Positions 1 through 64,000 of a DNA stretch of 64,000 nt are shown here, one piece after another. The DNA is taken from IMG/VR virus record IMGVR_UViG_3300040733_000035, one strand, 5' to 3'. The DNA comes from an uncultured virus (IMG/VR IMGVR_UViG_3300040733_000035) (lineage: Duplodnaviria > Heunggongvirae > Uroviricota > Caudoviricetes). Numbering within the stretch: position 1 is the first letter of the stretch; each line of letters begins with the position of its first letter. A program made the position numbers and the translations under genes. Below the pieces are notes generated by a model. It ran no database searches and was not told the origin of the DNA. It saw only the letters and a program-made list of their open reading frames with translations.

Positions 1-2
1 TG

Positions 3-653
3 TGGGCGTGTACGGGATCAGGTTGTGTTGCTATGGAAGGAAGCGGTGGAGGCGGTGGGGGCGGTGGAGGCGGCGGGGGTGGAGGATACCAAAGAGCAAC
101 ATACAATGAAGAAACGGAAAATATATTGTATGTAGAATGCAACGTGGAGACAGCCGAAGTATGGAACAAAGACACAGGACTAAAGATAGGAGATGTGAAC
201 ACATCAATAACACTGAAAAAAGGAAAATATACTATACAAGTGAAAGCGAATGGGTATAAATCACGCGAAACTGTAATAGAAATGGGATCATACCCAATAT
301 CAAAGACAATAAATCTAACAGCAATAGGTCCGAGCATATCAACATTCATCAACGGAATAGGAGGAATACAAAATCTAACCAAAACAAAATTCCTATACCT
401 ATTCTGTGTGTGGAAAATGCGAATAACATCATTGTATGCTTGGAAACAATTTGCTGAAACCATAGATACTATAGACGCAAAAGCATTCCCAACACTAATA
501 ACAGCAGATGATGTATTGTATATTTATTATCTGGTAAACAGGGATGTGTCATCGGCACAGGCATTAGTAGACAACGGAAAAGTAACGTTGTTAGATTCAA
601 CTGGAAGCAATGATAGAGAACAAATAACAACTGTGCCAATCGGAGGTGGATAA
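3..653 (+). CDS. PEGA-domain protein with poly-Gly linker, 5'-truncated; putative virion/surface protein
   Basis: Frame is open from the window start (WACTGSGCVAM...). Gly run, then PEGA-like TSITLKKGKYTIQVKANGYKS. Confidence 0.65.
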   Translation, partial: WACTGSGCVAMEGSGGGGGGGGGGGGGGYQRATYNEETENILYVECNVETAEVWNKDTGLKIGDVNTSITLKKGKYTIQVKANGYKSRETVIEMGSYPISKTINLTAIGPSISTFINGIGGIQNLTKTKFLYLFCVWKMRITSLYAWKQFAETIDTIDAKAFPTLITADDVLYIYYLVNRDVSSAQALVDNGKVTLLDSTGSNDREQITTVPIGGG

Positions 654-655
654 GA

Positions 656-1399
656 ATGGCGATACTAGAAACAAGGAAAAAAACACTAGCAGAGGCGTTT
701 GGGACGGATGGATGTATAAACAGCACTAGCTGGATGGCAGCGACGTTGCAGGATATAAATGGAGTATTTAGAATATATCCAGACGACATAATTTTTTTGT
801 ACAACGGAGATTACTGCATAGAAAAGGACGAAACGCCTACGAAAGTGATAATAAGAGAATACAACGGAGTAAGCGCAGACATAACAGTAAACGGAGAACT
901 CATAGGAACAACAAATACATTCATAGAAATTGAACCAGGAGATTACAATGGAATAGTGTCAAAGGATGGATACACATCACAAGAAATAGCATTCATCGTG
1001 ACAAAAGGAAAAACAAATGAGTATAAATATGTGACATTGGTGAAAGATACACAACCAACAGAAGAAGAAAACGAGTACGAAACACCAGTTGGATTTGGAG
1101 CAATAATCACGCCAACGATGAGAATAATACAAGGACAACCACCAAAGATAGAAATTGGAAAATATATATGGTTTGGATGGGAATTTAAAAACACAGGAGA
1201 CGCAGATTGGAAAGGGAAAGTTGGAGTAAAGTTAGTGGATTCCAATGGGAACATATTTCAGTACCCAGGAGATGAAACAAAACTACAAACAATAAAGGCG
1301 GGTGAAATAAAAACACTCTGGTCATATTGTATGATAGAGAACACAATAACACCAGACGAAAATACAAAAGTATTCGCATTATTAACAAAAACGAATTAA
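656..1399 (+). CDS. PEGA domain plus C-terminal Ig-like (CARDB-like) domain protein
   Basis: ADITVNGELIGTT...IEPGDYNGIVSKDGY (PEGA-like); FGWEFKNTGDADWKG (Ig-like). Confidence 0.65.
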   Translation: MAILETRKKTLAEAFGTDGCINSTSWMAATLQDINGVFRIYPDDIIFLYNGDYCIEKDETPTKVIIREYNGVSADITVNGELIGTTNTFIEIEPGDYNGIVSKDGYTSQEIAFIVTKGKTNEYKYVTLVKDTQPTEEENEYETPVGFGAIITPTMRIIQGQPPKIEIGKYIWFGWEFKNTGDADWKGKVGVKLVDSNGNIFQYPGDETKLQTIKAGEIKTLWSYCMIENTITPDENTKVFALLTKTN

Positions 1400-1463
1400 A
1401 AAGAGATGAGGGAGGCGCCGGTAGCGAAGGATAACCACCGGCAACTACTTGGGGAACAATGTT

Positions 1464-1520
1464 CTAACAATACTGACACCATCCATTCGTGGGAAGAATG
1501 CACAATGGACAACACAACAT
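1464..1520 (-). CDS. candidate 18-aa Cys-rich microprotein MLCCPLCILPTNGWCQYC
   Basis: Manual translation. CxxC-x7-CxxC. Followed on the - strand by a hairpin (1417-1442) and a T-run. Confidence 0.25.
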   Translation of the reverse strand: MLCCPLCILPTNGWCQYC

Positions 1521-1609
1521 TATACGTCCAAGAATAAATAATTATCTATGAAGAAGGAAGAAATTGATAAGGCGACAAGTTTATTAATACGTATCACTGA
1601 TAAGTTTTT

Positions 1610-1975
1610 ATGAAAAAAATAGATCGGCGAACTAAACACGACATCAAAATGGACATCTTGAAAACACTACTAAACGCTGAAAACGATGGATCGGAACTAA
1701 AGAGAACACCACTGCAACAACGATGCGGAGTGAACTACACTGTGATAGTAGAATATACAGATCGACTGGAAAAGAACGGATTGATAAAAAGAGATTCACA
1801 TGGATTTTACACACTGACATCGAGTGGAAAAGAATACGCAAACCAAGCAAACATGAGTGAAAGTGACAAAACCGAAGTAATAAAAACTACAAAAGAATTA
1901 ATGAACATGATACACAGTCAAGAAGGAGATCCATTACATGAAACACTACAGAAACTGAGAAAACTGTTGGAGTGA
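1610..1975 (+). CDS. archaeal winged-helix transcriptional regulator
   Basis: RRTKHDIKMDILK...TPLQQRCGVNY...YTDRLEKNGLI...YTLTSSGKE matches the archaeal wHTH pattern. Confidence 0.8.
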   Translation: MKKIDRRTKHDIKMDILKTLLNAENDGSELKRTPLQQRCGVNYTVIVEYTDRLEKNGLIKRDSHGFYTLTSSGKEYANQANMSESDKTEVIKTTKELMNMIHSQEGDPLHETLQKLRKLLE

Positions 1976-2640
1976 CGAAAATGGGACAAGAACTGAGGGA
2001 CACGGAAGGAAATTATCTAATAAACGGGAAAAAACATAGATCAATAACAACTATAATACACGAAGAATGCCCACGAATGGCACTCGACGCCTGGAAAGAA
2101 AGAACACCAGACTGGCCAACAAAAACAAGGCACGCACAGATATATGGAACATTTATGCACATGCAATTGCAGGCATTGACTTCAAGAATACCACTAGACG
2201 TACCGAGCTACCTTCCAATGGACACATGGCCTGATGATATCGCAGAAGAACTAGAAGGGAGAATGGAACAATGGAAATCACTTGGGCTAGTCTTAGAAGA
2301 CCCAGAACTACAAGAACACACAACAGTGATAGACCTACCGGGAGTCGCCGCTGCAGGAACATGGGATAGATGGGGGAAAATCGATGGAATGATGACAATG
2401 TTAGACTGGAAGAGTTCAGCAAGACCACAAAAATCACATAAAATTCAACTTGGCGCATATTACATCGGGGCATTGATGGAAGGAATTGAAGTTGAATGGG
2501 GAATAATCGCATACGTGCGAAGAAAAAACGCAGAACTAGTCGAAATGACACAACAAGAAATGGAAGACGCCGGAGAAAAATTTTTGGAACTTGCCAGAAG
2601 GTCTTATACGAAGATAAATGGGAAGCAAAAGAGCTTTTAA
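1972..2640 (+). CDS. PD-(D/E)XK exonuclease (RecB/Cas4-like, phage type)
   Basis: SITTI, GTFMH, AGTWD...MLDWKSS...QLGAY motifs. No Cas4 Fe-S cysteine set. Confidence 0.8.
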   Translation: MTKMGQELRDTEGNYLINGKKHRSITTIIHEECPRMALDAWKERTPDWPTKTRHAQIYGTFMHMQLQALTSRIPLDVPSYLPMDTWPDDIAEELEGRMEQWKSLGLVLEDPELQEHTTVIDLPGVAAAGTWDRWGKIDGMMTMLDWKSSARPQKSHKIQLGAYYIGALMEGIEVEWGIIAYVRRKNAELVEMTQQEMEDAGEKFLELARRSYTKINGKQKSF

Positions 2641-2731
2641 GAATAGACGTTATAGTAGTCGTTTTGATGGCTAAAGAAATTAACGCACCCGATGCCTGGC
2701 AGCATCGGGACAGCACAACGGAGATTTAAAT

Positions 2732-5707
2732 ATGCGCAATAAAGATAACGAGTCCAAGGTATTTAAAAATAACGGTAAAATTACAATACCAAAGCAACTA
2801 AGAGAATATGAAGGCGCAAGATTCATTTTAATAGACAGATTGATAGGAAAAGGAAAAAAACCAAAACAGAAGAAATGGACAACCGAGAAAAACTACTCAG
2901 CAAATGATCCGATTCTGACTGGTTACATTAGAGGAGGAGGAAACTATGGAATAGCAACCGGATTTGGATGGCTACACTGTTTTGATGCAGATGAAGTGAA
3001 AAGGCTGAGAGAATTGTGTATTCTAGACAAACTGCCAAAAACACTGACAATAGAAACAGGTGGAAAAGGAGATTATGGGGAAGAACTTGGAAGACATTAC
3101 TGGTACATGATTGAAGGACTTAGAAAAAGAATAACATTTTACGACCCAGAACTAAAAGACAAAGACAACGACACCGAATTTCTGCACTTAGGAGAAGTGC
3201 AGTCGATGGGAAACTATGCGATAGGACCAAACAGTTTACACTACTCAGGAAAAAGATACAAAATAATAGACAATTCACCAATAGCAAAATTATCATATCA
3301 AGAATTGATAGAAATATTAAAACCACTGAGAACAAAGAAAAAAGATGACAGACCAACCGGAGTAACGAGAGAAGGAAAAATATGCAATCTACAAGATGAC
3401 ATCGACATAAGCAAAATAGGATGGCCACGCGGGAACGTGGAAAAACTTAGCGATGGAAATTACAGAGGAACACACCCATTTCACGATTCAAAAAACGGAA
3501 GGAATTTTTCAATCCACCCCAGCAAAGGAGTGTGGTATTGTTTCAAACACGACTCTGGAGGTGGGTGGAAAGAACTTCTGGCTGTGAAAGAAGGAATAAT
3601 ATCATGTGAACATGCCGGAAAGGGGTGTTTATCGAGACAACAAACCCGAGAAGTAATGCAAAAAGCAGAACAGATGGGTTTGCTGGAAGAAAAAGAAACA
3701 ATTGATGCACCAATCGCCGAGATTGAACTTGATAGAGAAATCGTAGACAAAATACCACGGAAAATACCAAACGGAGATCTAGTTGTACTGATGGCACCAC
3801 CAAGGACAGGAAAAACTCACACAGTGGTGCAATGGCTGGCTGACAATGGTTCAGGAAATTACATCACACACACACATGCAATAGTAGAACACGCAATTAA
3901 AATCGCAAAAGAATTAAGGATGAAAGGCGGCGTGTGGGTAATAGGAATGAATCAAAAAGATGCATGCGTGCGACATGGAGAAAGAAGATGTGCAGAATGT
4001 CCATTGAAGCATGGACCAGAAAACCATTTACAAATGAAAAAAGAAGCAACGGAATTGTTGAAAGAGCATGGAATATTGACAGCAAAAGACATTCCACGCA
4101 ACTTGTGTCCATACTACACACTAAAAATTGCTGAGGAGAGCGCGCGGTATTGTTTCACCGTGGTAAATAACATAAATAACATAATGCCAAGAAACTTAAC
4201 AATATTGGACGAAGAACCAGTTTTGTCACATTTTTATGCGACTTCAATGAAAATAGGAACAATAAAAATGCGAGCGGGAGAAACATCAACCAAAAACTTC
4301 ATAGCAAAATCAATGGATTTGCAAAACGAATTGGATAGAATATTAAATCACAGGAAAAAACCGGCTCTACACGAATACGCACTAAAAATACAAGAAATAT
4401 CGAGAATGTGGGACCACTGCGTTGATGACGGAATCGATATAAAGGACATAGCAAGCGAAATAGAAGATCTGCTGATAGATTTTAACCCGAAACACAGAGA
4501 AGTGAAAATAGAAGGAGAAACGAGCGACGGTGACGAGTTGTCACTAGAAACGTGTGTGCGGTGCCTGGGAAAACTATACAGAGATGAAAAAAATCCAACC
4601 GTGGCTATATGCAACGAACCCGGTGGATACCGGTCATTGTACATATTAGGAGACGAACGAAAAACAAGTTGCTCAATGGGATGGAAAGAAAAAACTAAAA
4701 AGATAATTGTAATCGGAGCAACGAAGGCTGAGATTTTCGCAAACGAGTTTGGTGGAAGAGAAATCATAATAGAAAAATTCAGGTACGACGACAGGTTCTT
4801 AGTTCTGGGAGTAGACAAACCAAACATCGGGGATGCAAGGGGAACACGACAGGCCCAAAAGAAAAAGATAATGGAAATCGGAAAAACAATATGGAACAAT
4901 TCGGAAGAAAACCGCAGAATGCCTTTCATGATACTAACAGGATCAAAAAAAGAACAAGAAAAGATAGGGAAATATATAAGTGGAGCGACATTAACACGAA
5001 AAGAACGCGAATCTGGAATGGAATCGGAGTATATATCAGGAAAACCAGTAGTATTTTTCCAGAACTCGGTGATATCGAGAGGACTGGATGTAGATCAATA
5101 CAATCTGCTTTTAGTGTATGGATGCAATTTCGCACAACCTTTCTGGTCGGTGGCCAATCCGGGGATCGCTGCGGCAATAATTTCAGACGAGACAACCAAC
5201 TCAGTGCTACGGATTTCATCGACTTTGAGGACAGATAATCACTCGTTTAAGCTAGTTATAATGCAAAAAGACGACATGCATAAAGTAAAGTATCTAAAGA
5301 ATTTTTTGATAAGAAGTGACGAGGCAGATTTAATAGCAAAGGGACTTCTGGCTATGCGAGTAGGCGGTTTGATAAAAAAAGATGGTAGAAATGTATTACA
5401 GGTAGTACAAAAAGGGATAAATTTCGAGACGGGGAAGGACAATCTACTAAAAACGATGTCAGAAATAGACGAGGTTTTTGACGAGAAAGAAACCGAATCG
5501 ATGATGGCCGCCATTGTGAAACTTTTTGAGACCAAGCGAAAAGCAGGAATTAAGGTACTAAACAGCACGAAAGTCTACAAGGCGATGAAAAACGCAAGCA
5601 GCGAGCAATTAGTAAGAGCCGCGTTACAAGAGTTGCATTTCAAGAAGATCTTGGTAATGGAAACACATGGAAAAGCGAAAAAATGGTCTTTGAGTCGAAT
5701 TCATTGA
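2732..5707 (+). CDS. primase-polymerase (Prim-Pol) fused to a Zn-binding domain and a helicase-like ATPase
   Basis: N-term GKKP..W / NYGIATG / CFDAD / T.G...RHYWY / NYAIGPNS.H. Zn-finger HPFHD...WYCFKH. Walker A APPRTGKT, Walker B ILDEE, SF2-like SRGLDVD. Confidence 0.8.
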   Translation: MRNKDNESKVFKNNGKITIPKQLREYEGARFILIDRLIGKGKKPKQKKWTTEKNYSANDPILTGYIRGGGNYGIATGFGWLHCFDADEVKRLRELCILDKLPKTLTIETGGKGDYGEELGRHYWYMIEGLRKRITFYDPELKDKDNDTEFLHLGEVQSMGNYAIGPNSLHYSGKRYKIIDNSPIAKLSYQELIEILKPLRTKKKDDRPTGVTREGKICNLQDDIDISKIGWPRGNVEKLSDGNYRGTHPFHDSKNGRNFSIHPSKGVWYCFKHDSGGGWKELLAVKEGIISCEHAGKGCLSRQQTREVMQKAEQMGLLEEKETIDAPIAEIELDREIVDKIPRKIPNGDLVVLMAPPRTGKTHTVVQWLADNGSGNYITHTHAIVEHAIKIAKELRMKGGVWVIGMNQKDACVRHGERRCAECPLKHGPENHLQMKKEATELLKEHGILTAKDIPRNLCPYYTLKIAEESARYCFTVVNNINNIMPRNLTILDEEPVLSHFYATSMKIGTIKMRAGETSTKNFIAKSMDLQNELDRILNHRKKPALHEYALKIQEISRMWDHCVDDGIDIKDIASEIEDLLIDFNPKHREVKIEGETSDGDELSLETCVRCLGKLYRDEKNPTVAICNEPGGYRSLYILGDERKTSCSMGWKEKTKKIIVIGATKAEIFANEFGGREIIIEKFRYDDRFLVLGVDKPNIGDARGTRQAQKKKIMEIGKTIWNNSEENRRMPFMILTGSKKEQEKIGKYISGATLTRKERESGMESEYISGKPVVFFQNSVISRGLDVDQYNLLLVYGCNFAQPFWSVANPGIAAAIISDETTNSVLRISSTLRTDNHSFKLVIMQKDDMHKVKYLKNFLIRSDEADLIAKGLLAMRVGGLIKKDGRNVLQVVQKGINFETGKDNLLKTMSEIDEVFDEKETESMMAAIVKLFETKRKAGIKVLNSTKVYKAMKNASSEQLVRAALQELHFKKILVMETHGKAKKWSLSRIH

Positions 5708-5788
5708 GGCGTCTAAATTTTAAATTTTCGCCAAAATCTATCACGATTCTTCTGCGCTCCGGCAACTTTTCGCTGTCGGGTGACATTC

Positions 5789-5929
5789 TATGGCGCCGAT
5801 AGCGATTCGATTTTGTGGGGTCGCTTGATGATTATATATTAAACGAATTCGGCAACTTTATGTATATATAAGGATAAATTAGGGCTAAACTGCTATGCAG
5901 CGACCCGTTTTATGGCGCCGATAGCGATT
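5789..5929. repeat. 19-bp direct repeat TATGGCGCCGATAGCGATT x2 (5789-5807, 5911-5929) with nested inverted repeat GGGTCGCT/AGCGACCC
   Basis: Read directly. The copies flank an AT-rich core directly downstream of the primase-helicase. Confidence 0.8.
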
Positions 5930-6041
5930 TCAAAATCCAATCGACTTACTAAAAAATCACCCAAACCATCGCTCCTGTTGCGGAATATGAGGTATGGACC
6001 GGAGGATGAGGTATGGTGAAACACAGTTTTAAATAGATTGT

Positions 6042-6329
6042 ATGATAATCGATGATGCGGTGATAAAAATTCCCACAGAATTAGAGTGCGCAACATGTGA
6101 CGCAAAGAAACCTTTGTGGACAAGTCAACGTGGAATGATATTGGTCGTATTAGCAGTCGCATTAGCATACATGTGGACAGTAGCGATGATTGCAACAGTG
6201 AAATACGAGATGACTGTAGACATGACGACAATAAATGCGATGACTGTTGCAGTAACAGCATTGGCTGGATGGTACTCATATACAAAGGGGAAAGAGACAG
6301 AGAAATTGGCAGAAATTAAACAAAAGTGA
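6042..6329 (+). CDS. small two-TM membrane protein with CxxC (holin-like topology)
   Basis: Two hydrophobic segments, charged C-terminal tail, downstream T-run. Confidence 0.55.
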   Translation: MIIDDAVIKIPTELECATCDAKKPLWTSQRGMILVVLAVALAYMWTVAMIATVKYEMTVDMTTINAMTVAVTALAGWYSYTKGKETEKLAEIKQK

Positions 6330-7066
6330 TATCGCAGTGATAGCATAATTTTTTATTGCGAGAATTTTGTTTTTTGCATTTTTTGTTGTTTTAATTTTTT
6401 ATTTTTTTTTTGTTTTTTGTCGCTGGAAATGTGTTTTTTCGTGGTTGCTATAATAGGGGAGGGGAGAGAGAAAAGAGAAAGAAGAAAGTAAGAAGGAAGA
6501 GAGAGATGTAGATAGGAGAGAAATAGGAGATAAAAGGAGAAGATAGGAGTGTGAAGTGTAGGTGATGAGGTTAGAATAGGAGGAGATAGCATGTGAATGA
6601 TAACGAGCTGCGATGGTTTAGTGAAAACTTGTGAAAAAATGAAGGAGATGAGTTGAGATGAGCAATAATAAAGAGGATTTACTGGACAAACTGTGTGATA
6701 CACTGGTATGGATAGCAATTGTGTTAGTGTTGATCAACGTAGGTAATTTTTTAGTGATTGTAGCAGCATTGGTACGCGCGTTGATTGACTTGCTATAGAT
6801 GAATGCAAAACACCGGATTTCGTGAATTGTAAAGGAGATGTATTTGAGATGAGTGACAGTTGGAACTATGGAGATTGGTTTGTATATGGTGGAATAAGTG
6901 CAGTCATGGCTGAGTATGTACTGATCAGTGTATGTGCAGTTAGAGGAGTGATTTAATATATGGGAAACGTTTTGATGAAATATGTGAAATAATACATTGT
7001 TTGATGTTTGCAGTTTTACTGATAGCGTATGCACTTGAAGTATGTGCGAGGTTGTAGTGAGTTGCC

Positions 7067-7255
7067 ATGAATGCAAAACGCAGAGGACGCAAGAACGCAT
7101 CAAAGCATGCGAATGTTGTGAGATTTAAACGTGCTAAAGGCATGATAAGCCACCGGGAAGCCGAGTTGTCAAGGGTGACGATGGAGTTTAAACCGGAGAA
7201 AAGAGAGGTGGTACACTCGGTTACATTGGTAGACCACGTTAAACGCCCTTTATAG
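7067..7255 (+). CDS. small basic hypothetical protein (may instead be part of a structured RNA)
   Basis: 62-aa ORF that overlaps potential base-paired segments. Confidence 0.3.
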   Translation: MNAKRRGRKNASKHANVVRFKRAKGMISHREAELSRVTMEFKPEKREVVHSVTLVDHVKRPL

Positions 7256-7450
7256 GCCCGTCCAGGCACTCCCTCACAAGAGCGTCCCAACGATCGAAAC
7301 CTGGGACGAAAGTGCCAGGGCTGGCAGATAGGCAGGCATCCTGGGTGGATCATACCCGGGGTGTCAGTGATCAAACCAAGGAACTCCCTGGGGAACGAAA
7401 GGTCGGAAGTGAGAAATCAAGGAGGCGAGTGACCTATAATAGCCACCAGA
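7251..7450 (+). ncRNA. candidate structured non-coding RNA
   Basis: Nested stems GGCACT/AGTGCC and CGTCCCA/TGGGACG, plus a 12-bp stem 7335-7346/7354-7365 with three G-U pairs. GC-rich; T10 run at ~7489-7498. Confidence 0.5.
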
Positions 7451-7539
7451 CCAAAACCGGAAAAACAACCAAAAACTGATAAAATCGCTTTTTTTTTTAA
7501 AAAAAATTAAAAATCAATTCAGAATCAGGAGTGATTAAA

Positions 7540-7644
7540 ATGAGAGCATGGATAGAATGTGATTGTGGATTTAAGGGAACGATGTCAGATTTAACAAGAA
7601 ATGGGAAAAGATCTAAACTTCCACATAATAAAGAACGGAGATGA
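7540..7644 (+). CDS. 34-aa microprotein MRAWIECDCGFKGTMSDL...
   Basis: Manual translation; strong SD AGGAGTGA just upstream. Confidence 0.55.
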   Translation: MRAWIECDCGFKGTMSDLTRNGKRSKLPHNKERR

Positions 7645-7652
7645 ATAAAAAC

Positions 7653-7736
7653 AAACCTCGCCCTTTCTTCAAGCCTTCGGCCTCTGCGGAGGCTTCTGTG
7701 CCTACGGCACACGAAGGCATGAAGAGGGCGAGGTTT
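7653..7736. repeat. branched (T-shaped) palindrome
   Basis: Outer stems AAACCTCGCCCT/AGGGCGAGGTTT, CTTCA/TGAAG and GCCTTCG/CGAAGGC close two inner hairpins, GCCTC-tgcg-GAGGC and TGTGCC-tac-GGCACA. Confidence 0.85.
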
Positions 7737-7829
7737 TAAAAATTTATCAGTTAAGAGAGGAAAAACAAGCCGCACAGAAGCGCGGCGAGATGTCTATTTA
7801 ATTAAATATGTTATAGGAGTGAATTAACC

Positions 7830-8258
7830 ATGTCTAAAAAAACTACAACTACAATGTCGTGGATTCAGAAAATGCAACAAAAATCAGAAGAAACACAGAC
7901 AAAATTCATGGAAAATGGATTATATTTCAACGGAAGACCGGGTGAGACAATCCGGGCAATCTGCCTAGAAGAAGAGATGACAGAAGGTGAAACCAAGAAC
8001 GGATCTCCGATCTGGAAAATCCAAGTAATGAGACTAAGTTCTGGGAAGGAGCAGACACTTAGTGTACTCCAAAGTATCACCAGAGTCACAGATCAGATAG
8101 TGGCGATTGCAATGCAAAACAAAAAATCACTAAAAGAAGTAGTAATCGATGTTAAGTTCATTGCAGGAAAGGGTCAGATGAACTATATCGATACGATTAT
8201 GCCGGTCAACTTAGCAAAGTTGACCGCAACCACTACAGTTGCAAAAGAGGTGATCTGA
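7830..8258 (+). CDS. hypothetical protein, possible OB-fold ssDNA-binding protein
   Basis: SD AGGAGTGA; alternating beta-strand pattern. Fold is a guess. Confidence 0.45.
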   Translation: MSKKTTTTMSWIQKMQQKSEETQTKFMENGLYFNGRPGETIRAICLEEEMTEGETKNGSPIWKIQVMRLSSGKEQTLSVLQSITRVTDQIVAIAMQNKKSLKEVVIDVKFIAGKGQMNYIDTIMPVNLAKLTATTTVAKEVI

Positions 8259-8259
8259 A

Positions 8260-8799
8260 ATGCAAACAACAATTACAAGAACAACTCCAAATTGGATCAA
8301 AAGGGCCCAATCTCTCTCTTTAGCAGCAGAAATCAGACAAGAAGAAGCAAACGTAATGGAGATGGATTCAGAAATCCATGAAGACATCGAAGATGATACA
8401 AAATTCTCCTCGTTGTTCGTCGTACACGACAAACAGCAATGTGAAGACAGAACCCAAAAAGGACTTGACTGGAAAAAATTCACAGAAGAACGAAATTCTT
8501 CAGCAAACACCATCACCGGCAGCGATCTACCGGAAGACCACAAACCAAAATTCGAACCCAAAGACACCGGGAATCAAATGAGAAAACTAAGCACTACTTT
8601 TCTAAGACACTTGGCTATCTGCGACGATAAAAGAGCACAAAGAATCCTCGACGTACGGGATCTCCCTAAGAAACTGGGAGTTGAAATGATTATAAACAAA
8701 GGAGGTATCCTTGCAAACGGAACGCTAAAAATCGAAAGCGGGTGGGCCGGTACAGAAGAAGCAGAATACTACAGAAAATCACTGGGGTTATCGATATGA
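8260..8799 (+). CDS. hypothetical protein
   Basis: SD GAGGTGA; operonic. Confidence 0.6.
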   Translation: MQTTITRTTPNWIKRAQSLSLAAEIRQEEANVMEMDSEIHEDIEDDTKFSSLFVVHDKQQCEDRTQKGLDWKKFTEERNSSANTITGSDLPEDHKPKFEPKDTGNQMRKLSTTFLRHLAICDDKRAQRILDVRDLPKKLGVEMIINKGGILANGTLKIESGWAGTEEAEYYRKSLGLSI

Positions 8800-9134
8800 A
8801 ACGATTAACCATTTTTTTATCTTGTTTAATCATTTGTTTAATCATGACAATGCCAACAAAGACATGCGAGAATACTGAATTAACATGCAAACCATCGATA
8901 GACATATGTATAGACAAACAAAACGACACCACAATAATAAAACACATGACCGGCAAAACGCCGATATCAATAACAGGGTGGGAACTGAAATACGACAACA
9001 AAACAATAAGATTAAAAGGAACACTAAAATATAACGAAAAAATGATAATAAGAACTCCATTCGATAACAGAACAGACCTAAGACCAATGAAATTAACATC
9101 ACCGTTGATGGAAGCGATGATAATGTTCAGATAA
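8796..9134 (+). CDS. secreted or membrane-anchored hypothetical protein
   Basis: ATGA overlap with the upstream gene; MKRLTIFLSCLIICLIM is signal-like. Confidence 0.55.
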   Translation: MKRLTIFLSCLIICLIMTMPTKTCENTELTCKPSIDICIDKQNDTTIIKHMTGKTPISITGWELKYDNKTIRLKGTLKYNEKMIIRTPFDNRTDLRPMKLTSPLMEAMIMFR

Positions 9135-9147
9135 GACAGGACAAGAC

Positions 9148-9432
9148 ATGCCAAATACAAACGAAACAACGAGACTGATACACAGACGAATCGCAGACAT
9201 TGAATTACTAACACAGATGATTACAGAAGAAACAAATGAAGATACAAAAATGGTATGGGAATATCACATAAACCTAGACAAAGAAATTATCGTCAGCCTA
9301 ATAAAAGGAGATCTAAACAAAGCAGACAGCCTAATGAAAGAAATACGTAGATCGACAATAGTATTGGAAAATTATTTAGCAAATAATGAAAAGGAGGACA
9401 AATTGAATGAACCTGATAAATGCAATAGATGA
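9148..9432 (+). CDS. hypothetical helical protein
   Basis: Operonic, typical codon bias. Confidence 0.55.
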   Translation: MPNTNETTRLIHRRIADIELLTQMITEETNEDTKMVWEYHINLDKEIIVSLIKGDLNKADSLMKEIRRSTIVLENYLANNEKEDKLNEPDKCNR

Positions 9433-9712
9433 ATCAACACTCCGAGATGTATCTAATAATATAATATCTGCAGGCAGAGCAAAACGAAATCAACTAGGTA
9501 TAAATTTCAAGAATTGCGTCTGCGATGACCTGTATGTAGACCCAGATGGCAACCTCTTCTCATGTGGCTGCAAAACAGAGAGGTTTGGCACAGTCTTCAA
9601 ACCTGAGATCCCAGATGAGTATGGAGAACGCGGGTCAAGATGTCCAAAAGAGAACCGCAGATATTTGACAGAATCGGCAGCAAGAGAAAATAAAATTGAA
9701 GTGGAGGCTTAA
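9407..9712 (+). CDS. stand-alone SPASM/twitch-like Fe-S domain protein
   Basis: CVCDDLYVDPDGNLFSCGC...FGTV matches the C-x-(I/V)-x-PDG-x-(V/L)-x-x-C pattern; SD AGGAGG. Confidence 0.55.
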   Translation: MNLINAIDESTLRDVSNNIISAGRAKRNQLGINFKNCVCDDLYVDPDGNLFSCGCKTERFGTVFKPEIPDEYGERGSRCPKENRRYLTESAARENKIEVEA

Positions 9713-9714
9713 CG

Positions 9715-9951
9715 ATGGCAAGCATACTTATATTTTATGGTCCAAAACACAAAAACGCAACGACAAAACTACTAAAGTCAAATGTACCGTTAAAGGTAGC
9801 CAAGAAATTCTGCAACCTATCGAAAACGCACAACCGATCTGAAGAATGGTTCTGTGGTTTCATGAATGATGATGACACTGGCCACCAAGAATACGATAAT
9901 GAAGAATTACGACAAAAGTTACTGACAATACTTACAAAGGTGAAAGCATGA
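9715..9951 (+). CDS. hypothetical protein
   Basis: SD GGAGG; operonic. Confidence 0.55.
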   Translation: MASILIFYGPKHKNATTKLLKSNVPLKVAKKFCNLSKTHNRSEEWFCGFMNDDDTGHQEYDNEELRQKLLTILTKVKA

Positions 9952-10157
9952 AAACAATTGCAATATTAATGTTAATATTATTAACATCGACATTAACATC
10001 AACATGTATAGCAGATGTGACAGTATCAATATTTTATTCTGATGGAACAAACACACAATCATTTCAAAAAACATACAACAACCTAATAGACGGAATACAT
10101 GACGAAATAATATTTAACACGAACATGACCGAAATAAACTGGATGAATAAAAAATGA
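9948..10157 (+). CDS. small secreted hypothetical protein
   Basis: Signal-like N-terminus; ATGA overlaps at both ends. Confidence 0.55.
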   Translation: MKTIAILMLILLTSTLTSTCIADVTVSIFYSDGTNTQSFQKTYNNLIDGIHDEIIFNTNMTEINWMNKK

Positions 10158-11296
10158 CACACGAGGGGTTAAAAATGGAACACATAGACTTAACAAATGA
10201 ACCATTAACAATAAATGTTTCAAAAGACAGAGAATTTGATGAAAAATTCCTGGGAAACGCAGTAGAACATCTATTAGAAATCAGAAACAACGCAAAAGAT
10301 TACATAACATCAGCAAAAAATCTGATGATAGAAAAAACAGACAACAAATCATGGGAATTATGGATAGAATCAGAAGACGAAATGAGAATCTTCAAACCAA
10401 CGCCATGGGCATTACAACAAACAATAAGATTAACAGAATTACCAAAAAAATACCACGATACATTGATTGAAAAAAATCACATAGAAGAAGCAGTGAGTCA
10501 CTTGAACATGTGGCTAAACGAAGGACCGAATAGGAGAATAAGAACAGTAGGTGACACATACAGAGCAATAGTATCACCAGGATACAACCCATTCGACAAT
10601 TACGATGCTTTTGTAACAATTGCTCAAACAATAAAAACAGCAAATTCAATGCGAATGCCAACAGAAAAACCAATAAAATTCCACAAAGCACAACTGTCTG
10701 ATCAGAACATGTATATCCAGATCATTGATGAAGGGTCCGAGTGGGACTTAGGACGAGGTGACACATACAAAAAAATGATGATTTTTAAAAACTCGGAAGT
10801 CGGCGACGGAGCAATGATAGTAGAAGCTGCATTGTGGAGATACATGTGTAGAAATCTACAAATACATGGAATCGTTTCACGAAGGATACATAAAGGAGAA
10901 AAATTAGCTGAAGGAATTTTTGCACCAGACACAATGGAAACACAAAACGAATTGTGGAAAAAAATCTTACGAGACTCATTAAACACTGGAATAGCATCAA
11001 ATCAAATGTATGACGAAATCATACATGACATAACAGAATCAAAAGATATCAAAATAGAACCAATCAAAACAATAGAAAAAGTACAGAAAAAACTGAAATT
11101 AACAGACAACGAAAAAAATGCGATAATAAACGCAATGATGGGAGACACGACGATTGCACCAGATGAAAAAAACACACTATTCCAATTAACAAATGGGATG
11201 ACATCAGCGGCTAAAGAAATGGGAATAGAAAGAGGGATTGAAATTCAGAGAATGGCAGGAGACATAAAAACACTAATAAAGGAGGTAGCACAATGA
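10154..11296 (+). CDS. DUF932-like phage/plasmid protein
   Basis: RAIVSPGYNPFDN...NSEVGDGA...RYMCRN...RRIH motifs. Confidence 0.7.
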   Translation: MTHEGLKMEHIDLTNEPLTINVSKDREFDEKFLGNAVEHLLEIRNNAKDYITSAKNLMIEKTDNKSWELWIESEDEMRIFKPTPWALQQTIRLTELPKKYHDTLIEKNHIEEAVSHLNMWLNEGPNRRIRTVGDTYRAIVSPGYNPFDNYDAFVTIAQTIKTANSMRMPTEKPIKFHKAQLSDQNMYIQIIDEGSEWDLGRGDTYKKMMIFKNSEVGDGAMIVEAALWRYMCRNLQIHGIVSRRIHKGEKLAEGIFAPDTMETQNELWKKILRDSLNTGIASNQMYDEIIHDITESKDIKIEPIKTIEKVQKKLKLTDNEKNAIINAMMGDTTIAPDEKNTLFQLTNGMTSAAKEMGIERGIEIQRMAGDIKTLIKEVAQ

Positions 11297-11784
11297 ACAA
11301 ACCACTTTTAGACTTAGAAAAATTGAAATCACAATTTGATAAAGCTGAAACATATGAAGATTATAACGGAAACAAACTGAAAACAATATATTTGGGAGAC
11401 ATAAGAGACATAACCCCAAGTGGAAAAATATACACGCCATTTGCATATAGCAACTTAACGATATGTAAATGTTGCAAAGGAGATGGATCAATAAAAAACA
11501 AAAACGCCAAAATAAAAAAATATGCATCAGCAAGAAAACATTTTAAAACATTGATAGAATCAGAAAAACGAAATTACAAAAAAATAAACAAATACAGGAA
11601 ACAACTAGAACAATGGAAACCATCAAAAACATGTCCAGAATGTTCTGGATTGGGGAGCATAGAAGCCAGATTAGACGAAGATTTCTGGGAAGAATTACAA
11701 TCAGAATTGGATGAAATAAACGCATGGCACCATGGTTCAGAAGGAGATGGATGTGATGTAATGGTGTCAATAGGAGTAGATTAA
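11293..11784 (+). CDS. protein with split DnaJ-type CxxCxGxG zinc finger
   Basis: CKCCKGDG and CPECSGLG. Confidence 0.65.
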   Translation: MNKPLLDLEKLKSQFDKAETYEDYNGNKLKTIYLGDIRDITPSGKIYTPFAYSNLTICKCCKGDGSIKNKNAKIKKYASARKHFKTLIESEKRNYKKINKYRKQLEQWKPSKTCPECSGLGSIEARLDEDFWEELQSELDEINAWHHGSEGDGCDVMVSIGVD

Positions 11785-12462
11785 ATGCTAACAATATATA
11801 TAAACAAAAAAGACCAGAATAAATATCACGATCAAAATATCATGCTAGACATGTTAACAAAAACAAAACTAAAATTTACAGTAGTTGACTTGAACCAAAT
11901 GGAATTAAACGAAATAAAGAAACTGGCAGAAGAAATAAGGAGAAATAGACAAAAATTTAAACAAATCAATGGAATAGAAAATAAGTGGAACTTCAATGTA
12001 TTGACGTTGCCACCAATAATAAAAACAGATGACAACACATATCCATGGTGGCACATTCGAGAACATATGGATGAAATAATACGGAAAGAAAGAATACGAC
12101 CACAAACAAACAGAGAAACAACCAAACCAAAAAGAGAAACAACCAAACCAAAACTAGAAATAAAAAGAATAAGAAAAAGAAAAACAACAACAAATGAAAT
12201 AGAAATAACATCAAAATCTCTAGCAAGAATAAATGTAACAATGCTGAGATTGATAAATGGAATAGACCCAATTGACATAATGATACATTGGTCAGAAGAA
12301 GAACGCGCATCAGGAATGATAATGTGGAGATTGGCACAGCACTACAAAAAACACGACATGCTAATTTTAGCAGACATGATAAAAAACAAAGCAGAAATGG
12401 CAGATCCATACAGAAAGACACGATGGGTGGGAGATATAAACAATGCAGATTTGGGAATGTGA
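11785..12462 (+). CDS. hypothetical protein with RETTKPK tandem duplication
   Basis: 21-bp perfect tandem repeat at 12112-12153. Confidence 0.6.
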   Translation: MLTIYINKKDQNKYHDQNIMLDMLTKTKLKFTVVDLNQMELNEIKKLAEEIRRNRQKFKQINGIENKWNFNVLTLPPIIKTDDNTYPWWHIREHMDEIIRKERIRPQTNRETTKPKRETTKPKLEIKRIRKRKTTTNEIEITSKSLARINVTMLRLINGIDPIDIMIHWSEEERASGMIMWRLAQHYKKHDMLILADMIKNKAEMADPYRKTRWVGDINNADLGM

Positions 12463-13219
12463 CCAATGGATTATGTGGAAAACAAAACCGACACAGGACG
12501 GAAGAACAACAAAAGTACCAATTGGAGTAAATGGAAGAGCAATATCAATTACAAATCAAAAGTGCTTCAGAACATTTGATGAAGCACAAACATTATACAC
12601 AAAAAACAAAGACTTATTTGATGGAATAGGATTCGTTTTCACAGAAGACGATAACTTCCTAGGAATTGACTTAGATTCAGTGAACAAATGGAATGGATGG
12701 AAAGAAATAGTAAAACGATTTGATTCATATACAGAAATAAGCCCCTCAAAAAGGGGGTTGCATATAATAACAGAAGGATTCTTACCAAACTTACAAGGGG
12801 AAAGAACTCACGGTATAAAAAGAGGATCACATGAAACTGGTGGAATAGAAGCATATGATGCATTAAGATACTTGACAGTGACAATTGATCCACTGGACGA
12901 TTTCACAGAAATTAAACCAAATCAATCAGCAATAAACTGGTTAACATCGGGACTAGATGACAGAGGAATAACAAATAAAATATTAAATACAGATTACGGA
13001 GAAAAATTCATAAAACTATGGAACGGAAGCACAACACAATACACAAGCAGCTCAGAAGCTGATTTAGCATTCTGTAGAATATTAGCAAATAACCATTGTC
13101 CTATTCATCAAATAGACCGATTATTCAGGAAAAGTAAATTGTATAGACAAAAATGGGATGAAAGGAGGGGAAATAAAACATACGGACAAATGACATTAGA
13201 AAAGGCAACAACCGAATGA
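12443..13219 (+). CDS. NrS-1-like primase-polymerase (AEP plus helix bundle, no helicase)
   Basis: DGIGFVF..GIDLD, YTEISPS.RGLH, IEAY..RYLTVT, SEADLAFC, IDRLFRKSKLYR.KWD, TYGQMT. Confidence 0.85.
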   Translation: MQIWECDQWIMWKTKPTQDGRTTKVPIGVNGRAISITNQKCFRTFDEAQTLYTKNKDLFDGIGFVFTEDDNFLGIDLDSVNKWNGWKEIVKRFDSYTEISPSKRGLHIITEGFLPNLQGERTHGIKRGSHETGGIEAYDALRYLTVTIDPLDDFTEIKPNQSAINWLTSGLDDRGITNKILNTDYGEKFIKLWNGSTTQYTSSSEADLAFCRILANNHCPIHQIDRLFRKSKLYRQKWDERRGNKTYGQMTLEKATTE

Positions 13220-13235
13220 AAAAGTTTATATAAGT
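13219..13235 (+). promoter_or_regulatory. archaeal BRE-TATA promoter
   Basis: AAAAGTTTATATAAG about 25 nt upstream of ATG 13257. Confidence 0.6.
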
Positions 13236-13256
13236 GGAAGGAGAACTAGATAAAAC

Positions 13257-13547
13257 ATGTTAGCATATCTGATAAGAAAACGAGAAGAAATAGAATCGAT
13301 ACCTAGATCAGTAAAAGTAATTGAACTATCTTTCAGACCATCAATGAAAGATTTAATTAACATGGTGCATAAAAGAAAACAAATAAAAACTATATTGGTA
13401 ACACCAAGTTATATGAAAACAATATCAAAATCGATGAGAATGATGTTAGAAAACCAACAAATCGAAATGAAAGAAACACCATCCGACATGCGAGGAACAA
13501 GAACCGACATAAACGGACAGTACATAGAAATACCGGAAGGACAATAA
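13257..13547 (+). CDS. DUF1699-like protein (family known from Methanosarcinales)
   Basis: REEI...LSFRPS.KD...PSYMKTISKS..M.LE.Q.I...G.R.DIN.Y, recalled DUF1699 pattern. Confidence 0.75.
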   Translation: MLAYLIRKREEIESIPRSVKVIELSFRPSMKDLINMVHKRKQIKTILVTPSYMKTISKSMRMMLENQQIEMKETPSDMRGTRTDINGQYIEIPEGQ

Positions 13548-13548
13548 A

Positions 13549-14985
13549 ATGACAAAACTGAATGCAATCAAATTAGAAGACTTTCAGAACGCCGTGAAGA
13601 ATGCAAATAAACAATTAGTAGAGTCGATAAAAGACAGTGAAGCATTAATCAAAGAAGTATATGAAGGAAACAAAAACTACTCAGTACAAACAGCAACAAG
13701 TTTTGCAATTAAGAGACTGAAAAAAGCAAAATCTGACGAATCCGCAACAGACGTAAAAGGATTTGTAATTGGAAAGAAAATCCAAGGAACAACCGGAAAA
13801 GGACCAACGATATTTGCAATAATGCAAGGAAAAACGGGAATAGCAGTAAAAACATGGAGAGGAGAAGTAGACATAGGAGATAAAAAGATTAAATTCCCAA
13901 ATAACGGAGCAGTGAGAATAAGAGTAAAAATGGAAAGAAACGACTTCACTGACAAAGATGAATATACAGTAGCAAACGTTATAGCAAGAAACCCAATTGA
14001 GAAAGACGAAATACTCAAAAGACTGGAAGACGCCGGAGCGATTATAACACTAAATGATGTAAGAAAACTAATAAAACGAACTAGCCCAGAGCCAGTCGTA
14101 ATAACAAAAGTTGTAATCGGAGGAGCAACCGCATCAAAGAAATTCGGCACAGATATATTACAGCCAATATGGTTCGTGAATGAATCCGATGGAAAAATTA
14201 AAAGCGAAGGACCAAATGTATCACTAAGAACAAGAAAAAGCGATGATACTACAGCATGGATACGGATCGTAGGTGTAGACACAGAATTCATACAAGTAGA
14301 GGACTTTGTTGACATATCGAAGGAATCACTAACACGATTCGATGACCCGGAAGATCAAGCAACATACTTAGGGTACGCAATGGAAGACAGAACAATTATC
14401 GTGGTTGGTGGAATATCAAACATAAGCGGAGACAATGACAATGGATATCAAATGAACATAAACGCATATGCATTGTTCGAAGACATAGCAGAAACCACGC
14501 CAATTGTAATAGGACAACAACCACTACCACAAGAAGAAGATGAAAAACCAATCGAAGAAGCACCGATAGTAACAGAAGAAACACCAATAACAGAAAAAGA
14601 AAAACCAACTGAAGAAGCACCAATAGAAGTAGAAGAAACAAAAGAAGAAATAAACGAGTCACCGAAAGAAACTGAAAACCAACCAGAAAAAACACCAGAA
14701 AAAGAAGAAGAAAAAAAAGAAGAAGAATCAGAAACGATTGAAGAAATCAAAATAACAAAAACTCCGATAAAAACACCACAAATGGAAGAAATCGAAAACA
14801 AACTTCTATTCTGTGCATGCATAAAAACAGGAAAAGCTAAAAACAATTCACCAAGATCACAAAAAATACAATGCCTGCGAGAAACATCATTAGACGATTT
14901 GAGAATGATGGGTGCAATCAAAAAATTGGATGCAATCGACGCGGCATTAGTAACGACCGTATACGAATACTTGCTAAAGGAGTAA
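13549..14985 (+). CDS. hypothetical protein with acidic Glu/Pro linker; possible multi-OB-fold SSB/RPA
   Basis: Beta-rich domains; lies between the primase and the SSAP-like gene. Confidence 0.4.
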   Translation: MTKLNAIKLEDFQNAVKNANKQLVESIKDSEALIKEVYEGNKNYSVQTATSFAIKRLKKAKSDESATDVKGFVIGKKIQGTTGKGPTIFAIMQGKTGIAVKTWRGEVDIGDKKIKFPNNGAVRIRVKMERNDFTDKDEYTVANVIARNPIEKDEILKRLEDAGAIITLNDVRKLIKRTSPEPVVITKVVIGGATASKKFGTDILQPIWFVNESDGKIKSEGPNVSLRTRKSDDTTAWIRIVGVDTEFIQVEDFVDISKESLTRFDDPEDQATYLGYAMEDRTIIVVGGISNISGDNDNGYQMNINAYALFEDIAETTPIVIGQQPLPQEEDEKPIEEAPIVTEETPITEKEKPTEEAPIEVEETKEEINESPKETENQPEKTPEKEEEKKEEESETIEEIKITKTPIKTPQMEEIENKLLFCACIKTGKAKNNSPRSQKIQCLRETSLDDLRMMGAIKKLDAIDAALVTTVYEYLLKE

Positions 14986-14990
14986 AATCG

Positions 14991-15023
14991 ACCGCCTCTT
15001 AATTGGAGGCGGTGGAGTTTTTT
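14991..15023 (+). terminator. GC-rich hairpin followed by a T-run
   Basis: ACCGCCTC-ttaattg-GAGGCGGT-ggag-TTTTTT. Confidence 0.5.
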
Positions 15024-15566
15024 ATGTCACAAGAAATAGACAATTTACCAGAACACCTGACCGGAATAAAATTCGAACCATGGCATTTCTATAGAAATAC
15101 AAAGGCAAAAAAAGGAGAAAATCAATTACTTCTAAACGACTGTTTCATAGATGAAGTAATGCGAATGAAAAAATTACGTTTCATACCAAAAATAACCGCG
15201 AGACTGCCGTACAAAAACAATGAATTATACATAGAAGCAGAAGTAACTGTATATTCAACAAATGACGACGGATGGGTAGACGAATCAAATAACACAAAAG
15301 CATTCTCATCAGTAACAAAAATGCCACATGAAGGTGGACAAACACACTTCGCACAAATAGCAATAACAAGAGCATTAAAAACAGCAGTTTTACGGCATTT
15401 ATATATATCAGACCACGATATAGAATTGGCAGTTGCCGCATATGACATAACTCCTGCTAAAGTAAATGTAATGACACGAAGCATCACAAACGACGGTGAC
15501 AGCGAAGAAACAGATAAAACACCACAAACGATAGAACCAGAAATAGACCTAGATTTAGGGATTTAA
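15024..15566 (+). CDS. putative single-strand annealing protein (Rad52/Sak-like)
   Basis: IEAEVTVY...AQIAITRALKTAVLRHL resembles the Rad52-family A.T.A.KRA helix; acidic C-terminal tail. Confidence 0.5.
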   Translation: MSQEIDNLPEHLTGIKFEPWHFYRNTKAKKGENQLLLNDCFIDEVMRMKKLRFIPKITARLPYKNNELYIEAEVTVYSTNDDGWVDESNNTKAFSSVTKMPHEGGQTHFAQIAITRALKTAVLRHLYISDHDIELAVAAYDITPAKVNVMTRSITNDGDSEETDKTPQTIEPEIDLDLGI

Positions 15567-16322
15567 ATGGAATTCCAATACGAAAAAGTACGTGTTGGTA
15601 AAATGTTGATAAACTGCATAGAAAACGATAAACGGAAATGGTGTACAGAATGTGAAACACCATGCAATGAATATGAGGAAAACAGAAAACTTTTTTGGAA
15701 AACACTAAAGGAGATAGATATGAACCAAAGCAATCAAAAGATAGAAATTAAACCAGGACTAAAACTTCCAGACGAAACAGAAAACAAATTAACGGAACTA
15801 AAAAATCAACAAGATGATATAGACGCATTGACAGAATACATACAAGAACAAGAAAACGACAGTGAATTAGAAAAACTGAAAAAGAAATTGACTGAAATAC
15901 AAGAAAAAATTAAAATACGCGAATCAGAACTAAAAATACCAGAAAACATCGAAATATTGTCTGAGATGCAAACAGCATTGAATAAAATGCTAGAATCAAC
16001 AGGATCATCAATAGACGATGCAATGTGGGGGCCAGATACATTTAGTAAAGGAAAAAAAGAAGCGATCTCATCAAAGGATGGAACAATTGTAGTAATACGA
16101 AGCACGAAACGAACAAGAACAATCATACCGTCGATATTCGTAGAAAAACATCCATTACTAACAAACAAGTTCGTGGAAGAAGGAAGAATAAAAATAACAT
16201 TAAAAGAAGCAGAAGCAGAATTGGGTAAAAACGCAATAAACGAAATGTGTGATATAAAAATTGATCACAATTACGAATTGCGGATAAAAGATGGACAACA
16301 CACACCAACAATGCCCGCATAA
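15567..16322 (+). CDS. coiled-coil hypothetical protein with N-terminal Cys cluster
   Basis: Heptad pattern; CTECETPC. Alternative start at 15720. Confidence 0.55.
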   Translation: MEFQYEKVRVGKMLINCIENDKRKWCTECETPCNEYEENRKLFWKTLKEIDMNQSNQKIEIKPGLKLPDETENKLTELKNQQDDIDALTEYIQEQENDSELEKLKKKLTEIQEKIKIRESELKIPENIEILSEMQTALNKMLESTGSSIDDAMWGPDTFSKGKKEAISSKDGTIVVIRSTKRTRTIIPSIFVEKHPLLTNKFVEEGRIKITLKEAEAELGKNAINEMCDIKIDHNYELRIKDGQHTPTMPA

Positions 16323-16351
16323 CAGCGGGCAAACTTAAATGGAGATAATAA

Positions 16352-17809
16352 ATGACAAAAATTACACTGCGGAAATGGGAAAACAAACCATACATAATGA
16401 TCGAATCACAATTACCAAAAAGCATTGTCGATATAATAGACAAAGTGACTTCATACAAAATAAAAAATGCAGAGCATATTGATAATCAAAGATACATATG
16501 TCCAAAATGCGGATGGTGGAAATTAACAATACACGCAAACAGTGATTATTGTAAAAGATGTGGAACATTATGCAACATAGATATGTGGGACTGTATTATA
16601 CGTTTACTATCAACCACTAGAACACACCCCAAAAAATTATATTTCCCAATAGGATTGCTAGACACGGTAGAAAACACGTTGCATGCTATCGGTTATGAAA
16701 CGGATGTCACCAAATGGCCTTTAGCGCCTCAAGAAGACACGCAAGAATTAAACCTAACCTGGACAGGACCAATGATGAGAAAACACCAGGACGAGGCAAT
16801 TACAAAGACACTTACTAAACTAAAAGAAGGCAGAGGAGTAATACTTGAAATGAGCACTGGTTCAGGCAAGACAACAACAGCTCTAAATATATTGCAACAA
16901 TTAAAAGTAAACACTTTAATTCTTGTACACAAAAAGAATTTAATGGAACAATGGGAAAACGCAATAAAAACAACATTAAATTGGAATCCAGATCTATTTG
17001 GAGACAACCAGAAAGACTTAGGACCAATAACAATCGGAATGATACAATCAATATCAAAAACAAACAATTTTCCATTCCACATGTTCAATTTCATGATAGC
17101 AGATGAATGTCACCATGTACCAGCGGAATCTACATACAATCTGATAATGAAATCAGATGCATATTACAAACTAGGACTATCCGCAACACCAACACGAGAA
17201 GATGGAAATGAAATGAAGATGTTCGCGGCGATAGGACAAATAATCAAAGTATCAAGCATAAAAGAATTAATCAAATTGGGTATACTAGCAAAACCAACAA
17301 TAGAAATAATAAATGCACCACCTGGAAACAGTGGAAGCACTTACGCAGAATCAGTTAAAAACCAAATAGTAATGAACGAACCACGAAACAGATTAATCGC
17401 ACAAAAAGCATATGAATTGAGAAGAAAAGGACTGAGTATACTAATAACAGTAACACAAATAAGACACGGAAAAACATTGGAAGCAATGATAAAGGGATCG
17501 AAATTTATACACGGAAAAACAAAGAAAGAGGAAAGACAACAAGCAATGAAAGACTTTGAAAACGGAGAATTAAACATAATGATATCAACACTACTAAACG
17601 AAGGAAGCGACATACCAACACTGGATGCAATAATAATGGCATCAGGAGGAAAATCTGAAGGAGCACAAATACAGAAAGTAGGAAGAGCACTTAGAACTAC
17701 AAAAGATAAAAAAACCGCTCTGATAATTGATATTGTAGACAGCGGGAAATGGCTACGAGATCACGCACAGGGAAGAATAAAACTATATCAAGAAGTATTC
17801 GGGCAATAA
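16352..17809 (+). CDS. superfamily 2 helicase (XPB/UvsW-like) with Zn ribbon
   Basis: STGSGKT, DECHH, SATP.R.DG, EGSDIP.LD, QKVGRALR; CPKC/CKRC. Confidence 0.92.
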   Translation: MTKITLRKWENKPYIMIESQLPKSIVDIIDKVTSYKIKNAEHIDNQRYICPKCGWWKLTIHANSDYCKRCGTLCNIDMWDCIIRLLSTTRTHPKKLYFPIGLLDTVENTLHAIGYETDVTKWPLAPQEDTQELNLTWTGPMMRKHQDEAITKTLTKLKEGRGVILEMSTGSGKTTTALNILQQLKVNTLILVHKKNLMEQWENAIKTTLNWNPDLFGDNQKDLGPITIGMIQSISKTNNFPFHMFNFMIADECHHVPAESTYNLIMKSDAYYKLGLSATPTREDGNEMKMFAAIGQIIKVSSIKELIKLGILAKPTIEIINAPPGNSGSTYAESVKNQIVMNEPRNRLIAQKAYELRRKGLSILITVTQIRHGKTLEAMIKGSKFIHGKTKKEERQQAMKDFENGELNIMISTLLNEGSDIPTLDAIIMASGGKSEGAQIQKVGRALRTTKDKKTALIIDIVDSGKWLRDHAQGRIKLYQEVFGQ

Positions 17810-17825
17810 AAAAGGAAAACAAAAC

Positions 17826-18566
17826 ATGTTGAGCAATTTACATATAATACAAGAAACCGATTTCAACAATGCATGGTATAAAGCAATACAAAACGTATTA
17901 AATGATAAGTGCGAACTGATATTTGGATCAAATAAGAATGAAAAGCATGCATGGGACTCATGCCAAATAATTGAATTAACAGGAAACGCAATAAAACAAG
18001 TAGAAACAAAAACAATTCACCCACACTCAACATTCAGAGCAATAGAACAATATTGCAACCAATTCACAGACGAATTCGTAAAAAAACAGCAACGAATGCA
18101 CGACGATGACATAAGAAAACATCCATACACATATTACGAAAGATTAACACAATTCGATGAATATCCAAGTGCAGAATACGATGGATCATTCAATCAACTA
18201 GAAAATATGAAAAGATGGATAAAAATGCAACAAATAACCGAAATATCATCGAATCAATGTCAATCAATAACATGGTATACAGAACGAGACAATAGAACAG
18301 ATTCACAACCATGCATGCAACGACTATGGACAAGATGGTATCCAAACAATTCAATCGACTTACATATAGATTGGAGATCAAGAGACTTGTTCGCATGGCA
18401 AAGTAATATAATCGCAATAACGGAAATGATGAACAGAGAAGTAATAAAACCAAATAAATGCACACTGGCAAGAATAATAGACTATTCGGACAGTTTGCAT
18501 ATATACGAAGCAGACATAGCACAAGCACAAAAGATCAAAAGAATGGATACATTTCATGGAGTATAG
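17826..18566 (+). CDS. thyA: thymidylate synthase, archaeal ThyA type
   Basis: YTYYERL, catalytic PC, RSRD, substrate-specifying Asn (AWQSN), SLHIY. Confidence 0.85.
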   Translation: MLSNLHIIQETDFNNAWYKAIQNVLNDKCELIFGSNKNEKHAWDSCQIIELTGNAIKQVETKTIHPHSTFRAIEQYCNQFTDEFVKKQQRMHDDDIRKHPYTYYERLTQFDEYPSAEYDGSFNQLENMKRWIKMQQITEISSNQCQSITWYTERDNRTDSQPCMQRLWTRWYPNNSIDLHIDWRSRDLFAWQSNIIAITEMMNREVIKPNKCTLARIIDYSDSLHIYEADIAQAQKIKRMDTFHGV

Positions 18567-18588
18567 ATGGAATATATAAGGTATCAAA

Positions 18589-18891
18589 ATGATTGAAAAC
18601 ACAGTACGATTCCTACATGCAATTGAAAAAGATGGACTAGATCTAAAAGACAGGGCAATTTATCTTACAGAGAACGCAGCAATGGTTGCAAAATTAGCAA
18701 GCTACATAGAAAGATTTCCAACAGAAAAAGAAGCACACAAAGCAGACATTAAATTAGCTCTAGGTGATGTAATGGTCCAGGCAGTTATGATGTGCCTAGA
18801 CATGGGGTTAATTCCAGAAGACATATTCAATCTAGGAAAACAACATGTCAGAGAAAGATTCGATGACTTTAAGGAACGTGGATGGAAATAA
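18589..18891 (+). CDS. MazG-like NTP pyrophosphohydrolase (possibly degenerate)
   Basis: LTENAAMV...LALGDV.VQ...DMG all-helical pattern; acidic residues partly lost; adjacent to thyA. Confidence 0.55.
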   Translation: MIENTVRFLHAIEKDGLDLKDRAIYLTENAAMVAKLASYIERFPTEKEAHKADIKLALGDVMVQAVMMCLDMGLIPEDIFNLGKQHVRERFDDFKERGWK

Positions 18892-18908
18892 ATTATTAAC
18901 AAGCCCTC

Positions 18909-19712
18909 TTACACGCCTTCCGCACGCGGGGGGGAGGGGGGGCCTTCCCCCTCCGAACTCGCGTTCATTTCAATTCTAAATAGCTTCCCTTGAGAATCGA
19001 CACCATACCCAGGAGGCAACACGTACAGACCACTTTCATCAGATTTAATAACATCACGATTGATGGATTCGCAAAAGTCTAACCACCCATGTTGAGTAGT
19101 TATGGGTTCAATCAATTGAACGAACTGATCAATAAACAGAGAACCGGACAATTGTAAATCATGCATAGTGGCGGGTTTAAACGTATTACCATCCCATCTG
19201 GTAACATCGAAATGGTATGTTGCATTGCCAGACTTAGAATCTACTATGATAGATGAATTCAACTGCTCAGCGCCATTAGACTCTGAATAAGATACGTCCA
19301 TGCCGCTTTTACCATAGAAACTGCCTTCAATGCTAGAAACTCTATTAACAACTTCATGTCCAGCAACATCAGTAGTGGTGCGAGTAATATATTTATTCCA
19401 GTAACCACCATCAGCACCGGTCAACGTTACCTCGGATTCTTGTGTTTCAGGATCTTTTTCACCATTACCCCAATTTTTAGCATAATTATACTTAACAGTA
19501 GAATTGTAAAATCCAAGCTCATCTCCCAATTTGGTACCTTCATGTAAAACTGAGCCACTTCCAGTACCATCAACGGTGAGTGTGATAATATTACCACTAA
19601 TGGGAGATAAAAATATCGTAGACAATATCGCACACGCAATACCAAAAGCTAATGCAACAAAGCTAACTAGGAAGATCAGACGAAATGTACGTTCATCAAA
19701 AGTGATCTTCAT
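18909..19712 (-). CDS. membrane-anchored beta-rich extracellular protein
   Basis: N-terminal TM helix followed by an S/T/G-rich domain. Confidence 0.65.
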   Translation of the reverse strand: MKITFDERTFRLIFLVSFVALAFGIACAILSTIFLSPISGNIITLTVDGTGSGSVLHEGTKLGDELGFYNSTVKYNYAKNWGNGEKDPETQESEVTLTGADGGYWNKYITRTTTDVAGHEVVNRVSSIEGSFYGKSGMDVSYSESNGAEQLNSSIIVDSKSGNATYHFDVTRWDGNTFKPATMHDLQLSGSLFIDQFVQLIEPITTQHGWLDFCESINRDVIKSDESGLYVLPPGYGVDSQGKLFRIEMNASSEGEGPPSPPRAEGV

Positions 19713-19718
19713 TATTGA

Positions 19719-20048
19719 TCACCTCTCATAGTTAATTGGAAATACAGCTTTGAGACGAGCAGTAACAGACGCTATTTTGCGCCCAATTAATGCAAGTCGA
19801 TCAGTTTGTTCCAATTCTATCTTAAATTGTTCTTTAGTCATTCCAAGAACCATAGCAAGTTTCTCATCACGTTTTTCAATATCAGAATGTTCCTGTAATA
19901 TAGATGGTATAGTTTCAAGTTCAATAACATTCTCCTTTATCCTACGGTATTGCAAATAGAAAACTACAATACTACCAGCAACATACAAAGACAGAACTGT
20001 ATATGCGACTGGATGGAACCAATAAGGCAACGAAAATTCACTCATCAT
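19719..20048 (-). CDS. single-TM membrane protein
   Basis: N-terminal TM followed by a helical domain. Confidence 0.6.
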   Translation of the reverse strand: MMSEFSLPYWFHPVAYTVLSLYVAGSIVVFYLQYRRIKENVIELETIPSILQEHSDIEKRDEKLAMVLGMTKEQFKIELEQTDRLALIGRKIASVTARLKAVFPINYER

Positions 20049-20400
20049 TGATCATCCCATCAGAAAACTCAATATCATCTCGGAATTTTCGAACACATTC
20101 TTTACGTGCATCGCTATCTGGTGCAAGTCTCATGCACGCATACAATTCCTCATGATGAGAAACGAAGAGATCAAAACTTCGAATCAACTGTTCCTCACGT
20201 TTTTTGATGGCATGCTCTCTAGCAATAGATTCTGCCAACGCTGAACTGAGGATTTCATTGCTCTTTATTTTAAGAGAGAGCAAGTTATTATTAACACGGA
20301 TATCTTCGCGAGCGAGATACACAACGACAATCAATACAAAGATAACAATCGACAAAATCCAGAATGCAACAGGCCAAGTTATATCAGGAAAAAGCATCAT
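20038..20400 (-). CDS. single-TM coiled-coil protein
   Basis: N-terminal TM followed by a coiled coil. Confidence 0.6.
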   Translation of the reverse strand: MMLFPDITWPVAFWILSIVIFVLIVVVYLAREDIRVNNNLLSLKIKSNEILSSALAESIAREHAIKKREEQLIRSFDLFVSHHEELYACMRLAPDSDARKECVRKFRDDIEFSDGMINDE

Positions 20401-20492
20401 GTCCTACCACCGCCGACGATTCTACTATATAGACAATATGTCATTAATCCAAGTACACACAACCATACCAACTGACAAAGCGATTCGAACAT
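20397..20492 (-). CDS. 31-aa TM microprotein MFESLCQLVWLCVLGLMTYCLYSRIVGGGRT
   Basis: Manual translation; ATGA overlap with the next gene. Confidence 0.5.
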   Translation of the reverse strand: MFESLCQLVWLCVLGLMTYCLYSRIVGGGRT

Positions 20493-20573
20493 AACACACA
20501 ATTGGTTATTGACTATTTATAGAATCCCATAACACAACAATACTTAAATACCAAATGTAACAACATATAAAAC

Positions 20574-20726
20574 ATGACAAACGATAAAAAAGTGATAAGG
20601 GTACATGAAGACGATTGGATAAGATTAAAAAAAATACAATTAAAAATGGGAATATACCAAATGTCACCATTGATAAAATCAATATTAGATATTGTAGAAA
20701 AACATTTGAAGGAGGAATCTAAATAG
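20574..20726 (+). CDS. 50-aa ribbon-helix-helix-like regulator
   Basis: Manual translation MTNDKKVIRVHEDDWIRLKKIQLKMG...SPLIKSILD. Confidence 0.6.
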   Translation: MTNDKKVIRVHEDDWIRLKKIQLKMGIYQMSPLIKSILDIVEKHLKEESK

Positions 20727-20728
20727 AT

Positions 20729-22180
20729 TTGCATTTTATATCAACAGGAGATTTTGGATATCAGCATATGCTGAGTGTGGCAAGCGCGATTGAGACACAA
20801 AAAGTAGACAAAATAAACCTATGGTGTACAGTAGAGCCAAAAGGAAAATTTTACGATGCAATAAAAAACAAAGTGAATACAATAAAAATAGACAATATCA
20901 ACAGAAAAGCGATAGAGAAAGATGAGACATTTAAAAAAGTGCATATGAAAGATGCAATACAATGGAACATACTATATGAACACGGCGGCATGTCACTAGA
21001 TTTAGATGTAATATGTACGAAGGATATGAGCAATTTAATAGCATTCACAGATGTAATAGCATCACTCGACATAAAAAATGAAAATTCAATTGCATTTCCA
21101 TTCAATAATGCAATAGTGATAGTAGCAGGAAAACACAATGAAATGATAAATCAAATATTGCAATACACAAATGGAAAGATGCAATTAAGTATAAATTGGG
21201 GAGATACTGGACCAATAATATTAAGCACAGCAATGAAGATGATGAAACGAGCTTCACTTAGCGCAATGTACGCACCACATGAAGTACTAAATCCGTGGGG
21301 AGGAAGAGAAATAGGAATAGTATATGAAGAAAACGAAAACACACAGTTACCAACTGAAACAAGAGCAATCCACTTATACGCGAAGGCAAGTGGAAAGAAA
21401 TTTGATGATATAAATTCAACGTGGGTAAAAAACAGTAAATCATTGCTGGCGAGAACAATACGCAATATAATACCAAAAAACATATGGGAAATCGAAGAAA
21501 ATTTGAATGTAGAAAAATATTTAAATGCACGAGGAAAACATTACAAACGTTTATTCGATGTAATCGGGGAAAACGATATAAAACATATACTCGAAATCGG
21601 AACAAGCAGTGGAGAAACTGCAATCGCAATGATAAAAAAAGCAGGAGAAACGAAAAACGAAGAAGATATACATTATTATGGAATAGACTTATTCGAGAAC
21701 GCGACTGACGAACAATTAGAGGAAGAATTCAGTGGAAATTATGGGAAAAACAAGTTAGAAGATGTAAAAACAAAATTGGAAACAAGAACAAAAGCACATA
21801 TACACTTAAACGAAACAAATCTGCCAAAAATGGATATAATATACATAGATGGAGGACACTCGATAAAAACAATCGATGAAGATTGGAAGATGGCACAGAA
21901 ATTAATGCACATAAACACAGTTGTGGTATTAGATGACTACTTTTCAGAAATGGGATTCATAGGAGCAAAACAAACAGTAAACAATATTAAAAAGAACATA
22001 ACTTATGATGTGGAAATATCAACTGAAATTGATGATTATAAACACAATTTCGGAAGATTAAGAACACAATTAGCGATAGTGAAAATTCACAATGAAATGG
22101 AAAAAAAAGAACAACCAAAAACGAAACCAGAATACAAAAACGAATGGGCAAAGGACATCATGGGAAGGATAAAGAAATGA
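20729..22180 (+). CDS. glycosyltransferase (GT32/DXD type) fused to a class I SAM methyltransferase
   Basis: ILYEHGGMSLDLDV, FNNA, WGDTGP; ILEIGTSSG, YGIDLF, IYIDGGH, VVVLDDY. Confidence 0.85.
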   Translation: MHFISTGDFGYQHMLSVASAIETQKVDKINLWCTVEPKGKFYDAIKNKVNTIKIDNINRKAIEKDETFKKVHMKDAIQWNILYEHGGMSLDLDVICTKDMSNLIAFTDVIASLDIKNENSIAFPFNNAIVIVAGKHNEMINQILQYTNGKMQLSINWGDTGPIILSTAMKMMKRASLSAMYAPHEVLNPWGGREIGIVYEENENTQLPTETRAIHLYAKASGKKFDDINSTWVKNSKSLLARTIRNIIPKNIWEIEENLNVEKYLNARGKHYKRLFDVIGENDIKHILEIGTSSGETAIAMIKKAGETKNEEDIHYYGIDLFENATDEQLEEEFSGNYGKNKLEDVKTKLETRTKAHIHLNETNLPKMDIIYIDGGHSIKTIDEDWKMAQKLMHINTVVVLDDYFSEMGFIGAKQTVNNIKKNITYDVEISTEIDDYKHNFGRLRTQLAIVKIHNEMEKKEQPKTKPEYKNEWAKDIMGRIKK

Positions 22181-22737
22181 TATACGACACGGAATACTTC
22201 AAAAAGATAGACGAAGAGGAAACATTACAGGCAAAACGACTATATGACATACTAAATGACATGTACGCGCCGTGGTCTGTAATAGATTGGGGATGTGCTA
22301 CTGGATTGTATTTACTACCATTCGTGAAAACATCATATACAGTAGGAATCGAAATAGCAGACGCAGCAATTGCATTGGCACCGCCATTGTTAAGAATAGA
22401 AAAAAAGGATATGACAAAAGAAACAGAAACGACGAAATGTGCATTGGCGATGTGTCTGGAAGTAATAGAGCACATAGACGAGCAATACGAGGACATTGTA
22501 ATAGAGAATATAACAAAATCGTCAGACAGACTTATAATATCAATTGCGGCTGAATGGCAAACGGGAGAAGGACATGTAAACTCGAAACCAAAAGAATATT
22601 GGATAAGAAAGTTTTACGACCACGGATTTATAGTAAATGAACTGGACACAACAAGAATAAAAGAACACATGTTGAATGGATATCACTTGGGATGGCTAAC
22701 AAACAACGTAATGGTATTACAGAGGGTGAAAGAATGA
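22177..22737 (+). CDS. class I SAM-dependent methyltransferase
   Basis: SVIDWGCATG, CLEVIEHI, GEGHVN.KP.EYW. Confidence 0.85.
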   Translation: MIYDTEYFKKIDEEETLQAKRLYDILNDMYAPWSVIDWGCATGLYLLPFVKTSYTVGIEIADAAIALAPPLLRIEKKDMTKETETTKCALAMCLEVIEHIDEQYEDIVIENITKSSDRLIISIAAEWQTGEGHVNSKPKEYWIRKFYDHGFIVNELDTTRIKEHMLNGYHLGWLTNNVMVLQRVKE

Positions 22738-23885
22738 TAACTTTACATGTGATGGGATTGGCACACTTACCAACCGTGGCAATTGATCCAGTATTTGCGT
22801 GTGCATATACTCAGAAAATCAGAAGATTTTGCTCGATGATGAAAAATCACGGAGGATACAAGATAAATTTTTACGGATTAGAAGGAAGCAAAGTAGAAGC
22901 AGATGAAACAATAGTAGTACTGACAGAAGAAGAGAGACAGAGAATATATGGAGACTTGGAATCGTATGCAAAACAATTTTTCAAACACGGAGGAAATGAT
23001 GAAGCATACACGATATTCAAGAAAAACGCAATAAGAGAAATACGACAAAGAACAAAGGCAGGAGACATTTGGTGCAATCCAATGGGAAATTATTATGGAG
23101 AAATGGCAAAACCAGTGCATGATGGAGGAATAGATAACTCAGGGAAAGGAGGGAATGGCGATCAATTACAAGGAGTGCCATTCTTGGTGGAATCGGGGAT
23201 TGGATATGATGGAATATTAGGAAATACACACAGAGTATTCGAATCAAATGCATGGAGACATTACGTATATGGAGAATACCGAGGATGGAGGCAATGGTTC
23301 ACAAACGGTGATTTCTACGACACGGTAATACCAAATTTCTATGACAAGAACCACTATACAAATGGAAACAAAGAAGACTACTTTTTCATGAATTGCAGAA
23401 TAGCACAAAGAAAAGGAATACACATAGCAATTAAAACGGTAGAAGAAATGGGAGGACATCTAATAATAGCAGGACAGCCAGGAGAAGAAGTAAAATTGGA
23501 TTCACCTAATGTCGAATACATAGGTTATGTATCAGAGAAAGACAAAATAGACCTATTATCACACGCAAAAGGACTGTTTTCACCAACACTGTATATTGGG
23601 CCATTCGAAGGAATAACAGCAGAGGCAATGATGTCTGGATGTCCAGTAATAACAACGGATTTCGGATGTTATACCGAGACAGTAAAACATGGAATAACAG
23701 GATTCAGATGCAATATGCTAAAAGATTTCGTGAAAGCCGCAAAAAATATAGATAAAATTGATCCAATCGACTGTAAGAAATGGGCAATTGAACAATTCTC
23801 AATGGAAACTTGCGCACCAAGATATAATGAATTCTTTCAAAGACTTGAGGATCTTTACAAAAAAGGATGGGAAACTTTAGAATAG
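22734..23885 (+). CDS. GT-B glycosyltransferase (GT4-like)
   Basis: RIAQRKG, PFEGITAEAMMSGCPVITTDFG..ETV.HG.TGF. Confidence 0.88.
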   Translation: MITLHVMGLAHLPTVAIDPVFACAYTQKIRRFCSMMKNHGGYKINFYGLEGSKVEADETIVVLTEEERQRIYGDLESYAKQFFKHGGNDEAYTIFKKNAIREIRQRTKAGDIWCNPMGNYYGEMAKPVHDGGIDNSGKGGNGDQLQGVPFLVESGIGYDGILGNTHRVFESNAWRHYVYGEYRGWRQWFTNGDFYDTVIPNFYDKNHYTNGNKEDYFFMNCRIAQRKGIHIAIKTVEEMGGHLIIAGQPGEEVKLDSPNVEYIGYVSEKDKIDLLSHAKGLFSPTLYIGPFEGITAEAMMSGCPVITTDFGCYTETVKHGITGFRCNMLKDFVKAAKNIDKIDPIDCKKWAIEQFSMETCAPRYNEFFQRLEDLYKKGWETLE

Positions 23886-25178
23886 ATACGAAGGGGCAGC
23901 GTAACCTCTCATGGGATATATACTTGTACGGGCAGTGGAATAATTACCTACGAAATACCACGTGTCCATAGTTATTTTTTGACCATATGAAAATGATCTG
24001 TATATAAATGGTTCTAAGCACACGACATCATCTAGAGCACTGGCACCAGGATTAAAATGAACTGCAACAGATTCATCAGTCCATGTGGAGTATGTATCAT
24101 AAATGTCACTATGATTACAGTATTGAGTAACACCAAAATAGGTATAACCAGACCCAAGCGTAGCAGACTGCCAACCTTCGGGGTTATGCGGAGAATAAAA
24201 GAAGATGGAATTTGGATATGTTCTACCAGGAAGCGCACTTGAATTAAGCAGACTGGCGAGTGCATTGGTCCAGGCGGTACCAGACGCAGTGCCACTAGAA
24301 TATTCAGTACTCTCAGGAACATAAAGGCCCCACCAATTAGTCTCAGGAGGAACATATACATACGCATACGCAGCTAACATGGTAACAACAGGAGCAAATG
24401 CAACGAACCTTGTACCAGACTCACGGTTATGAACAACATAAGTAATTCTGATTCTTTCAGGGGCATCGGTGTAGACTTTAACATATTGCTCAAGATAATA
24501 ATCCATAGGATAAGCAACATTTATAGGACCGACATAAGCACCATCATTGAAATTATACATGCGACAACAGGTATAATAACCACCAGAATATTCGCCAGAT
24601 ACAATATCACTGGCTGCTAAACAGTGAGGAACCATTCCATAATATGAACCTCCCTGTGTAGGATTCCATGCACCGGCGCTAGTTAAATCGAAACATGCCA
24701 TCTGAATGCCTTTGCCATTACCATATTTACCAGGAAATACTACACTGCTATTGTATGGATCTTCAACAATCATTTCGACACCAGAAAACTTGAGGCTGGT
24801 TATCTCACCTCCAATAGTCTTGTTGATGACAATAGAAATGTTGCCACCAACACCACCAGTAAGAGTTTTAGTGCCAGTATAATCACCAGTTGGTATAAAC
24901 CAGCCAGAATCAGACACTGGCTGAAATGGAGTAGCTGCATATTCAGAAACGCCAGCGGCACCAGTGGCACCTGTGGCACCGGTGAGGCCGGTATAACCAG
25001 TCAATCCTCGCACACCAGCGGGCCCTGCTATACCGACAGCACCAGGAAGACCACCAAGATCAGCATAATTCTTTGACACGAGGGATTGCAAAAGGGAAGG
25101 ATTTGCGATATTATCGATATAATAATTATTGATATCGAAATTACCAGCAACCTTACCACCTGGTTGAATCCTCTTCAT
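23877..25178 (-). CDS. fibre protein: stalk motif, short collagen, C-terminal beta-sandwich (carbohydrate-binding-like)
   Basis: DINNYYIDNIANP...SKNYAD, GXY run, aromatic-rich C-terminal domain. Confidence 0.65.
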   Translation of the reverse strand: MKRIQPGGKVAGNFDINNYYIDNIANPSLLQSLVSKNYADLGGLPGAVGIAGPAGVRGLTGYTGLTGATGATGAAGVSEYAATPFQPVSDSGWFIPTGDYTGTKTLTGGVGGNISIVINKTIGGEITSLKFSGVEMIVEDPYNSSVVFPGKYGNGKGIQMACFDLTSAGAWNPTQGGSYYGMVPHCLAASDIVSGEYSGGYYTCCRMYNFNDGAYVGPINVAYPMDYYLEQYVKVYTDAPERIRITYVVHNRESGTRFVAFAPVVTMLAAYAYVYVPPETNWWGLYVPESTEYSSGTASGTAWTNALASLLNSSALPGRTYPNSIFFYSPHNPEGWQSATLGSGYTYFGVTQYCNHSDIYDTYSTWTDESVAVHFNPGASALDDVVCLEPFIYRSFSYGQKITMDTWYFVGNYSTARTSIYPMRGYAAPSYLF

Positions 25179-25405
25179 GGTCCTGTAGCTCCTGTCGCAC
25201 CAGTAGCACCAACTAGACCAGTATAACCACGAGCACCAGTTGCACCAGTGGCACCGGTAGGACCAGTTGCGCCTGAATGAGTATCGACATAGCCTTTAGT
25301 AGTTCCGCCGGTAGCGCCAGTGCCGGCGGTGAGATTGATAATACTGTAGTTATCCATATCAACATTGCCAGCAAACACTGTACCAGTTGGAATTACTCGG
25401 ACCAT
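25175..25405 (-). CDS. short collagen-like protein, paralog of the 23877-25178 N-terminus
   Basis: AGNVDMDNYSIINL...TKGYVD followed by GAT/GPT triplets. Confidence 0.65.
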   Translation of the reverse strand: MVRVIPTGTVFAGNVDMDNYSIINLTAGTGATGGTTKGYVDTHSGATGPTGATGATGARGYTGLVGATGATGATGP

Positions 25406-25413
25406 TTAAACAC

Positions 25414-26124
25414 CTATACCATAATGACCTGTGGAAGAATCGCATTAGCAGATACATACGGCGCGAATGAGGCTGCCGTTATCGCGTAGCCACCTGAACT
25501 TGTGGCTAGAGTCATATTTGCAGCAAAAGTTCCAGCCGGAGTTTTCACACCGGTACTCCTCTGAAACTCGGTATCGCCAAAGGAACCTCCATATAGCAGA
25601 ACCCCCGCTATATGCGTCGAGCCGGAGCCAACGGTGATAGTGCCGTCGCTTTCATCAGTACCATATATACCAGCGGCGACAACATAGCAGTTATCGGCTA
25701 CCGTTGTGACGTTTACCGTTTTGGCTCCGGTGCTGGTTCCGGTAGTGCCATTCGAGGCATCGGCTGCATTGACCTGAGCTGCCCCACTGAATGATATGCT
25801 GGCACCACATCCGGATGTACCATTTAAAGGATCGTAATTTGATATGGTAGCACTCACAGTATGGCTGCCAGAAGCGGGAGCTTTCAAGACCCAGAGACTA
25901 GATTCGACCTTAAAGTATGTGGTCGATTTTTGGTCGCCACGGACCTTCGTCATGGCGACACCGTTGTATGTGACTCCAGAACAGGTCGGCTGGACCTCGT
26001 AGCTATAGACCATGACCCCCACAACGAGAAGCATATTCTCGCCGGACCCAACTACGTGAGTCCAGGTGATCGGACTAGTATAATCATCCCCGCTAGATCC
26101 GGTCGCATCAACTGCCATGGCCAT
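25414..26124 (-). CDS. beta-rich putative virion adhesin, compositionally atypical
   Basis: VTYNGVAMT..., LKAPASGSHTV; lacks the genome-wide A/T skew. Confidence 0.65.
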   Translation of the reverse strand: MAMAVDATGSSGDDYTSPITWTHVVGSGENMLLVVGVMVYSYEVQPTCSGVTYNGVAMTKVRGDQKSTTYFKVESSLWVLKAPASGSHTVSATISNYDPLNGTSGCGASISFSGAAQVNAADASNGTTGTSTGAKTVNVTTVADNCYVVAAGIYGTDESDGTITVGSGSTHIAGVLLYGGSFGDTEFQRSTGVKTPAGTFAANMTLATSSGGYAITAASFAPYVSANAILPQVIMV

Positions 26125-26125
26125 T

Positions 26126-27087
<962 letters not shown>

Positions 27088-27091
<4 letters not shown>

Positions 27092-27420
27092 GCAGCATCA
27101 TCTCCCCAGGAAGCAAAAAAATCTATTTCTATTGTAGGATCAGCATCAAGTACAACCATGAGAGACTTATCAACATCATCCAAGACATGAATACTGTCAT
27201 CTATGATAGTTTCACCACCCGCAAGTGTAGTTTTGAAAAGAATCCTGCTATCGGAACCATGATAAAGATAATACGTGAGAATAACCGATTCAGCGGCCAT
27301 GCGATTATGAAACGTAACATTTTTAACGATACGTTTAACGCCAGCGCCAGGAGCAGCTACCACAGTGACGCCTGTATTTGCATTGGAAACACCATCATTA
27401 CAACTTTCACTAAATGTCAT
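27088..27420 (-). CDS. small beta-sandwich structural protein
   Basis: [20 protein letters not shown]; operonic between collagen genes. Confidence 0.6.
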
Positions 27421-27426
27421 TCATTA

Positions 27427-29187
<1,761 letters not shown>

Positions 29188-29190
29188 CTA

Positions 29191-30684
29191 ATGTCTCTGC
29201 CAATAGACCCAGGAACAGCAATACCGACACACATTCAGGAATTCGATGGTTTCGATGTTGCAACAATAGATAGCAATAGATGGAATGATCCGACTATAAA
29301 CGGATCAACGAACATAGAACAAACGGGAGGAAACTTAGTTTTCACGAATTTGGGAGTGGACGCTGGAATATCATATTATGAAACAATACGGACCTTCGGG
29401 AAAAATTGGAGAATAACAACAGATCTAAAAATAACAACAACTACAGGGACATTGGGAACAATTGCATTGGTCCTTTATAAAAATTCAACATGCTACCTCA
29501 AAATGGGACCATATAAAACAAGTACTATAGATTGTAATTGCTACCTGAGATATAAAAATGGCGAAGACGATGAGACAGGACTGGCACTTACCGGCGATGT
29601 GATAGATACAACAGATCAACACAATTACACATTCGCGGTAATAAATGACACTGTGATAATATACTACGATGGGATAATGATAACATCAATTCCATTCGGA
29701 GAAATGACAAATTACACGGTAAGAATAGAGGCAGGAACGGCAACAAGTACAGACACATTGGTAGCAAGCGCAGACGATTACGAAATTATAAACAACATAG
29801 ACACGTTAATGATAACCATTGGTGAAATGGTTAAAGAAATTCACGACAGAATAAACAACGTGGGAACTTCGATTGTAAACGATATAGAAGGAACATTATC
29901 ACTAACGGATACAACGGAACAATTTATAACATTGGAACAAGACACATATGGAACAAAGTTCAAAGTAAACATGTTTGCAGATCTGGAAGGAGCAAGCATA
30001 GGATATTGTAGATTATATGCAAGTGGAGATGGAACATTCACAGATCAAGACGATGTTGCAAATTCATTACAATCAAACACGGTTCTGTTGATACCAGCAA
30101 CCGGGGCAGCGGTGGGTGATTGTGTATATTTTGGAAACAGTGTAATATTCAATCGCCTAGATGTATACATGGAACAAGGAATTTCAAACACAGATAATAC
30201 CTATGCATGGGAGTATTGGAATGGAAGTGCATGGACAGCAATAACATTGACAGCAGATGGAACAAATAATGGAAAAGTGTTCGGAAAATCGGGAAGTGTA
30301 TTATGGTCAGACACATTACACACAACGACAGTAAATAGCATACTGGCGTATTGGGTAAGAGCACGAGTGACGGTATTGGGAAGTGCGAAACCAAAGGCAA
30401 CGCATTTACAAGTATCAAACTCGATTTCAACTGGATTTGACACGAGAGCAGAATTTTTGAGCACGCTAGTAATAAGAATATACAGAAAACGAAACGATGG
30501 TGAATATGCGACATTGCCGATTGATATTGGATTACCATTCACACAGTGCATAGTATACAGAAACGTGGAAATTAGCAATTTGCCAGCATGGAGTGATATA
30601 AAAATAGGATTCAAATTATCAGAAACCCCATTATTACCAATATCAATACAATACACTGGATATGCTGAAACTATAGAGGGTTAG
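29191..30684 (+). CDS. putative virion protein (lectin/ConA-like beta domains)
   Basis: Thr-rich beta protein, YAWEYWNGSAW...YWVRARV; divergent from the collagen operon. Confidence 0.6.
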   Translation: MSLPIDPGTAIPTHIQEFDGFDVATIDSNRWNDPTINGSTNIEQTGGNLVFTNLGVDAGISYYETIRTFGKNWRITTDLKITTTTGTLGTIALVLYKNSTCYLKMGPYKTSTIDCNCYLRYKNGEDDETGLALTGDVIDTTDQHNYTFAVINDTVIIYYDGIMITSIPFGEMTNYTVRIEAGTATSTDTLVASADDYEIINNIDTLMITIGEMVKEIHDRINNVGTSIVNDIEGTLSLTDTTEQFITLEQDTYGTKFKVNMFADLEGASIGYCRLYASGDGTFTDQDDVANSLQSNTVLLIPATGAAVGDCVYFGNSVIFNRLDVYMEQGISNTDNTYAWEYWNGSAWTAITLTADGTNNGKVFGKSGSVLWSDTLHTTTVNSILAYWVRARVTVLGSAKPKATHLQVSNSISTGFDTRAEFLSTLVIRIYRKRNDGEYATLPIDIGLPFTQCIVYRNVEISNLPAWSDIKIGFKLSETPLLPISIQYTGYAETIEG

Positions 30685-30783
30685 TATTTTTCGTTTCTTT
30701 TTCTTTTATTTTATCAAACGCCGATGAGATAGTGACAATAGTAACAGGGGATAATTCAATATCATGCGGCTGACTAATCGCAA

Positions 30784-33621
30784 TCAACTGAGATAACTCC
30801 CCGCTGTGCTTTGGACAAGGCTGCTTCTGCATACATAACCCCTGGTACCGACTGTATATGTATTTTTCTGTAATACGCTCTCACCAGATACACCACCAGC
30901 AAATAAATCACTATCACCAAGACCACCGAGGCCGAGTGGACCGATATCACCAACAAGAGCATCAGACGATGAGAAAAACTTGATGTCAGCAACATCGAAG
31001 AGGGTGCCCCTTGGATTATAGAGATACATAATGGTAATACCAGCAACGACTAGATTGTGATACACGCTATCGACAACTGGGTAATAATGCCAAAAAACAT
31101 TAGGATAAATGATTTCATTGTCATCGTCTGGGAACATGTCTACAGCATCACCAGCTAAAGTAGGAATGACGCTACCAGCGGCAGTAACATAGCGATACAC
31201 AGGATGATATACACCGGCGTGAGCGCCATATCCTTTACCAGACCAAGTAAACATGACATTTCCTTTGTTGTCTAGATAAATCTGTCCAGTGAATTGATTA
31301 TAACCAGATACAGCTTTATTCGGACTTAAATTGGTAGCATCTCCCCAGACACCAGATGTTCGCTTGCGATAAAATACTTCTTTTATTGCGGTATCGACAT
31401 CAGTCCACTTAGCATACAGGAGGAAAACGTTGCAATCTTTGTCGGTAATTATATTCGATGGATAACCAACATATGAATCAGAATCGAGTATTTCGACATC
31501 GCCCCAAACACCACTGGAACATTTGCGATATTCCAAAGACTGGCAAGTAGTAGCATTGAACCAAGCCGTGTGAATATCGCCGAGTTTATCTATATCGAGA
31601 GATGGATATAACATGTGATTGTCCGAAGTAGTCAAATCGGTTCTTGAACCAGGAACACCAGATGAAATTTTCTTGTAACAGATTCGAGCACGGTTGATGT
31701 TGGAACCAGAATTCAATCCTTGAGCTGCCCAGATAAAATGAATATCACCAGAACCATCAACCAAACATGTGCCTTCGAATGATGGAAAACGCTTTTGAAT
31801 AAGACTGACATTAACAACGGAAGACAGAACACCAGATGGAGATATATATCGATAAAACAAATCATTTCCATATGGAGACAAATCTATTTCGGAATTAACA
31901 CCATACATTCTAGGGCCAATTGTAGGAAAAACGTGAATATTATCAGTGATGGCACTAACAAAATTGTGTCCATGGTTACTAACGGCACAGCTAATAACAC
32001 CGGGAGGACCAGATAAAGTAGATCCGGTGGTAGCGACGCCACCAGCAACCGTAGTATATACAGCATCTTCATGATGATGATCAAATGTGGCAACACCACC
32101 ATCATAATAAGTAGAATCGCCAATTATAATTTTACGATATAATTCCTCACCAATTGCTGATAAACTTGTAAGAGATGGGAACGAAGTCGGAGCACCCGTA
32201 AGCATAAGTATAGCATCTACAGAAAGAATAGTGCGCGGAGTAACGACGCGACCAAGAATAACACTGTGTAGTGGATAAAGATTAGAGGAATACGGAGTAT
32301 AAGCAGTGCCAATGTGCAAATGATCACAATGAGATGGAGTAGCAGAACCAACAGACAATGAATAGTGGCCAGCATCACCGGTAAGTGAATAATCAATTGC
32401 ATGTCTATGTTGAGCAGAACCAACAATGACGCCAACATCAGTTGAGCCATACAGCGGATATAGATCCTGCTCAGAGTAACGCGAATAACCAACTGGAACC
32501 GGAGACTTGAAGGGAACGATAATATCAGCCGGAAGAGATGGCGGTAGACCATGATAACGAAGCAATTTAATGGATTTACTAACGGGAAGTGAACTGGCAC
32601 CAATACATTCAAAAGTAGCACTTGCATGGTGAAAATCACAGGCAGCAATGGGACTAGCACCTGTATAATTTGTATAATTATAACAAGACGATGGGGTACC
32701 ATTTGTCGTGTGCATGCCGTGATTATGATGACAGAGAGGATCAGGTTCACCGACAAGAGATGCCGGATAATAAGTGCCCTGTTCACCAATCAGGACACGG
32801 TGATAACCAATATTGCCAGCATCAGAACACATTTCAAATCCAGCAGGAATATCTGAGCCACAAAAAGCCCAGATGGTATCAAAATTGACAGCATCGTATC
32901 TGGTATAAGTTATATGAATGCCATTATCACTATCACACGTAATAGAAGGCATAATATAACTTTGACCATCGTCGTTATCAACTATGGTGGAAACCCACGT
33001 TTCACCGCCATTGGTACTTTTAAGATAAAAAATACGAGAAATTGAAGAAACGATATACGAACACACAGCATGTAATGTGCCATCAGGAGTCTTGACGATA
33101 TGTCGAGAAGATACTGGAAACAATATATCTTGTGCAAGCAGCGAACCCATAGCAGTATACACACCAGTAACAGAAAAAATATATGAAGATTGCGCATCGG
33201 ACTGAATAACAACATCACAATCAGATAAATCAGTGACAACAACTTTGTGCCAATTATCATCCAACGAGGGAACAACGACATCAGGAATATCAACGACAGG
33301 GCCAATATCATTGACATATGGGCCATCACCAATAGAAATCTGTTGAACTCCATTGACCATGATACTAGATTTATAGAGGATTTCAGCAGAAGAAAGTCCG
33401 GTACCATATTTAGAATACCACGCTGGAATAGGCATGCCAGCCAAATCGAGAACAACTTGATCAACTGGGGCGGGTTTAGCGAGAATCAATGCCGGATCAA
33501 CGGAAGTAGTATAAGACGAAATTGGAGAAGAAGTTGGATTAGTAAGAATTATGACAGTGATATCTCTACTGTCGGCGAGCGATTGTGCTGTTTTGGTCTG
33601 AACTTGTGCGCCTTCGGCCAC
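30784..33621 (-). CDS. large adhesin-like protein: BNR/Asp-box propeller interrupted by three collar-like/HxH units
   Basis: KSTNGGETW Asp-box, repeated D..G.IH..W blades, multiple HxH motifs. Confidence 0.65.
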   Translation of the reverse strand: MAEGAQVQTKTAQSLADSRDITVIILTNPTSSPISSYTTSVDPALILAKPAPVDQVVLDLAGMPIPAWYSKYGTGLSSAEILYKSSIMVNGVQQISIGDGPYVNDIGPVVDIPDVVVPSLDDNWHKVVVTDLSDCDVVIQSDAQSSYIFSVTGVYTAMGSLLAQDILFPVSSRHIVKTPDGTLHAVCSYIVSSISRIFYLKSTNGGETWVSTIVDNDDGQSYIMPSITCDSDNGIHITYTRYDAVNFDTIWAFCGSDIPAGFEMCSDAGNIGYHRVLIGEQGTYYPASLVGEPDPLCHHNHGMHTTNGTPSSCYNYTNYTGASPIAACDFHHASATFECIGASSLPVSKSIKLLRYHGLPPSLPADIIVPFKSPVPVGYSRYSEQDLYPLYGSTDVGVIVGSAQHRHAIDYSLTGDAGHYSLSVGSATPSHCDHLHIGTAYTPYSSNLYPLHSVILGRVVTPRTILSVDAILMLTGAPTSFPSLTSLSAIGEELYRKIIIGDSTYYDGGVATFDHHHEDAVYTTVAGGVATTGSTLSGPPGVISCAVSNHGHNFVSAITDNIHVFPTIGPRMYGVNSEIDLSPYGNDLFYRYISPSGVLSSVVNVSLIQKRFPSFEGTCLVDGSGDIHFIWAAQGLNSGSNINRARICYKKISSGVPGSRTDLTTSDNHMLYPSLDIDKLGDIHTAWFNATTCQSLEYRKCSSGVWGDVEILDSDSYVGYPSNIITDKDCNVFLLYAKWTDVDTAIKEVFYRKRTSGVWGDATNLSPNKAVSGYNQFTGQIYLDNKGNVMFTWSGKGYGAHAGVYHPVYRYVTAAGSVIPTLAGDAVDMFPDDDNEIIYPNVFWHYYPVVDSVYHNLVVAGITIMYLYNPRGTLFDVADIKFFSSSDALVGDIGPLGLGGLGDSDLFAGGVSGESVLQKNTYTVGTRGYVCRSSLVQSTAGSYLS

Positions 33622-33628
33622 CTAAAAT

Positions 33629-33832
33629 TCACCTATGTTTAATATTAGCAAGTTTTACATCACGTATAATGGGGCGAAACACCAGAGGTTCAATTCCAGG
33701 TTCAGTGGAAACGGGGATCATGACATTATTGACCTCGCCAATGACATTGGAATTATGTTTTTTGGTTATTTCGGTATTCTTATTACGGAATTCGTGTCTA
33801 TCACGAAATTTACGCTTATCACGAAATTTCAT
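33629..33832 (-). CDS. small basic protein
   Basis: ATGA overlap; KFRD repeat. Confidence 0.5.
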   Translation of the reverse strand: MKFRDKRKFRDRHEFRNKNTEITKKHNSNVIGEVNNVMIPVSTEPGIEPLVFRPIIRDVKLANIKHR

Positions 33833-34803
33833 ACAATCATCCTGGGTACATACGATGGACCCATATAATGAGGTGACGCCAGAGGAGACAAATCATAATT
33901 ATAATAGCATTGAATAGGAACGTCTGCAATGCCATCACCGTTGTTATCAGAATACCAGCCAGTATATCCGAAGAAATTGTTTCTTATGGTAATACCAGAA
34001 ACTTGCTGATCGGGATTCATGTCGCATATATCAACAGAGGCATTAGAATAGAATTGATTGCCTATGATAGAATGAAGAGAATTGGCAAGCAGAGAACAAT
34101 ATACCCCATTATAACAGGAAGTGAATATATTCTTATGAACAAGACATCTCTGCGAGTTACCAAGATGAAGACCTTGGCCAGATACATCTATTGTTCCGAA
34201 ATTCTCGAAATAATTATTTTGTATATAACAATCAACACTAGCGTTAAGACTCCCGTCCAATCTAACGCCGACTGTATCCAATCCATATCTACCATTAAGG
34301 TGACAGTCTTTAAGTGTAAATTTATCGGCGTCATTGAGTAAGACTCCTGTATATTGAGAAAGTCCATCAGTATTTACTTCGATATAACAATCATGGATAT
34401 AATGACCTGGACCAGTGAGAGTGAGTGCATCAGAATTAGAACTGACCAAGGACACGCCTAATAGCTCGAAATAGCCAACTTGAATATCAAGGGCAACTCC
34501 TGAGAGGGGAGCAATTTCAACGCGGTCCAAGCCTGACTGAATGACCCCATTGATGACAACATTCTCGTGGTCAATGACTAAATTCTCCTGGTACGTGCCA
34601 GGACGAACATAGATCTCCATCCAGGGTTCAAGATTATCGAGTGCTCCCTGGATAGTCTCAAATGGACGATCCCACGAGTAACCATCATTATTATCACTAG
34701 CAGTGGCGGCAGAGCGATCAACATAAAGCGCAGTGGAACCGCCCTTAGAAAGATTCAACTTGCCACTCTGGGTACGAATAGATGTAATTCCCTTAAGTGG
34801 CAT
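33829..34803 (-). CDS. right-handed beta-helix (pectin lyase-like) protein
   Basis: DG.SW..PF.TIQ.A, IYV.PGTY.EN, repeated I..N.F. Confidence 0.8.
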   Translation of the reverse strand: MPLKGITSIRTQSGKLNLSKGGSTALYVDRSAATASDNNDGYSWDRPFETIQGALDNLEPWMEIYVRPGTYQENLVIDHENVVINGVIQSGLDRVEIAPLSGVALDIQVGYFELLGVSLVSSNSDALTLTGPGHYIHDCYIEVNTDGLSQYTGVLLNDADKFTLKDCHLNGRYGLDTVGVRLDGSLNASVDCYIQNNYFENFGTIDVSGQGLHLGNSQRCLVHKNIFTSCYNGVYCSLLANSLHSIIGNQFYSNASVDICDMNPDQQVSGITIRNNFFGYTGWYSDNNGDGIADVPIQCYYNYDLSPLASPHYMGPSYVPRMIV

Positions 34804-35247
34804 CTAAATTATCAACTCCGTTGTCAACAACTGTTCTTGGACGGCAGTAAGAGTCTTCTTATACATGGGATTACTGATAAAATCATCGACTTCTTTATCA
34901 GTCCATTCACCAGGGGTAGCATCAAGACTAAAACGGCAATTAGCATTAGAAGACCACAGCAAAACACCGTAAAATATAGCCTCACCCAATTGATAATTGA
35001 CATATTCATCAGGAAGAAGGCGACTTTGTTTGGAAGTACCAAGATCTGTATGCAACGTGCGATAATACAAGTAATTGTAACCAGAACCACCACCATGATT
35101 CTGAATCATGAGAGATTTAGCAGGAACTTTGAAACCCTGTGATTCATCGCCAATGAAATTACAAAACAAGCAATCGCCATCGCCTCCCTTGGTAAACTCA
35201 TACTGATCAATAGCAAAGCGACCGTGGTTATATTTTCTTGATATCAT
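34804..35247 (-). CDS. small beta-rich putative structural protein
   Basis: Operonic in the structural cluster. Confidence 0.55.
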   Translation of the reverse strand: MISRKYNHGRFAIDQYEFTKGGDGDCLFCNFIGDESQGFKVPAKSLMIQNHGGGSGYNYLYYRTLHTDLGTSKQSRLLPDEYVNYQLGEAIFYGVLLWSSNANCRFSLDATPGEWTDKEVDDFISNPMYKKTLTAVQEQLLTTELII

Positions 35248-35249
35248 GA

Positions 35250-35615
35250 CTATTCATCTGGATATATACGACCAATGAAATCAAAGTTACAGAATGTGGA
35301 CACTGAGCCATAACACATAATAGTCTGCCCAGGTGCAATAGGATAAAACATCAATGGAACATCCTCAACAACGATGAACGGAGATGAATTTGTGGCGGGT
35401 GCGCCATCAAATGCCAACCTACTATCACCAAGTTCAGCAAATGCACAGAAAAATTCAGCATCGGGTGGAATTATAACAGGCTGAGAATATGTGTCATTAG
35501 TGACTCGATGAGATCCAACATGACGCAATGCCTTTTCACGCCTACCAGGGACACGCTTGGAAGTAGGCCCATCGGGGCCTACCTCTGGGATGGAATCGAG
35601 ATTATCGAACATCAA
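35250..35615 (-). CDS. small beta-rich putative structural protein
   Basis: Operonic; beta-strand pattern. Confidence 0.55.
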   Translation of the reverse strand: MMFDNLDSIPEVGPDGPTSKRVPGRREKALRHVGSHRVTNDTYSQPVIIPPDAEFFCAFAELGDSRLAFDGAPATNSSPFIVVEDVPLMFYPIAPGQTIMCYGSVSTFCNFDFIGRIYPDE

Positions 35616-35619
35616 AACC

Positions 35620-36588
35620 TCAGATCAATCCAGCCTGCATCCTCTTAGCGATATCGGGATACTTAGTGATAAGAGCCTGAGCATCAGAACGCGCAAGCGG
35701 GGCATTGGGGAATCCAAGATTCCACCTGATATGATCACCAACATTGAGCTTGCGAACACCATAATAAAATCCACACGGCGACGAAGCTATGCCAGTGGTG
35801 GACTCTATACGAACTTCGAGTTTTTTAATAGCGGGGATGTAGCAAGGAAGATAACCATTATCAGGTAAGCCTGTGACATCAAGCTTCATATATTCTGCAT
35901 CGGTATCGCGGTCAACGACGAGAAATGTATCATCCGGAGTAGCCATAGCAGAACTATCAAATGATACACCAAGAAGAACAATTAACTGTGAATTGGGATT
36001 GGGAACGTTGATAGCAGAACCACCAACAATGGCCTCACTGCCGGCACCAATGATAGGAAGGATTTTGTCAACAGGAATGACATCATCGAACATCTTGGCA
36101 GGATCTATCTTGGAAAGACTCTGATAATAAGAGATGGTGCCAAGGGACAAAAAATCCTCAAGATGGACGAGATCTGCGATGGGGCCTTCAACTGTATCCA
36201 ATTGCCTGCCTTCGCGAATCTTATCAACTGGCATGGGCTTACGGAAAGTCATATTCCATCGCGACCAAACATTAGTAACAGCAGGATCAGCAATATGAAC
36301 CAATGTCATATCCAGGGAATCCTTGGCAGTTATTTTATGATATCGCGCACGATCACGAAGCTGTGGAGAATCTGCGCGAATACGCGCTTTTTCAGTAGAA
36401 TCAGCAGACACGACCATCTCAACATCGTGATTTTCAACTTCGATATTCTCAACAACACACCTACGATCATCAAATAGGTAGGAGGCGACCTTAGCACCAG
36501 AAGTGCTAACAGTTGGCTCATTGAGACATTCAATGAGCATTTCGGGGAAATATTTCGCCTTATATGGATCAACGATAGGACTAGCCAT
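35620..36588 (-). CDS. putative structural protein (possible minor jelly-roll capsid protein)
   Basis: Two beta-rich halves; heads the fibre operon; TATAAA about 25-30 nt upstream. Confidence 0.4.
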   Translation of the reverse strand: MASPIVDPYKAKYFPEMLIECLNEPTVSTSGAKVASYLFDDRRCVVENIEVENHDVEMVVSADSTEKARIRADSPQLRDRARYHKITAKDSLDMTLVHIADPAVTNVWSRWNMTFRKPMPVDKIREGRQLDTVEGPIADLVHLEDFLSLGTISYYQSLSKIDPAKMFDDVIPVDKILPIIGAGSEAIVGGSAINVPNPNSQLIVLLGVSFDSSAMATPDDTFLVVDRDTDAEYMKLDVTGLPDNGYLPCYIPAIKKLEVRIESTTGIASSPCGFYYGVRKLNVGDHIRWNLGFPNAPLARSDAQALITKYPDIAKRMQAGLI

Positions 36589-36692
36589 AGAATCAAATTG
36601 AGATCTACAAGGATTTATAGACAACAGAAATAGCTTGTTTCAAGACGTTATGACCAAAACAACTAAATACAAGATACTGTATAGGACTGTAT

Positions 36693-36923
36693 ATGGCATC
36701 ACTGGTTAAAGCAAAAGTACATGACCAAAACGGGTCATTCAGAATGATGGTGCCTAGAAAATGGAAGGACGACAACAGACTGAAGACGAGAGATGCATTG
36801 GATGTAATAGTATCACATGCATTGATAGTATTGCCACCTAGAGAATTAACAGCAAATGAAATGGAGGAAATAATACGGGACCTAAGACAGATAATGCCAG
36901 CGAGGGCAATTTTGAGGGAATAA
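36693..36923 (+). CDS. AbrB/MazE-like DNA-binding protein
   Basis: KVHDQNGSFRMMVPRKW...LIVLP. Confidence 0.65.
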   Translation: MASLVKAKVHDQNGSFRMMVPRKWKDDNRLKTRDALDVIVSHALIVLPPRELTANEMEEIIRDLRQIMPARAILRE

Positions 36924-36928
36924 AGGGA

Positions 36929-37165
36929 ATGGACGATCCACGAGAAAATGTGGATTATAAACAAGCATTGGAACAGACAACCAACGAATTAGAAAAAGTA
37001 CTGAGAATGCTAAAAAATGGCGAGTGCGTAATAATATACTCAATGAGTGCGCCGTTGGTGATGAAAACAGGAAAAGGAAAAACACCAAAACAAACCAACA
37101 CATCACGATTGATGATAGATTATATGCGAATCGGAAAGCAAAAAGGTGAAACAGATGGAAATTAA
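36929..37165 (+). CDS. hypothetical protein
   Basis: Operonic. Confidence 0.5.
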   Translation: MDDPRENVDYKQALEQTTNELEKVLRMLKNGECVIIYSMSAPLVMKTGKGKTPKQTNTSRLMIDYMRIGKQKGETDGN

Positions 37166-37622
37166 GAAGGGAAATGAAGCAAAGGCAGAACAGAATAAGA
37201 AGAACACAACCGCAACTAAGGAACCAGGAGAGAAAAAGATGGAACTTTCAGTAGAAAACATGACGAAGTGGGTAGAAGAGAAGAAAGGAATAAGATTCAT
37301 GGTAGAGCAGACGGGAAAAACGAGTAATGAAGTAAGGACCGCTCTAAAGAACGCAGGACTGAAAACGATCACTATGAGAAACGAGGAAACAAGGCGAATA
37401 ATCACATTCACGGAGCAACAGCAAGTATACTCAGCAATAGACACCGGAATAGTGACTGAAGAAGAAATAGCAGATGTGGTTGGAATGAACCTGGAAACTG
37501 TAAGAGCGATTGTGCGAAAATTCAAGAAAGATGGGGTAGTGAAGAACGCACTGAGCATCACACAGAGGCCAGGGAAAGTGATCACTAAACCAAATGTAGA
37601 ACCAGCGCCATTCAACCTATAA
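37155..37622 (+). CDS. HTH DNA-binding protein
   Basis: TEEEIADVVGMNLETVRAIVRKFKKDG. Confidence 0.7.
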   Translation: MEIKKGNEAKAEQNKKNTTATKEPGEKKMELSVENMTKWVEEKKGIRFMVEQTGKTSNEVRTALKNAGLKTITMRNEETRRIITFTEQQQVYSAIDTGIVTEEEIADVVGMNLETVRAIVRKFKKDGVVKNALSITQRPGKVITKPNVEPAPFNL

Positions 37623-37677
37623 ACAAAACCTACAAACAGAGTGAGAAAATATTTTTTTTTAATGGAGGAAACCCAGT

Positions 37678-37983
37678 GTGGATAGTGAAACGTTGGGAAA
37701 AATACAAGATTTGATGGTGAATAGCCAGAAACACAAAATATCACCGATAGTATCGATAAAAGAAAAACGAAAAGCGACTTCAGACATTCTTTTGAAATCA
37801 CAACACATAAAACACGGCAAGAACTGTAATAGATGCAATTTAAACTGTGAAGTAAAGCACTTAGAATCAATAGATTTCTGGGCAATTAAAGAAGGACTGG
37901 AACATAAATATACACTGGAGACTTGCCCAAGACAAGACAAACTGGACAAAGTGAAATTGAAGAGAAAACGGAGAGTGAAATAA
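37678..37983 (+). CDS. Cys-containing hypothetical protein
   Basis: SD GGAGG; CNRCNLNC...CP. Confidence 0.55.
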   Translation: MDSETLGKIQDLMVNSQKHKISPIVSIKEKRKATSDILLKSQHIKHGKNCNRCNLNCEVKHLESIDFWAIKEGLEHKYTLETCPRQDKLDKVKLKRKRRVK

Positions 37984-38265
37984 ATGATAGACATCGAAGC
38001 AAAGTTCATCGGAATTAAGACAGAAAAGAAAATGGTAATGAGAAAGAACAAGTTAACCGGGGAAAAAGTGGAGGATTTTGAGGAATTCAAAACACTAACA
38101 ATCGCGATGAAGAAAATAAAATACGACAGAGATGAAAACATAAAGGAAGGAACAAATGATCCATGGATACGTGTGAGTATATCAAGTTTTGATCCAAATG
38201 CATTCGAAGAATACGCCAAGGCAAAAATGGGGGATACTGTGCTAGTAACAATAGAAAAGGTGTGA
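37984..38265 (+). CDS. small beta-barrel hypothetical protein
   Basis: Operonic; ends MGDTVLVTIEKV. Confidence 0.55.
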   Translation: MIDIEAKFIGIKTEKKMVMRKNKLTGEKVEDFEEFKTLTIAMKKIKYDRDENIKEGTNDPWIRVSISSFDPNAFEEYAKAKMGDTVLVTIEKV

Positions 38266-38543
38266 GTGAATTGATACTGAAGGCTAAAATAAAGTCAGAA
38301 CACCTGAAAAAGATCATGGAAGGAAAAAAGACATTGGAATTCAGGCAATTCGACGGATCTGACAGAATGGAAGTGACAGATGAAAACGGAAGAACGACAA
38401 TGCTCAGAATAAAGGGAGCATACGAGGCAGACAAGAAATTCGAGAAAACTGTAAAAGATTTTCATAGAGATGTAAACTGGAACGAAAATGAACCAGTGAT
38501 AGTATTCAGAGTGGAGCCATGGGTGATGAGAAATGGGAAATAA
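38262..38543 (+). CDS. ASCH/PUA-like domain protein
   Basis: KIKSEHLKKIMEGKKTLEFR (GxKxxExR motif). Confidence 0.7.
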   Translation: MSELILKAKIKSEHLKKIMEGKKTLEFRQFDGSDRMEVTDENGRTTMLRIKGAYEADKKFEKTVKDFHRDVNWNENEPVIVFRVEPWVMRNGK

Positions 38544-39492
38544 GTTATCTTACATGCTATACAGCGGGAAGATAGAAGGAGACAAGAGACTTTTTGTGGG
38601 TGGATTATTCCAATGGGTAACAGCATTTGAGAGATATGGTAAGTTCGGAGAAATGAATTCATGTGTTAAACGCGAGATAATGGAAAACTTCGATATAGTA
38701 CATGTCAACTATACGGCGAGAAATGCAACATACCTAAGTGCATTACGAGAAGAACTAGGTGAACACTCGTCAACAAAGTTGGTAGCAAACGTCGATTATG
38801 GTACGATGATGTGGAATAAAATCGACCCATTTGTAATGAAAGATCAATTGTCGAGGGCAGATCACATATTCCACGTAGAAACAGAGGGAGCAGACCGATT
38901 GGAAAAACTGTTAAATCGTAACGTTAGTGTAATACCACATCCGATAAACATAGAAGACATAAAGAAAGGAGTGAAAAGAGAAAGAGTGCCGATAATATCA
39001 TGTCAATATCACCGATATGCAGACACTTGGTGCGAATATTACTATGGATTGATGGGAATAAGACAAGAATATGATATAGACATCATATTGATGAACTATT
39101 CACCACCGGATGGAAAGAAAATAGAAGTTCCACTGGTATGCATGTTTAACGACCTAACAGACAGAATGAATTATCCACAATACATAGAATATCTATCGAG
39201 GATGTTAATTAACGTGGATGTGACATACGATCACACATATGGAAGAGGTGTGGTGGAAGCAGCAGCACTAAAAGTACCAACGATAGGAAGCACATCAATA
39301 GAAGCAATACAAAGATTATACCCAGAACTAGCCATAAGCCCCGGATCAGACGAGATGATGAGAAACGCAGTGAGAGCAATGTTGGATGATGATGAAACAA
39401 GAGAAAAGGTGGCACAACGTGGATTCGAGGACTGTGATTTCTATTCACAACAACATTGCTATGAAATGATGAAAGAGATGGTGACTGGATGA
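38533..39492 (+). CDS. GT-B glycosyltransferase
   Basis: VIPHPI; TYGRGVVEAAALKVPTIG. Confidence 0.75.
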   Translation: MGNKLSYMLYSGKIEGDKRLFVGGLFQWVTAFERYGKFGEMNSCVKREIMENFDIVHVNYTARNATYLSALREELGEHSSTKLVANVDYGTMMWNKIDPFVMKDQLSRADHIFHVETEGADRLEKLLNRNVSVIPHPINIEDIKKGVKRERVPIISCQYHRYADTWCEYYYGLMGIRQEYDIDIILMNYSPPDGKKIEVPLVCMFNDLTDRMNYPQYIEYLSRMLINVDVTYDHTYGRGVVEAAALKVPTIGSTSIEAIQRLYPELAISPGSDEMMRNAVRAMLDDDETREKVAQRGFEDCDFYSQQHCYEMMKEMVTG

Positions 39493-40418
39493 GAGTTTTT
39501 CTAATGGCTGTCCAAGACAACGGACAGCAAAACTTTTTACTGGCAAAAGCAATGAGAAAATATCTAGGATGGGAAGCAAAATCGATGGTAGCAATAGAAA
39601 GCTATCTAGGATTCAAAACCGACTGGACGGTGAAAAACGACATTGACGAAGCACGTGACTTCGTAAAAGACGCGGATATGTTAATATTTCAAGACAACCT
39701 GATAAACGTAGATGGGCTAGATTTACAAGAGATCGCAGGACACCACAATACGATAATAACAGGGACTGGATCTCCAATGAGAATGAGAACAGATCAACTG
39801 TTACAAGATCAATTAAGTGGATGGGCAATAATTCCACCGATATCAGATGAAACAATAGCAACGAGAATGTGCGGGACACCATTCGAAAACGTGATAGTAC
39901 CAATAGAAAGAATATTGGAAATAACAAATGGAATAAAAAAGAACAAAAAACTGTCCATATGTCACGCACCCACTAAAACGGGAATGAAAGGAACGGAAAT
40001 AGTAGAAGAAATATTAAAACCATACGAGAAGGAAGGCAAAATAGAATACATCAGAATACAAGGAATGTCGTGGGAGGAGTCACTACAAGAAAAAGCGAAG
40101 TGCCATATAATACTGGATTCATTCGGGCCAGTAACACGAACATACGGAGCTGGAAACGCACTGGAAGGATTAGTATTGAAACAAACCGTTGTAAGCAAAA
40201 TATCGCCATGGGCATATGCACTGCACCCAGACTTGCCAATAACAACAACGTGGGGAAAAAATGAATCGGAGGTGATAAAGAATACAATAGAATGGGAATC
40301 AAACGATTGTAATGAAATAGGGAAAGAAATAGCAATGAGATGGGTAAAACGTAATTTCTCGGCAAAGTATCAAATAAGAAAATGGAAAAACTATATTGAT
40401 TGGGTGATGACGAAATGA
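39489..40418 (+). CDS. GT-B glycosyltransferase
   Basis: ICHAPT...KGT, CHIILDSF...YG..NALEGL....VV. Confidence 0.75.
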   Translation: MRVFLMAVQDNGQQNFLLAKAMRKYLGWEAKSMVAIESYLGFKTDWTVKNDIDEARDFVKDADMLIFQDNLINVDGLDLQEIAGHHNTIITGTGSPMRMRTDQLLQDQLSGWAIIPPISDETIATRMCGTPFENVIVPIERILEITNGIKKNKKLSICHAPTKTGMKGTEIVEEILKPYEKEGKIEYIRIQGMSWEESLQEKAKCHIILDSFGPVTRTYGAGNALEGLVLKQTVVSKISPWAYALHPDLPITTTWGKNESEVIKNTIEWESNDCNEIGKEIAMRWVKRNFSAKYQIRKWKNYIDWVMTK

Positions 40419-41479
40419 TACCATTAGCCAAACCTTTTTTTGATGAATCTGAATACAACGCAGTGCGAGAAGTGATGGACAGTAGAATGGTGAGTCAGGG
40501 AGACAAAGTTGCAGAGTTCGAAGACCGAGTGCGCAAATACTGTGGAGCAAAATATGCAGTGGCCGTGAGCAGTTGTACAGCAGGACTATATTTGGTACTA
40601 AACTCAATAAATCGAATCGAAAAAACATCAATAGCAACAACGGCGTTCACATTTCCAGCTATTCAGAAAATAGCAAATTACAACGAGTGGACAGCAATAA
40701 ACACTGATGTGGAGAGAGATACATATAACGTATCACCAGACGAGCTAGAAAAACTACACGAACGTATAGAACTTGGAGTGATAATAGGAACAGACCTATT
40801 CGGATCGCCATGTAACAGAAATTGTATAGAACGGATAGCAAAAATGGATAATAACAACACACCAGTCATCTACGACAGCGCATGTGCTATAGGATCAACG
40901 TATAACTGGAAAAAGGTAGGAGAAGAAGGAACCTGTGTATTTTCATTCCACGGAAGAAAACTAATCACAACCGGAGAAGGTGGAATGATATTGACAGACG
41001 ATGATAGAATATATGACGCTGTGCTATTAGGAAGACAGTACGGAAAAAACAAGAAAGGAAACTTCGTGTCGCGCGGAATGAATTTTAAAATGAGTGACAT
41101 AAACGCAGCCGTTGGATGCGCACAAATCGAGAAAATTGATAAAATATTGGAGGAAAGAAAGAAAATTGCACATATGTATTGGAGAAAAATAGAAACACCG
41201 AGTATATGGACACCAAATAACACAATACCACCGAACGCACAAACAAACTGGCAATCTTATGTAATAAGGATGACAACCGATGTGGACAGAGAATCAGTGA
41301 TAAGGAAAATGAAAAACGGCGGGGTAGAATGTCAGATAGGAAGCTATGATAATAGCAACGGAAGATGCAAAAACTCGGCAATACTAGCGAAAACGACAAT
41401 CGCATTGCCAATTTGGGTGGGAATGACAGAAGAAGATGTCGAATATATCACAGAAATACTAAACGGAGCGGTAAAATGA
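40415..41479 (+). CDS. DegT/DnrJ/EryC1/StrS PLP-dependent sugar aminotransferase
   Basis: MIPLAKP, AVAVSSCTAGL, DSACAIG, FSFHGRKLITTGEGGM, NFKMSDINAAVG. Confidence 0.93.
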   Translation: MIPLAKPFFDESEYNAVREVMDSRMVSQGDKVAEFEDRVRKYCGAKYAVAVSSCTAGLYLVLNSINRIEKTSIATTAFTFPAIQKIANYNEWTAINTDVERDTYNVSPDELEKLHERIELGVIIGTDLFGSPCNRNCIERIAKMDNNNTPVIYDSACAIGSTYNWKKVGEEGTCVFSFHGRKLITTGEGGMILTDDDRIYDAVLLGRQYGKNKKGNFVSRGMNFKMSDINAAVGCAQIEKIDKILEERKKIAHMYWRKIETPSIWTPNNTIPPNAQTNWQSYVIRMTTDVDRESVIRKMKNGGVECQIGSYDNSNGRCKNSAILAKTTIALPIWVGMTEEDVEYITEILNGAVK

Positions 41480-42399
41480 AAATCGTAGTGACAGGGGCAG
41501 CAGGATTCATAGGTGGACACCTAATAGAACAACTGACAAGAGACGGAAACGATTGCCTGGGAATGGACGATATGAGCATACACCAGGGGAACACACCGGA
41601 GTGGATATTAAATAATGAACAAATACGAGAAAAAATACTGCATGTTGACTGTGTGGTATACAAGAAGACATTGACGAAATTGAATGCATTCAAACCAGAC
41701 GTAATCTTCAATCTGGCAGTAAAACCACTGGAACACTCAATAGAATTACCAGAAAACAACTTCAGAACAAATACATTGATAACAATGAATGTGTTATCAT
41801 ACATAAGACGACATAAAACAAAATTGATACATTTTTCATCTTCAGAGGTATATGGTTCGGCATACACAGATAATATGAGTGAAGAACACAGAATAAGTCC
41901 AAATACGACATATGCAGCATCTAAAGCGGCATGCGATCACGCAGTATTAAGCTACGTAAGGACTTTTGAAGCAGACGCAATGATAGTCAGACCATTCAAT
42001 ACAATAGGACCAAGACAAAACGACAGAACATACGCAGCTATAATACCAAAAACAACGCGCAGAATAAAAGAAGGAAAGTGCCCGATGATAAACGGGTCAG
42101 GAAACAACACACGAGATTATACCGCAGTGGAAGACATTGTAAATGGTGCAATAGCAACGATGAACCTAGGAAAACGTGGAGAAGTGTATAATCTGTGCAG
42201 CGGAGAAGAAACAAGCACACGCGAAATGATGGACATGATATCGAAAGAGATGAAATATTTCGGTGAATATGATTACACAATAGAAAGACAGGGAGATGTA
42301 AAACGTCATAGAGGAGATAACACAAAAGCACAGAACGAGCTTGGATGGAAACCAAACGTAAACATACGTGAGGCAGTGCGGAGAGCAATACATGATTGA
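41476..42399 (+). CDS. NDP-sugar epimerase/4,6-dehydratase (extended SDR)
   Basis: GAAGFIG, SSSEVYG, YAASK, RPFNTIGPRQ, RDY..V.D. Confidence 0.93.
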   Translation: MKIVVTGAAGFIGGHLIEQLTRDGNDCLGMDDMSIHQGNTPEWILNNEQIREKILHVDCVVYKKTLTKLNAFKPDVIFNLAVKPLEHSIELPENNFRTNTLITMNVLSYIRRHKTKLIHFSSSEVYGSAYTDNMSEEHRISPNTTYAASKAACDHAVLSYVRTFEADAMIVRPFNTIGPRQNDRTYAAIIPKTTRRIKEGKCPMINGSGNNTRDYTAVEDIVNGAIATMNLGKRGEVYNLCSGEETSTREMMDMISKEMKYFGEYDYTIERQGDVKRHRGDNTKAQNELGWKPNVNIREAVRRAIHD

Positions 42400-42871
42400 A
42401 CATCTTTTAAAACATATGGGACGAAATCTAACAATCGCGGAGACTGTGGAAATATGGAATCCAGATAACATAGAAATAGGAGACGATGTGTACATAGGAA
42501 GTCACACAATGTTGATAGGATATTATAATGCTGCAGGCGGAATATCAATCGGAGACAGATCGTGGATAGGACCAAACTGCTACCTAAACGGAGCAGGAAG
42601 AATACAAATAGGAAATGATGTTGGAATTGGACCAGGTGTAATGATATTGACATCACAACATTCAGGAAACCCAAAGAGAATACCAATAAAAGACACACAA
42701 CTGAAATTCGGACAAGTTGTAATTGAAGACGGGGCAGACATTGGAATGGGATCAAAAATATTACCAGGGATAACAATCGGAAGAAATGCACAAGTTGGAG
42801 CAGGGGCAATAGTGACGAGAGACGTAAAATGCTACTCAACAGTAGCGGGAAACCCAGCGAGAGAAATTTGA
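42392..42871 (+). CDS. hexapeptide-repeat sugar N/O-acyltransferase
   Basis: IGDDVYIG, IGNDVGIGPGV, VGAGAIVTRDV, VAGNPAR. Confidence 0.9.
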   Translation: MIEHLLKHMGRNLTIAETVEIWNPDNIEIGDDVYIGSHTMLIGYYNAAGGISIGDRSWIGPNCYLNGAGRIQIGNDVGIGPGVMILTSQHSGNPKRIPIKDTQLKFGQVVIEDGADIGMGSKILPGITIGRNAQVGAGAIVTRDVKCYSTVAGNPAREI

Positions 42872-42996
42872 AAAGCTCAGGTGCTGACCAAACCTGAGCA
42901 TGCACGTGGTGATACAATATAGTAATTGATACAAGTGGTATTTAAAAATTGTGCTAAAAAAATGAAAAAAGAAAGCGCCCCAATTGGCGGGCACGT

Positions 42997-43404
42997 TCAA
43001 GCGGTAGGACCAACATATTCATTGACACTTCTGTAATACAACCGCATCATCTTACGGCGAGCACCAGTGCCAATTGATACAGGGATAGAACTACCATATG
43101 CTCCAATGTTAATCCATCGGCCACCACGTTCATACGAGACAATAGTTCTGGCAGTGACAACCCACCCGGAACAATCAGTGAGAGCACCACCGGCAGAAGT
43201 GGACCCATACATAGTATACAGGCCATCCTCGCCCTTGACGGCAGCAGCAAGGGTAATGGAACCAATGGGAGGAGCGTTGTTGGGCAACTTGACCCAATAA
43301 CCCTTGACACCATACATTGTGCCATAATAAAATCCTGCAGCAATGTCAGCGGCAGAGAACCTTACTGAAGTAATCGAACTTACTTCCCATTCAAAATATG
43401 CCAT
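42997..43404 (-). CDS. small putative virion protein downstream of the candidate capsid gene
   Basis: SD AGGAGGT; Gly/Ala-rich beta pattern. Confidence 0.6.
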   Translation of the reverse strand: MAYFEWEVSSITSVRFSAADIAAGFYYGTMYGVKGYWVKLPNNAPPIGSITLAAAVKGEDGLYTMYGSTSAGGALTDCSGWVVTARTIVSYERGGRWINIGAYGSSIPVSIGTGARRKMMRLYYRSVNEYVGPTA

Positions 43405-43406
43405 GT

Positions 43407-44645
43407 TCAGACCTCCTTGTCATTGAGTTCATACCGAATACCACGAACATAGATGCCAGCCTGATCAGACACGCCAGACGCCCACGGAAGAACTGAAGTG
43501 GCATTGTCTTTCATCTCGATAGACATGATCTCATTCCAGCCGAGGAGAGGCTTGACAAGCTTGGTGGGACCACAGTACGTAAGTGCATTAACAGCTCTAT
43601 TACGAGGCATCGGGAACGGATTAACGGCCCTCTGGACCTCATACATCTGTTCAAGCTCACGACCGGATCGCCTAAGCCACAGATTGCGGATAGTACCAAC
43701 TGCAGGCTGCTTGAAACCAAGATGTGTAATCTTGAGAGCATCACGGCGAGTGAAATCCCAATAGAGATCGCACATTCTATCCTGAACTCTTTGCTGTGCA
43801 GCGGTGAACTGGTACCACTCATTGATGGTAGTCGCGAGCATCTGCTTTGCAAAGACGCTATAGACATGCATCTTGGGCCTGTCCTGCTCCATACCACCGG
43901 GCATCTTACCCCAATGCTCCTGGGGATCAAAAGCACCCTGCTCAGGAATGAGATTCTTGATGGGATTATTGGTCATGCGAGTGCGAACAGGCATCTTCTC
44001 ATGAACCTCAAGATCGCCAAGATCGAAGCTGCAATTCATCACATTGCCATCGAAATAGCCCTGATTGGTGTATGCAGACTGGAACTTGAGAATATCCTTC
44101 ATCTTCTGAACGCCATTTACCTTGACCATCCAGAGACGAACCGTCCATGGCTGTGCAAGAGCTACGCCACCCTCTGCAGCAGGCGGGCACCCAATTTCAA
44201 TCTCAACTGGCTTGCCAGCCGGAATCTTGGGGCAACACTCTTCAGGTCGGCCACCAAGCAACATAGGCATGCCGAAATTGATTGGCATATTGCCATAACG
44301 AAGACCAGCAGCACCAAGTGGATCAGGCTGACCAGGTGTAAGACCGGGAGCAACCAACTCATTGAAGAACTGATCATCATAACTCTGACCACCTATGTAG
44401 AGCTTGATATAATCAGCATGTTCATACTGTCCACCAAGGCCACCAACTGTGCCAGGGAACACCTCAATACCAGCGACCTCACCAAACGACTCGGATGGAA
44501 GCGTGAGTGGGGTAGCCAAATTCTGATTCTCGCCTGCGACTGTATAAGCTGCAGCAGTACCAACTCTGGCGTTGGCACCAACAGCAAGACCAGTCGTAGA
44601 GAAATCGAATTTATAATCAAATGCCTCTAAAGTATACGCGGCCAT
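43407..44645 (-). CDS. candidate major capsid protein (possible double jelly-roll)
   Basis: 412 aa, SD GGAGGT, distinct C/G-ending codon use, two beta-rich halves, ends IYVRGIRY. Fold is inferred, not verified. Confidence 0.45.
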   Translation of the reverse strand: MAAYTLEAFDYKFDFSTTGLAVGANARVGTAAAYTVAGENQNLATPLTLPSESFGEVAGIEVFPGTVGGLGGQYEHADYIKLYIGGQSYDDQFFNELVAPGLTPGQPDPLGAAGLRYGNMPINFGMPMLLGGRPEECCPKIPAGKPVEIEIGCPPAAEGGVALAQPWTVRLWMVKVNGVQKMKDILKFQSAYTNQGYFDGNVMNCSFDLGDLEVHEKMPVRTRMTNNPIKNLIPEQGAFDPQEHWGKMPGGMEQDRPKMHVYSVFAKQMLATTINEWYQFTAAQQRVQDRMCDLYWDFTRRDALKITHLGFKQPAVGTIRNLWLRRSGRELEQMYEVQRAVNPFPMPRNRAVNALTYCGPTKLVKPLLGWNEIMSIEMKDNATSVLPWASGVSDQAGIYVRGIRYELNDKEV

Positions 44646-44753
44646 TATTAACCTCCATAAAACTGAATAGAAAATGTGATATATAAAACAAAGGTACAAA
44701 ATAACAATACACCAAAAGAATGATATATGAATACAATAATTTATAGAAATTGC

Positions 44754-44924
44754 ATGACATCAAAAGTACACGTAAGTACGGCGGTGGGAAAAGAATACAA
44801 AACCGCATTCCACAAACGATGTATAGAAAATAACACGACAATGAGCAAAGTATTAGTAGACGCGATGAAAGAATTCATGGATAGTCACCCAGAAAAACCA
44901 TCGCGGTTTCAGGGAGTAACGTGA
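44754..44924 (+). CDS. ribbon-helix-helix regulator
   Basis: HVSTAVGKEYKTAFHKRC..NNTTMSKVLVDAMKEF. Confidence 0.7.
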   Translation: MTSKVHVSTAVGKEYKTAFHKRCIENNTTMSKVLVDAMKEFMDSHPEKPSRFQGVT

Positions 44925-44928
44925 GAGT

Positions 44929-45378
44929 TTGATGGAAAAAAGAGGAATAATTATGAAAGAAATTAAAACAATCTGCCCGAATCCAGCATGCGATAGAGAC
45001 ATTTCACTGGACACATCAAAGATAATGCGAGCGATGATGAGAAAAAAACATACAAATGGTATGCCACTGATCGGATGTCCGGCATGTTGCCATGTGATGA
45101 TATTGCCAGACACAATACCGACAAACATGACAATGTTTGAGAATTTCGTAACAAATCTAGAGAAAAACAACGAGTGGTTAGGAGATTGCGTGCCAATGAT
45201 AGATCCGACCATGGTAAGAATGCCAACAGGAACAAGAAACGTTCATGGATCTACAATGTATAGCTCAGGAACAGGAGAAATGCTTGACAAATACTCATAC
45301 ATGACGAAATACGGAATCGACCCAGAATGCGCGACATACAAAACTAATAAAAAACCATTCATAATACAAGACAGATAG
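44929..45378 (+). CDS. Zn-finger protein
   Basis: CPNPAC...GCPAC. Confidence 0.65.
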   Translation: MMEKRGIIMKEIKTICPNPACDRDISLDTSKIMRAMMRKKHTNGMPLIGCPACCHVMILPDTIPTNMTMFENFVTNLEKNNEWLGDCVPMIDPTMVRMPTGTRNVHGSTMYSSGTGEMLDKYSYMTKYGIDPECATYKTNKKPFIIQDR

Positions 45379-45423
45379 ACATTTTTTCTGGTAAAAACAC
45401 AAACCAAAAATAAAATAATATAA

Positions 45424-46269
45424 TCACAATTTTTCGCACCTAATAGATACTTGGGCAGACTGACCAGCAAGAGAATCAATCAATATATACGTCTTGGCAG
45501 CACCAACACAATCAATCTGGAACGATTGATACAATGGGTGACCAATGGCAGTCAACATGGCGACAGTCTGCGTGTCACCGACATAAAAATTACCAGCATC
45601 ATCCTCAAAGATAACAACGAGAGACAAAGATGGAACAGACCGATAATCCGCGACATAAAAATACACATGAGCAACGAGAAGAGTATAATCAGACGTATCA
45701 ACACCAGTTATACCAGATAGAACATAACCGTTGTTAAATGAGAAAATCCCATTGTTAGATGCAATACCTGTGCCAACTGCATCACAACGAACATCACCAG
45801 CCGCAACACCGGCGCTCGGAGAGACAACGGTGCCTACCGCAGACACCAACGCACCAGCGGCGCGTTGAGCCTCTGTGACTCTAGCAACCCACAATGGCGC
45901 AGCATCGGTAGAAAAGAAAACATCATAAAACGCAGCGCCGACAACCTGTGGAATAGTAACATCCACCATATGAGTATCACTAGCATCATCGGCTGTAGAA
46001 ACTGATCCAATGGAAGAAATACCACCAGGACCGAATTCATTAGAAGGGGAATAAGCACTTTTATATTCAACATCGTGTGTGAGATGACCACCAAGGGCAA
46101 CATCAGCACTAACAAGAGCCGCTGAAGAAACGACCAACTTATCAACCGCATTAATGAGAGATCGATGCAGAACACTTGACTGACGCCTGAACACACTACG
46201 AACCGGAAGAGGGATAGTGCCATCAAGCGCACTACGAATATCAGACTTAAAACCAGACACGAAAATCAC
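45424..46269 (-). CDS. putative virion beta-rich protein
   Basis: SD AAGGAG/GTG start; Val/Ser/Ala-rich. Confidence 0.55.
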   Translation of the reverse strand: MIFVSGFKSDIRSALDGTIPLPVRSVFRRQSSVLHRSLINAVDKLVVSSAALVSADVALGGHLTHDVEYKSAYSPSNEFGPGGISSIGSVSTADDASDTHMVDVTIPQVVGAAFYDVFFSTDAAPLWVARVTEAQRAAGALVSAVGTVVSPSAGVAAGDVRCDAVGTGIASNNGIFSFNNGYVLSGITGVDTSDYTLLVAHVYFYVADYRSVPSLSLVVIFEDDAGNFYVGDTQTVAMLTAIGHPLYQSFQIDCVGAAKTYILIDSLAGQSAQVSIRCEKL

Positions 46270-46748
46270 TCCTTACCTGAGAAGCAATTAATACATTGCT
46301 TGAATTGTACTTGCAGTGAATTGACATTATCGATTGTACAATAAAATTTGCCACTCTGTGCAATCAATGGAGCCAGACCATTATTTTTAAGCCACGTAAG
46401 ACAAGCGAGAACAACCGATTTGTCAAGACCAGTACCATCAACAACATCCTGAAAAGTGACACATCCCTTGTCGAACATAGATGAAACAGCACGCAAATCA
46501 TCGAGGGAGACAATATCAGAAGTCGCCACCGCGAGCTTAGGAGGAGAATAAGAAGACTCAGATTTGACGACAGTAAGATCATCAACGATGGATTTATTGG
46601 CAGACTCGACAACACTCAATGGAGATTCATTGACTTTAACAGCACCAAAAGAAAATTCTTGTGTAACCGGGGCAGCACCAGTGGAAACCGGATTGCCAGT
46701 TGTAGGAATTTCTTCAGTTATAACATCGCTATCAAGGATATCAGACAT
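46266..46748 (-). CDS. protein with C-terminal winged HTH
   Basis: TFQDVVDGTGLDKSVVLACLTWLKNNGL. Confidence 0.6.
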   Translation of the reverse strand: MSDILDSDVITEEIPTTGNPVSTGAAPVTQEFSFGAVKVNESPLSVVESANKSIVDDLTVVKSESSYSPPKLAVATSDIVSLDDLRAVSSMFDKGCVTFQDVVDGTGLDKSVVLACLTWLKNNGLAPLIAQSGKFYCTIDNVNSLQVQFKQCINCFSGKE

Positions 46749-46756
46749 GATATTAT

Positions 46757-47401
46757 CTACACTCCCCTTGTATATATAGATGCATTAATCTTAGTTTTCT
46801 TGCCCCACGAACGAGGATTGCCATCGACATAAACAACTTTGGGAATTTTAATTTCCCTAGACAAAAAAACAACATCACCGGATGAAACAACGGGTATTTG
46901 AGGTGGAGCAAAGTCAACAGAAACAGACTTCTTGTATTCATCGGACAATTTAAGATTAAGCCAACCAGACCAAGCCTTGTTACCAATATTCTGAAATTCA
47001 TAACCGATTACAGTAATCCCATCTAGATTGATGGAAGACGGAACAGATCTATTTCCTGTATGCCTAAGCAATGGACGATTTTGGAGATGACCATCGATGA
47101 TATTAGACATTTTTTCGATGACACCACTGACAGCAACAGACAATTTATCAGAGTAATCTGTTATGTAATCAGCAAGCAACGAAGCTTCATCATCAGTTGA
47201 AATAGTCTTATTGTAATCTATGGATGCATTTTGAGCACGAACATTAAAACCAGACATCGCGTCATTGATTTTTGCAACGACCTCTGATTGGACGGATTGG
47301 GAAAACGATTTAACAGCCTCTTGGAATTTAGAACCATCAACATAAATCAAGACCGGATGGAGATCTATATAAGGCTGTGCATAATCAAGTGAATGATTCA
47401 C
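46757..47401 (-). CDS. helical protein with C-terminal Ig-like domain; true start possibly further upstream
   Basis: IGYEFQNIGNKAWSGWL. Confidence 0.6.
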   Translation of the reverse strand: MNHSLDYAQPYIDLHPVLIYVDGSKFQEAVKSFSQSVQSEVVAKINDAMSGFNVRAQNASIDYNKTISTDDEASLLADYITDYSDKLSVAVSGVIEKMSNIIDGHLQNRPLLRHTGNRSVPSSINLDGITVIGYEFQNIGNKAWSGWLNLKLSDEYKKSVSVDFAPPQIPVVSSGDVVFLSREIKIPKVVYVDGNPRSWGKKTKINASIYTRGV

Positions 47402-47451
47402 AAGTCCGAGCGCAGTGGAATACGCATAATCAATCTGCGATTTTGCAATAT

Positions 47452-49221
47452 CTAGTGTAGTAATGATTTCAATCCTCCATAAACGGTGTTGACTATAACA
47501 GATGGAACGACTGTGCCGCCGAGTGAAGACAAATTATATATTCTTGTACCTGGAACCTGGACAGACAATACAGAAGATTGTCCGGGGGAAACAAAACTAA
47601 ATCCTATACGCTTGTTCCATCTAAAATAGGGAACATCATAATCACCAGTGAAAACATTACCGGTTTCCTTGAGATACAATTCAGCATAAGTATCATAATC
47701 AACAGAACTAGTCAAAACTACACCAAGCCAACCAATCCAAGGAGAACCGCCGATATTAGAAACTCCAATCTTAAACACATTAGTAGACGCGACAACTTTA
47801 CCATCATCATCAAGATTATAATCAAAACTACTTATGCGAGGAGGAGTAACAATATCACCGGTGAAACGTAATAATGGAACATTAGTGTAATATCGATCTA
47901 CAAATTTATCGAATTGCCGTGATAAACCGTCAGATATATGATTGATGTATGCAGAATAATAAGTGAAATAAAGTGAAATCCTATCAACATACCTGGAAAT
48001 TGCTACAGACAACTTGTCATTGATATACGAAACCTGGGACTCAGTAAGACCAGGAACATTATTATTAATGTATTCAATAGAACTGGTCTGAACATCATTA
48101 AGATATGTGCTATAATTACTACTAAGAACAGAAACGCGGGAATTGTAATCAGCAAACATTTTATTGATATGATCTGATATAGACGAAGACACTTGACTAA
48201 GAAGAGCAGATTTAGAATTCCTGTAATCAGGACCATCAACAAAGATGGGAGAATACCCAGATTTAAATTGTTTTTCAATATTAGAAAACACTGGTTCGGA
48301 TCGCTTGGACAAATCGGAAATCAAGTTTTCAAGTTGATTGCGAACACGGACAGACTCAGCAAACATCTGTGAACTAAACTTGCATATAACAACTGAAAAA
48401 ACATAATCCGACTTGTTATAAAGCATCGATGGAATAGACGAAAACAATGCAGACACGCGATCAGATGACGAGTCAATGGCAATCTTTACTTTATCCTGAC
48501 TGGATGAAATCTCGTCAGATGAATACGTAGAATAATACTTATACGACGAAATAGATTCATTGTAGACAGAATTGGCATCACCGAGAGAATCATTATATTC
48601 AGTTGATATTTCGGTGAGAATTTCATTGACATCTGTATAAAATCCAGGTGGAAGAACTTTATATGTATTGTAGATGGAAATGAGACTATTGATAGAATCG
48701 ACAAGATGGGATTCAGCCAGAGCGATAGCAGCAATATATGAATCAGTAACGGCAATGATGAAAAAATGCGCAGCCTTGTTCTGAGCAGAAGACAACGCCA
48801 ATGAAAACTTGTCATTTGCATTAGAAAGCGCATCAGAAACGTGCTTGGTAGCAGAAGACGTAGATTGTGAAATATGATCAGACAATGCAGAAATCTGAAC
48901 CTGGAGAGAATCGTAATACGATTGATTGGGGAAGGATATTTGTGAAACATACAAATTGATGCTCTGAGACGCAACATCGACACAAGCGGTGAGATCTGCG
49001 ACAAAATCACCATATATACCAGTATTAGAATCACCAATGCCAACAGAAAACGCAGAAATGACACGATCAAACACATCAGTGGACGTTGTGGGGATCAATG
49101 GAACAGAATTAACGTCACTAATGAGGGATGTAATAAACGAAGACAATTTATTATCAAAATTTGTCAGTGCGCGTGCTATATCATTATCAAAAATGGTTTG
49201 AATGGAGGAAAGATCAGTCAC
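47452..49221 (-). CDS. long amphipathic-helical protein with C-terminal Ig-like domain
   Basis: Ser-rich helical repeats; FKIGVSNIGGSPWIGWLGV. Confidence 0.6.
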   Translation of the reverse strand: MTDLSSIQTIFDNDIARALTNFDNKLSSFITSLISDVNSVPLIPTTSTDVFDRVISAFSVGIGDSNTGIYGDFVADLTACVDVASQSINLYVSQISFPNQSYYDSLQVQISALSDHISQSTSSATKHVSDALSNANDKFSLALSSAQNKAAHFFIIAVTDSYIAAIALAESHLVDSINSLISIYNTYKVLPPGFYTDVNEILTEISTEYNDSLGDANSVYNESISSYKYYSTYSSDEISSSQDKVKIAIDSSSDRVSALFSSIPSMLYNKSDYVFSVVICKFSSQMFAESVRVRNQLENLISDLSKRSEPVFSNIEKQFKSGYSPIFVDGPDYRNSKSALLSQVSSSISDHINKMFADYNSRVSVLSSNYSTYLNDVQTSSIEYINNNVPGLTESQVSYINDKLSVAISRYVDRISLYFTYYSAYINHISDGLSRQFDKFVDRYYTNVPLLRFTGDIVTPPRISSFDYNLDDDGKVVASTNVFKIGVSNIGGSPWIGWLGVVLTSSVDYDTYAELYLKETGNVFTGDYDVPYFRWNKRIGFSFVSPGQSSVLSVQVPGTRIYNLSSLGGTVVPSVIVNTVYGGLKSLLH

Positions 49222-50063
49222 TCAAACAACCTCGGTGGAACCATGGAACGTGGAGATTGAGCAGCAAACGAAAACGAACCGCCGAGATCCGATGGACCAG
49301 ACTGAGACTTACGAGACTCACTAACCTCCTTCTTAATATCGCCACGAGTCTTAAACATGCTACTAAATATCATTTTCTTGGACAATATAGGATCACTGTC
49401 TTTAAACGCTGCCTCGGCGATATTAATTGCATCCTGCTTAACACGTTCGATGATGTCGGGGTCAAGAGAATCAATCATTTCATCTGAAAATGACTGCAAC
49501 GCACGCTTATATGAGGGATCACTAACCAAACCAGAAGCAAAATCAGACAAAATACTAAGCCCTACGGACACTGTAACATCTCCGATGGGTTTAAGTCCGA
49601 GCTGCTTAGCAGCCTTAATACCAAATGACATATACTTAGGAAGAACGGGAAGAGCACCAGAAATGACATTGCCAGCAGAAACGCGAGATGGAGGAACAGA
49701 ATTCGACTGAACTTCCAAATCATGTGATTTTGGAACAGACTCATAAGGACGTTTACCAAGACTCTGTGTAACCTGATCCATTGCATGACACACATTGCAC
49801 CGCTGCAAAACAACCGCGAATTCATCTCCATCCATCAATTCTTCAATGGTATACAATGACTTAGGATAGTCGACATAAGCAATACGAGTGCCATTGGCAA
49901 CAGAATCAAATCCCATGCCATACTTAACACCAGTAGGACGATCATCACGACTCTTATAATCAAATTCTTGTGGAGACTGCACATTAGGAGATCCATGTGA
50001 TCGCCATCTATCGCCCATGTCAACAAATGTGACACCATTTCTTCCTTTATAACCACCAGACAT
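49218..50063 (-). CDS. hypothetical protein (CxxCH)
   Basis: SD GGAGG; operonic. Confidence 0.6.
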   Translation of the reverse strand: MSGGYKGRNGVTFVDMGDRWRSHGSPNVQSPQEFDYKSRDDRPTGVKYGMGFDSVANGTRIAYVDYPKSLYTIEELMDGDEFAVVLQRCNVCHAMDQVTQSLGKRPYESVPKSHDLEVQSNSVPPSRVSAGNVISGALPVLPKYMSFGIKAAKQLGLKPIGDVTVSVGLSILSDFASGLVSDPSYKRALQSFSDEMIDSLDPDIIERVKQDAINIAEAAFKDSDPILSKKMIFSSMFKTRGDIKKEVSESRKSQSGPSDLGGSFSFAAQSPRSMVPPRLFE

Positions 50064-50416
50064 TATTGATCTTCCTCCGTGCGAATATTAGCCAACAGAC
50101 CAATGATCACGGATCTATATAACTCGAATAAAGCATCACTGCTATTTATCTGTTTCATCAATTCAGGATAATTTTTGTCAATGACCAACGTGACAAGCGA
50201 ACCGACTCCACGAATATCCATGCCATCAATAGCAGTCCGAATGTTACCAATATTTGAAACAAAGTTTTGATCAGATGTTATAAGAGAGATGATTCTATCA
50301 GCAGGCAATTCCTTGAGTGTCGAATATGCAGAATACACCACATCAGGAGATGGAAACGGAATAGAACACACCAACACCCTAGCCAAAGGATTAATAAAAA
50401 CATCATCGGAAGACAT
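50063..50416 (-). CDS. hypothetical helical protein
   Basis: TAATG overlaps at both ends. Confidence 0.6.
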   Translation of the reverse strand: MSSDDVFINPLARVLVCSIPFPSPDVVYSAYSTLKELPADRIISLITSDQNFVSNIGNIRTAIDGMDIRGVGSLVTLVIDKNYPELMKQINSSDALFELYRSVIIGLLANIRTEEDQ

Positions 50417-51585
50417 TAAAACCTCGAAGCAACAGACGCAGCATCAGTAGACATTTTATGATTACTAAGCAGCTTACTCTCAACAAGAGGGGCAATTATT
50501 CCAGTGACAGTGCCTAGAGCAGACATGCGGCGCTGTTCGCGAAGCATCTCAATTTCAAGCTGCTTCTCTTCTTTGATGAACTGATGATCAAGCTTTTTAT
50601 CCTCACGCAGATTAGCTGCACGTATACGCTCTTGTTCAGGAGTATCAGTGACCACATTAACACCGCCAGCGCGAGCCTGCTCAATCATATCGCGAAGCTG
50701 TGAAATTGGTATTTGGGGAGGACTGCGGGAAATCTCTTCAAGCTGATTAACACGATTCTGTAGAAATTCACGGTCTTTCTCGACTGCCTGTATCTGCAAT
50801 TCAATTATTTTACTCTGAGACTCAGCAATTGCTTTAGCGGCTGCTTCCTGAGACGCGCGATTTTGTTCTTGCATATTCTTAAACAATTCAGAAAACGCAG
50901 CAGTATTTTTATCATTAATTTCTTTAAATGTTTGAACAATATTAGCAACTTCGACCGGTGGATGAGGATTGGAATTAGACATGGGAGGTGTAACGGCACG
51001 TTGTATCTCCATGCCAGCACGAAGCTGATCAACTAACATGGAACTAACACTATTTATGACAGAAATAACGTCATTGGACGAGCTAGTAACAGGTTGCACA
51101 ACAGGAGATGACTGTGATCGACTAATACCAGGGAACGGAAGAGGAGAGGTGGAAAGCAACTCAGGATGATCATCAATAAACTTACGCTTGGCGTCATCAG
51201 ATTCGAAATTTTTAAGGGCAGCATCGAGAATAGAAGCTCTATCAGTAAGAACGGCAGAATTTAATAATCCACCAGGAACCGGAGATGATTGACGAACGAC
51301 ATTAGTAGGTGAAGTAAGTGATGCCAATTTTGCCTCTTCTTCACGTTTTAGTCGCTCACTTTGCAACAACGCAGAATCCATGACATTCTGTTTCAAACGA
51401 CCAAACGCATTACCTATCATCTCTTTTTGGGCAGCTTTGATAACATCATTGGGATCGACCTCAGAAAATGTTATAGACGGGGGAAGACCATCAGACTGTA
51501 TATTATCAGCATCAACAACCTCTTTAGCGACAGAAATGAGAGATTTTTTTGATTCTTTCTTAACAGACTCTGTTTCCTTTGACAT
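50416..51585 (-). CDS. coiled-coil protein (scaffold-like)
   Basis: Heptads and Pro/Ser linkers; heads the - strand operon. Confidence 0.55.
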   Translation of the reverse strand: MSKETESVKKESKKSLISVAKEVVDADNIQSDGLPPSITFSEVDPNDVIKAAQKEMIGNAFGRLKQNVMDSALLQSERLKREEEAKLASLTSPTNVVRQSSPVPGGLLNSAVLTDRASILDAALKNFESDDAKRKFIDDHPELLSTSPLPFPGISRSQSSPVVQPVTSSSNDVISVINSVSSMLVDQLRAGMEIQRAVTPPMSNSNPHPPVEVANIVQTFKEINDKNTAAFSELFKNMQEQNRASQEAAAKAIAESQSKIIELQIQAVEKDREFLQNRVNQLEEISRSPPQIPISQLRDMIEQARAGGVNVVTDTPEQERIRAANLREDKKLDHQFIKEEKQLEIEMLREQRRMSALGTVTGIIAPLVESKLLSNHKMSTDAASVASRF

Positions 51586-51643
51586 GGCAATACAATATGA
51601 TAAAAGGTATTATATAGAGGTTACTATTAGATAGATACACCAA

Positions 51644-52003
51644 ATGTCAGGAATGAAAAAACCGCCAATAAAGCGAAAAAGAGGCGAACGATGCAAAGGA
51701 AAACTAAACATAGATGAAGCATGGTCGAGATTGCCGGAGAGCCAAAGTGAAAGACAAGTTAAAATACAATTCTACGTAAACAAAGAACTACGGGACAGAA
51801 TGAAAAACGTAGCACCGATGTTAATAGAAATGGAAAAAAACAACGAAGGTGGAGGAATAAAGAGAAACACACCTGGAATGTTCTGTGAATACTGTTGTAA
51901 GACAGTCACGACGGGACTGGAACAAATAATAAAAACCATGCTAGAACAAGAAAAACCTAGAGGAAACGATGCCATCGCATATACTACACATAACAATGGA
52001 TGA
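51644..52003 (+). CDS. RHH-like DNA-binding protein
   Basis: VKIQFYVNKELRDRMK; upstream TATTATATA. Confidence 0.5.
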   Translation: MSGMKKPPIKRKRGERCKGKLNIDEAWSRLPESQSERQVKIQFYVNKELRDRMKNVAPMLIEMEKNNEGGGIKRNTPGMFCEYCCKTVTTGLEQIIKTMLEQEKPRGNDAIAYTTHNNG

Positions 52004-52265
52004 GCTATTGTTTGGAAGAGGAACATTTTTTCCAGATGTACACAAATACATGGACAAAATGCAACCATACCTACAATCAAATCACAGGATATATGGACAC
52101 GATATGCAAACTGTATATGATATATACACAATGTCAGGAAACGAGACGATGGCATTATCAGCATACTTTCATATATTATTGGATCTAGTTTCAGATGAGG
52201 TAGGGCAAGAACACGCAATAGCAGAATTAACAAGAAGAATCGCGAATGGAGAAATACAAACATGA
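51969..52265 (+). CDS. minimal metal-dependent hydrolase (YdjM/DUF457-like motif set)
   Basis: H..H / PD / HR..GH / HILLD. Confidence 0.5.
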   Translation: MPSHILHITMDELLFGRGTFFPDVHKYMDKMQPYLQSNHRIYGHDMQTVYDIYTMSGNETMALSAYFHILLDLVSDEVGQEHAIAELTRRIANGEIQT

Positions 52266-52639
52266 TTGATATAAAGAAAGAAGATGAAAAGTGTCCAAGA
52301 TGCGAAATGGACAACATTATGATAGGAATGGCAGTAGCACATGTGGCATGTGGTGGAATAAAAAACGATGACGACCGGGGAGAATGCAACGAATGGGCAG
52401 CAAGCTTAGATCCGAACAAAATGTCTGCAATGGATATAATGGGAACGCTATACGATAAATACGGAATAGACGGCTTATCGAGATTTCCAGAACTACACAC
52501 AAAAATGATAAGAAGGCTAGTAATAAGCAAGGTAGGCGAAAAATTGGAAAAAGGAATACCAATAACAACAGAAGAACAAGAATTGTTCAATAGATACACC
52601 AAAGAAGAAACGAAGGACGGAATAAAACAGGGGGTATAA
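52262..52639 (+). CDS. Cys-containing hypothetical protein
   Basis: CPRC...C...C. Confidence 0.55.
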   Translation: MIDIKKEDEKCPRCEMDNIMIGMAVAHVACGGIKNDDDRGECNEWAASLDPNKMSAMDIMGTLYDKYGIDGLSRFPELHTKMIRRLVISKVGEKLEKGIPITTEEQELFNRYTKEETKDGIKQGV

Positions 52640-52641
52640 GC

Positions 52642-53442
52642 ATGGAATTAACAGGAGACATGTTAATAGCATTCGGTGAGGAAAATGGACTGACAATAAT
52701 GAGCCACAGAGATCCAGATAAATGGGCAGAAATGATAAACGAGAGAGGAGGGATATGCCCATGTGGAAAAGAATGCCCATGTGACAACTGTGAATGCAAA
52801 TTCTATGAAAAACAAGCAACAGAAGATGAAATGCCCGAAAAGAGTGATGAAATAATAATAAAGAACGATGAAATAAAAGGAGCACTCGAAGCACTAGAAG
52901 AAGCAAAAGTAATGTTGATATCGATACCAACAGATGACGAAAATGAAGCACTAGACGAAATTAAAAAAGCGAGTGAAATAATAAAAACCGATGCAAATAA
53001 CCACAAATGCAACAAATGCAAAGGAGCGATGGAAGGAATATCACGGAAGATAGATTTCCTCGGAGGAGAATGCAAACAAGACTCACTATCATGCATGCTA
53101 GAAAAAGAATCAACACTAAAACGAATAGAGCAAATGCAACAAATATTCATCGGAATAGACAAGTCACTCGCAGATGACGAAATACCAGATGAGCAAGATA
53201 AACGAGATTCACAGTTAGATAGAATGAAAGAGAACGAAGAACGAGAGCAAACAGAAAAACGGGATAGAATGATGCAGGGATTTCATGGATGTGTAAGCGG
53301 AAAAATAGAAAAAGGATTCAATAACGAAGACATGACAAGACAAGAAAAATTCTGTACAGCGACAAAACTATGCGCGAAGAATTCAACAATTTCCGAAAAA
53401 GACGCAATGGAGTCATGCATAAAGGGAGACAAAAAACAATGA
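52642..53442 (+). CDS. Cys-rich protein with an FTR-catalytic-subunit-like N-terminus
   Basis: FGEENG...GGICPCGKECPCDNCECKFY. Confidence 0.5.
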   Translation: MELTGDMLIAFGEENGLTIMSHRDPDKWAEMINERGGICPCGKECPCDNCECKFYEKQATEDEMPEKSDEIIIKNDEIKGALEALEEAKVMLISIPTDDENEALDEIKKASEIIKTDANNHKCNKCKGAMEGISRKIDFLGGECKQDSLSCMLEKESTLKRIEQMQQIFIGIDKSLADDEIPDEQDKRDSQLDRMKENEEREQTEKRDRMMQGFHGCVSGKIEKGFNNEDMTRQEKFCTATKLCAKNSTISEKDAMESCIKGDKKQ

Positions 53443-53777
53443 TGGACATACAAACGAGAATGATATTAGAATTAAACGAACATGGACCAATGCCAATAAA
53501 AGACATCGCGATACATGTAAAGGGAGACAAAAAAACAAACAGACAGAAGTGTGAACAACGATGCACTTACAATTTAGATAGCTTGGAAGGAGAAGGAATA
53601 GTAGAATCATTCACAGACGGTAGAAGAAAGATATACAAAATATCAGAAAACGTTGAAATTCTGACAGGAAAACTTGTACTAAATGACGAAAATGGATACG
53701 TGAAATACGAAGAAGAAATAAAACATGTACTACGAATGAATGATGGACAAATACGAATAAGCATATTAGAAGAATAA
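53439..53777 (+). CDS. winged-helix protein
   Basis: GPMPIKDIA...YNLDSLEGEGIV....GRRKIYKI. Confidence 0.7.
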   Translation: MMDIQTRMILELNEHGPMPIKDIAIHVKGDKKTNRQKCEQRCTYNLDSLEGEGIVESFTDGRRKIYKISENVEILTGKLVLNDENGYVKYEEEIKHVLRMNDGQIRISILEE

Positions 53778-53833
53778 TTCTCGGTACATTCTTTTTTATA
53801 CAACAACAAATAACAGGAATACGGTGAAAAGAA

Positions 53834-54049
53834 ATGGCAAAAACTATTAAACCAAGCCAAATGGCAGATCCGTCTTTGCGAATTGGTATCAAGAAAGGTG
53901 GAATGGGACTGAGGTTCCTGCACGTAGGTAAAGGAAACCCAAAAGCAATAAAGGAACAGCAAGGAAAACTGGCATCCTGTGCAAGAGCTGCAAAGGGTCT
54001 GAAGGGACAAGCATTCAGAGATGAAGTAAAGAAGTGCGCAAAAAAATGA
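53834..54049 (+). CDS. small basic protein (possible genome-condensing core protein)
   Basis: SD GGTGA; K/G/A-rich, 71 aa. Confidence 0.55.
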   Translation: MAKTIKPSQMADPSLRIGIKKGGMGLRFLHVGKGNPKAIKEQQGKLASCARAAKGLKGQAFRDEVKKCAKK

Positions 54050-54056
54050 AAACACC

Positions 54057-54076
54057 CGCCTCGCTTAAGCGAGGCG
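54057..54076. terminator. perfect palindrome between convergent genes
   Basis: CGCCTCGC-TTAA-GCGAGGCG. Confidence 0.55.
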
Positions 54077-55285
54077 AGGTATAATCACGACTCTTTTTAT
54101 CTTACCAATTTCAGGGACAACGACTTCTTCTTCAGGAAGATAACCACCATCAATAACAACCCCTATCGTAGAAGAAACACCGACCGGGAGATCAACAGAT
54201 AGAGGAGCAAGCCCAACAACAGATCCATCTATAGATATAATAGACCTGACACCAATTGGAGCAACTTCAATACTGACAGTACCCAACGACACGGGAAGCT
54301 TCTGCAGGATATAAGCAGGCAATTGACGTTTTGTAGACGTTATCTCAATCTCATCTCTGATAGATGAACAACCAGGAGCAGATATAGAAATGAAATACTT
54401 ACCAACCGGCAATTCGATCTCACAAGGAGTAACACCATCATAAAGGCTGATAGAATCATCGATTTTGCCTATACGAACCACTGCATGAGTAGGAGATGAA
54501 ATAATCTTGACGACGCCGATCTGAGGCCAGCTAATAAGGCACTTCTTAGCCGCCTGCTTGAACTCAACAGGATCGACAAAGTGATTCTTACCAAATTTGA
54601 GATTAGGCTCAGTAAAGCACCGCTCAAGTGACCACAGGGCAAAATTAACACCATCGAGATCATAGACAGTGCCAAGAACACGACCATATAAATCATTTGG
54701 TGAATGTCTATCATAATACACAATAACATCCTTACCAAGCCAATGAGGGGAAGTTTCAGCAGCGACCATCTCGCCACGGTCTGTACCGCCTTCCGGAGTA
54801 TCTATGCCAGCAATACGGACCTGATGCTTGAGGGAAACGCCACCATCAAATGTCGGAGACTGCTCGACAATAAGAGTGTCACCATCAGGAACAGCGACAA
54901 CGGTACCAGCAAAACTACGACCAACATCAGTATCATTTTCAGAACCAATAAGCACAGGGCCCGTAAGAGACGGAACTATTATGGTATCTTCAAGATAATC
55001 AAGCTGCATTTGGATATTATCAATTTTGTATGCATAATATTCTGGCTCTTTATCATATAAAGAAGACCGGTTATCCTTTATGAAAGTTTTGAAAATATCA
55101 AAATCCTTAGCCAACGCCAATAAATCCTGTCGGGCAGCGACATACAACGCAGATGGATCAGTGCGGTATTGTTCACTCTCCTTTGCCTGCTTCTGAATCT
55201 TGAGAACACCATCTATACCGCGCAAAAGATCCTGCAATCTCTGTCGGGCCTCGGCAACAACAGATGTACTATACCCAGTAGTCAT
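54065..55285 (-). CDS. thermonuclease (SNase) fused to PEGA domains
   Basis: DGDT, VRIAGIDTPE, DLYGRVLG; SSPTHAVV...GVTP...LPVGKY.ISISAPG. Confidence 0.85.
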   Translation of the reverse strand: MTTGYSTSVVAEARQRLQDLLRGIDGVLKIQKQAKESEQYRTDPSALYVAARQDLLALAKDFDIFKTFIKDNRSSLYDKEPEYYAYKIDNIQMQLDYLEDTIIVPSLTGPVLIGSENDTDVGRSFAGTVVAVPDGDTLIVEQSPTFDGGVSLKHQVRIAGIDTPEGGTDRGEMVAAETSPHWLGKDVIVYYDRHSPNDLYGRVLGTVYDLDGVNFALWSLERCFTEPNLKFGKNHFVDPVEFKQAAKKCLISWPQIGVVKIISSPTHAVVRIGKIDDSISLYDGVTPCEIELPVGKYFISISAPGCSSIRDEIEITSTKRQLPAYILQKLPVSLGTVSIEVAPIGVRSIISIDGSVVGLAPLSVDLPVGVSSTIGVVIDGGYLPEEEVVVPEIGKIKRVVIIPRLA

Positions 55286-55324
55286 AGAGAATTATTTATG
55301 CAGATAAGGTATATAGGATTTAGC

Positions 55325-55423
55325 ATGGACATGAGCAGTAAGATATTGGACGAAATAAGGAAAGCAATCAAAGAAATCAATGAAAAAGCAAACGAAGTAA
55401 TGAAGAAACAGGAGAAAAAATAA
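55325..55423 (+). CDS. 32-aa helical microprotein
   Basis: TAATG coupling to the 1898-aa gene; TATATA upstream. Confidence 0.45.
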   Translation: MDMSSKILDEIRKAIKEINEKANEVMKKQEKK

Positions 55424-58400
55424 TGGCGACAAATCCATTTGGAAAAACTGTATACAATGAACCAACCCAAACAATAACATTCAAGAACACATTTAACACG
55501 AATGCACCGAGGTTTGTTGGGCTGGATGTAAACTATGGAAAAACACAAACTTACAACAACACATACAACACGATAAAACTATCAAACGAAGCAATTGAAG
55601 CGGCACAACGACAACTGGAAACAACGAAAGCTGAAATGATAAAGAACGTAACAAAATCACTAGAATACCTGAAAACAACGTATGACATTAATATAAAGCC
55701 AATCAGCATAAAAACAATTGAAATACAAAACAACACGATAGAAAACGCGAGAAATGAAACAGACTTGATAATACAAGAGGCGATACAAAAAATACAAACA
55801 ATATCAACCGAGGAACTAATAAAAGCAAACACAACGTCAGTAATAACAGAAATAAAAAATGCTGCAATGCGAAGCCTAGAAGCATTACAAACAATGAAAA
55901 ATATATCGATGGAAGATATAAAGAAAGTACAAAACGCAGTGATTGGAGAGATAATATACAAGTTTGCAGGAAATGATGCAGAAACAACATTGCTCAGTGT
56001 AAAAGATATAAACAATACTAAAATACTAAAAGAATGGCTAATCGAGAATAACAAAATAACAGAACAAGAACTACAGACAGTAGACGCGATAGATATCAAA
56101 AACACAGTGACAAAAAACAGCGAAATGGTATTTATAATGGACGATATCAAAAAAGACGCGAAAATGTTGAAATGGTTAGAGGACAGAGGATACATAACTG
56201 ATGTTGAATTAATTAGCGGAAAATTGGTAACAAAGAAAACTGTAGACGGAAAAACGGCGTTCGAATCAATAATGGAATACAATAAAGAAAACAAAACAAC
56301 ATACGAACCAAAACAGATACTAGCAGAAGCGCCTGTGGGATGGGACACGCCGGTAACAAAGAAACAGACAACATGGAGACAAACAGAAAACAAAACAATA
56401 AAATTCGACGAACCTATACAATTGAAAGACTCTCAGATAAAGACAACACAACCAACACAGGATAAAGACGGAAAATTCATAGTGGAAACAATAGACACAA
56501 ATGGAAAGCTACTGAGAGAAAAATACGCAACGGAATCAGATGCAAGAGCACGAATGAATTACCTGATAGAAAACAACCAAGAAATAACAAAAACACTGAA
56601 AGAAATTGTGCCTGAAAAAACATCAGTGCAATCGTATGCAATACTAAAGAGATATAACCAGGACGGAGAAAAAATAAGCGATGACATACGTATAGGAGCA
56701 AGAGGAGCAACAGTAGAGGAGACGGAAAGACAATTGAAATATGAGATAGAAAGACAACAACAACTAGACGAACGAAAAGGAATAACAATAAAATCATACG
56801 AAATCCAGAACCACGACAGCGGAAAGACAAAAGAGATAACCATATTATCAATTGGAGGAACTGAAACAAAAATGCATGTGACAGAAAAAATAATACCAGA
56901 AGTAAAACAATCAATGACGGGAGCAGGAGAATTGCTATACACTGAGCAAAAACAAAAAGAAATGGAAGAAAACAAAAAATTACAAGAAGCATTAAATTCA
57001 ATAAATGCGAGCTTAATGCCAAATGGAAAAGGAATTTCAATTTCGGCACAATCACTCCAATTAGGAAACGTGCAAATAGAAAATGGAAAAATATCAGTAA
57101 ACGGAAAAGAATATTACACAAAAACAATACCAAAATCATACGAAGTGACAGACTGGACAAAAACAATGAAAAATATGGAATCAAATGCACCAGATTTACT
57201 AAAACCAGTCGCATCTACAATATATTCACTGTTCGCAGGAACTACTCAGAAATTATCAAACAATGGATTAGTAAAAGAGACATACACACAAGGAGAATAT
57301 ACAAACGATTGGTCGTTATTCAAAGTAATGTCATTCTGGGGAAGAGAATTGCAATCTGGAACGGCTGCAGTATTATATGGAAACAAAACAATAGACGCCG
57401 ATACCGCCTGGACTGGAAATTACAACGTGGAAATAACAACAAAAGGACAACAATTCATAGATAATGTCGGAATGAACTGGGCAAACAACGGAAAAGTAAC
57501 GAATTCGATAGGACTATCAGATAAAGAAGCAAAAATAAGTGTACTGGAATACGCAAGCCCGAACGTTTTAAACAACATACAGCAAAAACAATCAAAAGAT
57601 CTGGCAATCATGGCATACAACCCAACAACAAAAACAGCATTAATAGACGCATACGGATCAACGACAGTGAATAACATAATAAATTCAAACAAACTAACAC
57701 AACGGGATATAGAAAATGTAAACACAGACGTTGTATTAACCGTGTGGAATGCAATTACAGACCAACGAATAACAGGAACACCACTAGACCCATTTATAAC
57801 GATACTAGGAGGAGGCATTTTAGGTATAGAGGGAAATGTTATTGGAAAGGTAGGAAAAGTAACTGCAAAAGTAGGGGCAGTTAAAGACTTCGCAACATTC
57901 ATCAAAGAAGCAAAAATAGTAGTGCCAACGACAACGGGAATAACAACGATAACAGATGTAATATCAAACACTGCACTTGGTTCATTGAAGATAGCACCGA
58001 CTGCAATAATACCAAACAGCGGTGTAATAGCAAAAGACATCATATCACCAAAGACAATATCAGAAGCAACGAAATTAAAAACAGAAATAACAGAACTGAG
58101 AAAATCACTGGACAAAGGAATAACAAACACACAGAATTCAGAAGAATTTGTGACAAAACTACTAAACACAGACACAAACACGGCGAGGGCAGCACTAACA
58201 GAATTCATAGCAACTACACCAAACGATGTGTATGGAGTAATAAGCAAGGGAACATACAACATATTGCCAGAAAATGCACTGAGAGCACAAAATTTGCTAG
58301 AATCAGCAAACACTGAATACAAAGCACTATCAAATGCAGTAATAGAGAATATAGTAATAAAATCAAACGGGAACACAGTAGAAGCTGCAAAACTACTACA

Positions 58401-61119
58401 ACAAAAGAGCAATGAACTGGGAAAAGACACAGTAAACTACATGATAAACACAGCACAACACGAGGGAACAAAATATTACAACGAAATAACAAACGCAGTG
58501 AATGAGTGGGAAAAATTAGAAAATGCAGGAAAAATAACAATAGCAACACAACAACCGCCGAACGGAACACAAATAACAAGTGTATTCTCGACAGCAGAAA
58601 CAAGTAAGATAGAAAATGAAATCGGAACACTTGAAAACTTGAGAAGCTTATCAGCAAGCGATAAAAAAATATTATCGGATAAAACAGGAATACCAATAAA
58701 CAGAATAACATACCACCAAAAACGAGCAGAAACTTATTTGGCATCATTTAAACCAAAAGAACAGACTGGGTGGATATCCGGTAACGTGGAAGTAGACAGA
58801 TTAACAGACATTGTAAACGCAGCAGAACGAAATACAATAGACGTAATAAGAGACACAACGAAACTATCGAGGAATGGAATAGAAACACTAAAAGATGTGG
58901 CAAGCATAAAACCGAATGAAATAACACTGATTGCAAAGAAAACCGGAATAGATGAAACTGCACTAAAATTGTACAGAGAAGAAGCTTCAAATGCTATAAT
59001 GTGGAAAGAAAACGAAGAAACACTAAAAGATATGGGATGGAAAATAGAATCTCCAACAAAGAAAGGAGAAGACACATTCGAAGAGACGATACTACCAGAA
59101 ACAGACGAGATAATTGTCTCAGATGAACTGAAGTTGCTCGGAATTGAAAGTGATGGAATAGGTGGATGGAAGATAACAGATGCTAACATAAAAGAAATGA
59201 GCAACAAAGAATTTAATAGATTGATATACAGGGATCGAGACAAATTTGCACCAGTAATCGGAAAGATAACAAAAGAAGACATAAACAAACTAGACATAAC
59301 AAGAACACAAAAAGACAGACTGATAAGTGCACTTACAACGAAAAAAACAAACATAGCAGATACAACAAAGATAACAGAAATGAAAAGAAGACTGGAAAAC
59401 GAGACAAACGTACTAGCAGATCTAATGGACGAATATGCACAAAAAAGCAAACAAAAAGGAAATACAAGTGAACTTGAAAAATTATCAAGAGAAATAAACA
59501 AACAACGGGAAGTAGTAAGGGCATTCGACACTGAAATAGGAATACAAAGTGACATACTACGAGAGATGTCAACAAAAATGAAACCATCGGCACAAGAAAT
59601 GAAAATAATTGAAAGACACGCAGAAAACATGAAAAACGAAGTAAAAAGGCAAAACGAACTGATTGAAAGAGTGAAAAACATGCCTGGAAACAGGAAACCA
59701 AGTGAAGCAGCAAAGAACACACTAGACGAAATAAGAAAAGGAAACTTCGAAGAAGCAGCGAATAAATTAAAAGAATCAAATACGCACAGTAAAACAACGT
59801 TACTACCGAATGATGCAAATGCATACAAAGATGTAAGCATTGCAAAAATAAGAAGACTGGAAGAATACGGAGCACCACAGAAATTGGTAGACCAGTTGGT
59901 AGTAGAAAGATCAAATCATGCTCTAAAAGAACTAGCAACAAAACCAGGAATGAAAAGAACAGAATATATGATACGCAATGGGGAAATATCAGAACTAAGT
60001 GACGAAGAAATACTGACATTGTGGAAAAATGAAAGACAACTTGGATTGGATGCAACTGAAGATGTGTACGGAAAAGAACCAAACGGATTATTAAAAAGAT
60101 TAACAGACGACGCAATAAAATCAGGCGATAAATCGAGGATGGAAAAGCTAGCAGAAGAAATGAGAAAAGAAAAAGCAGACTGTGTGCTAAGAGGAGAATG
60201 CGGGATAGGATCAACTGGATCAAGCACAATGAAAACCATGGGAGCAGGACTACTAGTCGCCGGAGCAATGACAACAACGATAACAATGGCAGACGGAACG
60301 ACATGGTTGTACGACGCTGATAAGAACATGTACATGGAAATAGAACCAACAGCAGCAGCAATACGCAATATGGGAGCAACAACACCAGAAAATAAAAATT
60401 ACGCACTGAGAAGCAGCGAACTTGGACCAGAAAGCGTAAACAAAGAAATTGTAAGGGCATTCGATATATACATGAAAAGTGGATTACCAGGAAAACAGTA
60501 CACAGAAGGAAACGTGAAAGGAATACAAGGAACAAAAATAGACACAGGGGAACGGATATGTCAGAATTTCGCAATTGAAGCGGCCAATTACATAAATAAC
60601 AACCAAGAACTATCAAAAATGGGGATAAAAGCAAACGTTATTGGCGTAATTGGAACAGATGTAAACGGAAAAGCGGTGAGTCATGTATTGGTATCAATTG
60701 AAAACATGAACAAACCAGTCGGATCATACACAAATCCAGTAACGGGAAAAACCGAAACATTATACGAGAAAACACTATTAGAACCACAGACGGGGCAAAC
60801 GGGGGAAACTGGAACGGATTTCACCGGAACAAAGATGATGCTAGGTGATAGTGAATATAAAATAGAATACACACAAGCAATGAGAAACGCAGAACAATCG
60901 ATAATATACGGACCGAAAAATGAGAAAGCTGGAATAACACAAGCACCAACGAGGGGAACAGACATGTTGATACACACAGCAGAATCAATGCCACAAGTTG
61001 ACAAGACAATAGAAATCGACAGACTGGCAGGAGCGAACGAAACATATCTAGAAAGTGAAAAAATAAACCCATTTGTAACAATTGACGTAAACACACCAGT
61101 AAAGAGAATAAACGGGTGA
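55423..61119 (+). CDS. 1898-aa protein with a C-terminal transglutaminase/papain-like domain; putative internal virion protein
   Basis: ICQNFA...SHVLV...LLEPQTG (Cys-His-Glu); coiled coils; two weakly hydrophobic Gly-rich segments. Confidence 0.6.
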   Translation: MATNPFGKTVYNEPTQTITFKNTFNTNAPRFVGLDVNYGKTQTYNNTYNTIKLSNEAIEAAQRQLETTKAEMIKNVTKSLEYLKTTYDINIKPISIKTIEIQNNTIENARNETDLIIQEAIQKIQTISTEELIKANTTSVITEIKNAAMRSLEALQTMKNISMEDIKKVQNAVIGEIIYKFAGNDAETTLLSVKDINNTKILKEWLIENNKITEQELQTVDAIDIKNTVTKNSEMVFIMDDIKKDAKMLKWLEDRGYITDVELISGKLVTKKTVDGKTAFESIMEYNKENKTTYEPKQILAEAPVGWDTPVTKKQTTWRQTENKTIKFDEPIQLKDSQIKTTQPTQDKDGKFIVETIDTNGKLLREKYATESDARARMNYLIENNQEITKTLKEIVPEKTSVQSYAILKRYNQDGEKISDDIRIGARGATVEETERQLKYEIERQQQLDERKGITIKSYEIQNHDSGKTKEITILSIGGTETKMHVTEKIIPEVKQSMTGAGELLYTEQKQKEMEENKKLQEALNSINASLMPNGKGISISAQSLQLGNVQIENGKISVNGKEYYTKTIPKSYEVTDWTKTMKNMESNAPDLLKPVASTIYSLFAGTTQKLSNNGLVKETYTQGEYTNDWSLFKVMSFWGRELQSGTAAVLYGNKTIDADTAWTGNYNVEITTKGQQFIDNVGMNWANNGKVTNSIGLSDKEAKISVLEYASPNVLNNIQQKQSKDLAIMAYNPTTKTALIDAYGSTTVNNIINSNKLTQRDIENVNTDVVLTVWNAITDQRITGTPLDPFITILGGGILGIEGNVIGKVGKVTAKVGAVKDFATFIKEAKIVVPTTTGITTITDVISNTALGSLKIAPTAIIPNSGVIAKDIISPKTISEATKLKTEITELRKSLDKGITNTQNSEEFVTKLLNTDTNTARAALTEFIATTPNDVYGVISKGTYNILPENALRAQNLLESANTEYKALSNAVIENIVIKSNGNTVEAAKLLQQKSNELGKDTVNYMINTAQHEGTKYYNEITNAVNEWEKLENAGKITIATQQPPNGTQITSVFSTAETSKIENEIGTLENLRSLSASDKKILSDKTGIPINRITYHQKRAETYLASFKPKEQTGWISGNVEVDRLTDIVNAAERNTIDVIRDTTKLSRNGIETLKDVASIKPNEITLIAKKTGIDETALKLYREEASNAIMWKENEETLKDMGWKIESPTKKGEDTFEETILPETDEIIVSDELKLLGIESDGIGGWKITDANIKEMSNKEFNRLIYRDRDKFAPVIGKITKEDINKLDITRTQKDRLISALTTKKTNIADTTKITEMKRRLENETNVLADLMDEYAQKSKQKGNTSELEKLSREINKQREVVRAFDTEIGIQSDILREMSTKMKPSAQEMKIIERHAENMKNEVKRQNELIERVKNMPGNRKPSEAAKNTLDEIRKGNFEEAANKLKESNTHSKTTLLPNDANAYKDVSIAKIRRLEEYGAPQKLVDQLVVERSNHALKELATKPGMKRTEYMIRNGEISELSDEEILTLWKNERQLGLDATEDVYGKEPNGLLKRLTDDAIKSGDKSRMEKLAEEMRKEKADCVLRGECGIGSTGSSTMKTMGAGLLVAGAMTTTITMADGTTWLYDADKNMYMEIEPTAAAIRNMGATTPENKNYALRSSELGPESVNKEIVRAFDIYMKSGLPGKQYTEGNVKGIQGTKIDTGERICQNFAIEAANYINNNQELSKMGIKANVIGVIGTDVNGKAVSHVLVSIENMNKPVGSYTNPVTGKTETLYEKTLLEPQTGQTGETGTDFTGTKMMLGDSEYKIEYTQAMRNAEQSIIYGPKNEKAGITQAPTRGTDMLIHTAESMPQVDKTIEIDRLAGANETYLESEKINPFVTIDVNTPVKRING

Positions 61120-61124
61120 TAAAA

Positions 61125-63425
61125 ATGACCGGAAAATGCAGTAGTTTGGACAATTTCGAAAAATCACTGACAGACGCAGCCAGTGAACAAAAACAAACAA
61201 CGGGTAAAACAACGACACAACCAGAAAGGAGAAGTAATATAGCAACAATGGGGAAAAATAAGATTGATGAAATATTAGACCCACTGCGAGAAATGGAAAA
61301 AAGAGCAGCGAAAAATATAGACGACCCGGAAGAAACAGCAGCAATTGCAAAGGAAAAACAAGAGTACGGAGGTGACACGAAGCCAGGATCACCGGGAATG
61401 AGACTGAACGCCGCAATGGGTGATGCACAGGTTAAAGAATATCTAAAAACAGTGTCGACAAATGAATACTCTAAAATGTATTCAGATATACAGGGATGGT
61501 TCGGTGGAGAATATGGGACACAAGGAGCAATGGGAAGACAACTTGAGAAAGCATACAAAAATGCAAGAGTGGAAAAACTCGGAGAATATTTGCCAGATAC
61601 TGGAATGGGAAAAATATTAAAAGCAAAAACAAACGGAATCGCAGGACGAGGATTCATACAAGACGGCGATTTGAAATTCTTCGATGCAGCAGATACGGCG
61701 ATAGAAAAGATGGACGGAATAGTAAGCGGGAATGCTAGGAAAACATACAACGAATTGAAAAACGGACTTGGAAGGGAAACAACCGACGAATTGTTTAGTG
61801 AAAAGATAGCAGAAAACATACAAACACTTAGAAAACTATTACCGGACAACACATTCGCAGACAAGATGATAAAAAAATCACTGACAAGCGACGAAATGAA
61901 AGTGTTAAAGGAAATAGAATCAGGAAAACGGCCAATGGATGCAACATCATTTGAAGTAATAAACAAAATGATAGAAAAAATATCGGACGATGGATGGAAC
62001 GAAATAAATAAGATAACATCACCATTGGACGAACTGGACACAACCACGAAATCACAAATACAAGCAAGAGGATGGACAAAGGCAAACAAAACAATTGCAG
62101 GACTCGGTGTAGCAGGAAGCGCGATATGGATAACAACGGTAACAATACCAGACAAACTAAACAATTGGGGGCAATTCGGATTGACAAATTCCGCAGAAAT
62201 GTCAACATTGTTCGGGCAATTCGACAAGGACACGACTGCGGAGAGATTGTTACAACTGTGGTTTCCAACGGAGAAAAGAAAAGAGGCAATGGAATTGTGG
62301 TTAGACTCGGCGAAATATTACATTGGAATAATGGAAGCAGTATACAAAATACCAATATATGGTGAATGGTTGAAAGGAACAACATTTGTGGGATACTCAT
62401 CGGCAGTATCATCACTCGGAAATCTAGACACAATAATGACAGCATTAGAAAACAGAGGACTAGCAACAAGAGACGAAACAACAAAGTCGGGGTGGAGAGA
62501 AACAACAGAACAAGAAAGAAAGAACATATATGGAAAAAACGCAGAAAAACTATTCTCAAATGACGCCGAATGGGTAAACAAATATTTAAATGAAAAAAAG
62601 ACAAATGTATACAAATCTGGTAAAAGCGGAAAAGAATTAACAGAAGCACAAGCAATGGCACTGTACTACGCCGAAAATGGAATGGCAGTGAAACTGTCAG
62701 ATTTCGGATTGACAGCGAGCGACTTAAACGATGAATCACTGATGATAGCAGTAAGAAAGTATGGAGAAAACAGGGACACATCGAAAAAAAGTGAAAGCGA
62801 ATCAAAATATTCACTAAACGAATTGACAAACATGGGACTAACATGTAATATGGGAAACACATGCACACAAGAAGATTATTCGAAAAACATAGCAAATGGA
62901 TGGTTCGTGTATAAAGATAAAAACACAGGTTTAGCAACGTGGGGGCAACCAGGAGATAATGTGGGAAACGTCGAGATACTAGAAAAAGGAATGCGAGACA
63001 CCGTGGGATCAGGATTAACAGGAACAATTGGATCAGGGGGAAACGGAGGAACGGGAGGAGGAGAAATATATGCACGAAAAACAGACACTGCAGATAGCAG
63101 CAAAAAGACAAGAGCAAACCCAACAGTGTCACAACAACAATCGCTAGACCAAGTAAAAAACAATGAAAAAACACTAAGTTCAAAAGATGTAGATGCACTG
63201 AAGGTAAACGGTGTAGTAGACATAACAACCGCAAAGGAAAATGGAATACCAATACAAAATTTGGCTGCAATCGACAGAGAAGCAACCGTAGGTGGATTTA
63301 AAACATACGCAGTAGATATGAAAAACACCAATAAAATAGACAAAAGCGATTACGAAGCAATGAAAAAAGAAGACGCTGCAGCAACAAGAGCTGCAATAAG
63401 AAGCGCATACGGATGTGATCAGTAA
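61125..63425 (+). CDS. large hypothetical protein with a central hydrophobic segment
   Basis: SD GGTGA; IAGLGVAGSAIWITTV. Confidence 0.6.
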   Translation: MTGKCSSLDNFEKSLTDAASEQKQTTGKTTTQPERRSNIATMGKNKIDEILDPLREMEKRAAKNIDDPEETAAIAKEKQEYGGDTKPGSPGMRLNAAMGDAQVKEYLKTVSTNEYSKMYSDIQGWFGGEYGTQGAMGRQLEKAYKNARVEKLGEYLPDTGMGKILKAKTNGIAGRGFIQDGDLKFFDAADTAIEKMDGIVSGNARKTYNELKNGLGRETTDELFSEKIAENIQTLRKLLPDNTFADKMIKKSLTSDEMKVLKEIESGKRPMDATSFEVINKMIEKISDDGWNEINKITSPLDELDTTTKSQIQARGWTKANKTIAGLGVAGSAIWITTVTIPDKLNNWGQFGLTNSAEMSTLFGQFDKDTTAERLLQLWFPTEKRKEAMELWLDSAKYYIGIMEAVYKIPIYGEWLKGTTFVGYSSAVSSLGNLDTIMTALENRGLATRDETTKSGWRETTEQERKNIYGKNAEKLFSNDAEWVNKYLNEKKTNVYKSGKSGKELTEAQAMALYYAENGMAVKLSDFGLTASDLNDESLMIAVRKYGENRDTSKKSESESKYSLNELTNMGLTCNMGNTCTQEDYSKNIANGWFVYKDKNTGLATWGQPGDNVGNVEILEKGMRDTVGSGLTGTIGSGGNGGTGGGEIYARKTDTADSSKKTRANPTVSQQQSLDQVKNNEKTLSSKDVDALKVNGVVDITTAKENGIPIQNLAAIDREATVGGFKTYAVDMKNTNKIDKSDYEAMKKEDAAATRAAIRSAYGCDQ

Positions 63426-64000
63426 TGGCGTGTCCAATAACAATGCAACAACAAATTAAAAACGACCTGTTGGCAGGGGGGATGTCAGAAGAGCAGGCAG
63501 AAAGAGAACTGGCAACATTCATAACAACACCAGAAGATATACAACAGGGAATAGTAGATGACAAAACACTCACAAACGTAGTAACAATGAATACGTATGG
63601 AGATCTGAAAAATACAGCAGCATCGAGTATAGCAGAAAAATGGAGTATAAATAAGGTAATAAACAACGGATTACAAAAAGACACAGCAATTGTAAGCGAA
63701 TACACTAAGAAAGGAATAGATATAAAAACTATAGATAATGTGCTGCATGGAAGAGATTGGACAGACATACCAATTGAAGACGGGAAAACCGAAAAAGAAA
63801 CACAGCAAAATGCACAAGATTTGACAGCACTTGTAATGGCTGGACATCCAGAAGCAGTCAAATTCGTGAACGATGTTATAAATGCAGCATTCACAGGAAA
63901 CGAAGACACAAAAAACATGGCAGTGGTGCTTTTAGACATATTAGGAAAAGGAGGGATGACAGAAAAATATGGAACAACAAAACCAACCGGGAGAATAGAA
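63425..64000 (+). CDS. hypothetical protein, 3'-truncated (MACPITMQQQIKNDLLAGG...)
   Basis: Manual translation; open to the window end; TAATG coupling. Confidence 0.7.
   Translation, partial: MACPITMQQQIKNDLLAGGMSEEQAERELATFITTPEDIQQGIVDDKTLTNVVTMNTYGDLKNTAASSIAEKWSINKVINNGLQKDTAIVSEYTKKGIDIKTIDNVLHGRDWTDIPIEDGKTEKETQQNAQDLTALVMAGHPEAVKFVNDVINAAFTGNEDTKNMAVVLLDILGKGGMTEKYGTTKPTGRIE

Follow-up and report, generated by a model that had tools for sequence, protein, structure and literature searches.

Why should one strand of a viral genome be rich in A and poor in T along its entire length, whichever strand its genes are read from? The question was raised by an earlier note on the DNA analyzed here, a stretch of 64,000 nt (the window) out of the 64,458 nt of a near-complete genome of an uncultured virus.

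Strand skew at silent sites

Base counts over the window (1..64000) gave 25,339 A and 13,404 T on the + strand, corresponding to an AT skew of +0.308 and a GC skew of +0.069. The + strand was A-rich and the - strand T-rich by base counts, at four-fold sites and in 2-kb bins, and the sign never switched: A exceeded T in 32/32 non-overlapping 2-kb bins and in 969/1066 lines of 60 nt. The two sample lines on which the A>>T skew had been noted were counted exactly (28 A and 7 T; 28 A and 9 T), but the second, a minus-gene line, was atypical, A exceeding T by at least 19 in 8/337 such lines (mean 5.6).

Four-fold sites were read in + strand letters for 38 + genes (A.673, C.055, G.174, T.097; n=4346) and 23 - genes (A.535, C.089, G.219, T.158; n=3751), giving A/T skews of +0.75 and +0.54, respectively. 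A exceeded T at these sites in 61/61 genes, including 23/23 minus genes, and in the 20 minus genes left after removal of 3 collagen-repeat genes the skew was 0.53. Read on the - strand, four-fold sites held T 0.60, C 0.20, A 0.13 and G 0.07; G (0.055–0.089) was lower than C, with near parity only in one relative, G004 (described below). G exceeded C on the + strand in 56/61 genes, and this G excess accompanying the A excess at silent sites had been overlooked in the earlier note. Coding DNA was divided 63% to 37% between the + and - strands. The absolute-strand AT component was 0.646 (gene bootstrap 0.615–0.675) versus a coding-strand component of 0.103 (0.072–0.131), so that the proposal that the skew follows the absolute strand withstood the four-fold-site test suggested with it. 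Over all sites the skew was 0.397 in + genes versus 0.160 in - genes; the sign, and not the size, is therefore independent of gene direction.

NAY codons of - genes were 77–88% T-ending and NAR codons 39–58% G-ending, with the reverse in + genes; between the two gene sets, every four-fold box and each of the two-fold classes was an exact mirror. The preference for A-ending codons in + genes and T-ending codons in - genes was thus as noted earlier, as was the enrichment of K/E/T/N/I in + genes and S/V/F in - genes, in which strand is confounded with gene class. Full confounding of gene strand with gene class would suit an origin in transcription or translation, with early (+) genes favoring codons that end in A and late (-) genes those that end in T, or with transcription mostly from one strand; the coding-strand component and the weaker skew of spacers (0.23–0.34 versus 0.54–0.75 at four-fold sites) also speak for it. 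Such an origin is strongly disfavored by the exact mirroring of codon boxes, by spacers between minus genes, which share the sign of the genes (+0.23 over 958 nt), and by the AT skew of S. aureus, which is explained by selection and is only 0.02 at four-fold sites in the portion of PMC3174206 used here.

Relatives, substitutions and position along the genome

Four near-complete genomes (G001–G004), two of them with terminal repeats, were compared with the window. The gene order of the window is a circular permutation of that of G001, which carries a 66-nt terminal repeat, and the genome is probably circular. A exceeded T in 34/34, 33/33, 34/34 and 29/33 bins of 2 kb in G001, G002, G003 and G004, respectively, and retention of the sign round the circle in all four indicates one replichore. 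Because the codon model used to call genes in G001–G003 had been trained on the window, the result was redone with homology-defined frames, in which the four-fold AT skew of minus genes was 0.40–0.62 in 14/14 related records. The raw sign was equal in 22/22 metagenome loci, some duplicates among them; the four-fold GC skew of G004 was near zero. No gene had switched strand in any relative, and these genomes thus hold no natural inversion test. One sequencing run (0.05 share) yielded 17 short contigs and no variants.

Singletons were polarized from three-sequence columns, in which mis-polarization is possible. In + strand letters, C>A (12/543) exceeded G>T (15/2093), T>A (14/789) exceeded A>T (16/2794) and G>A (81/2093) exceeded C>T (9/543), each by 2.3–3.1 times (p 0.003–0.013); on the - strand, this amounts to C>T, G>T and A>T. 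Because pairwise rate fits are reversible by assumption, their X>Y/Y>X ratios repeat composition. One silent-site polarity runs round the genome across the virus family, and on the - strand C, G and A all give way to T. Two-fold sites on the + strand had A/G ratios of 4.1–5.0 and T/C ratios of 0.85–1.09, the direction expected under deamination of the - strand. Transitions depended on context: at two-fold sites, G>A relative to C>T was 3.2 in - genes and 1.17 (0.92–1.51) in + genes; A>G relative to T>C was 2–4 times at four-fold sites and 0.39–1.05 at two-fold sites. A reading in which all purine-producing substitutions are raised was dropped because the A>G excess did not carry over to two-fold sites.

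The A/T bias was uniform along the genome (logistic slope 0.01, z 0.1). Two-fold A/G was 5–11 in + genes of the first 40% of the genome and 3–4 later, and flat in - genes (gene-clustered z of -7 versus 0.2–0.5 for A versus G); the trend in + genes has the wrong sign for the simplest single-strand-time geometry. A linear gradient from the site S2 (below) was downgraded once the data were split by gene strand. The likeness to mitochondria was not supported in the form drawn in the earlier note, on three counts, namely the G excess over C on the A-rich strand, the share of transversions (474 of the 1171 four-fold-site differences separating two relatives) and a positional trend confined to + genes.

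Absolute-strand AT was between -0.11 and +0.11 in six dsDNA control viruses with genes on both strands; P2 (-0.11) and PM2 (+0.07) are both one-way rolling-circle dsDNA phages with annotated nick sites. The four-fold vector of the - strand lay at L1 distances of 0.10 from the phiX174 virion strand and 0.20 from FLiP, versus 0.52–0.91 from the deposited strands of seven dsDNA viruses. For AFV1, whose skew follows the coding strand, the complement of that strand lay at 0.29. ACV, a true ssDNA virus, had a four-fold AT skew of only -0.16, which makes composition an unsure marker of single-strandedness.

Virus type, replication genes and candidate sites

The virus is of the tail-less, double-jelly-roll type, and its host is probably a methane-making archaeon. 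The predicted structure of the candidate double jelly-roll capsid protein (43407..44645, - strand; pLDDT 90.7) aligned with PRD1 P3 (Z 10.3, rmsd 4.5, 251 aligned) and the STIV MCP (Z 9.5, rmsd 4.6, 242 aligned), and cellular DUF2961-type hydrolases tied at Z 10.3–10.6. The protein is conserved in virus contigs, and despite this tie the model points to a capsid of the Varidnaviria type; in a BFVD fold search no named match stood out. The host is hinted at by a DUF1699 protein (13257..13547, + strand; PF08004, E 1e-20), whose family was found in 1/14 control genomes, that of Methanosarcina acetivorans, and by a homolog of archaeal-type thymidylate synthase (TS; 17826..18566, + strand; TIGR03283, E 1e-16, under the cut-off), for which the 4/90 homologs with a taxon name were all archaeal (Methanophagales, Methanospirareceae twice, Thermoplasmata). 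The single genome-contig match to the virus, a 2.9-kb contig in a Gammaproteobacteria bin, was taken as probable mis-binning. A single-protein scan of viral contigs gave no relatives, although alignments did, and tblastn of the capsid protein and replicase against 50,697 phage records gave no match. In the literature searched, the virus group and its skew were found nowhere described; an entry in a methanogen-virus catalogue may exist.

The candidate replicase (2732..5707, + strand; 991 aa; PF09250, PF01807), present in 4/4 full relatives, combines an AEP primase-polymerase, a CHC2 zinc finger, an SF2-like helicase and a C-terminal winged helix, with a Walker A motif at nt 3794 and weak matches to a DEAD-box C-domain (E 0.007–0.03); its model (pLDDT 33.5) was confident only over a C-terminal helix-helix-hairpin part. 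Also encoded on the + strand are a Cas4-like/PD-(D/E)XK exonuclease (1972..2640; PF01930, E 4e-8; in 4/4 full relatives), an SF2 helicase (16352..17809; PF04851, PF00271) and a stand-alone NrS-1-like primase-polymerase with no helicase domain (12443..13219; 258 aa; PF22763, E 2.5e-19), which is 33% identical to the N-part of the NrS-1 primase, is present in G001–G003 and was not detected in G004. A probable multi-OB-fold ssDNA-binding protein with an acidic tail (13549..14985, + strand) is a lead drawn from model similarity, its nearest models being archaeal RPA-like clusters at TM 0.45–0.46, under the naming bar.

The two AEP enzymes would suit a unidirectional coupled fork (theta or sigma) with a different enzyme for each strand, one of them a primase-polymerase that lacks proofreading and over-inserts dA, or with error correction confined to one strand. 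The uniform, gradient-free A/T bias agrees with such a fork, as does the purine pattern of the Galdieria mitogenome, which the part of PMC4316638 considered attributes to one-way replication, by fork or rolling circle, involving an unusual polymerase. We regard it as possible but clearly less probable than the uncoupled scheme set out below: P2 and PM2 have hardly any absolute-strand skew, a codon-shuffle test found no strand-specific priming word that stood out, and the skew persists whether viral PolB is there or not (present in G001–G003, absent from the window and G004) and is unchanged by gain or loss of the NrS-1-like primase.

No packaging ATPase was found. Among Walker A proteins conserved in the five genomes (two closed) there were none beyond two helicases, Pox_A32 profiles matched in 0/4, and no FtsK/HerA-type ATPase was detected, in a profile search so weak that known ATPases recover one another only at E 0.5–0.8; a Walker-degenerate motor may exist, for instance among the conserved proteins of unassigned function encoded in 46266–51585. 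The double-jelly-roll viruses that do without a packaging ATPase comprise the ssDNA phage FLiP and the small Odin group, as far as the cited part of PMC5894146 goes. The - strand might likewise be packaged as 63–80 kb of ssDNA, damaged uniformly in the particle and fixed at + strand synthesis on entry, in keeping with the uniform bias and with phiX174 and FLiP as the closest silent-site matches. This is unlikely, given the dsDNA-virus gene set (PolB, primases and TS are typical of dsDNA viruses), a genome 2.6 times that of ACV (24,893 nt), the weak search behind the ATPase negative, and a coding split of 37%/63% versus one-strand genes in FLiP (16/16) and ACV (56/57). Nor was a rolling-circle initiator found, by Pfam or PHROG match among window ORFs, in 88 selected ORFs of relatives, as a conserved HUH motif, or by phmmer against four initiators; the ssDNA relative phiCjT23 has one, according to the section of PMC9719478 drawn on. 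That these are 63–80 kb ambisense ssDNA viruses of methanogens, with a double jelly-roll, no motor or nickase, a primase-polymerase-helicase and mirror sites, is correspondingly doubtful; if true, they would form an ssDNA family about three times the size of ACV and replicating in a different way.

A conserved candidate origin/terminus region lies 3' of the primase-polymerase-helicase gene. An iteron-like motif, ATA(G/T)CGATTT, whose role is inferred, occurs in two direct copies at 5799 and 5921 (5799..5930, + strand); two direct copies lie <550 nt from the prim-pol stop in 5/5 genomes, with an additional inverted copy in 4/5. A T-tract (~65% T) ending G/T-rich (6349..6447, + strand; the same in G001–G003) forms the outer flank of candidate site S1 (6448..6456, + strand), with the core CTATAATAG. 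The mirrored core forms S2 (7434..7442, - strand), with a T/G-rich flank on the - strand (an A/C tract on the +, to ~7520). Exactly two copies of the core are present in each of the window, G001 and G002, and G003 has three (~1 expected per genome); G004 has a degenerate candidate. The short arc between the sites (6457..7433, + strand) is G-rich and C-poor with A ~ T, and comprises a 100-nt homopurine tract followed by small hydrophobic ORFs (6658–6798, 6849–6956); an invertible arc was rejected, the orientation being identical in 4/4 genomes. The largest step from G>C to C>G in each genome lies 10–434 nt from S2 in 5/5 genomes. Beyond S2, a three-way-junction hairpin (7653..7736) folds more strongly than any other part of the window (as DNA, -36.1 kcal/mol with z -9.1; 0/200 shuffles as strong) and, like the rest of the Rfam search, gave no match; multi-hairpins lie 1.2–2 kb after S2 in G002 and G003. 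S1 and S2 could instead be promoters, terminators or packaging sites.

Mechanism and comparison with known systems

The earlier note's view that the skew is replication-linked, with one strand as if long single-stranded, agrees with the single polarity and the two-fold ratios; unidirectional strand displacement, also proposed there, is one of three mechanisms that fit, and sequence alone does not single it out. A strand that is T-rich all round, whatever the gene direction, and resembles a phage virion strand suggests a long unpaired time. The preferred reading, at a probability of roughly one half, is a mutational scar of one-way, uncoupled replication that leaves the - strand single for long. 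The primase-polymerase-helicase would bind repeats behind its own gene and open the T-tract at S1, and a new - strand would be made continuously round the circle. The old - strand would be displaced and kept single under a viral SSB coat, to be copied only later and independently, perhaps starting at S2; the particle is assumed to contain dsDNA. While unpaired, the - strand would be beyond repair, with C deaminating and G and A lost or oxidized and read with A opposite, so that all three would become T. G>T on the virion strand of ssDNA geminiviruses and NNT codons in ssDNA phages are reported in the parts of PMC3556111 and PMC3278643 consulted, respectively. Under this geometry, damage should rise rightward from S2; two-fold A/G is instead highest early in + genes and flat in - genes, and uncoupled one-way replication therefore needs a delay far longer than the synthesis time. 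The context dependence of transitions, the weaker skew of spacers, the near-zero four-fold GC skew of G004 and the small skew of ACV also count against it.

Whatever the mechanism, the two strands are copied very unequally in this family of large double-jelly-roll viruses without an ATPase, whose hosts are probably methanogens, and the silent-site bias is about sixfold that of the tested dsDNA controls. The system provides a mapped candidate origin, a candidate replicase whose domain fusion is unusual, and a clean example for studying the origin of purine-type strand skews; it also shows that unusual genome states in metagenomes can be flagged by composition alone.

Like phiX174 and FLiP, the virus has T ~0.6 at four-fold sites and T/C above A/G at two-fold sites, and it shares with FLiP (Finnlakeviridae) the double jelly-roll capsid and lack of a packaging ATPase described in the same part of PMC5894146. 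Unlike those phages, of 5–9 kb with one-strand genes and a rolling-circle initiator, it is 64–69 kb and ambisense with a primase-polymerase-helicase. Animal mitochondria have A+C-rich and G+T-rich strands, dominant transitions and a gradient with single-stranded time. Their strand displacement shares the absolute-strand bias and the C>T excess on one strand; in the virus, by contrast, G is rarest on the putative single strand, transversions are frequent, there is no clean gradient, and the candidate sites lie ~1 kb apart. The Galdieria sulphuraria mitogenome is similar in its purine-rich strand round the circle, antisense genes that are not inverted and extra-skewed silent sites, but there GC skew dominates (0.74; AT 0.26) with only two antisense genes (PMC4316638, in part), whereas in the virus AT dominates (0.31 overall, 0.65 silent) and 23/61 genes lie on the minority strand. 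In Firmicutes, too, one strand has an excess of A over T and of G over C, ascribed in the portion of PMC3174206 cited to the orientation of genes and to selection on amino acids (four-fold AT 0.02). An asymmetry of that type would sit in first and second codon positions, unlike the skew here at silent sites on both gene strands (absolute-strand AT 0.65). As in the archaeal prim-pol replicons pTN2 and pP12-1, the replication gene lies directly upstream of the largest intergenic region, which holds repeats and a skew break (PMC2926602, in the part that covers them). The double jelly-roll capsid is shared with STIV, MetSV and the Odin-group and Skuld viruses; unlike all of these and the two replicons, the virus has a prim-pol fused to an SF2-like helicase and a genome several times larger.

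Strand composition of the window and its relatives

Genes were annotated by hand from the ORF list (61 genes; 38 on the + strand, 23 on the - strand), and silent sites were scored in + strand letters. The window had an AT skew of +0.308, positive in 32/32 2-kb bins, and a GC skew of +0.069. Four-fold sites were A.673, C.055, G.174 and T.097 in + genes and A.535, C.089, G.219 and T.158 in - genes, with A>T in 61/61 genes; the absolute-strand component of the skew at these sites was AT 0.646 and GC 0.471, and the coding-strand component AT 0.103 and GC 0.047. Two-fold sites gave A/G ratios of 4.98 (+ genes) and 4.11 (- genes) and T/C ratios of 0.85 and 1.09, respectively. Because four-fold and two-fold composition on the + strand was alike in both sets of genes, the A>T skew claimed in an earlier note, whose two hand counts were exact, withstood the refutation proposed there, that four-fold sites would follow the coding strand. 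The A>>T claimed for minus genes held for sign in every gene, but the line sampled was extreme (8/337 such lines), and raw skew was 0.160 in - genes vs 0.397 in + genes. Short spacers had the sign of the genes at smaller size (0.23 between minus genes).

Four near-complete relatives shared a conserved gene order, circularly permuted with respect to the window. Capsid identity to the window was 64-67% in the near relatives G001 (69,061 nt, terminal repeat), G002 and G003, and 31% in the distant G004 (67,631 nt, terminal repeat); related capsid genes occurred on contigs of up to 80,133 nt. AT skew was 0.26-0.28 in G001-G003, with every 2-kb bin positive, and 0.20 in G004 (29/33 bins). In 14 records with homology-defined frames (the four genomes and 10/22 metagenome loci picked for length), minus-gene AT skew at four-fold sites was 0.40-0.62 in 14/14. 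G>C was found in 13/14, the exception being G004, where GC skew was close to zero. The constant feature is therefore an excess of T over A on the - strand, together with a T/C ratio that exceeds A/G at two-fold sites. The skew is thus real, family-wide and of one polarity. A bidirectional origin was disfavoured because the sign switch expected of it was absent all round the genomes, and the skew is very probably replication-linked and one-way (probability about 0.9).

Capsid homologs formed 125 clusters at 50% identity (P0063-P0184) reaching E 0.001, so a wider double jelly-roll group exists, of which the skew figures cover one distant member. Homing-endonuclease-type genes (LAGLIDADG, HNH-AP2, NUMOD3) were found in G001 and G003 (L026:4489-5532, L027:9082-9597, L027:18810-19940, L034:3622-4380), and a GC-rich unit of 13 nt was tandemly repeated in G002 (around nt 44,041, record reversed).

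Gene content and host

The full contig is 64,458 nt long. The product of window gene 43407-44645 was a predicted double jelly roll (model pLDDT 90.7), matching PRD1 P3 (Z 10.3) and STIV (Z 9.5) and tied with cellular DUF2961-type hydrolases. Neither this capsid protein nor the replicase (2732..5707, +) had a match among 50,697 phage records. Around the capsid gene lay a glycosylation cluster and genes for collagen-type fibres, a nuclease, two primase-polymerases of the AEP type, a Cas4-like nuclease, an SF2 helicase and a homolog of thymidylate synthase (TS). The host is probably a methanogen, since the TS homologs with a taxon name (4/90) were archaeal and DUF1699 matched only Methanosarcina among 14 control genomes.

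Glycosylation clusters at 20729-23885 and 38533-42871 (glycosyltransferases, methyltransferases, DegT aminotransferase, NAD-dependent epimerase, hexapeptide acetyltransferase) were common in part to the relatives. Several collagen-like Gly-X-Y fibre genes (23877-29151, -) were the main repeat source in the window. PEGA repeats fused to a Staphylococcal-nuclease-fold domain (54065-55285, -) were kept in 4/4 relatives. Three large unannotated + strand proteins, 55423-61119 (1898 aa), 61116-63425 (769 aa) and 63425-653 (~525 aa, across the contig join), were syntenic yet fast-evolving in the relatives and are possible virion core or ejection proteins.

Substitution spectrum and replication

Singletons were drawn from three clusters of close relatives. 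In + strand letters the changes G>A, C>A and T>A were 2.3-3.1 times as frequent as their complements; read on the - strand, these three raised changes are C>T, G>T and A>T. Transversions made up 474/1171 four-fold-site differences between two relatives. Deamination as sole cause does not yield such a spectrum. A model held to strand symmetry fitted 1268 sites much less well than an unconstrained one (lnL -3767.6 vs -3525.3), a difference due mostly to composition. Two results complicate a simple mutational account: A>G exceeded T>C at four-fold but not two-fold sites, and the two-fold ratio of G>A to C>T was 3.2 in - genes but 1.17 in + genes. Purine loss or oxidation on unpaired DNA is read with A opposite (the A-rule). 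An unpaired - strand undergoing deamination together with such damage would give the observed spectrum; G>T is described for the geminivirus virion strand (PMC3556111). GTC and GTT were depleted on the + strand (O/E 0.78 and 0.87 vs 0.95 and 1.01 for their complements; codon shuffling, coding regions, four genomes).

Within the replication-linked, one-way reading, we put at even odds that the - strand would be long-lived and free in the cell. A coupled fork with unequal enzymes is rather unlikely. PolB with an exonuclease domain was present in G001-G003 (L030:4962-7511 in G002, family B, 849 aa, adjoining the TS gene), whereas the window and G004 lack it, and the NrS-1-like primase (12443..13219, + in the window) was not detected in G004; the skew persisted across all genomes despite this variation, with prim-pol-helicase, SF2 helicase and Cas4-like nuclease constant. 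A virion carrying ssDNA, which would make this a record-size ssDNA virus family, is improbable: a missing packaging ATPase speaks for it (PMC5894146, section 10), and none was detected in these 64-69 kb double jelly-roll viruses (window, G001-G004), but genome size, ambisense layout and the missing rolling-circle initiator speak against it. Skuldviruses do carry the ATPase (bioRxiv 2021.07.29.453957).

Candidate origin and known systems

Two direct iteron-like repeats lay behind the replicase gene in 5/5 genomes. In the window and G001-G003 the order was T-tract, candidate site S1 (CTATAATAG; 6448..6456, +), homopurine tract, small hydrophobic ORFs and S2 (7434..7442, -), a mirror site 0.6-1.3 kb past S1 with a T/G-rich flank on the opposite strand; G004 had degenerate candidates. 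In 5/5 genomes the greatest step from G>C to C>G fell <=434 nt from S2, and its sign is terminus-like, which fits synthesis that would leave S1 and end at S2. Silent A/G was ~1 or below in the S1-S2 arc vs 3-7 just past S2, in a comparison with few sites where overlapping starts count double; a longer gradient was present in + genes only. A very stable three-way hairpin (7653-7736) had no match in Rfam; it may act as a single-strand origin or terminator, or encode a small RNA. In archaeal prim-pol plasmids, replication genes likewise lie upstream of predicted origins (PMC2926602).

A literature search (mostly open-access main texts) returned no description of this virus group, nor of a large archaeal virus in which silent sites carry so strong an A/T bias in genes of both strands. 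Strand skews of single polarity are already known, the nearest published case being the Galdieria mitogenome (PMC4316638). Ten controls were hand-picked by accession, not as a survey. P2, PM2, AFV1, phi29, NrS-1 and STIV had absolute-strand AT between -0.11 and +0.11 (few minus-strand sites in PM2 and STIV). The - strand of the window (four-fold sites A.13, C.20, G.07, T.60) lay at an L1 distance between base vectors of 0.58 from the ssDNA virus ACV, 0.20 from FLiP and 0.10 from phiX174.
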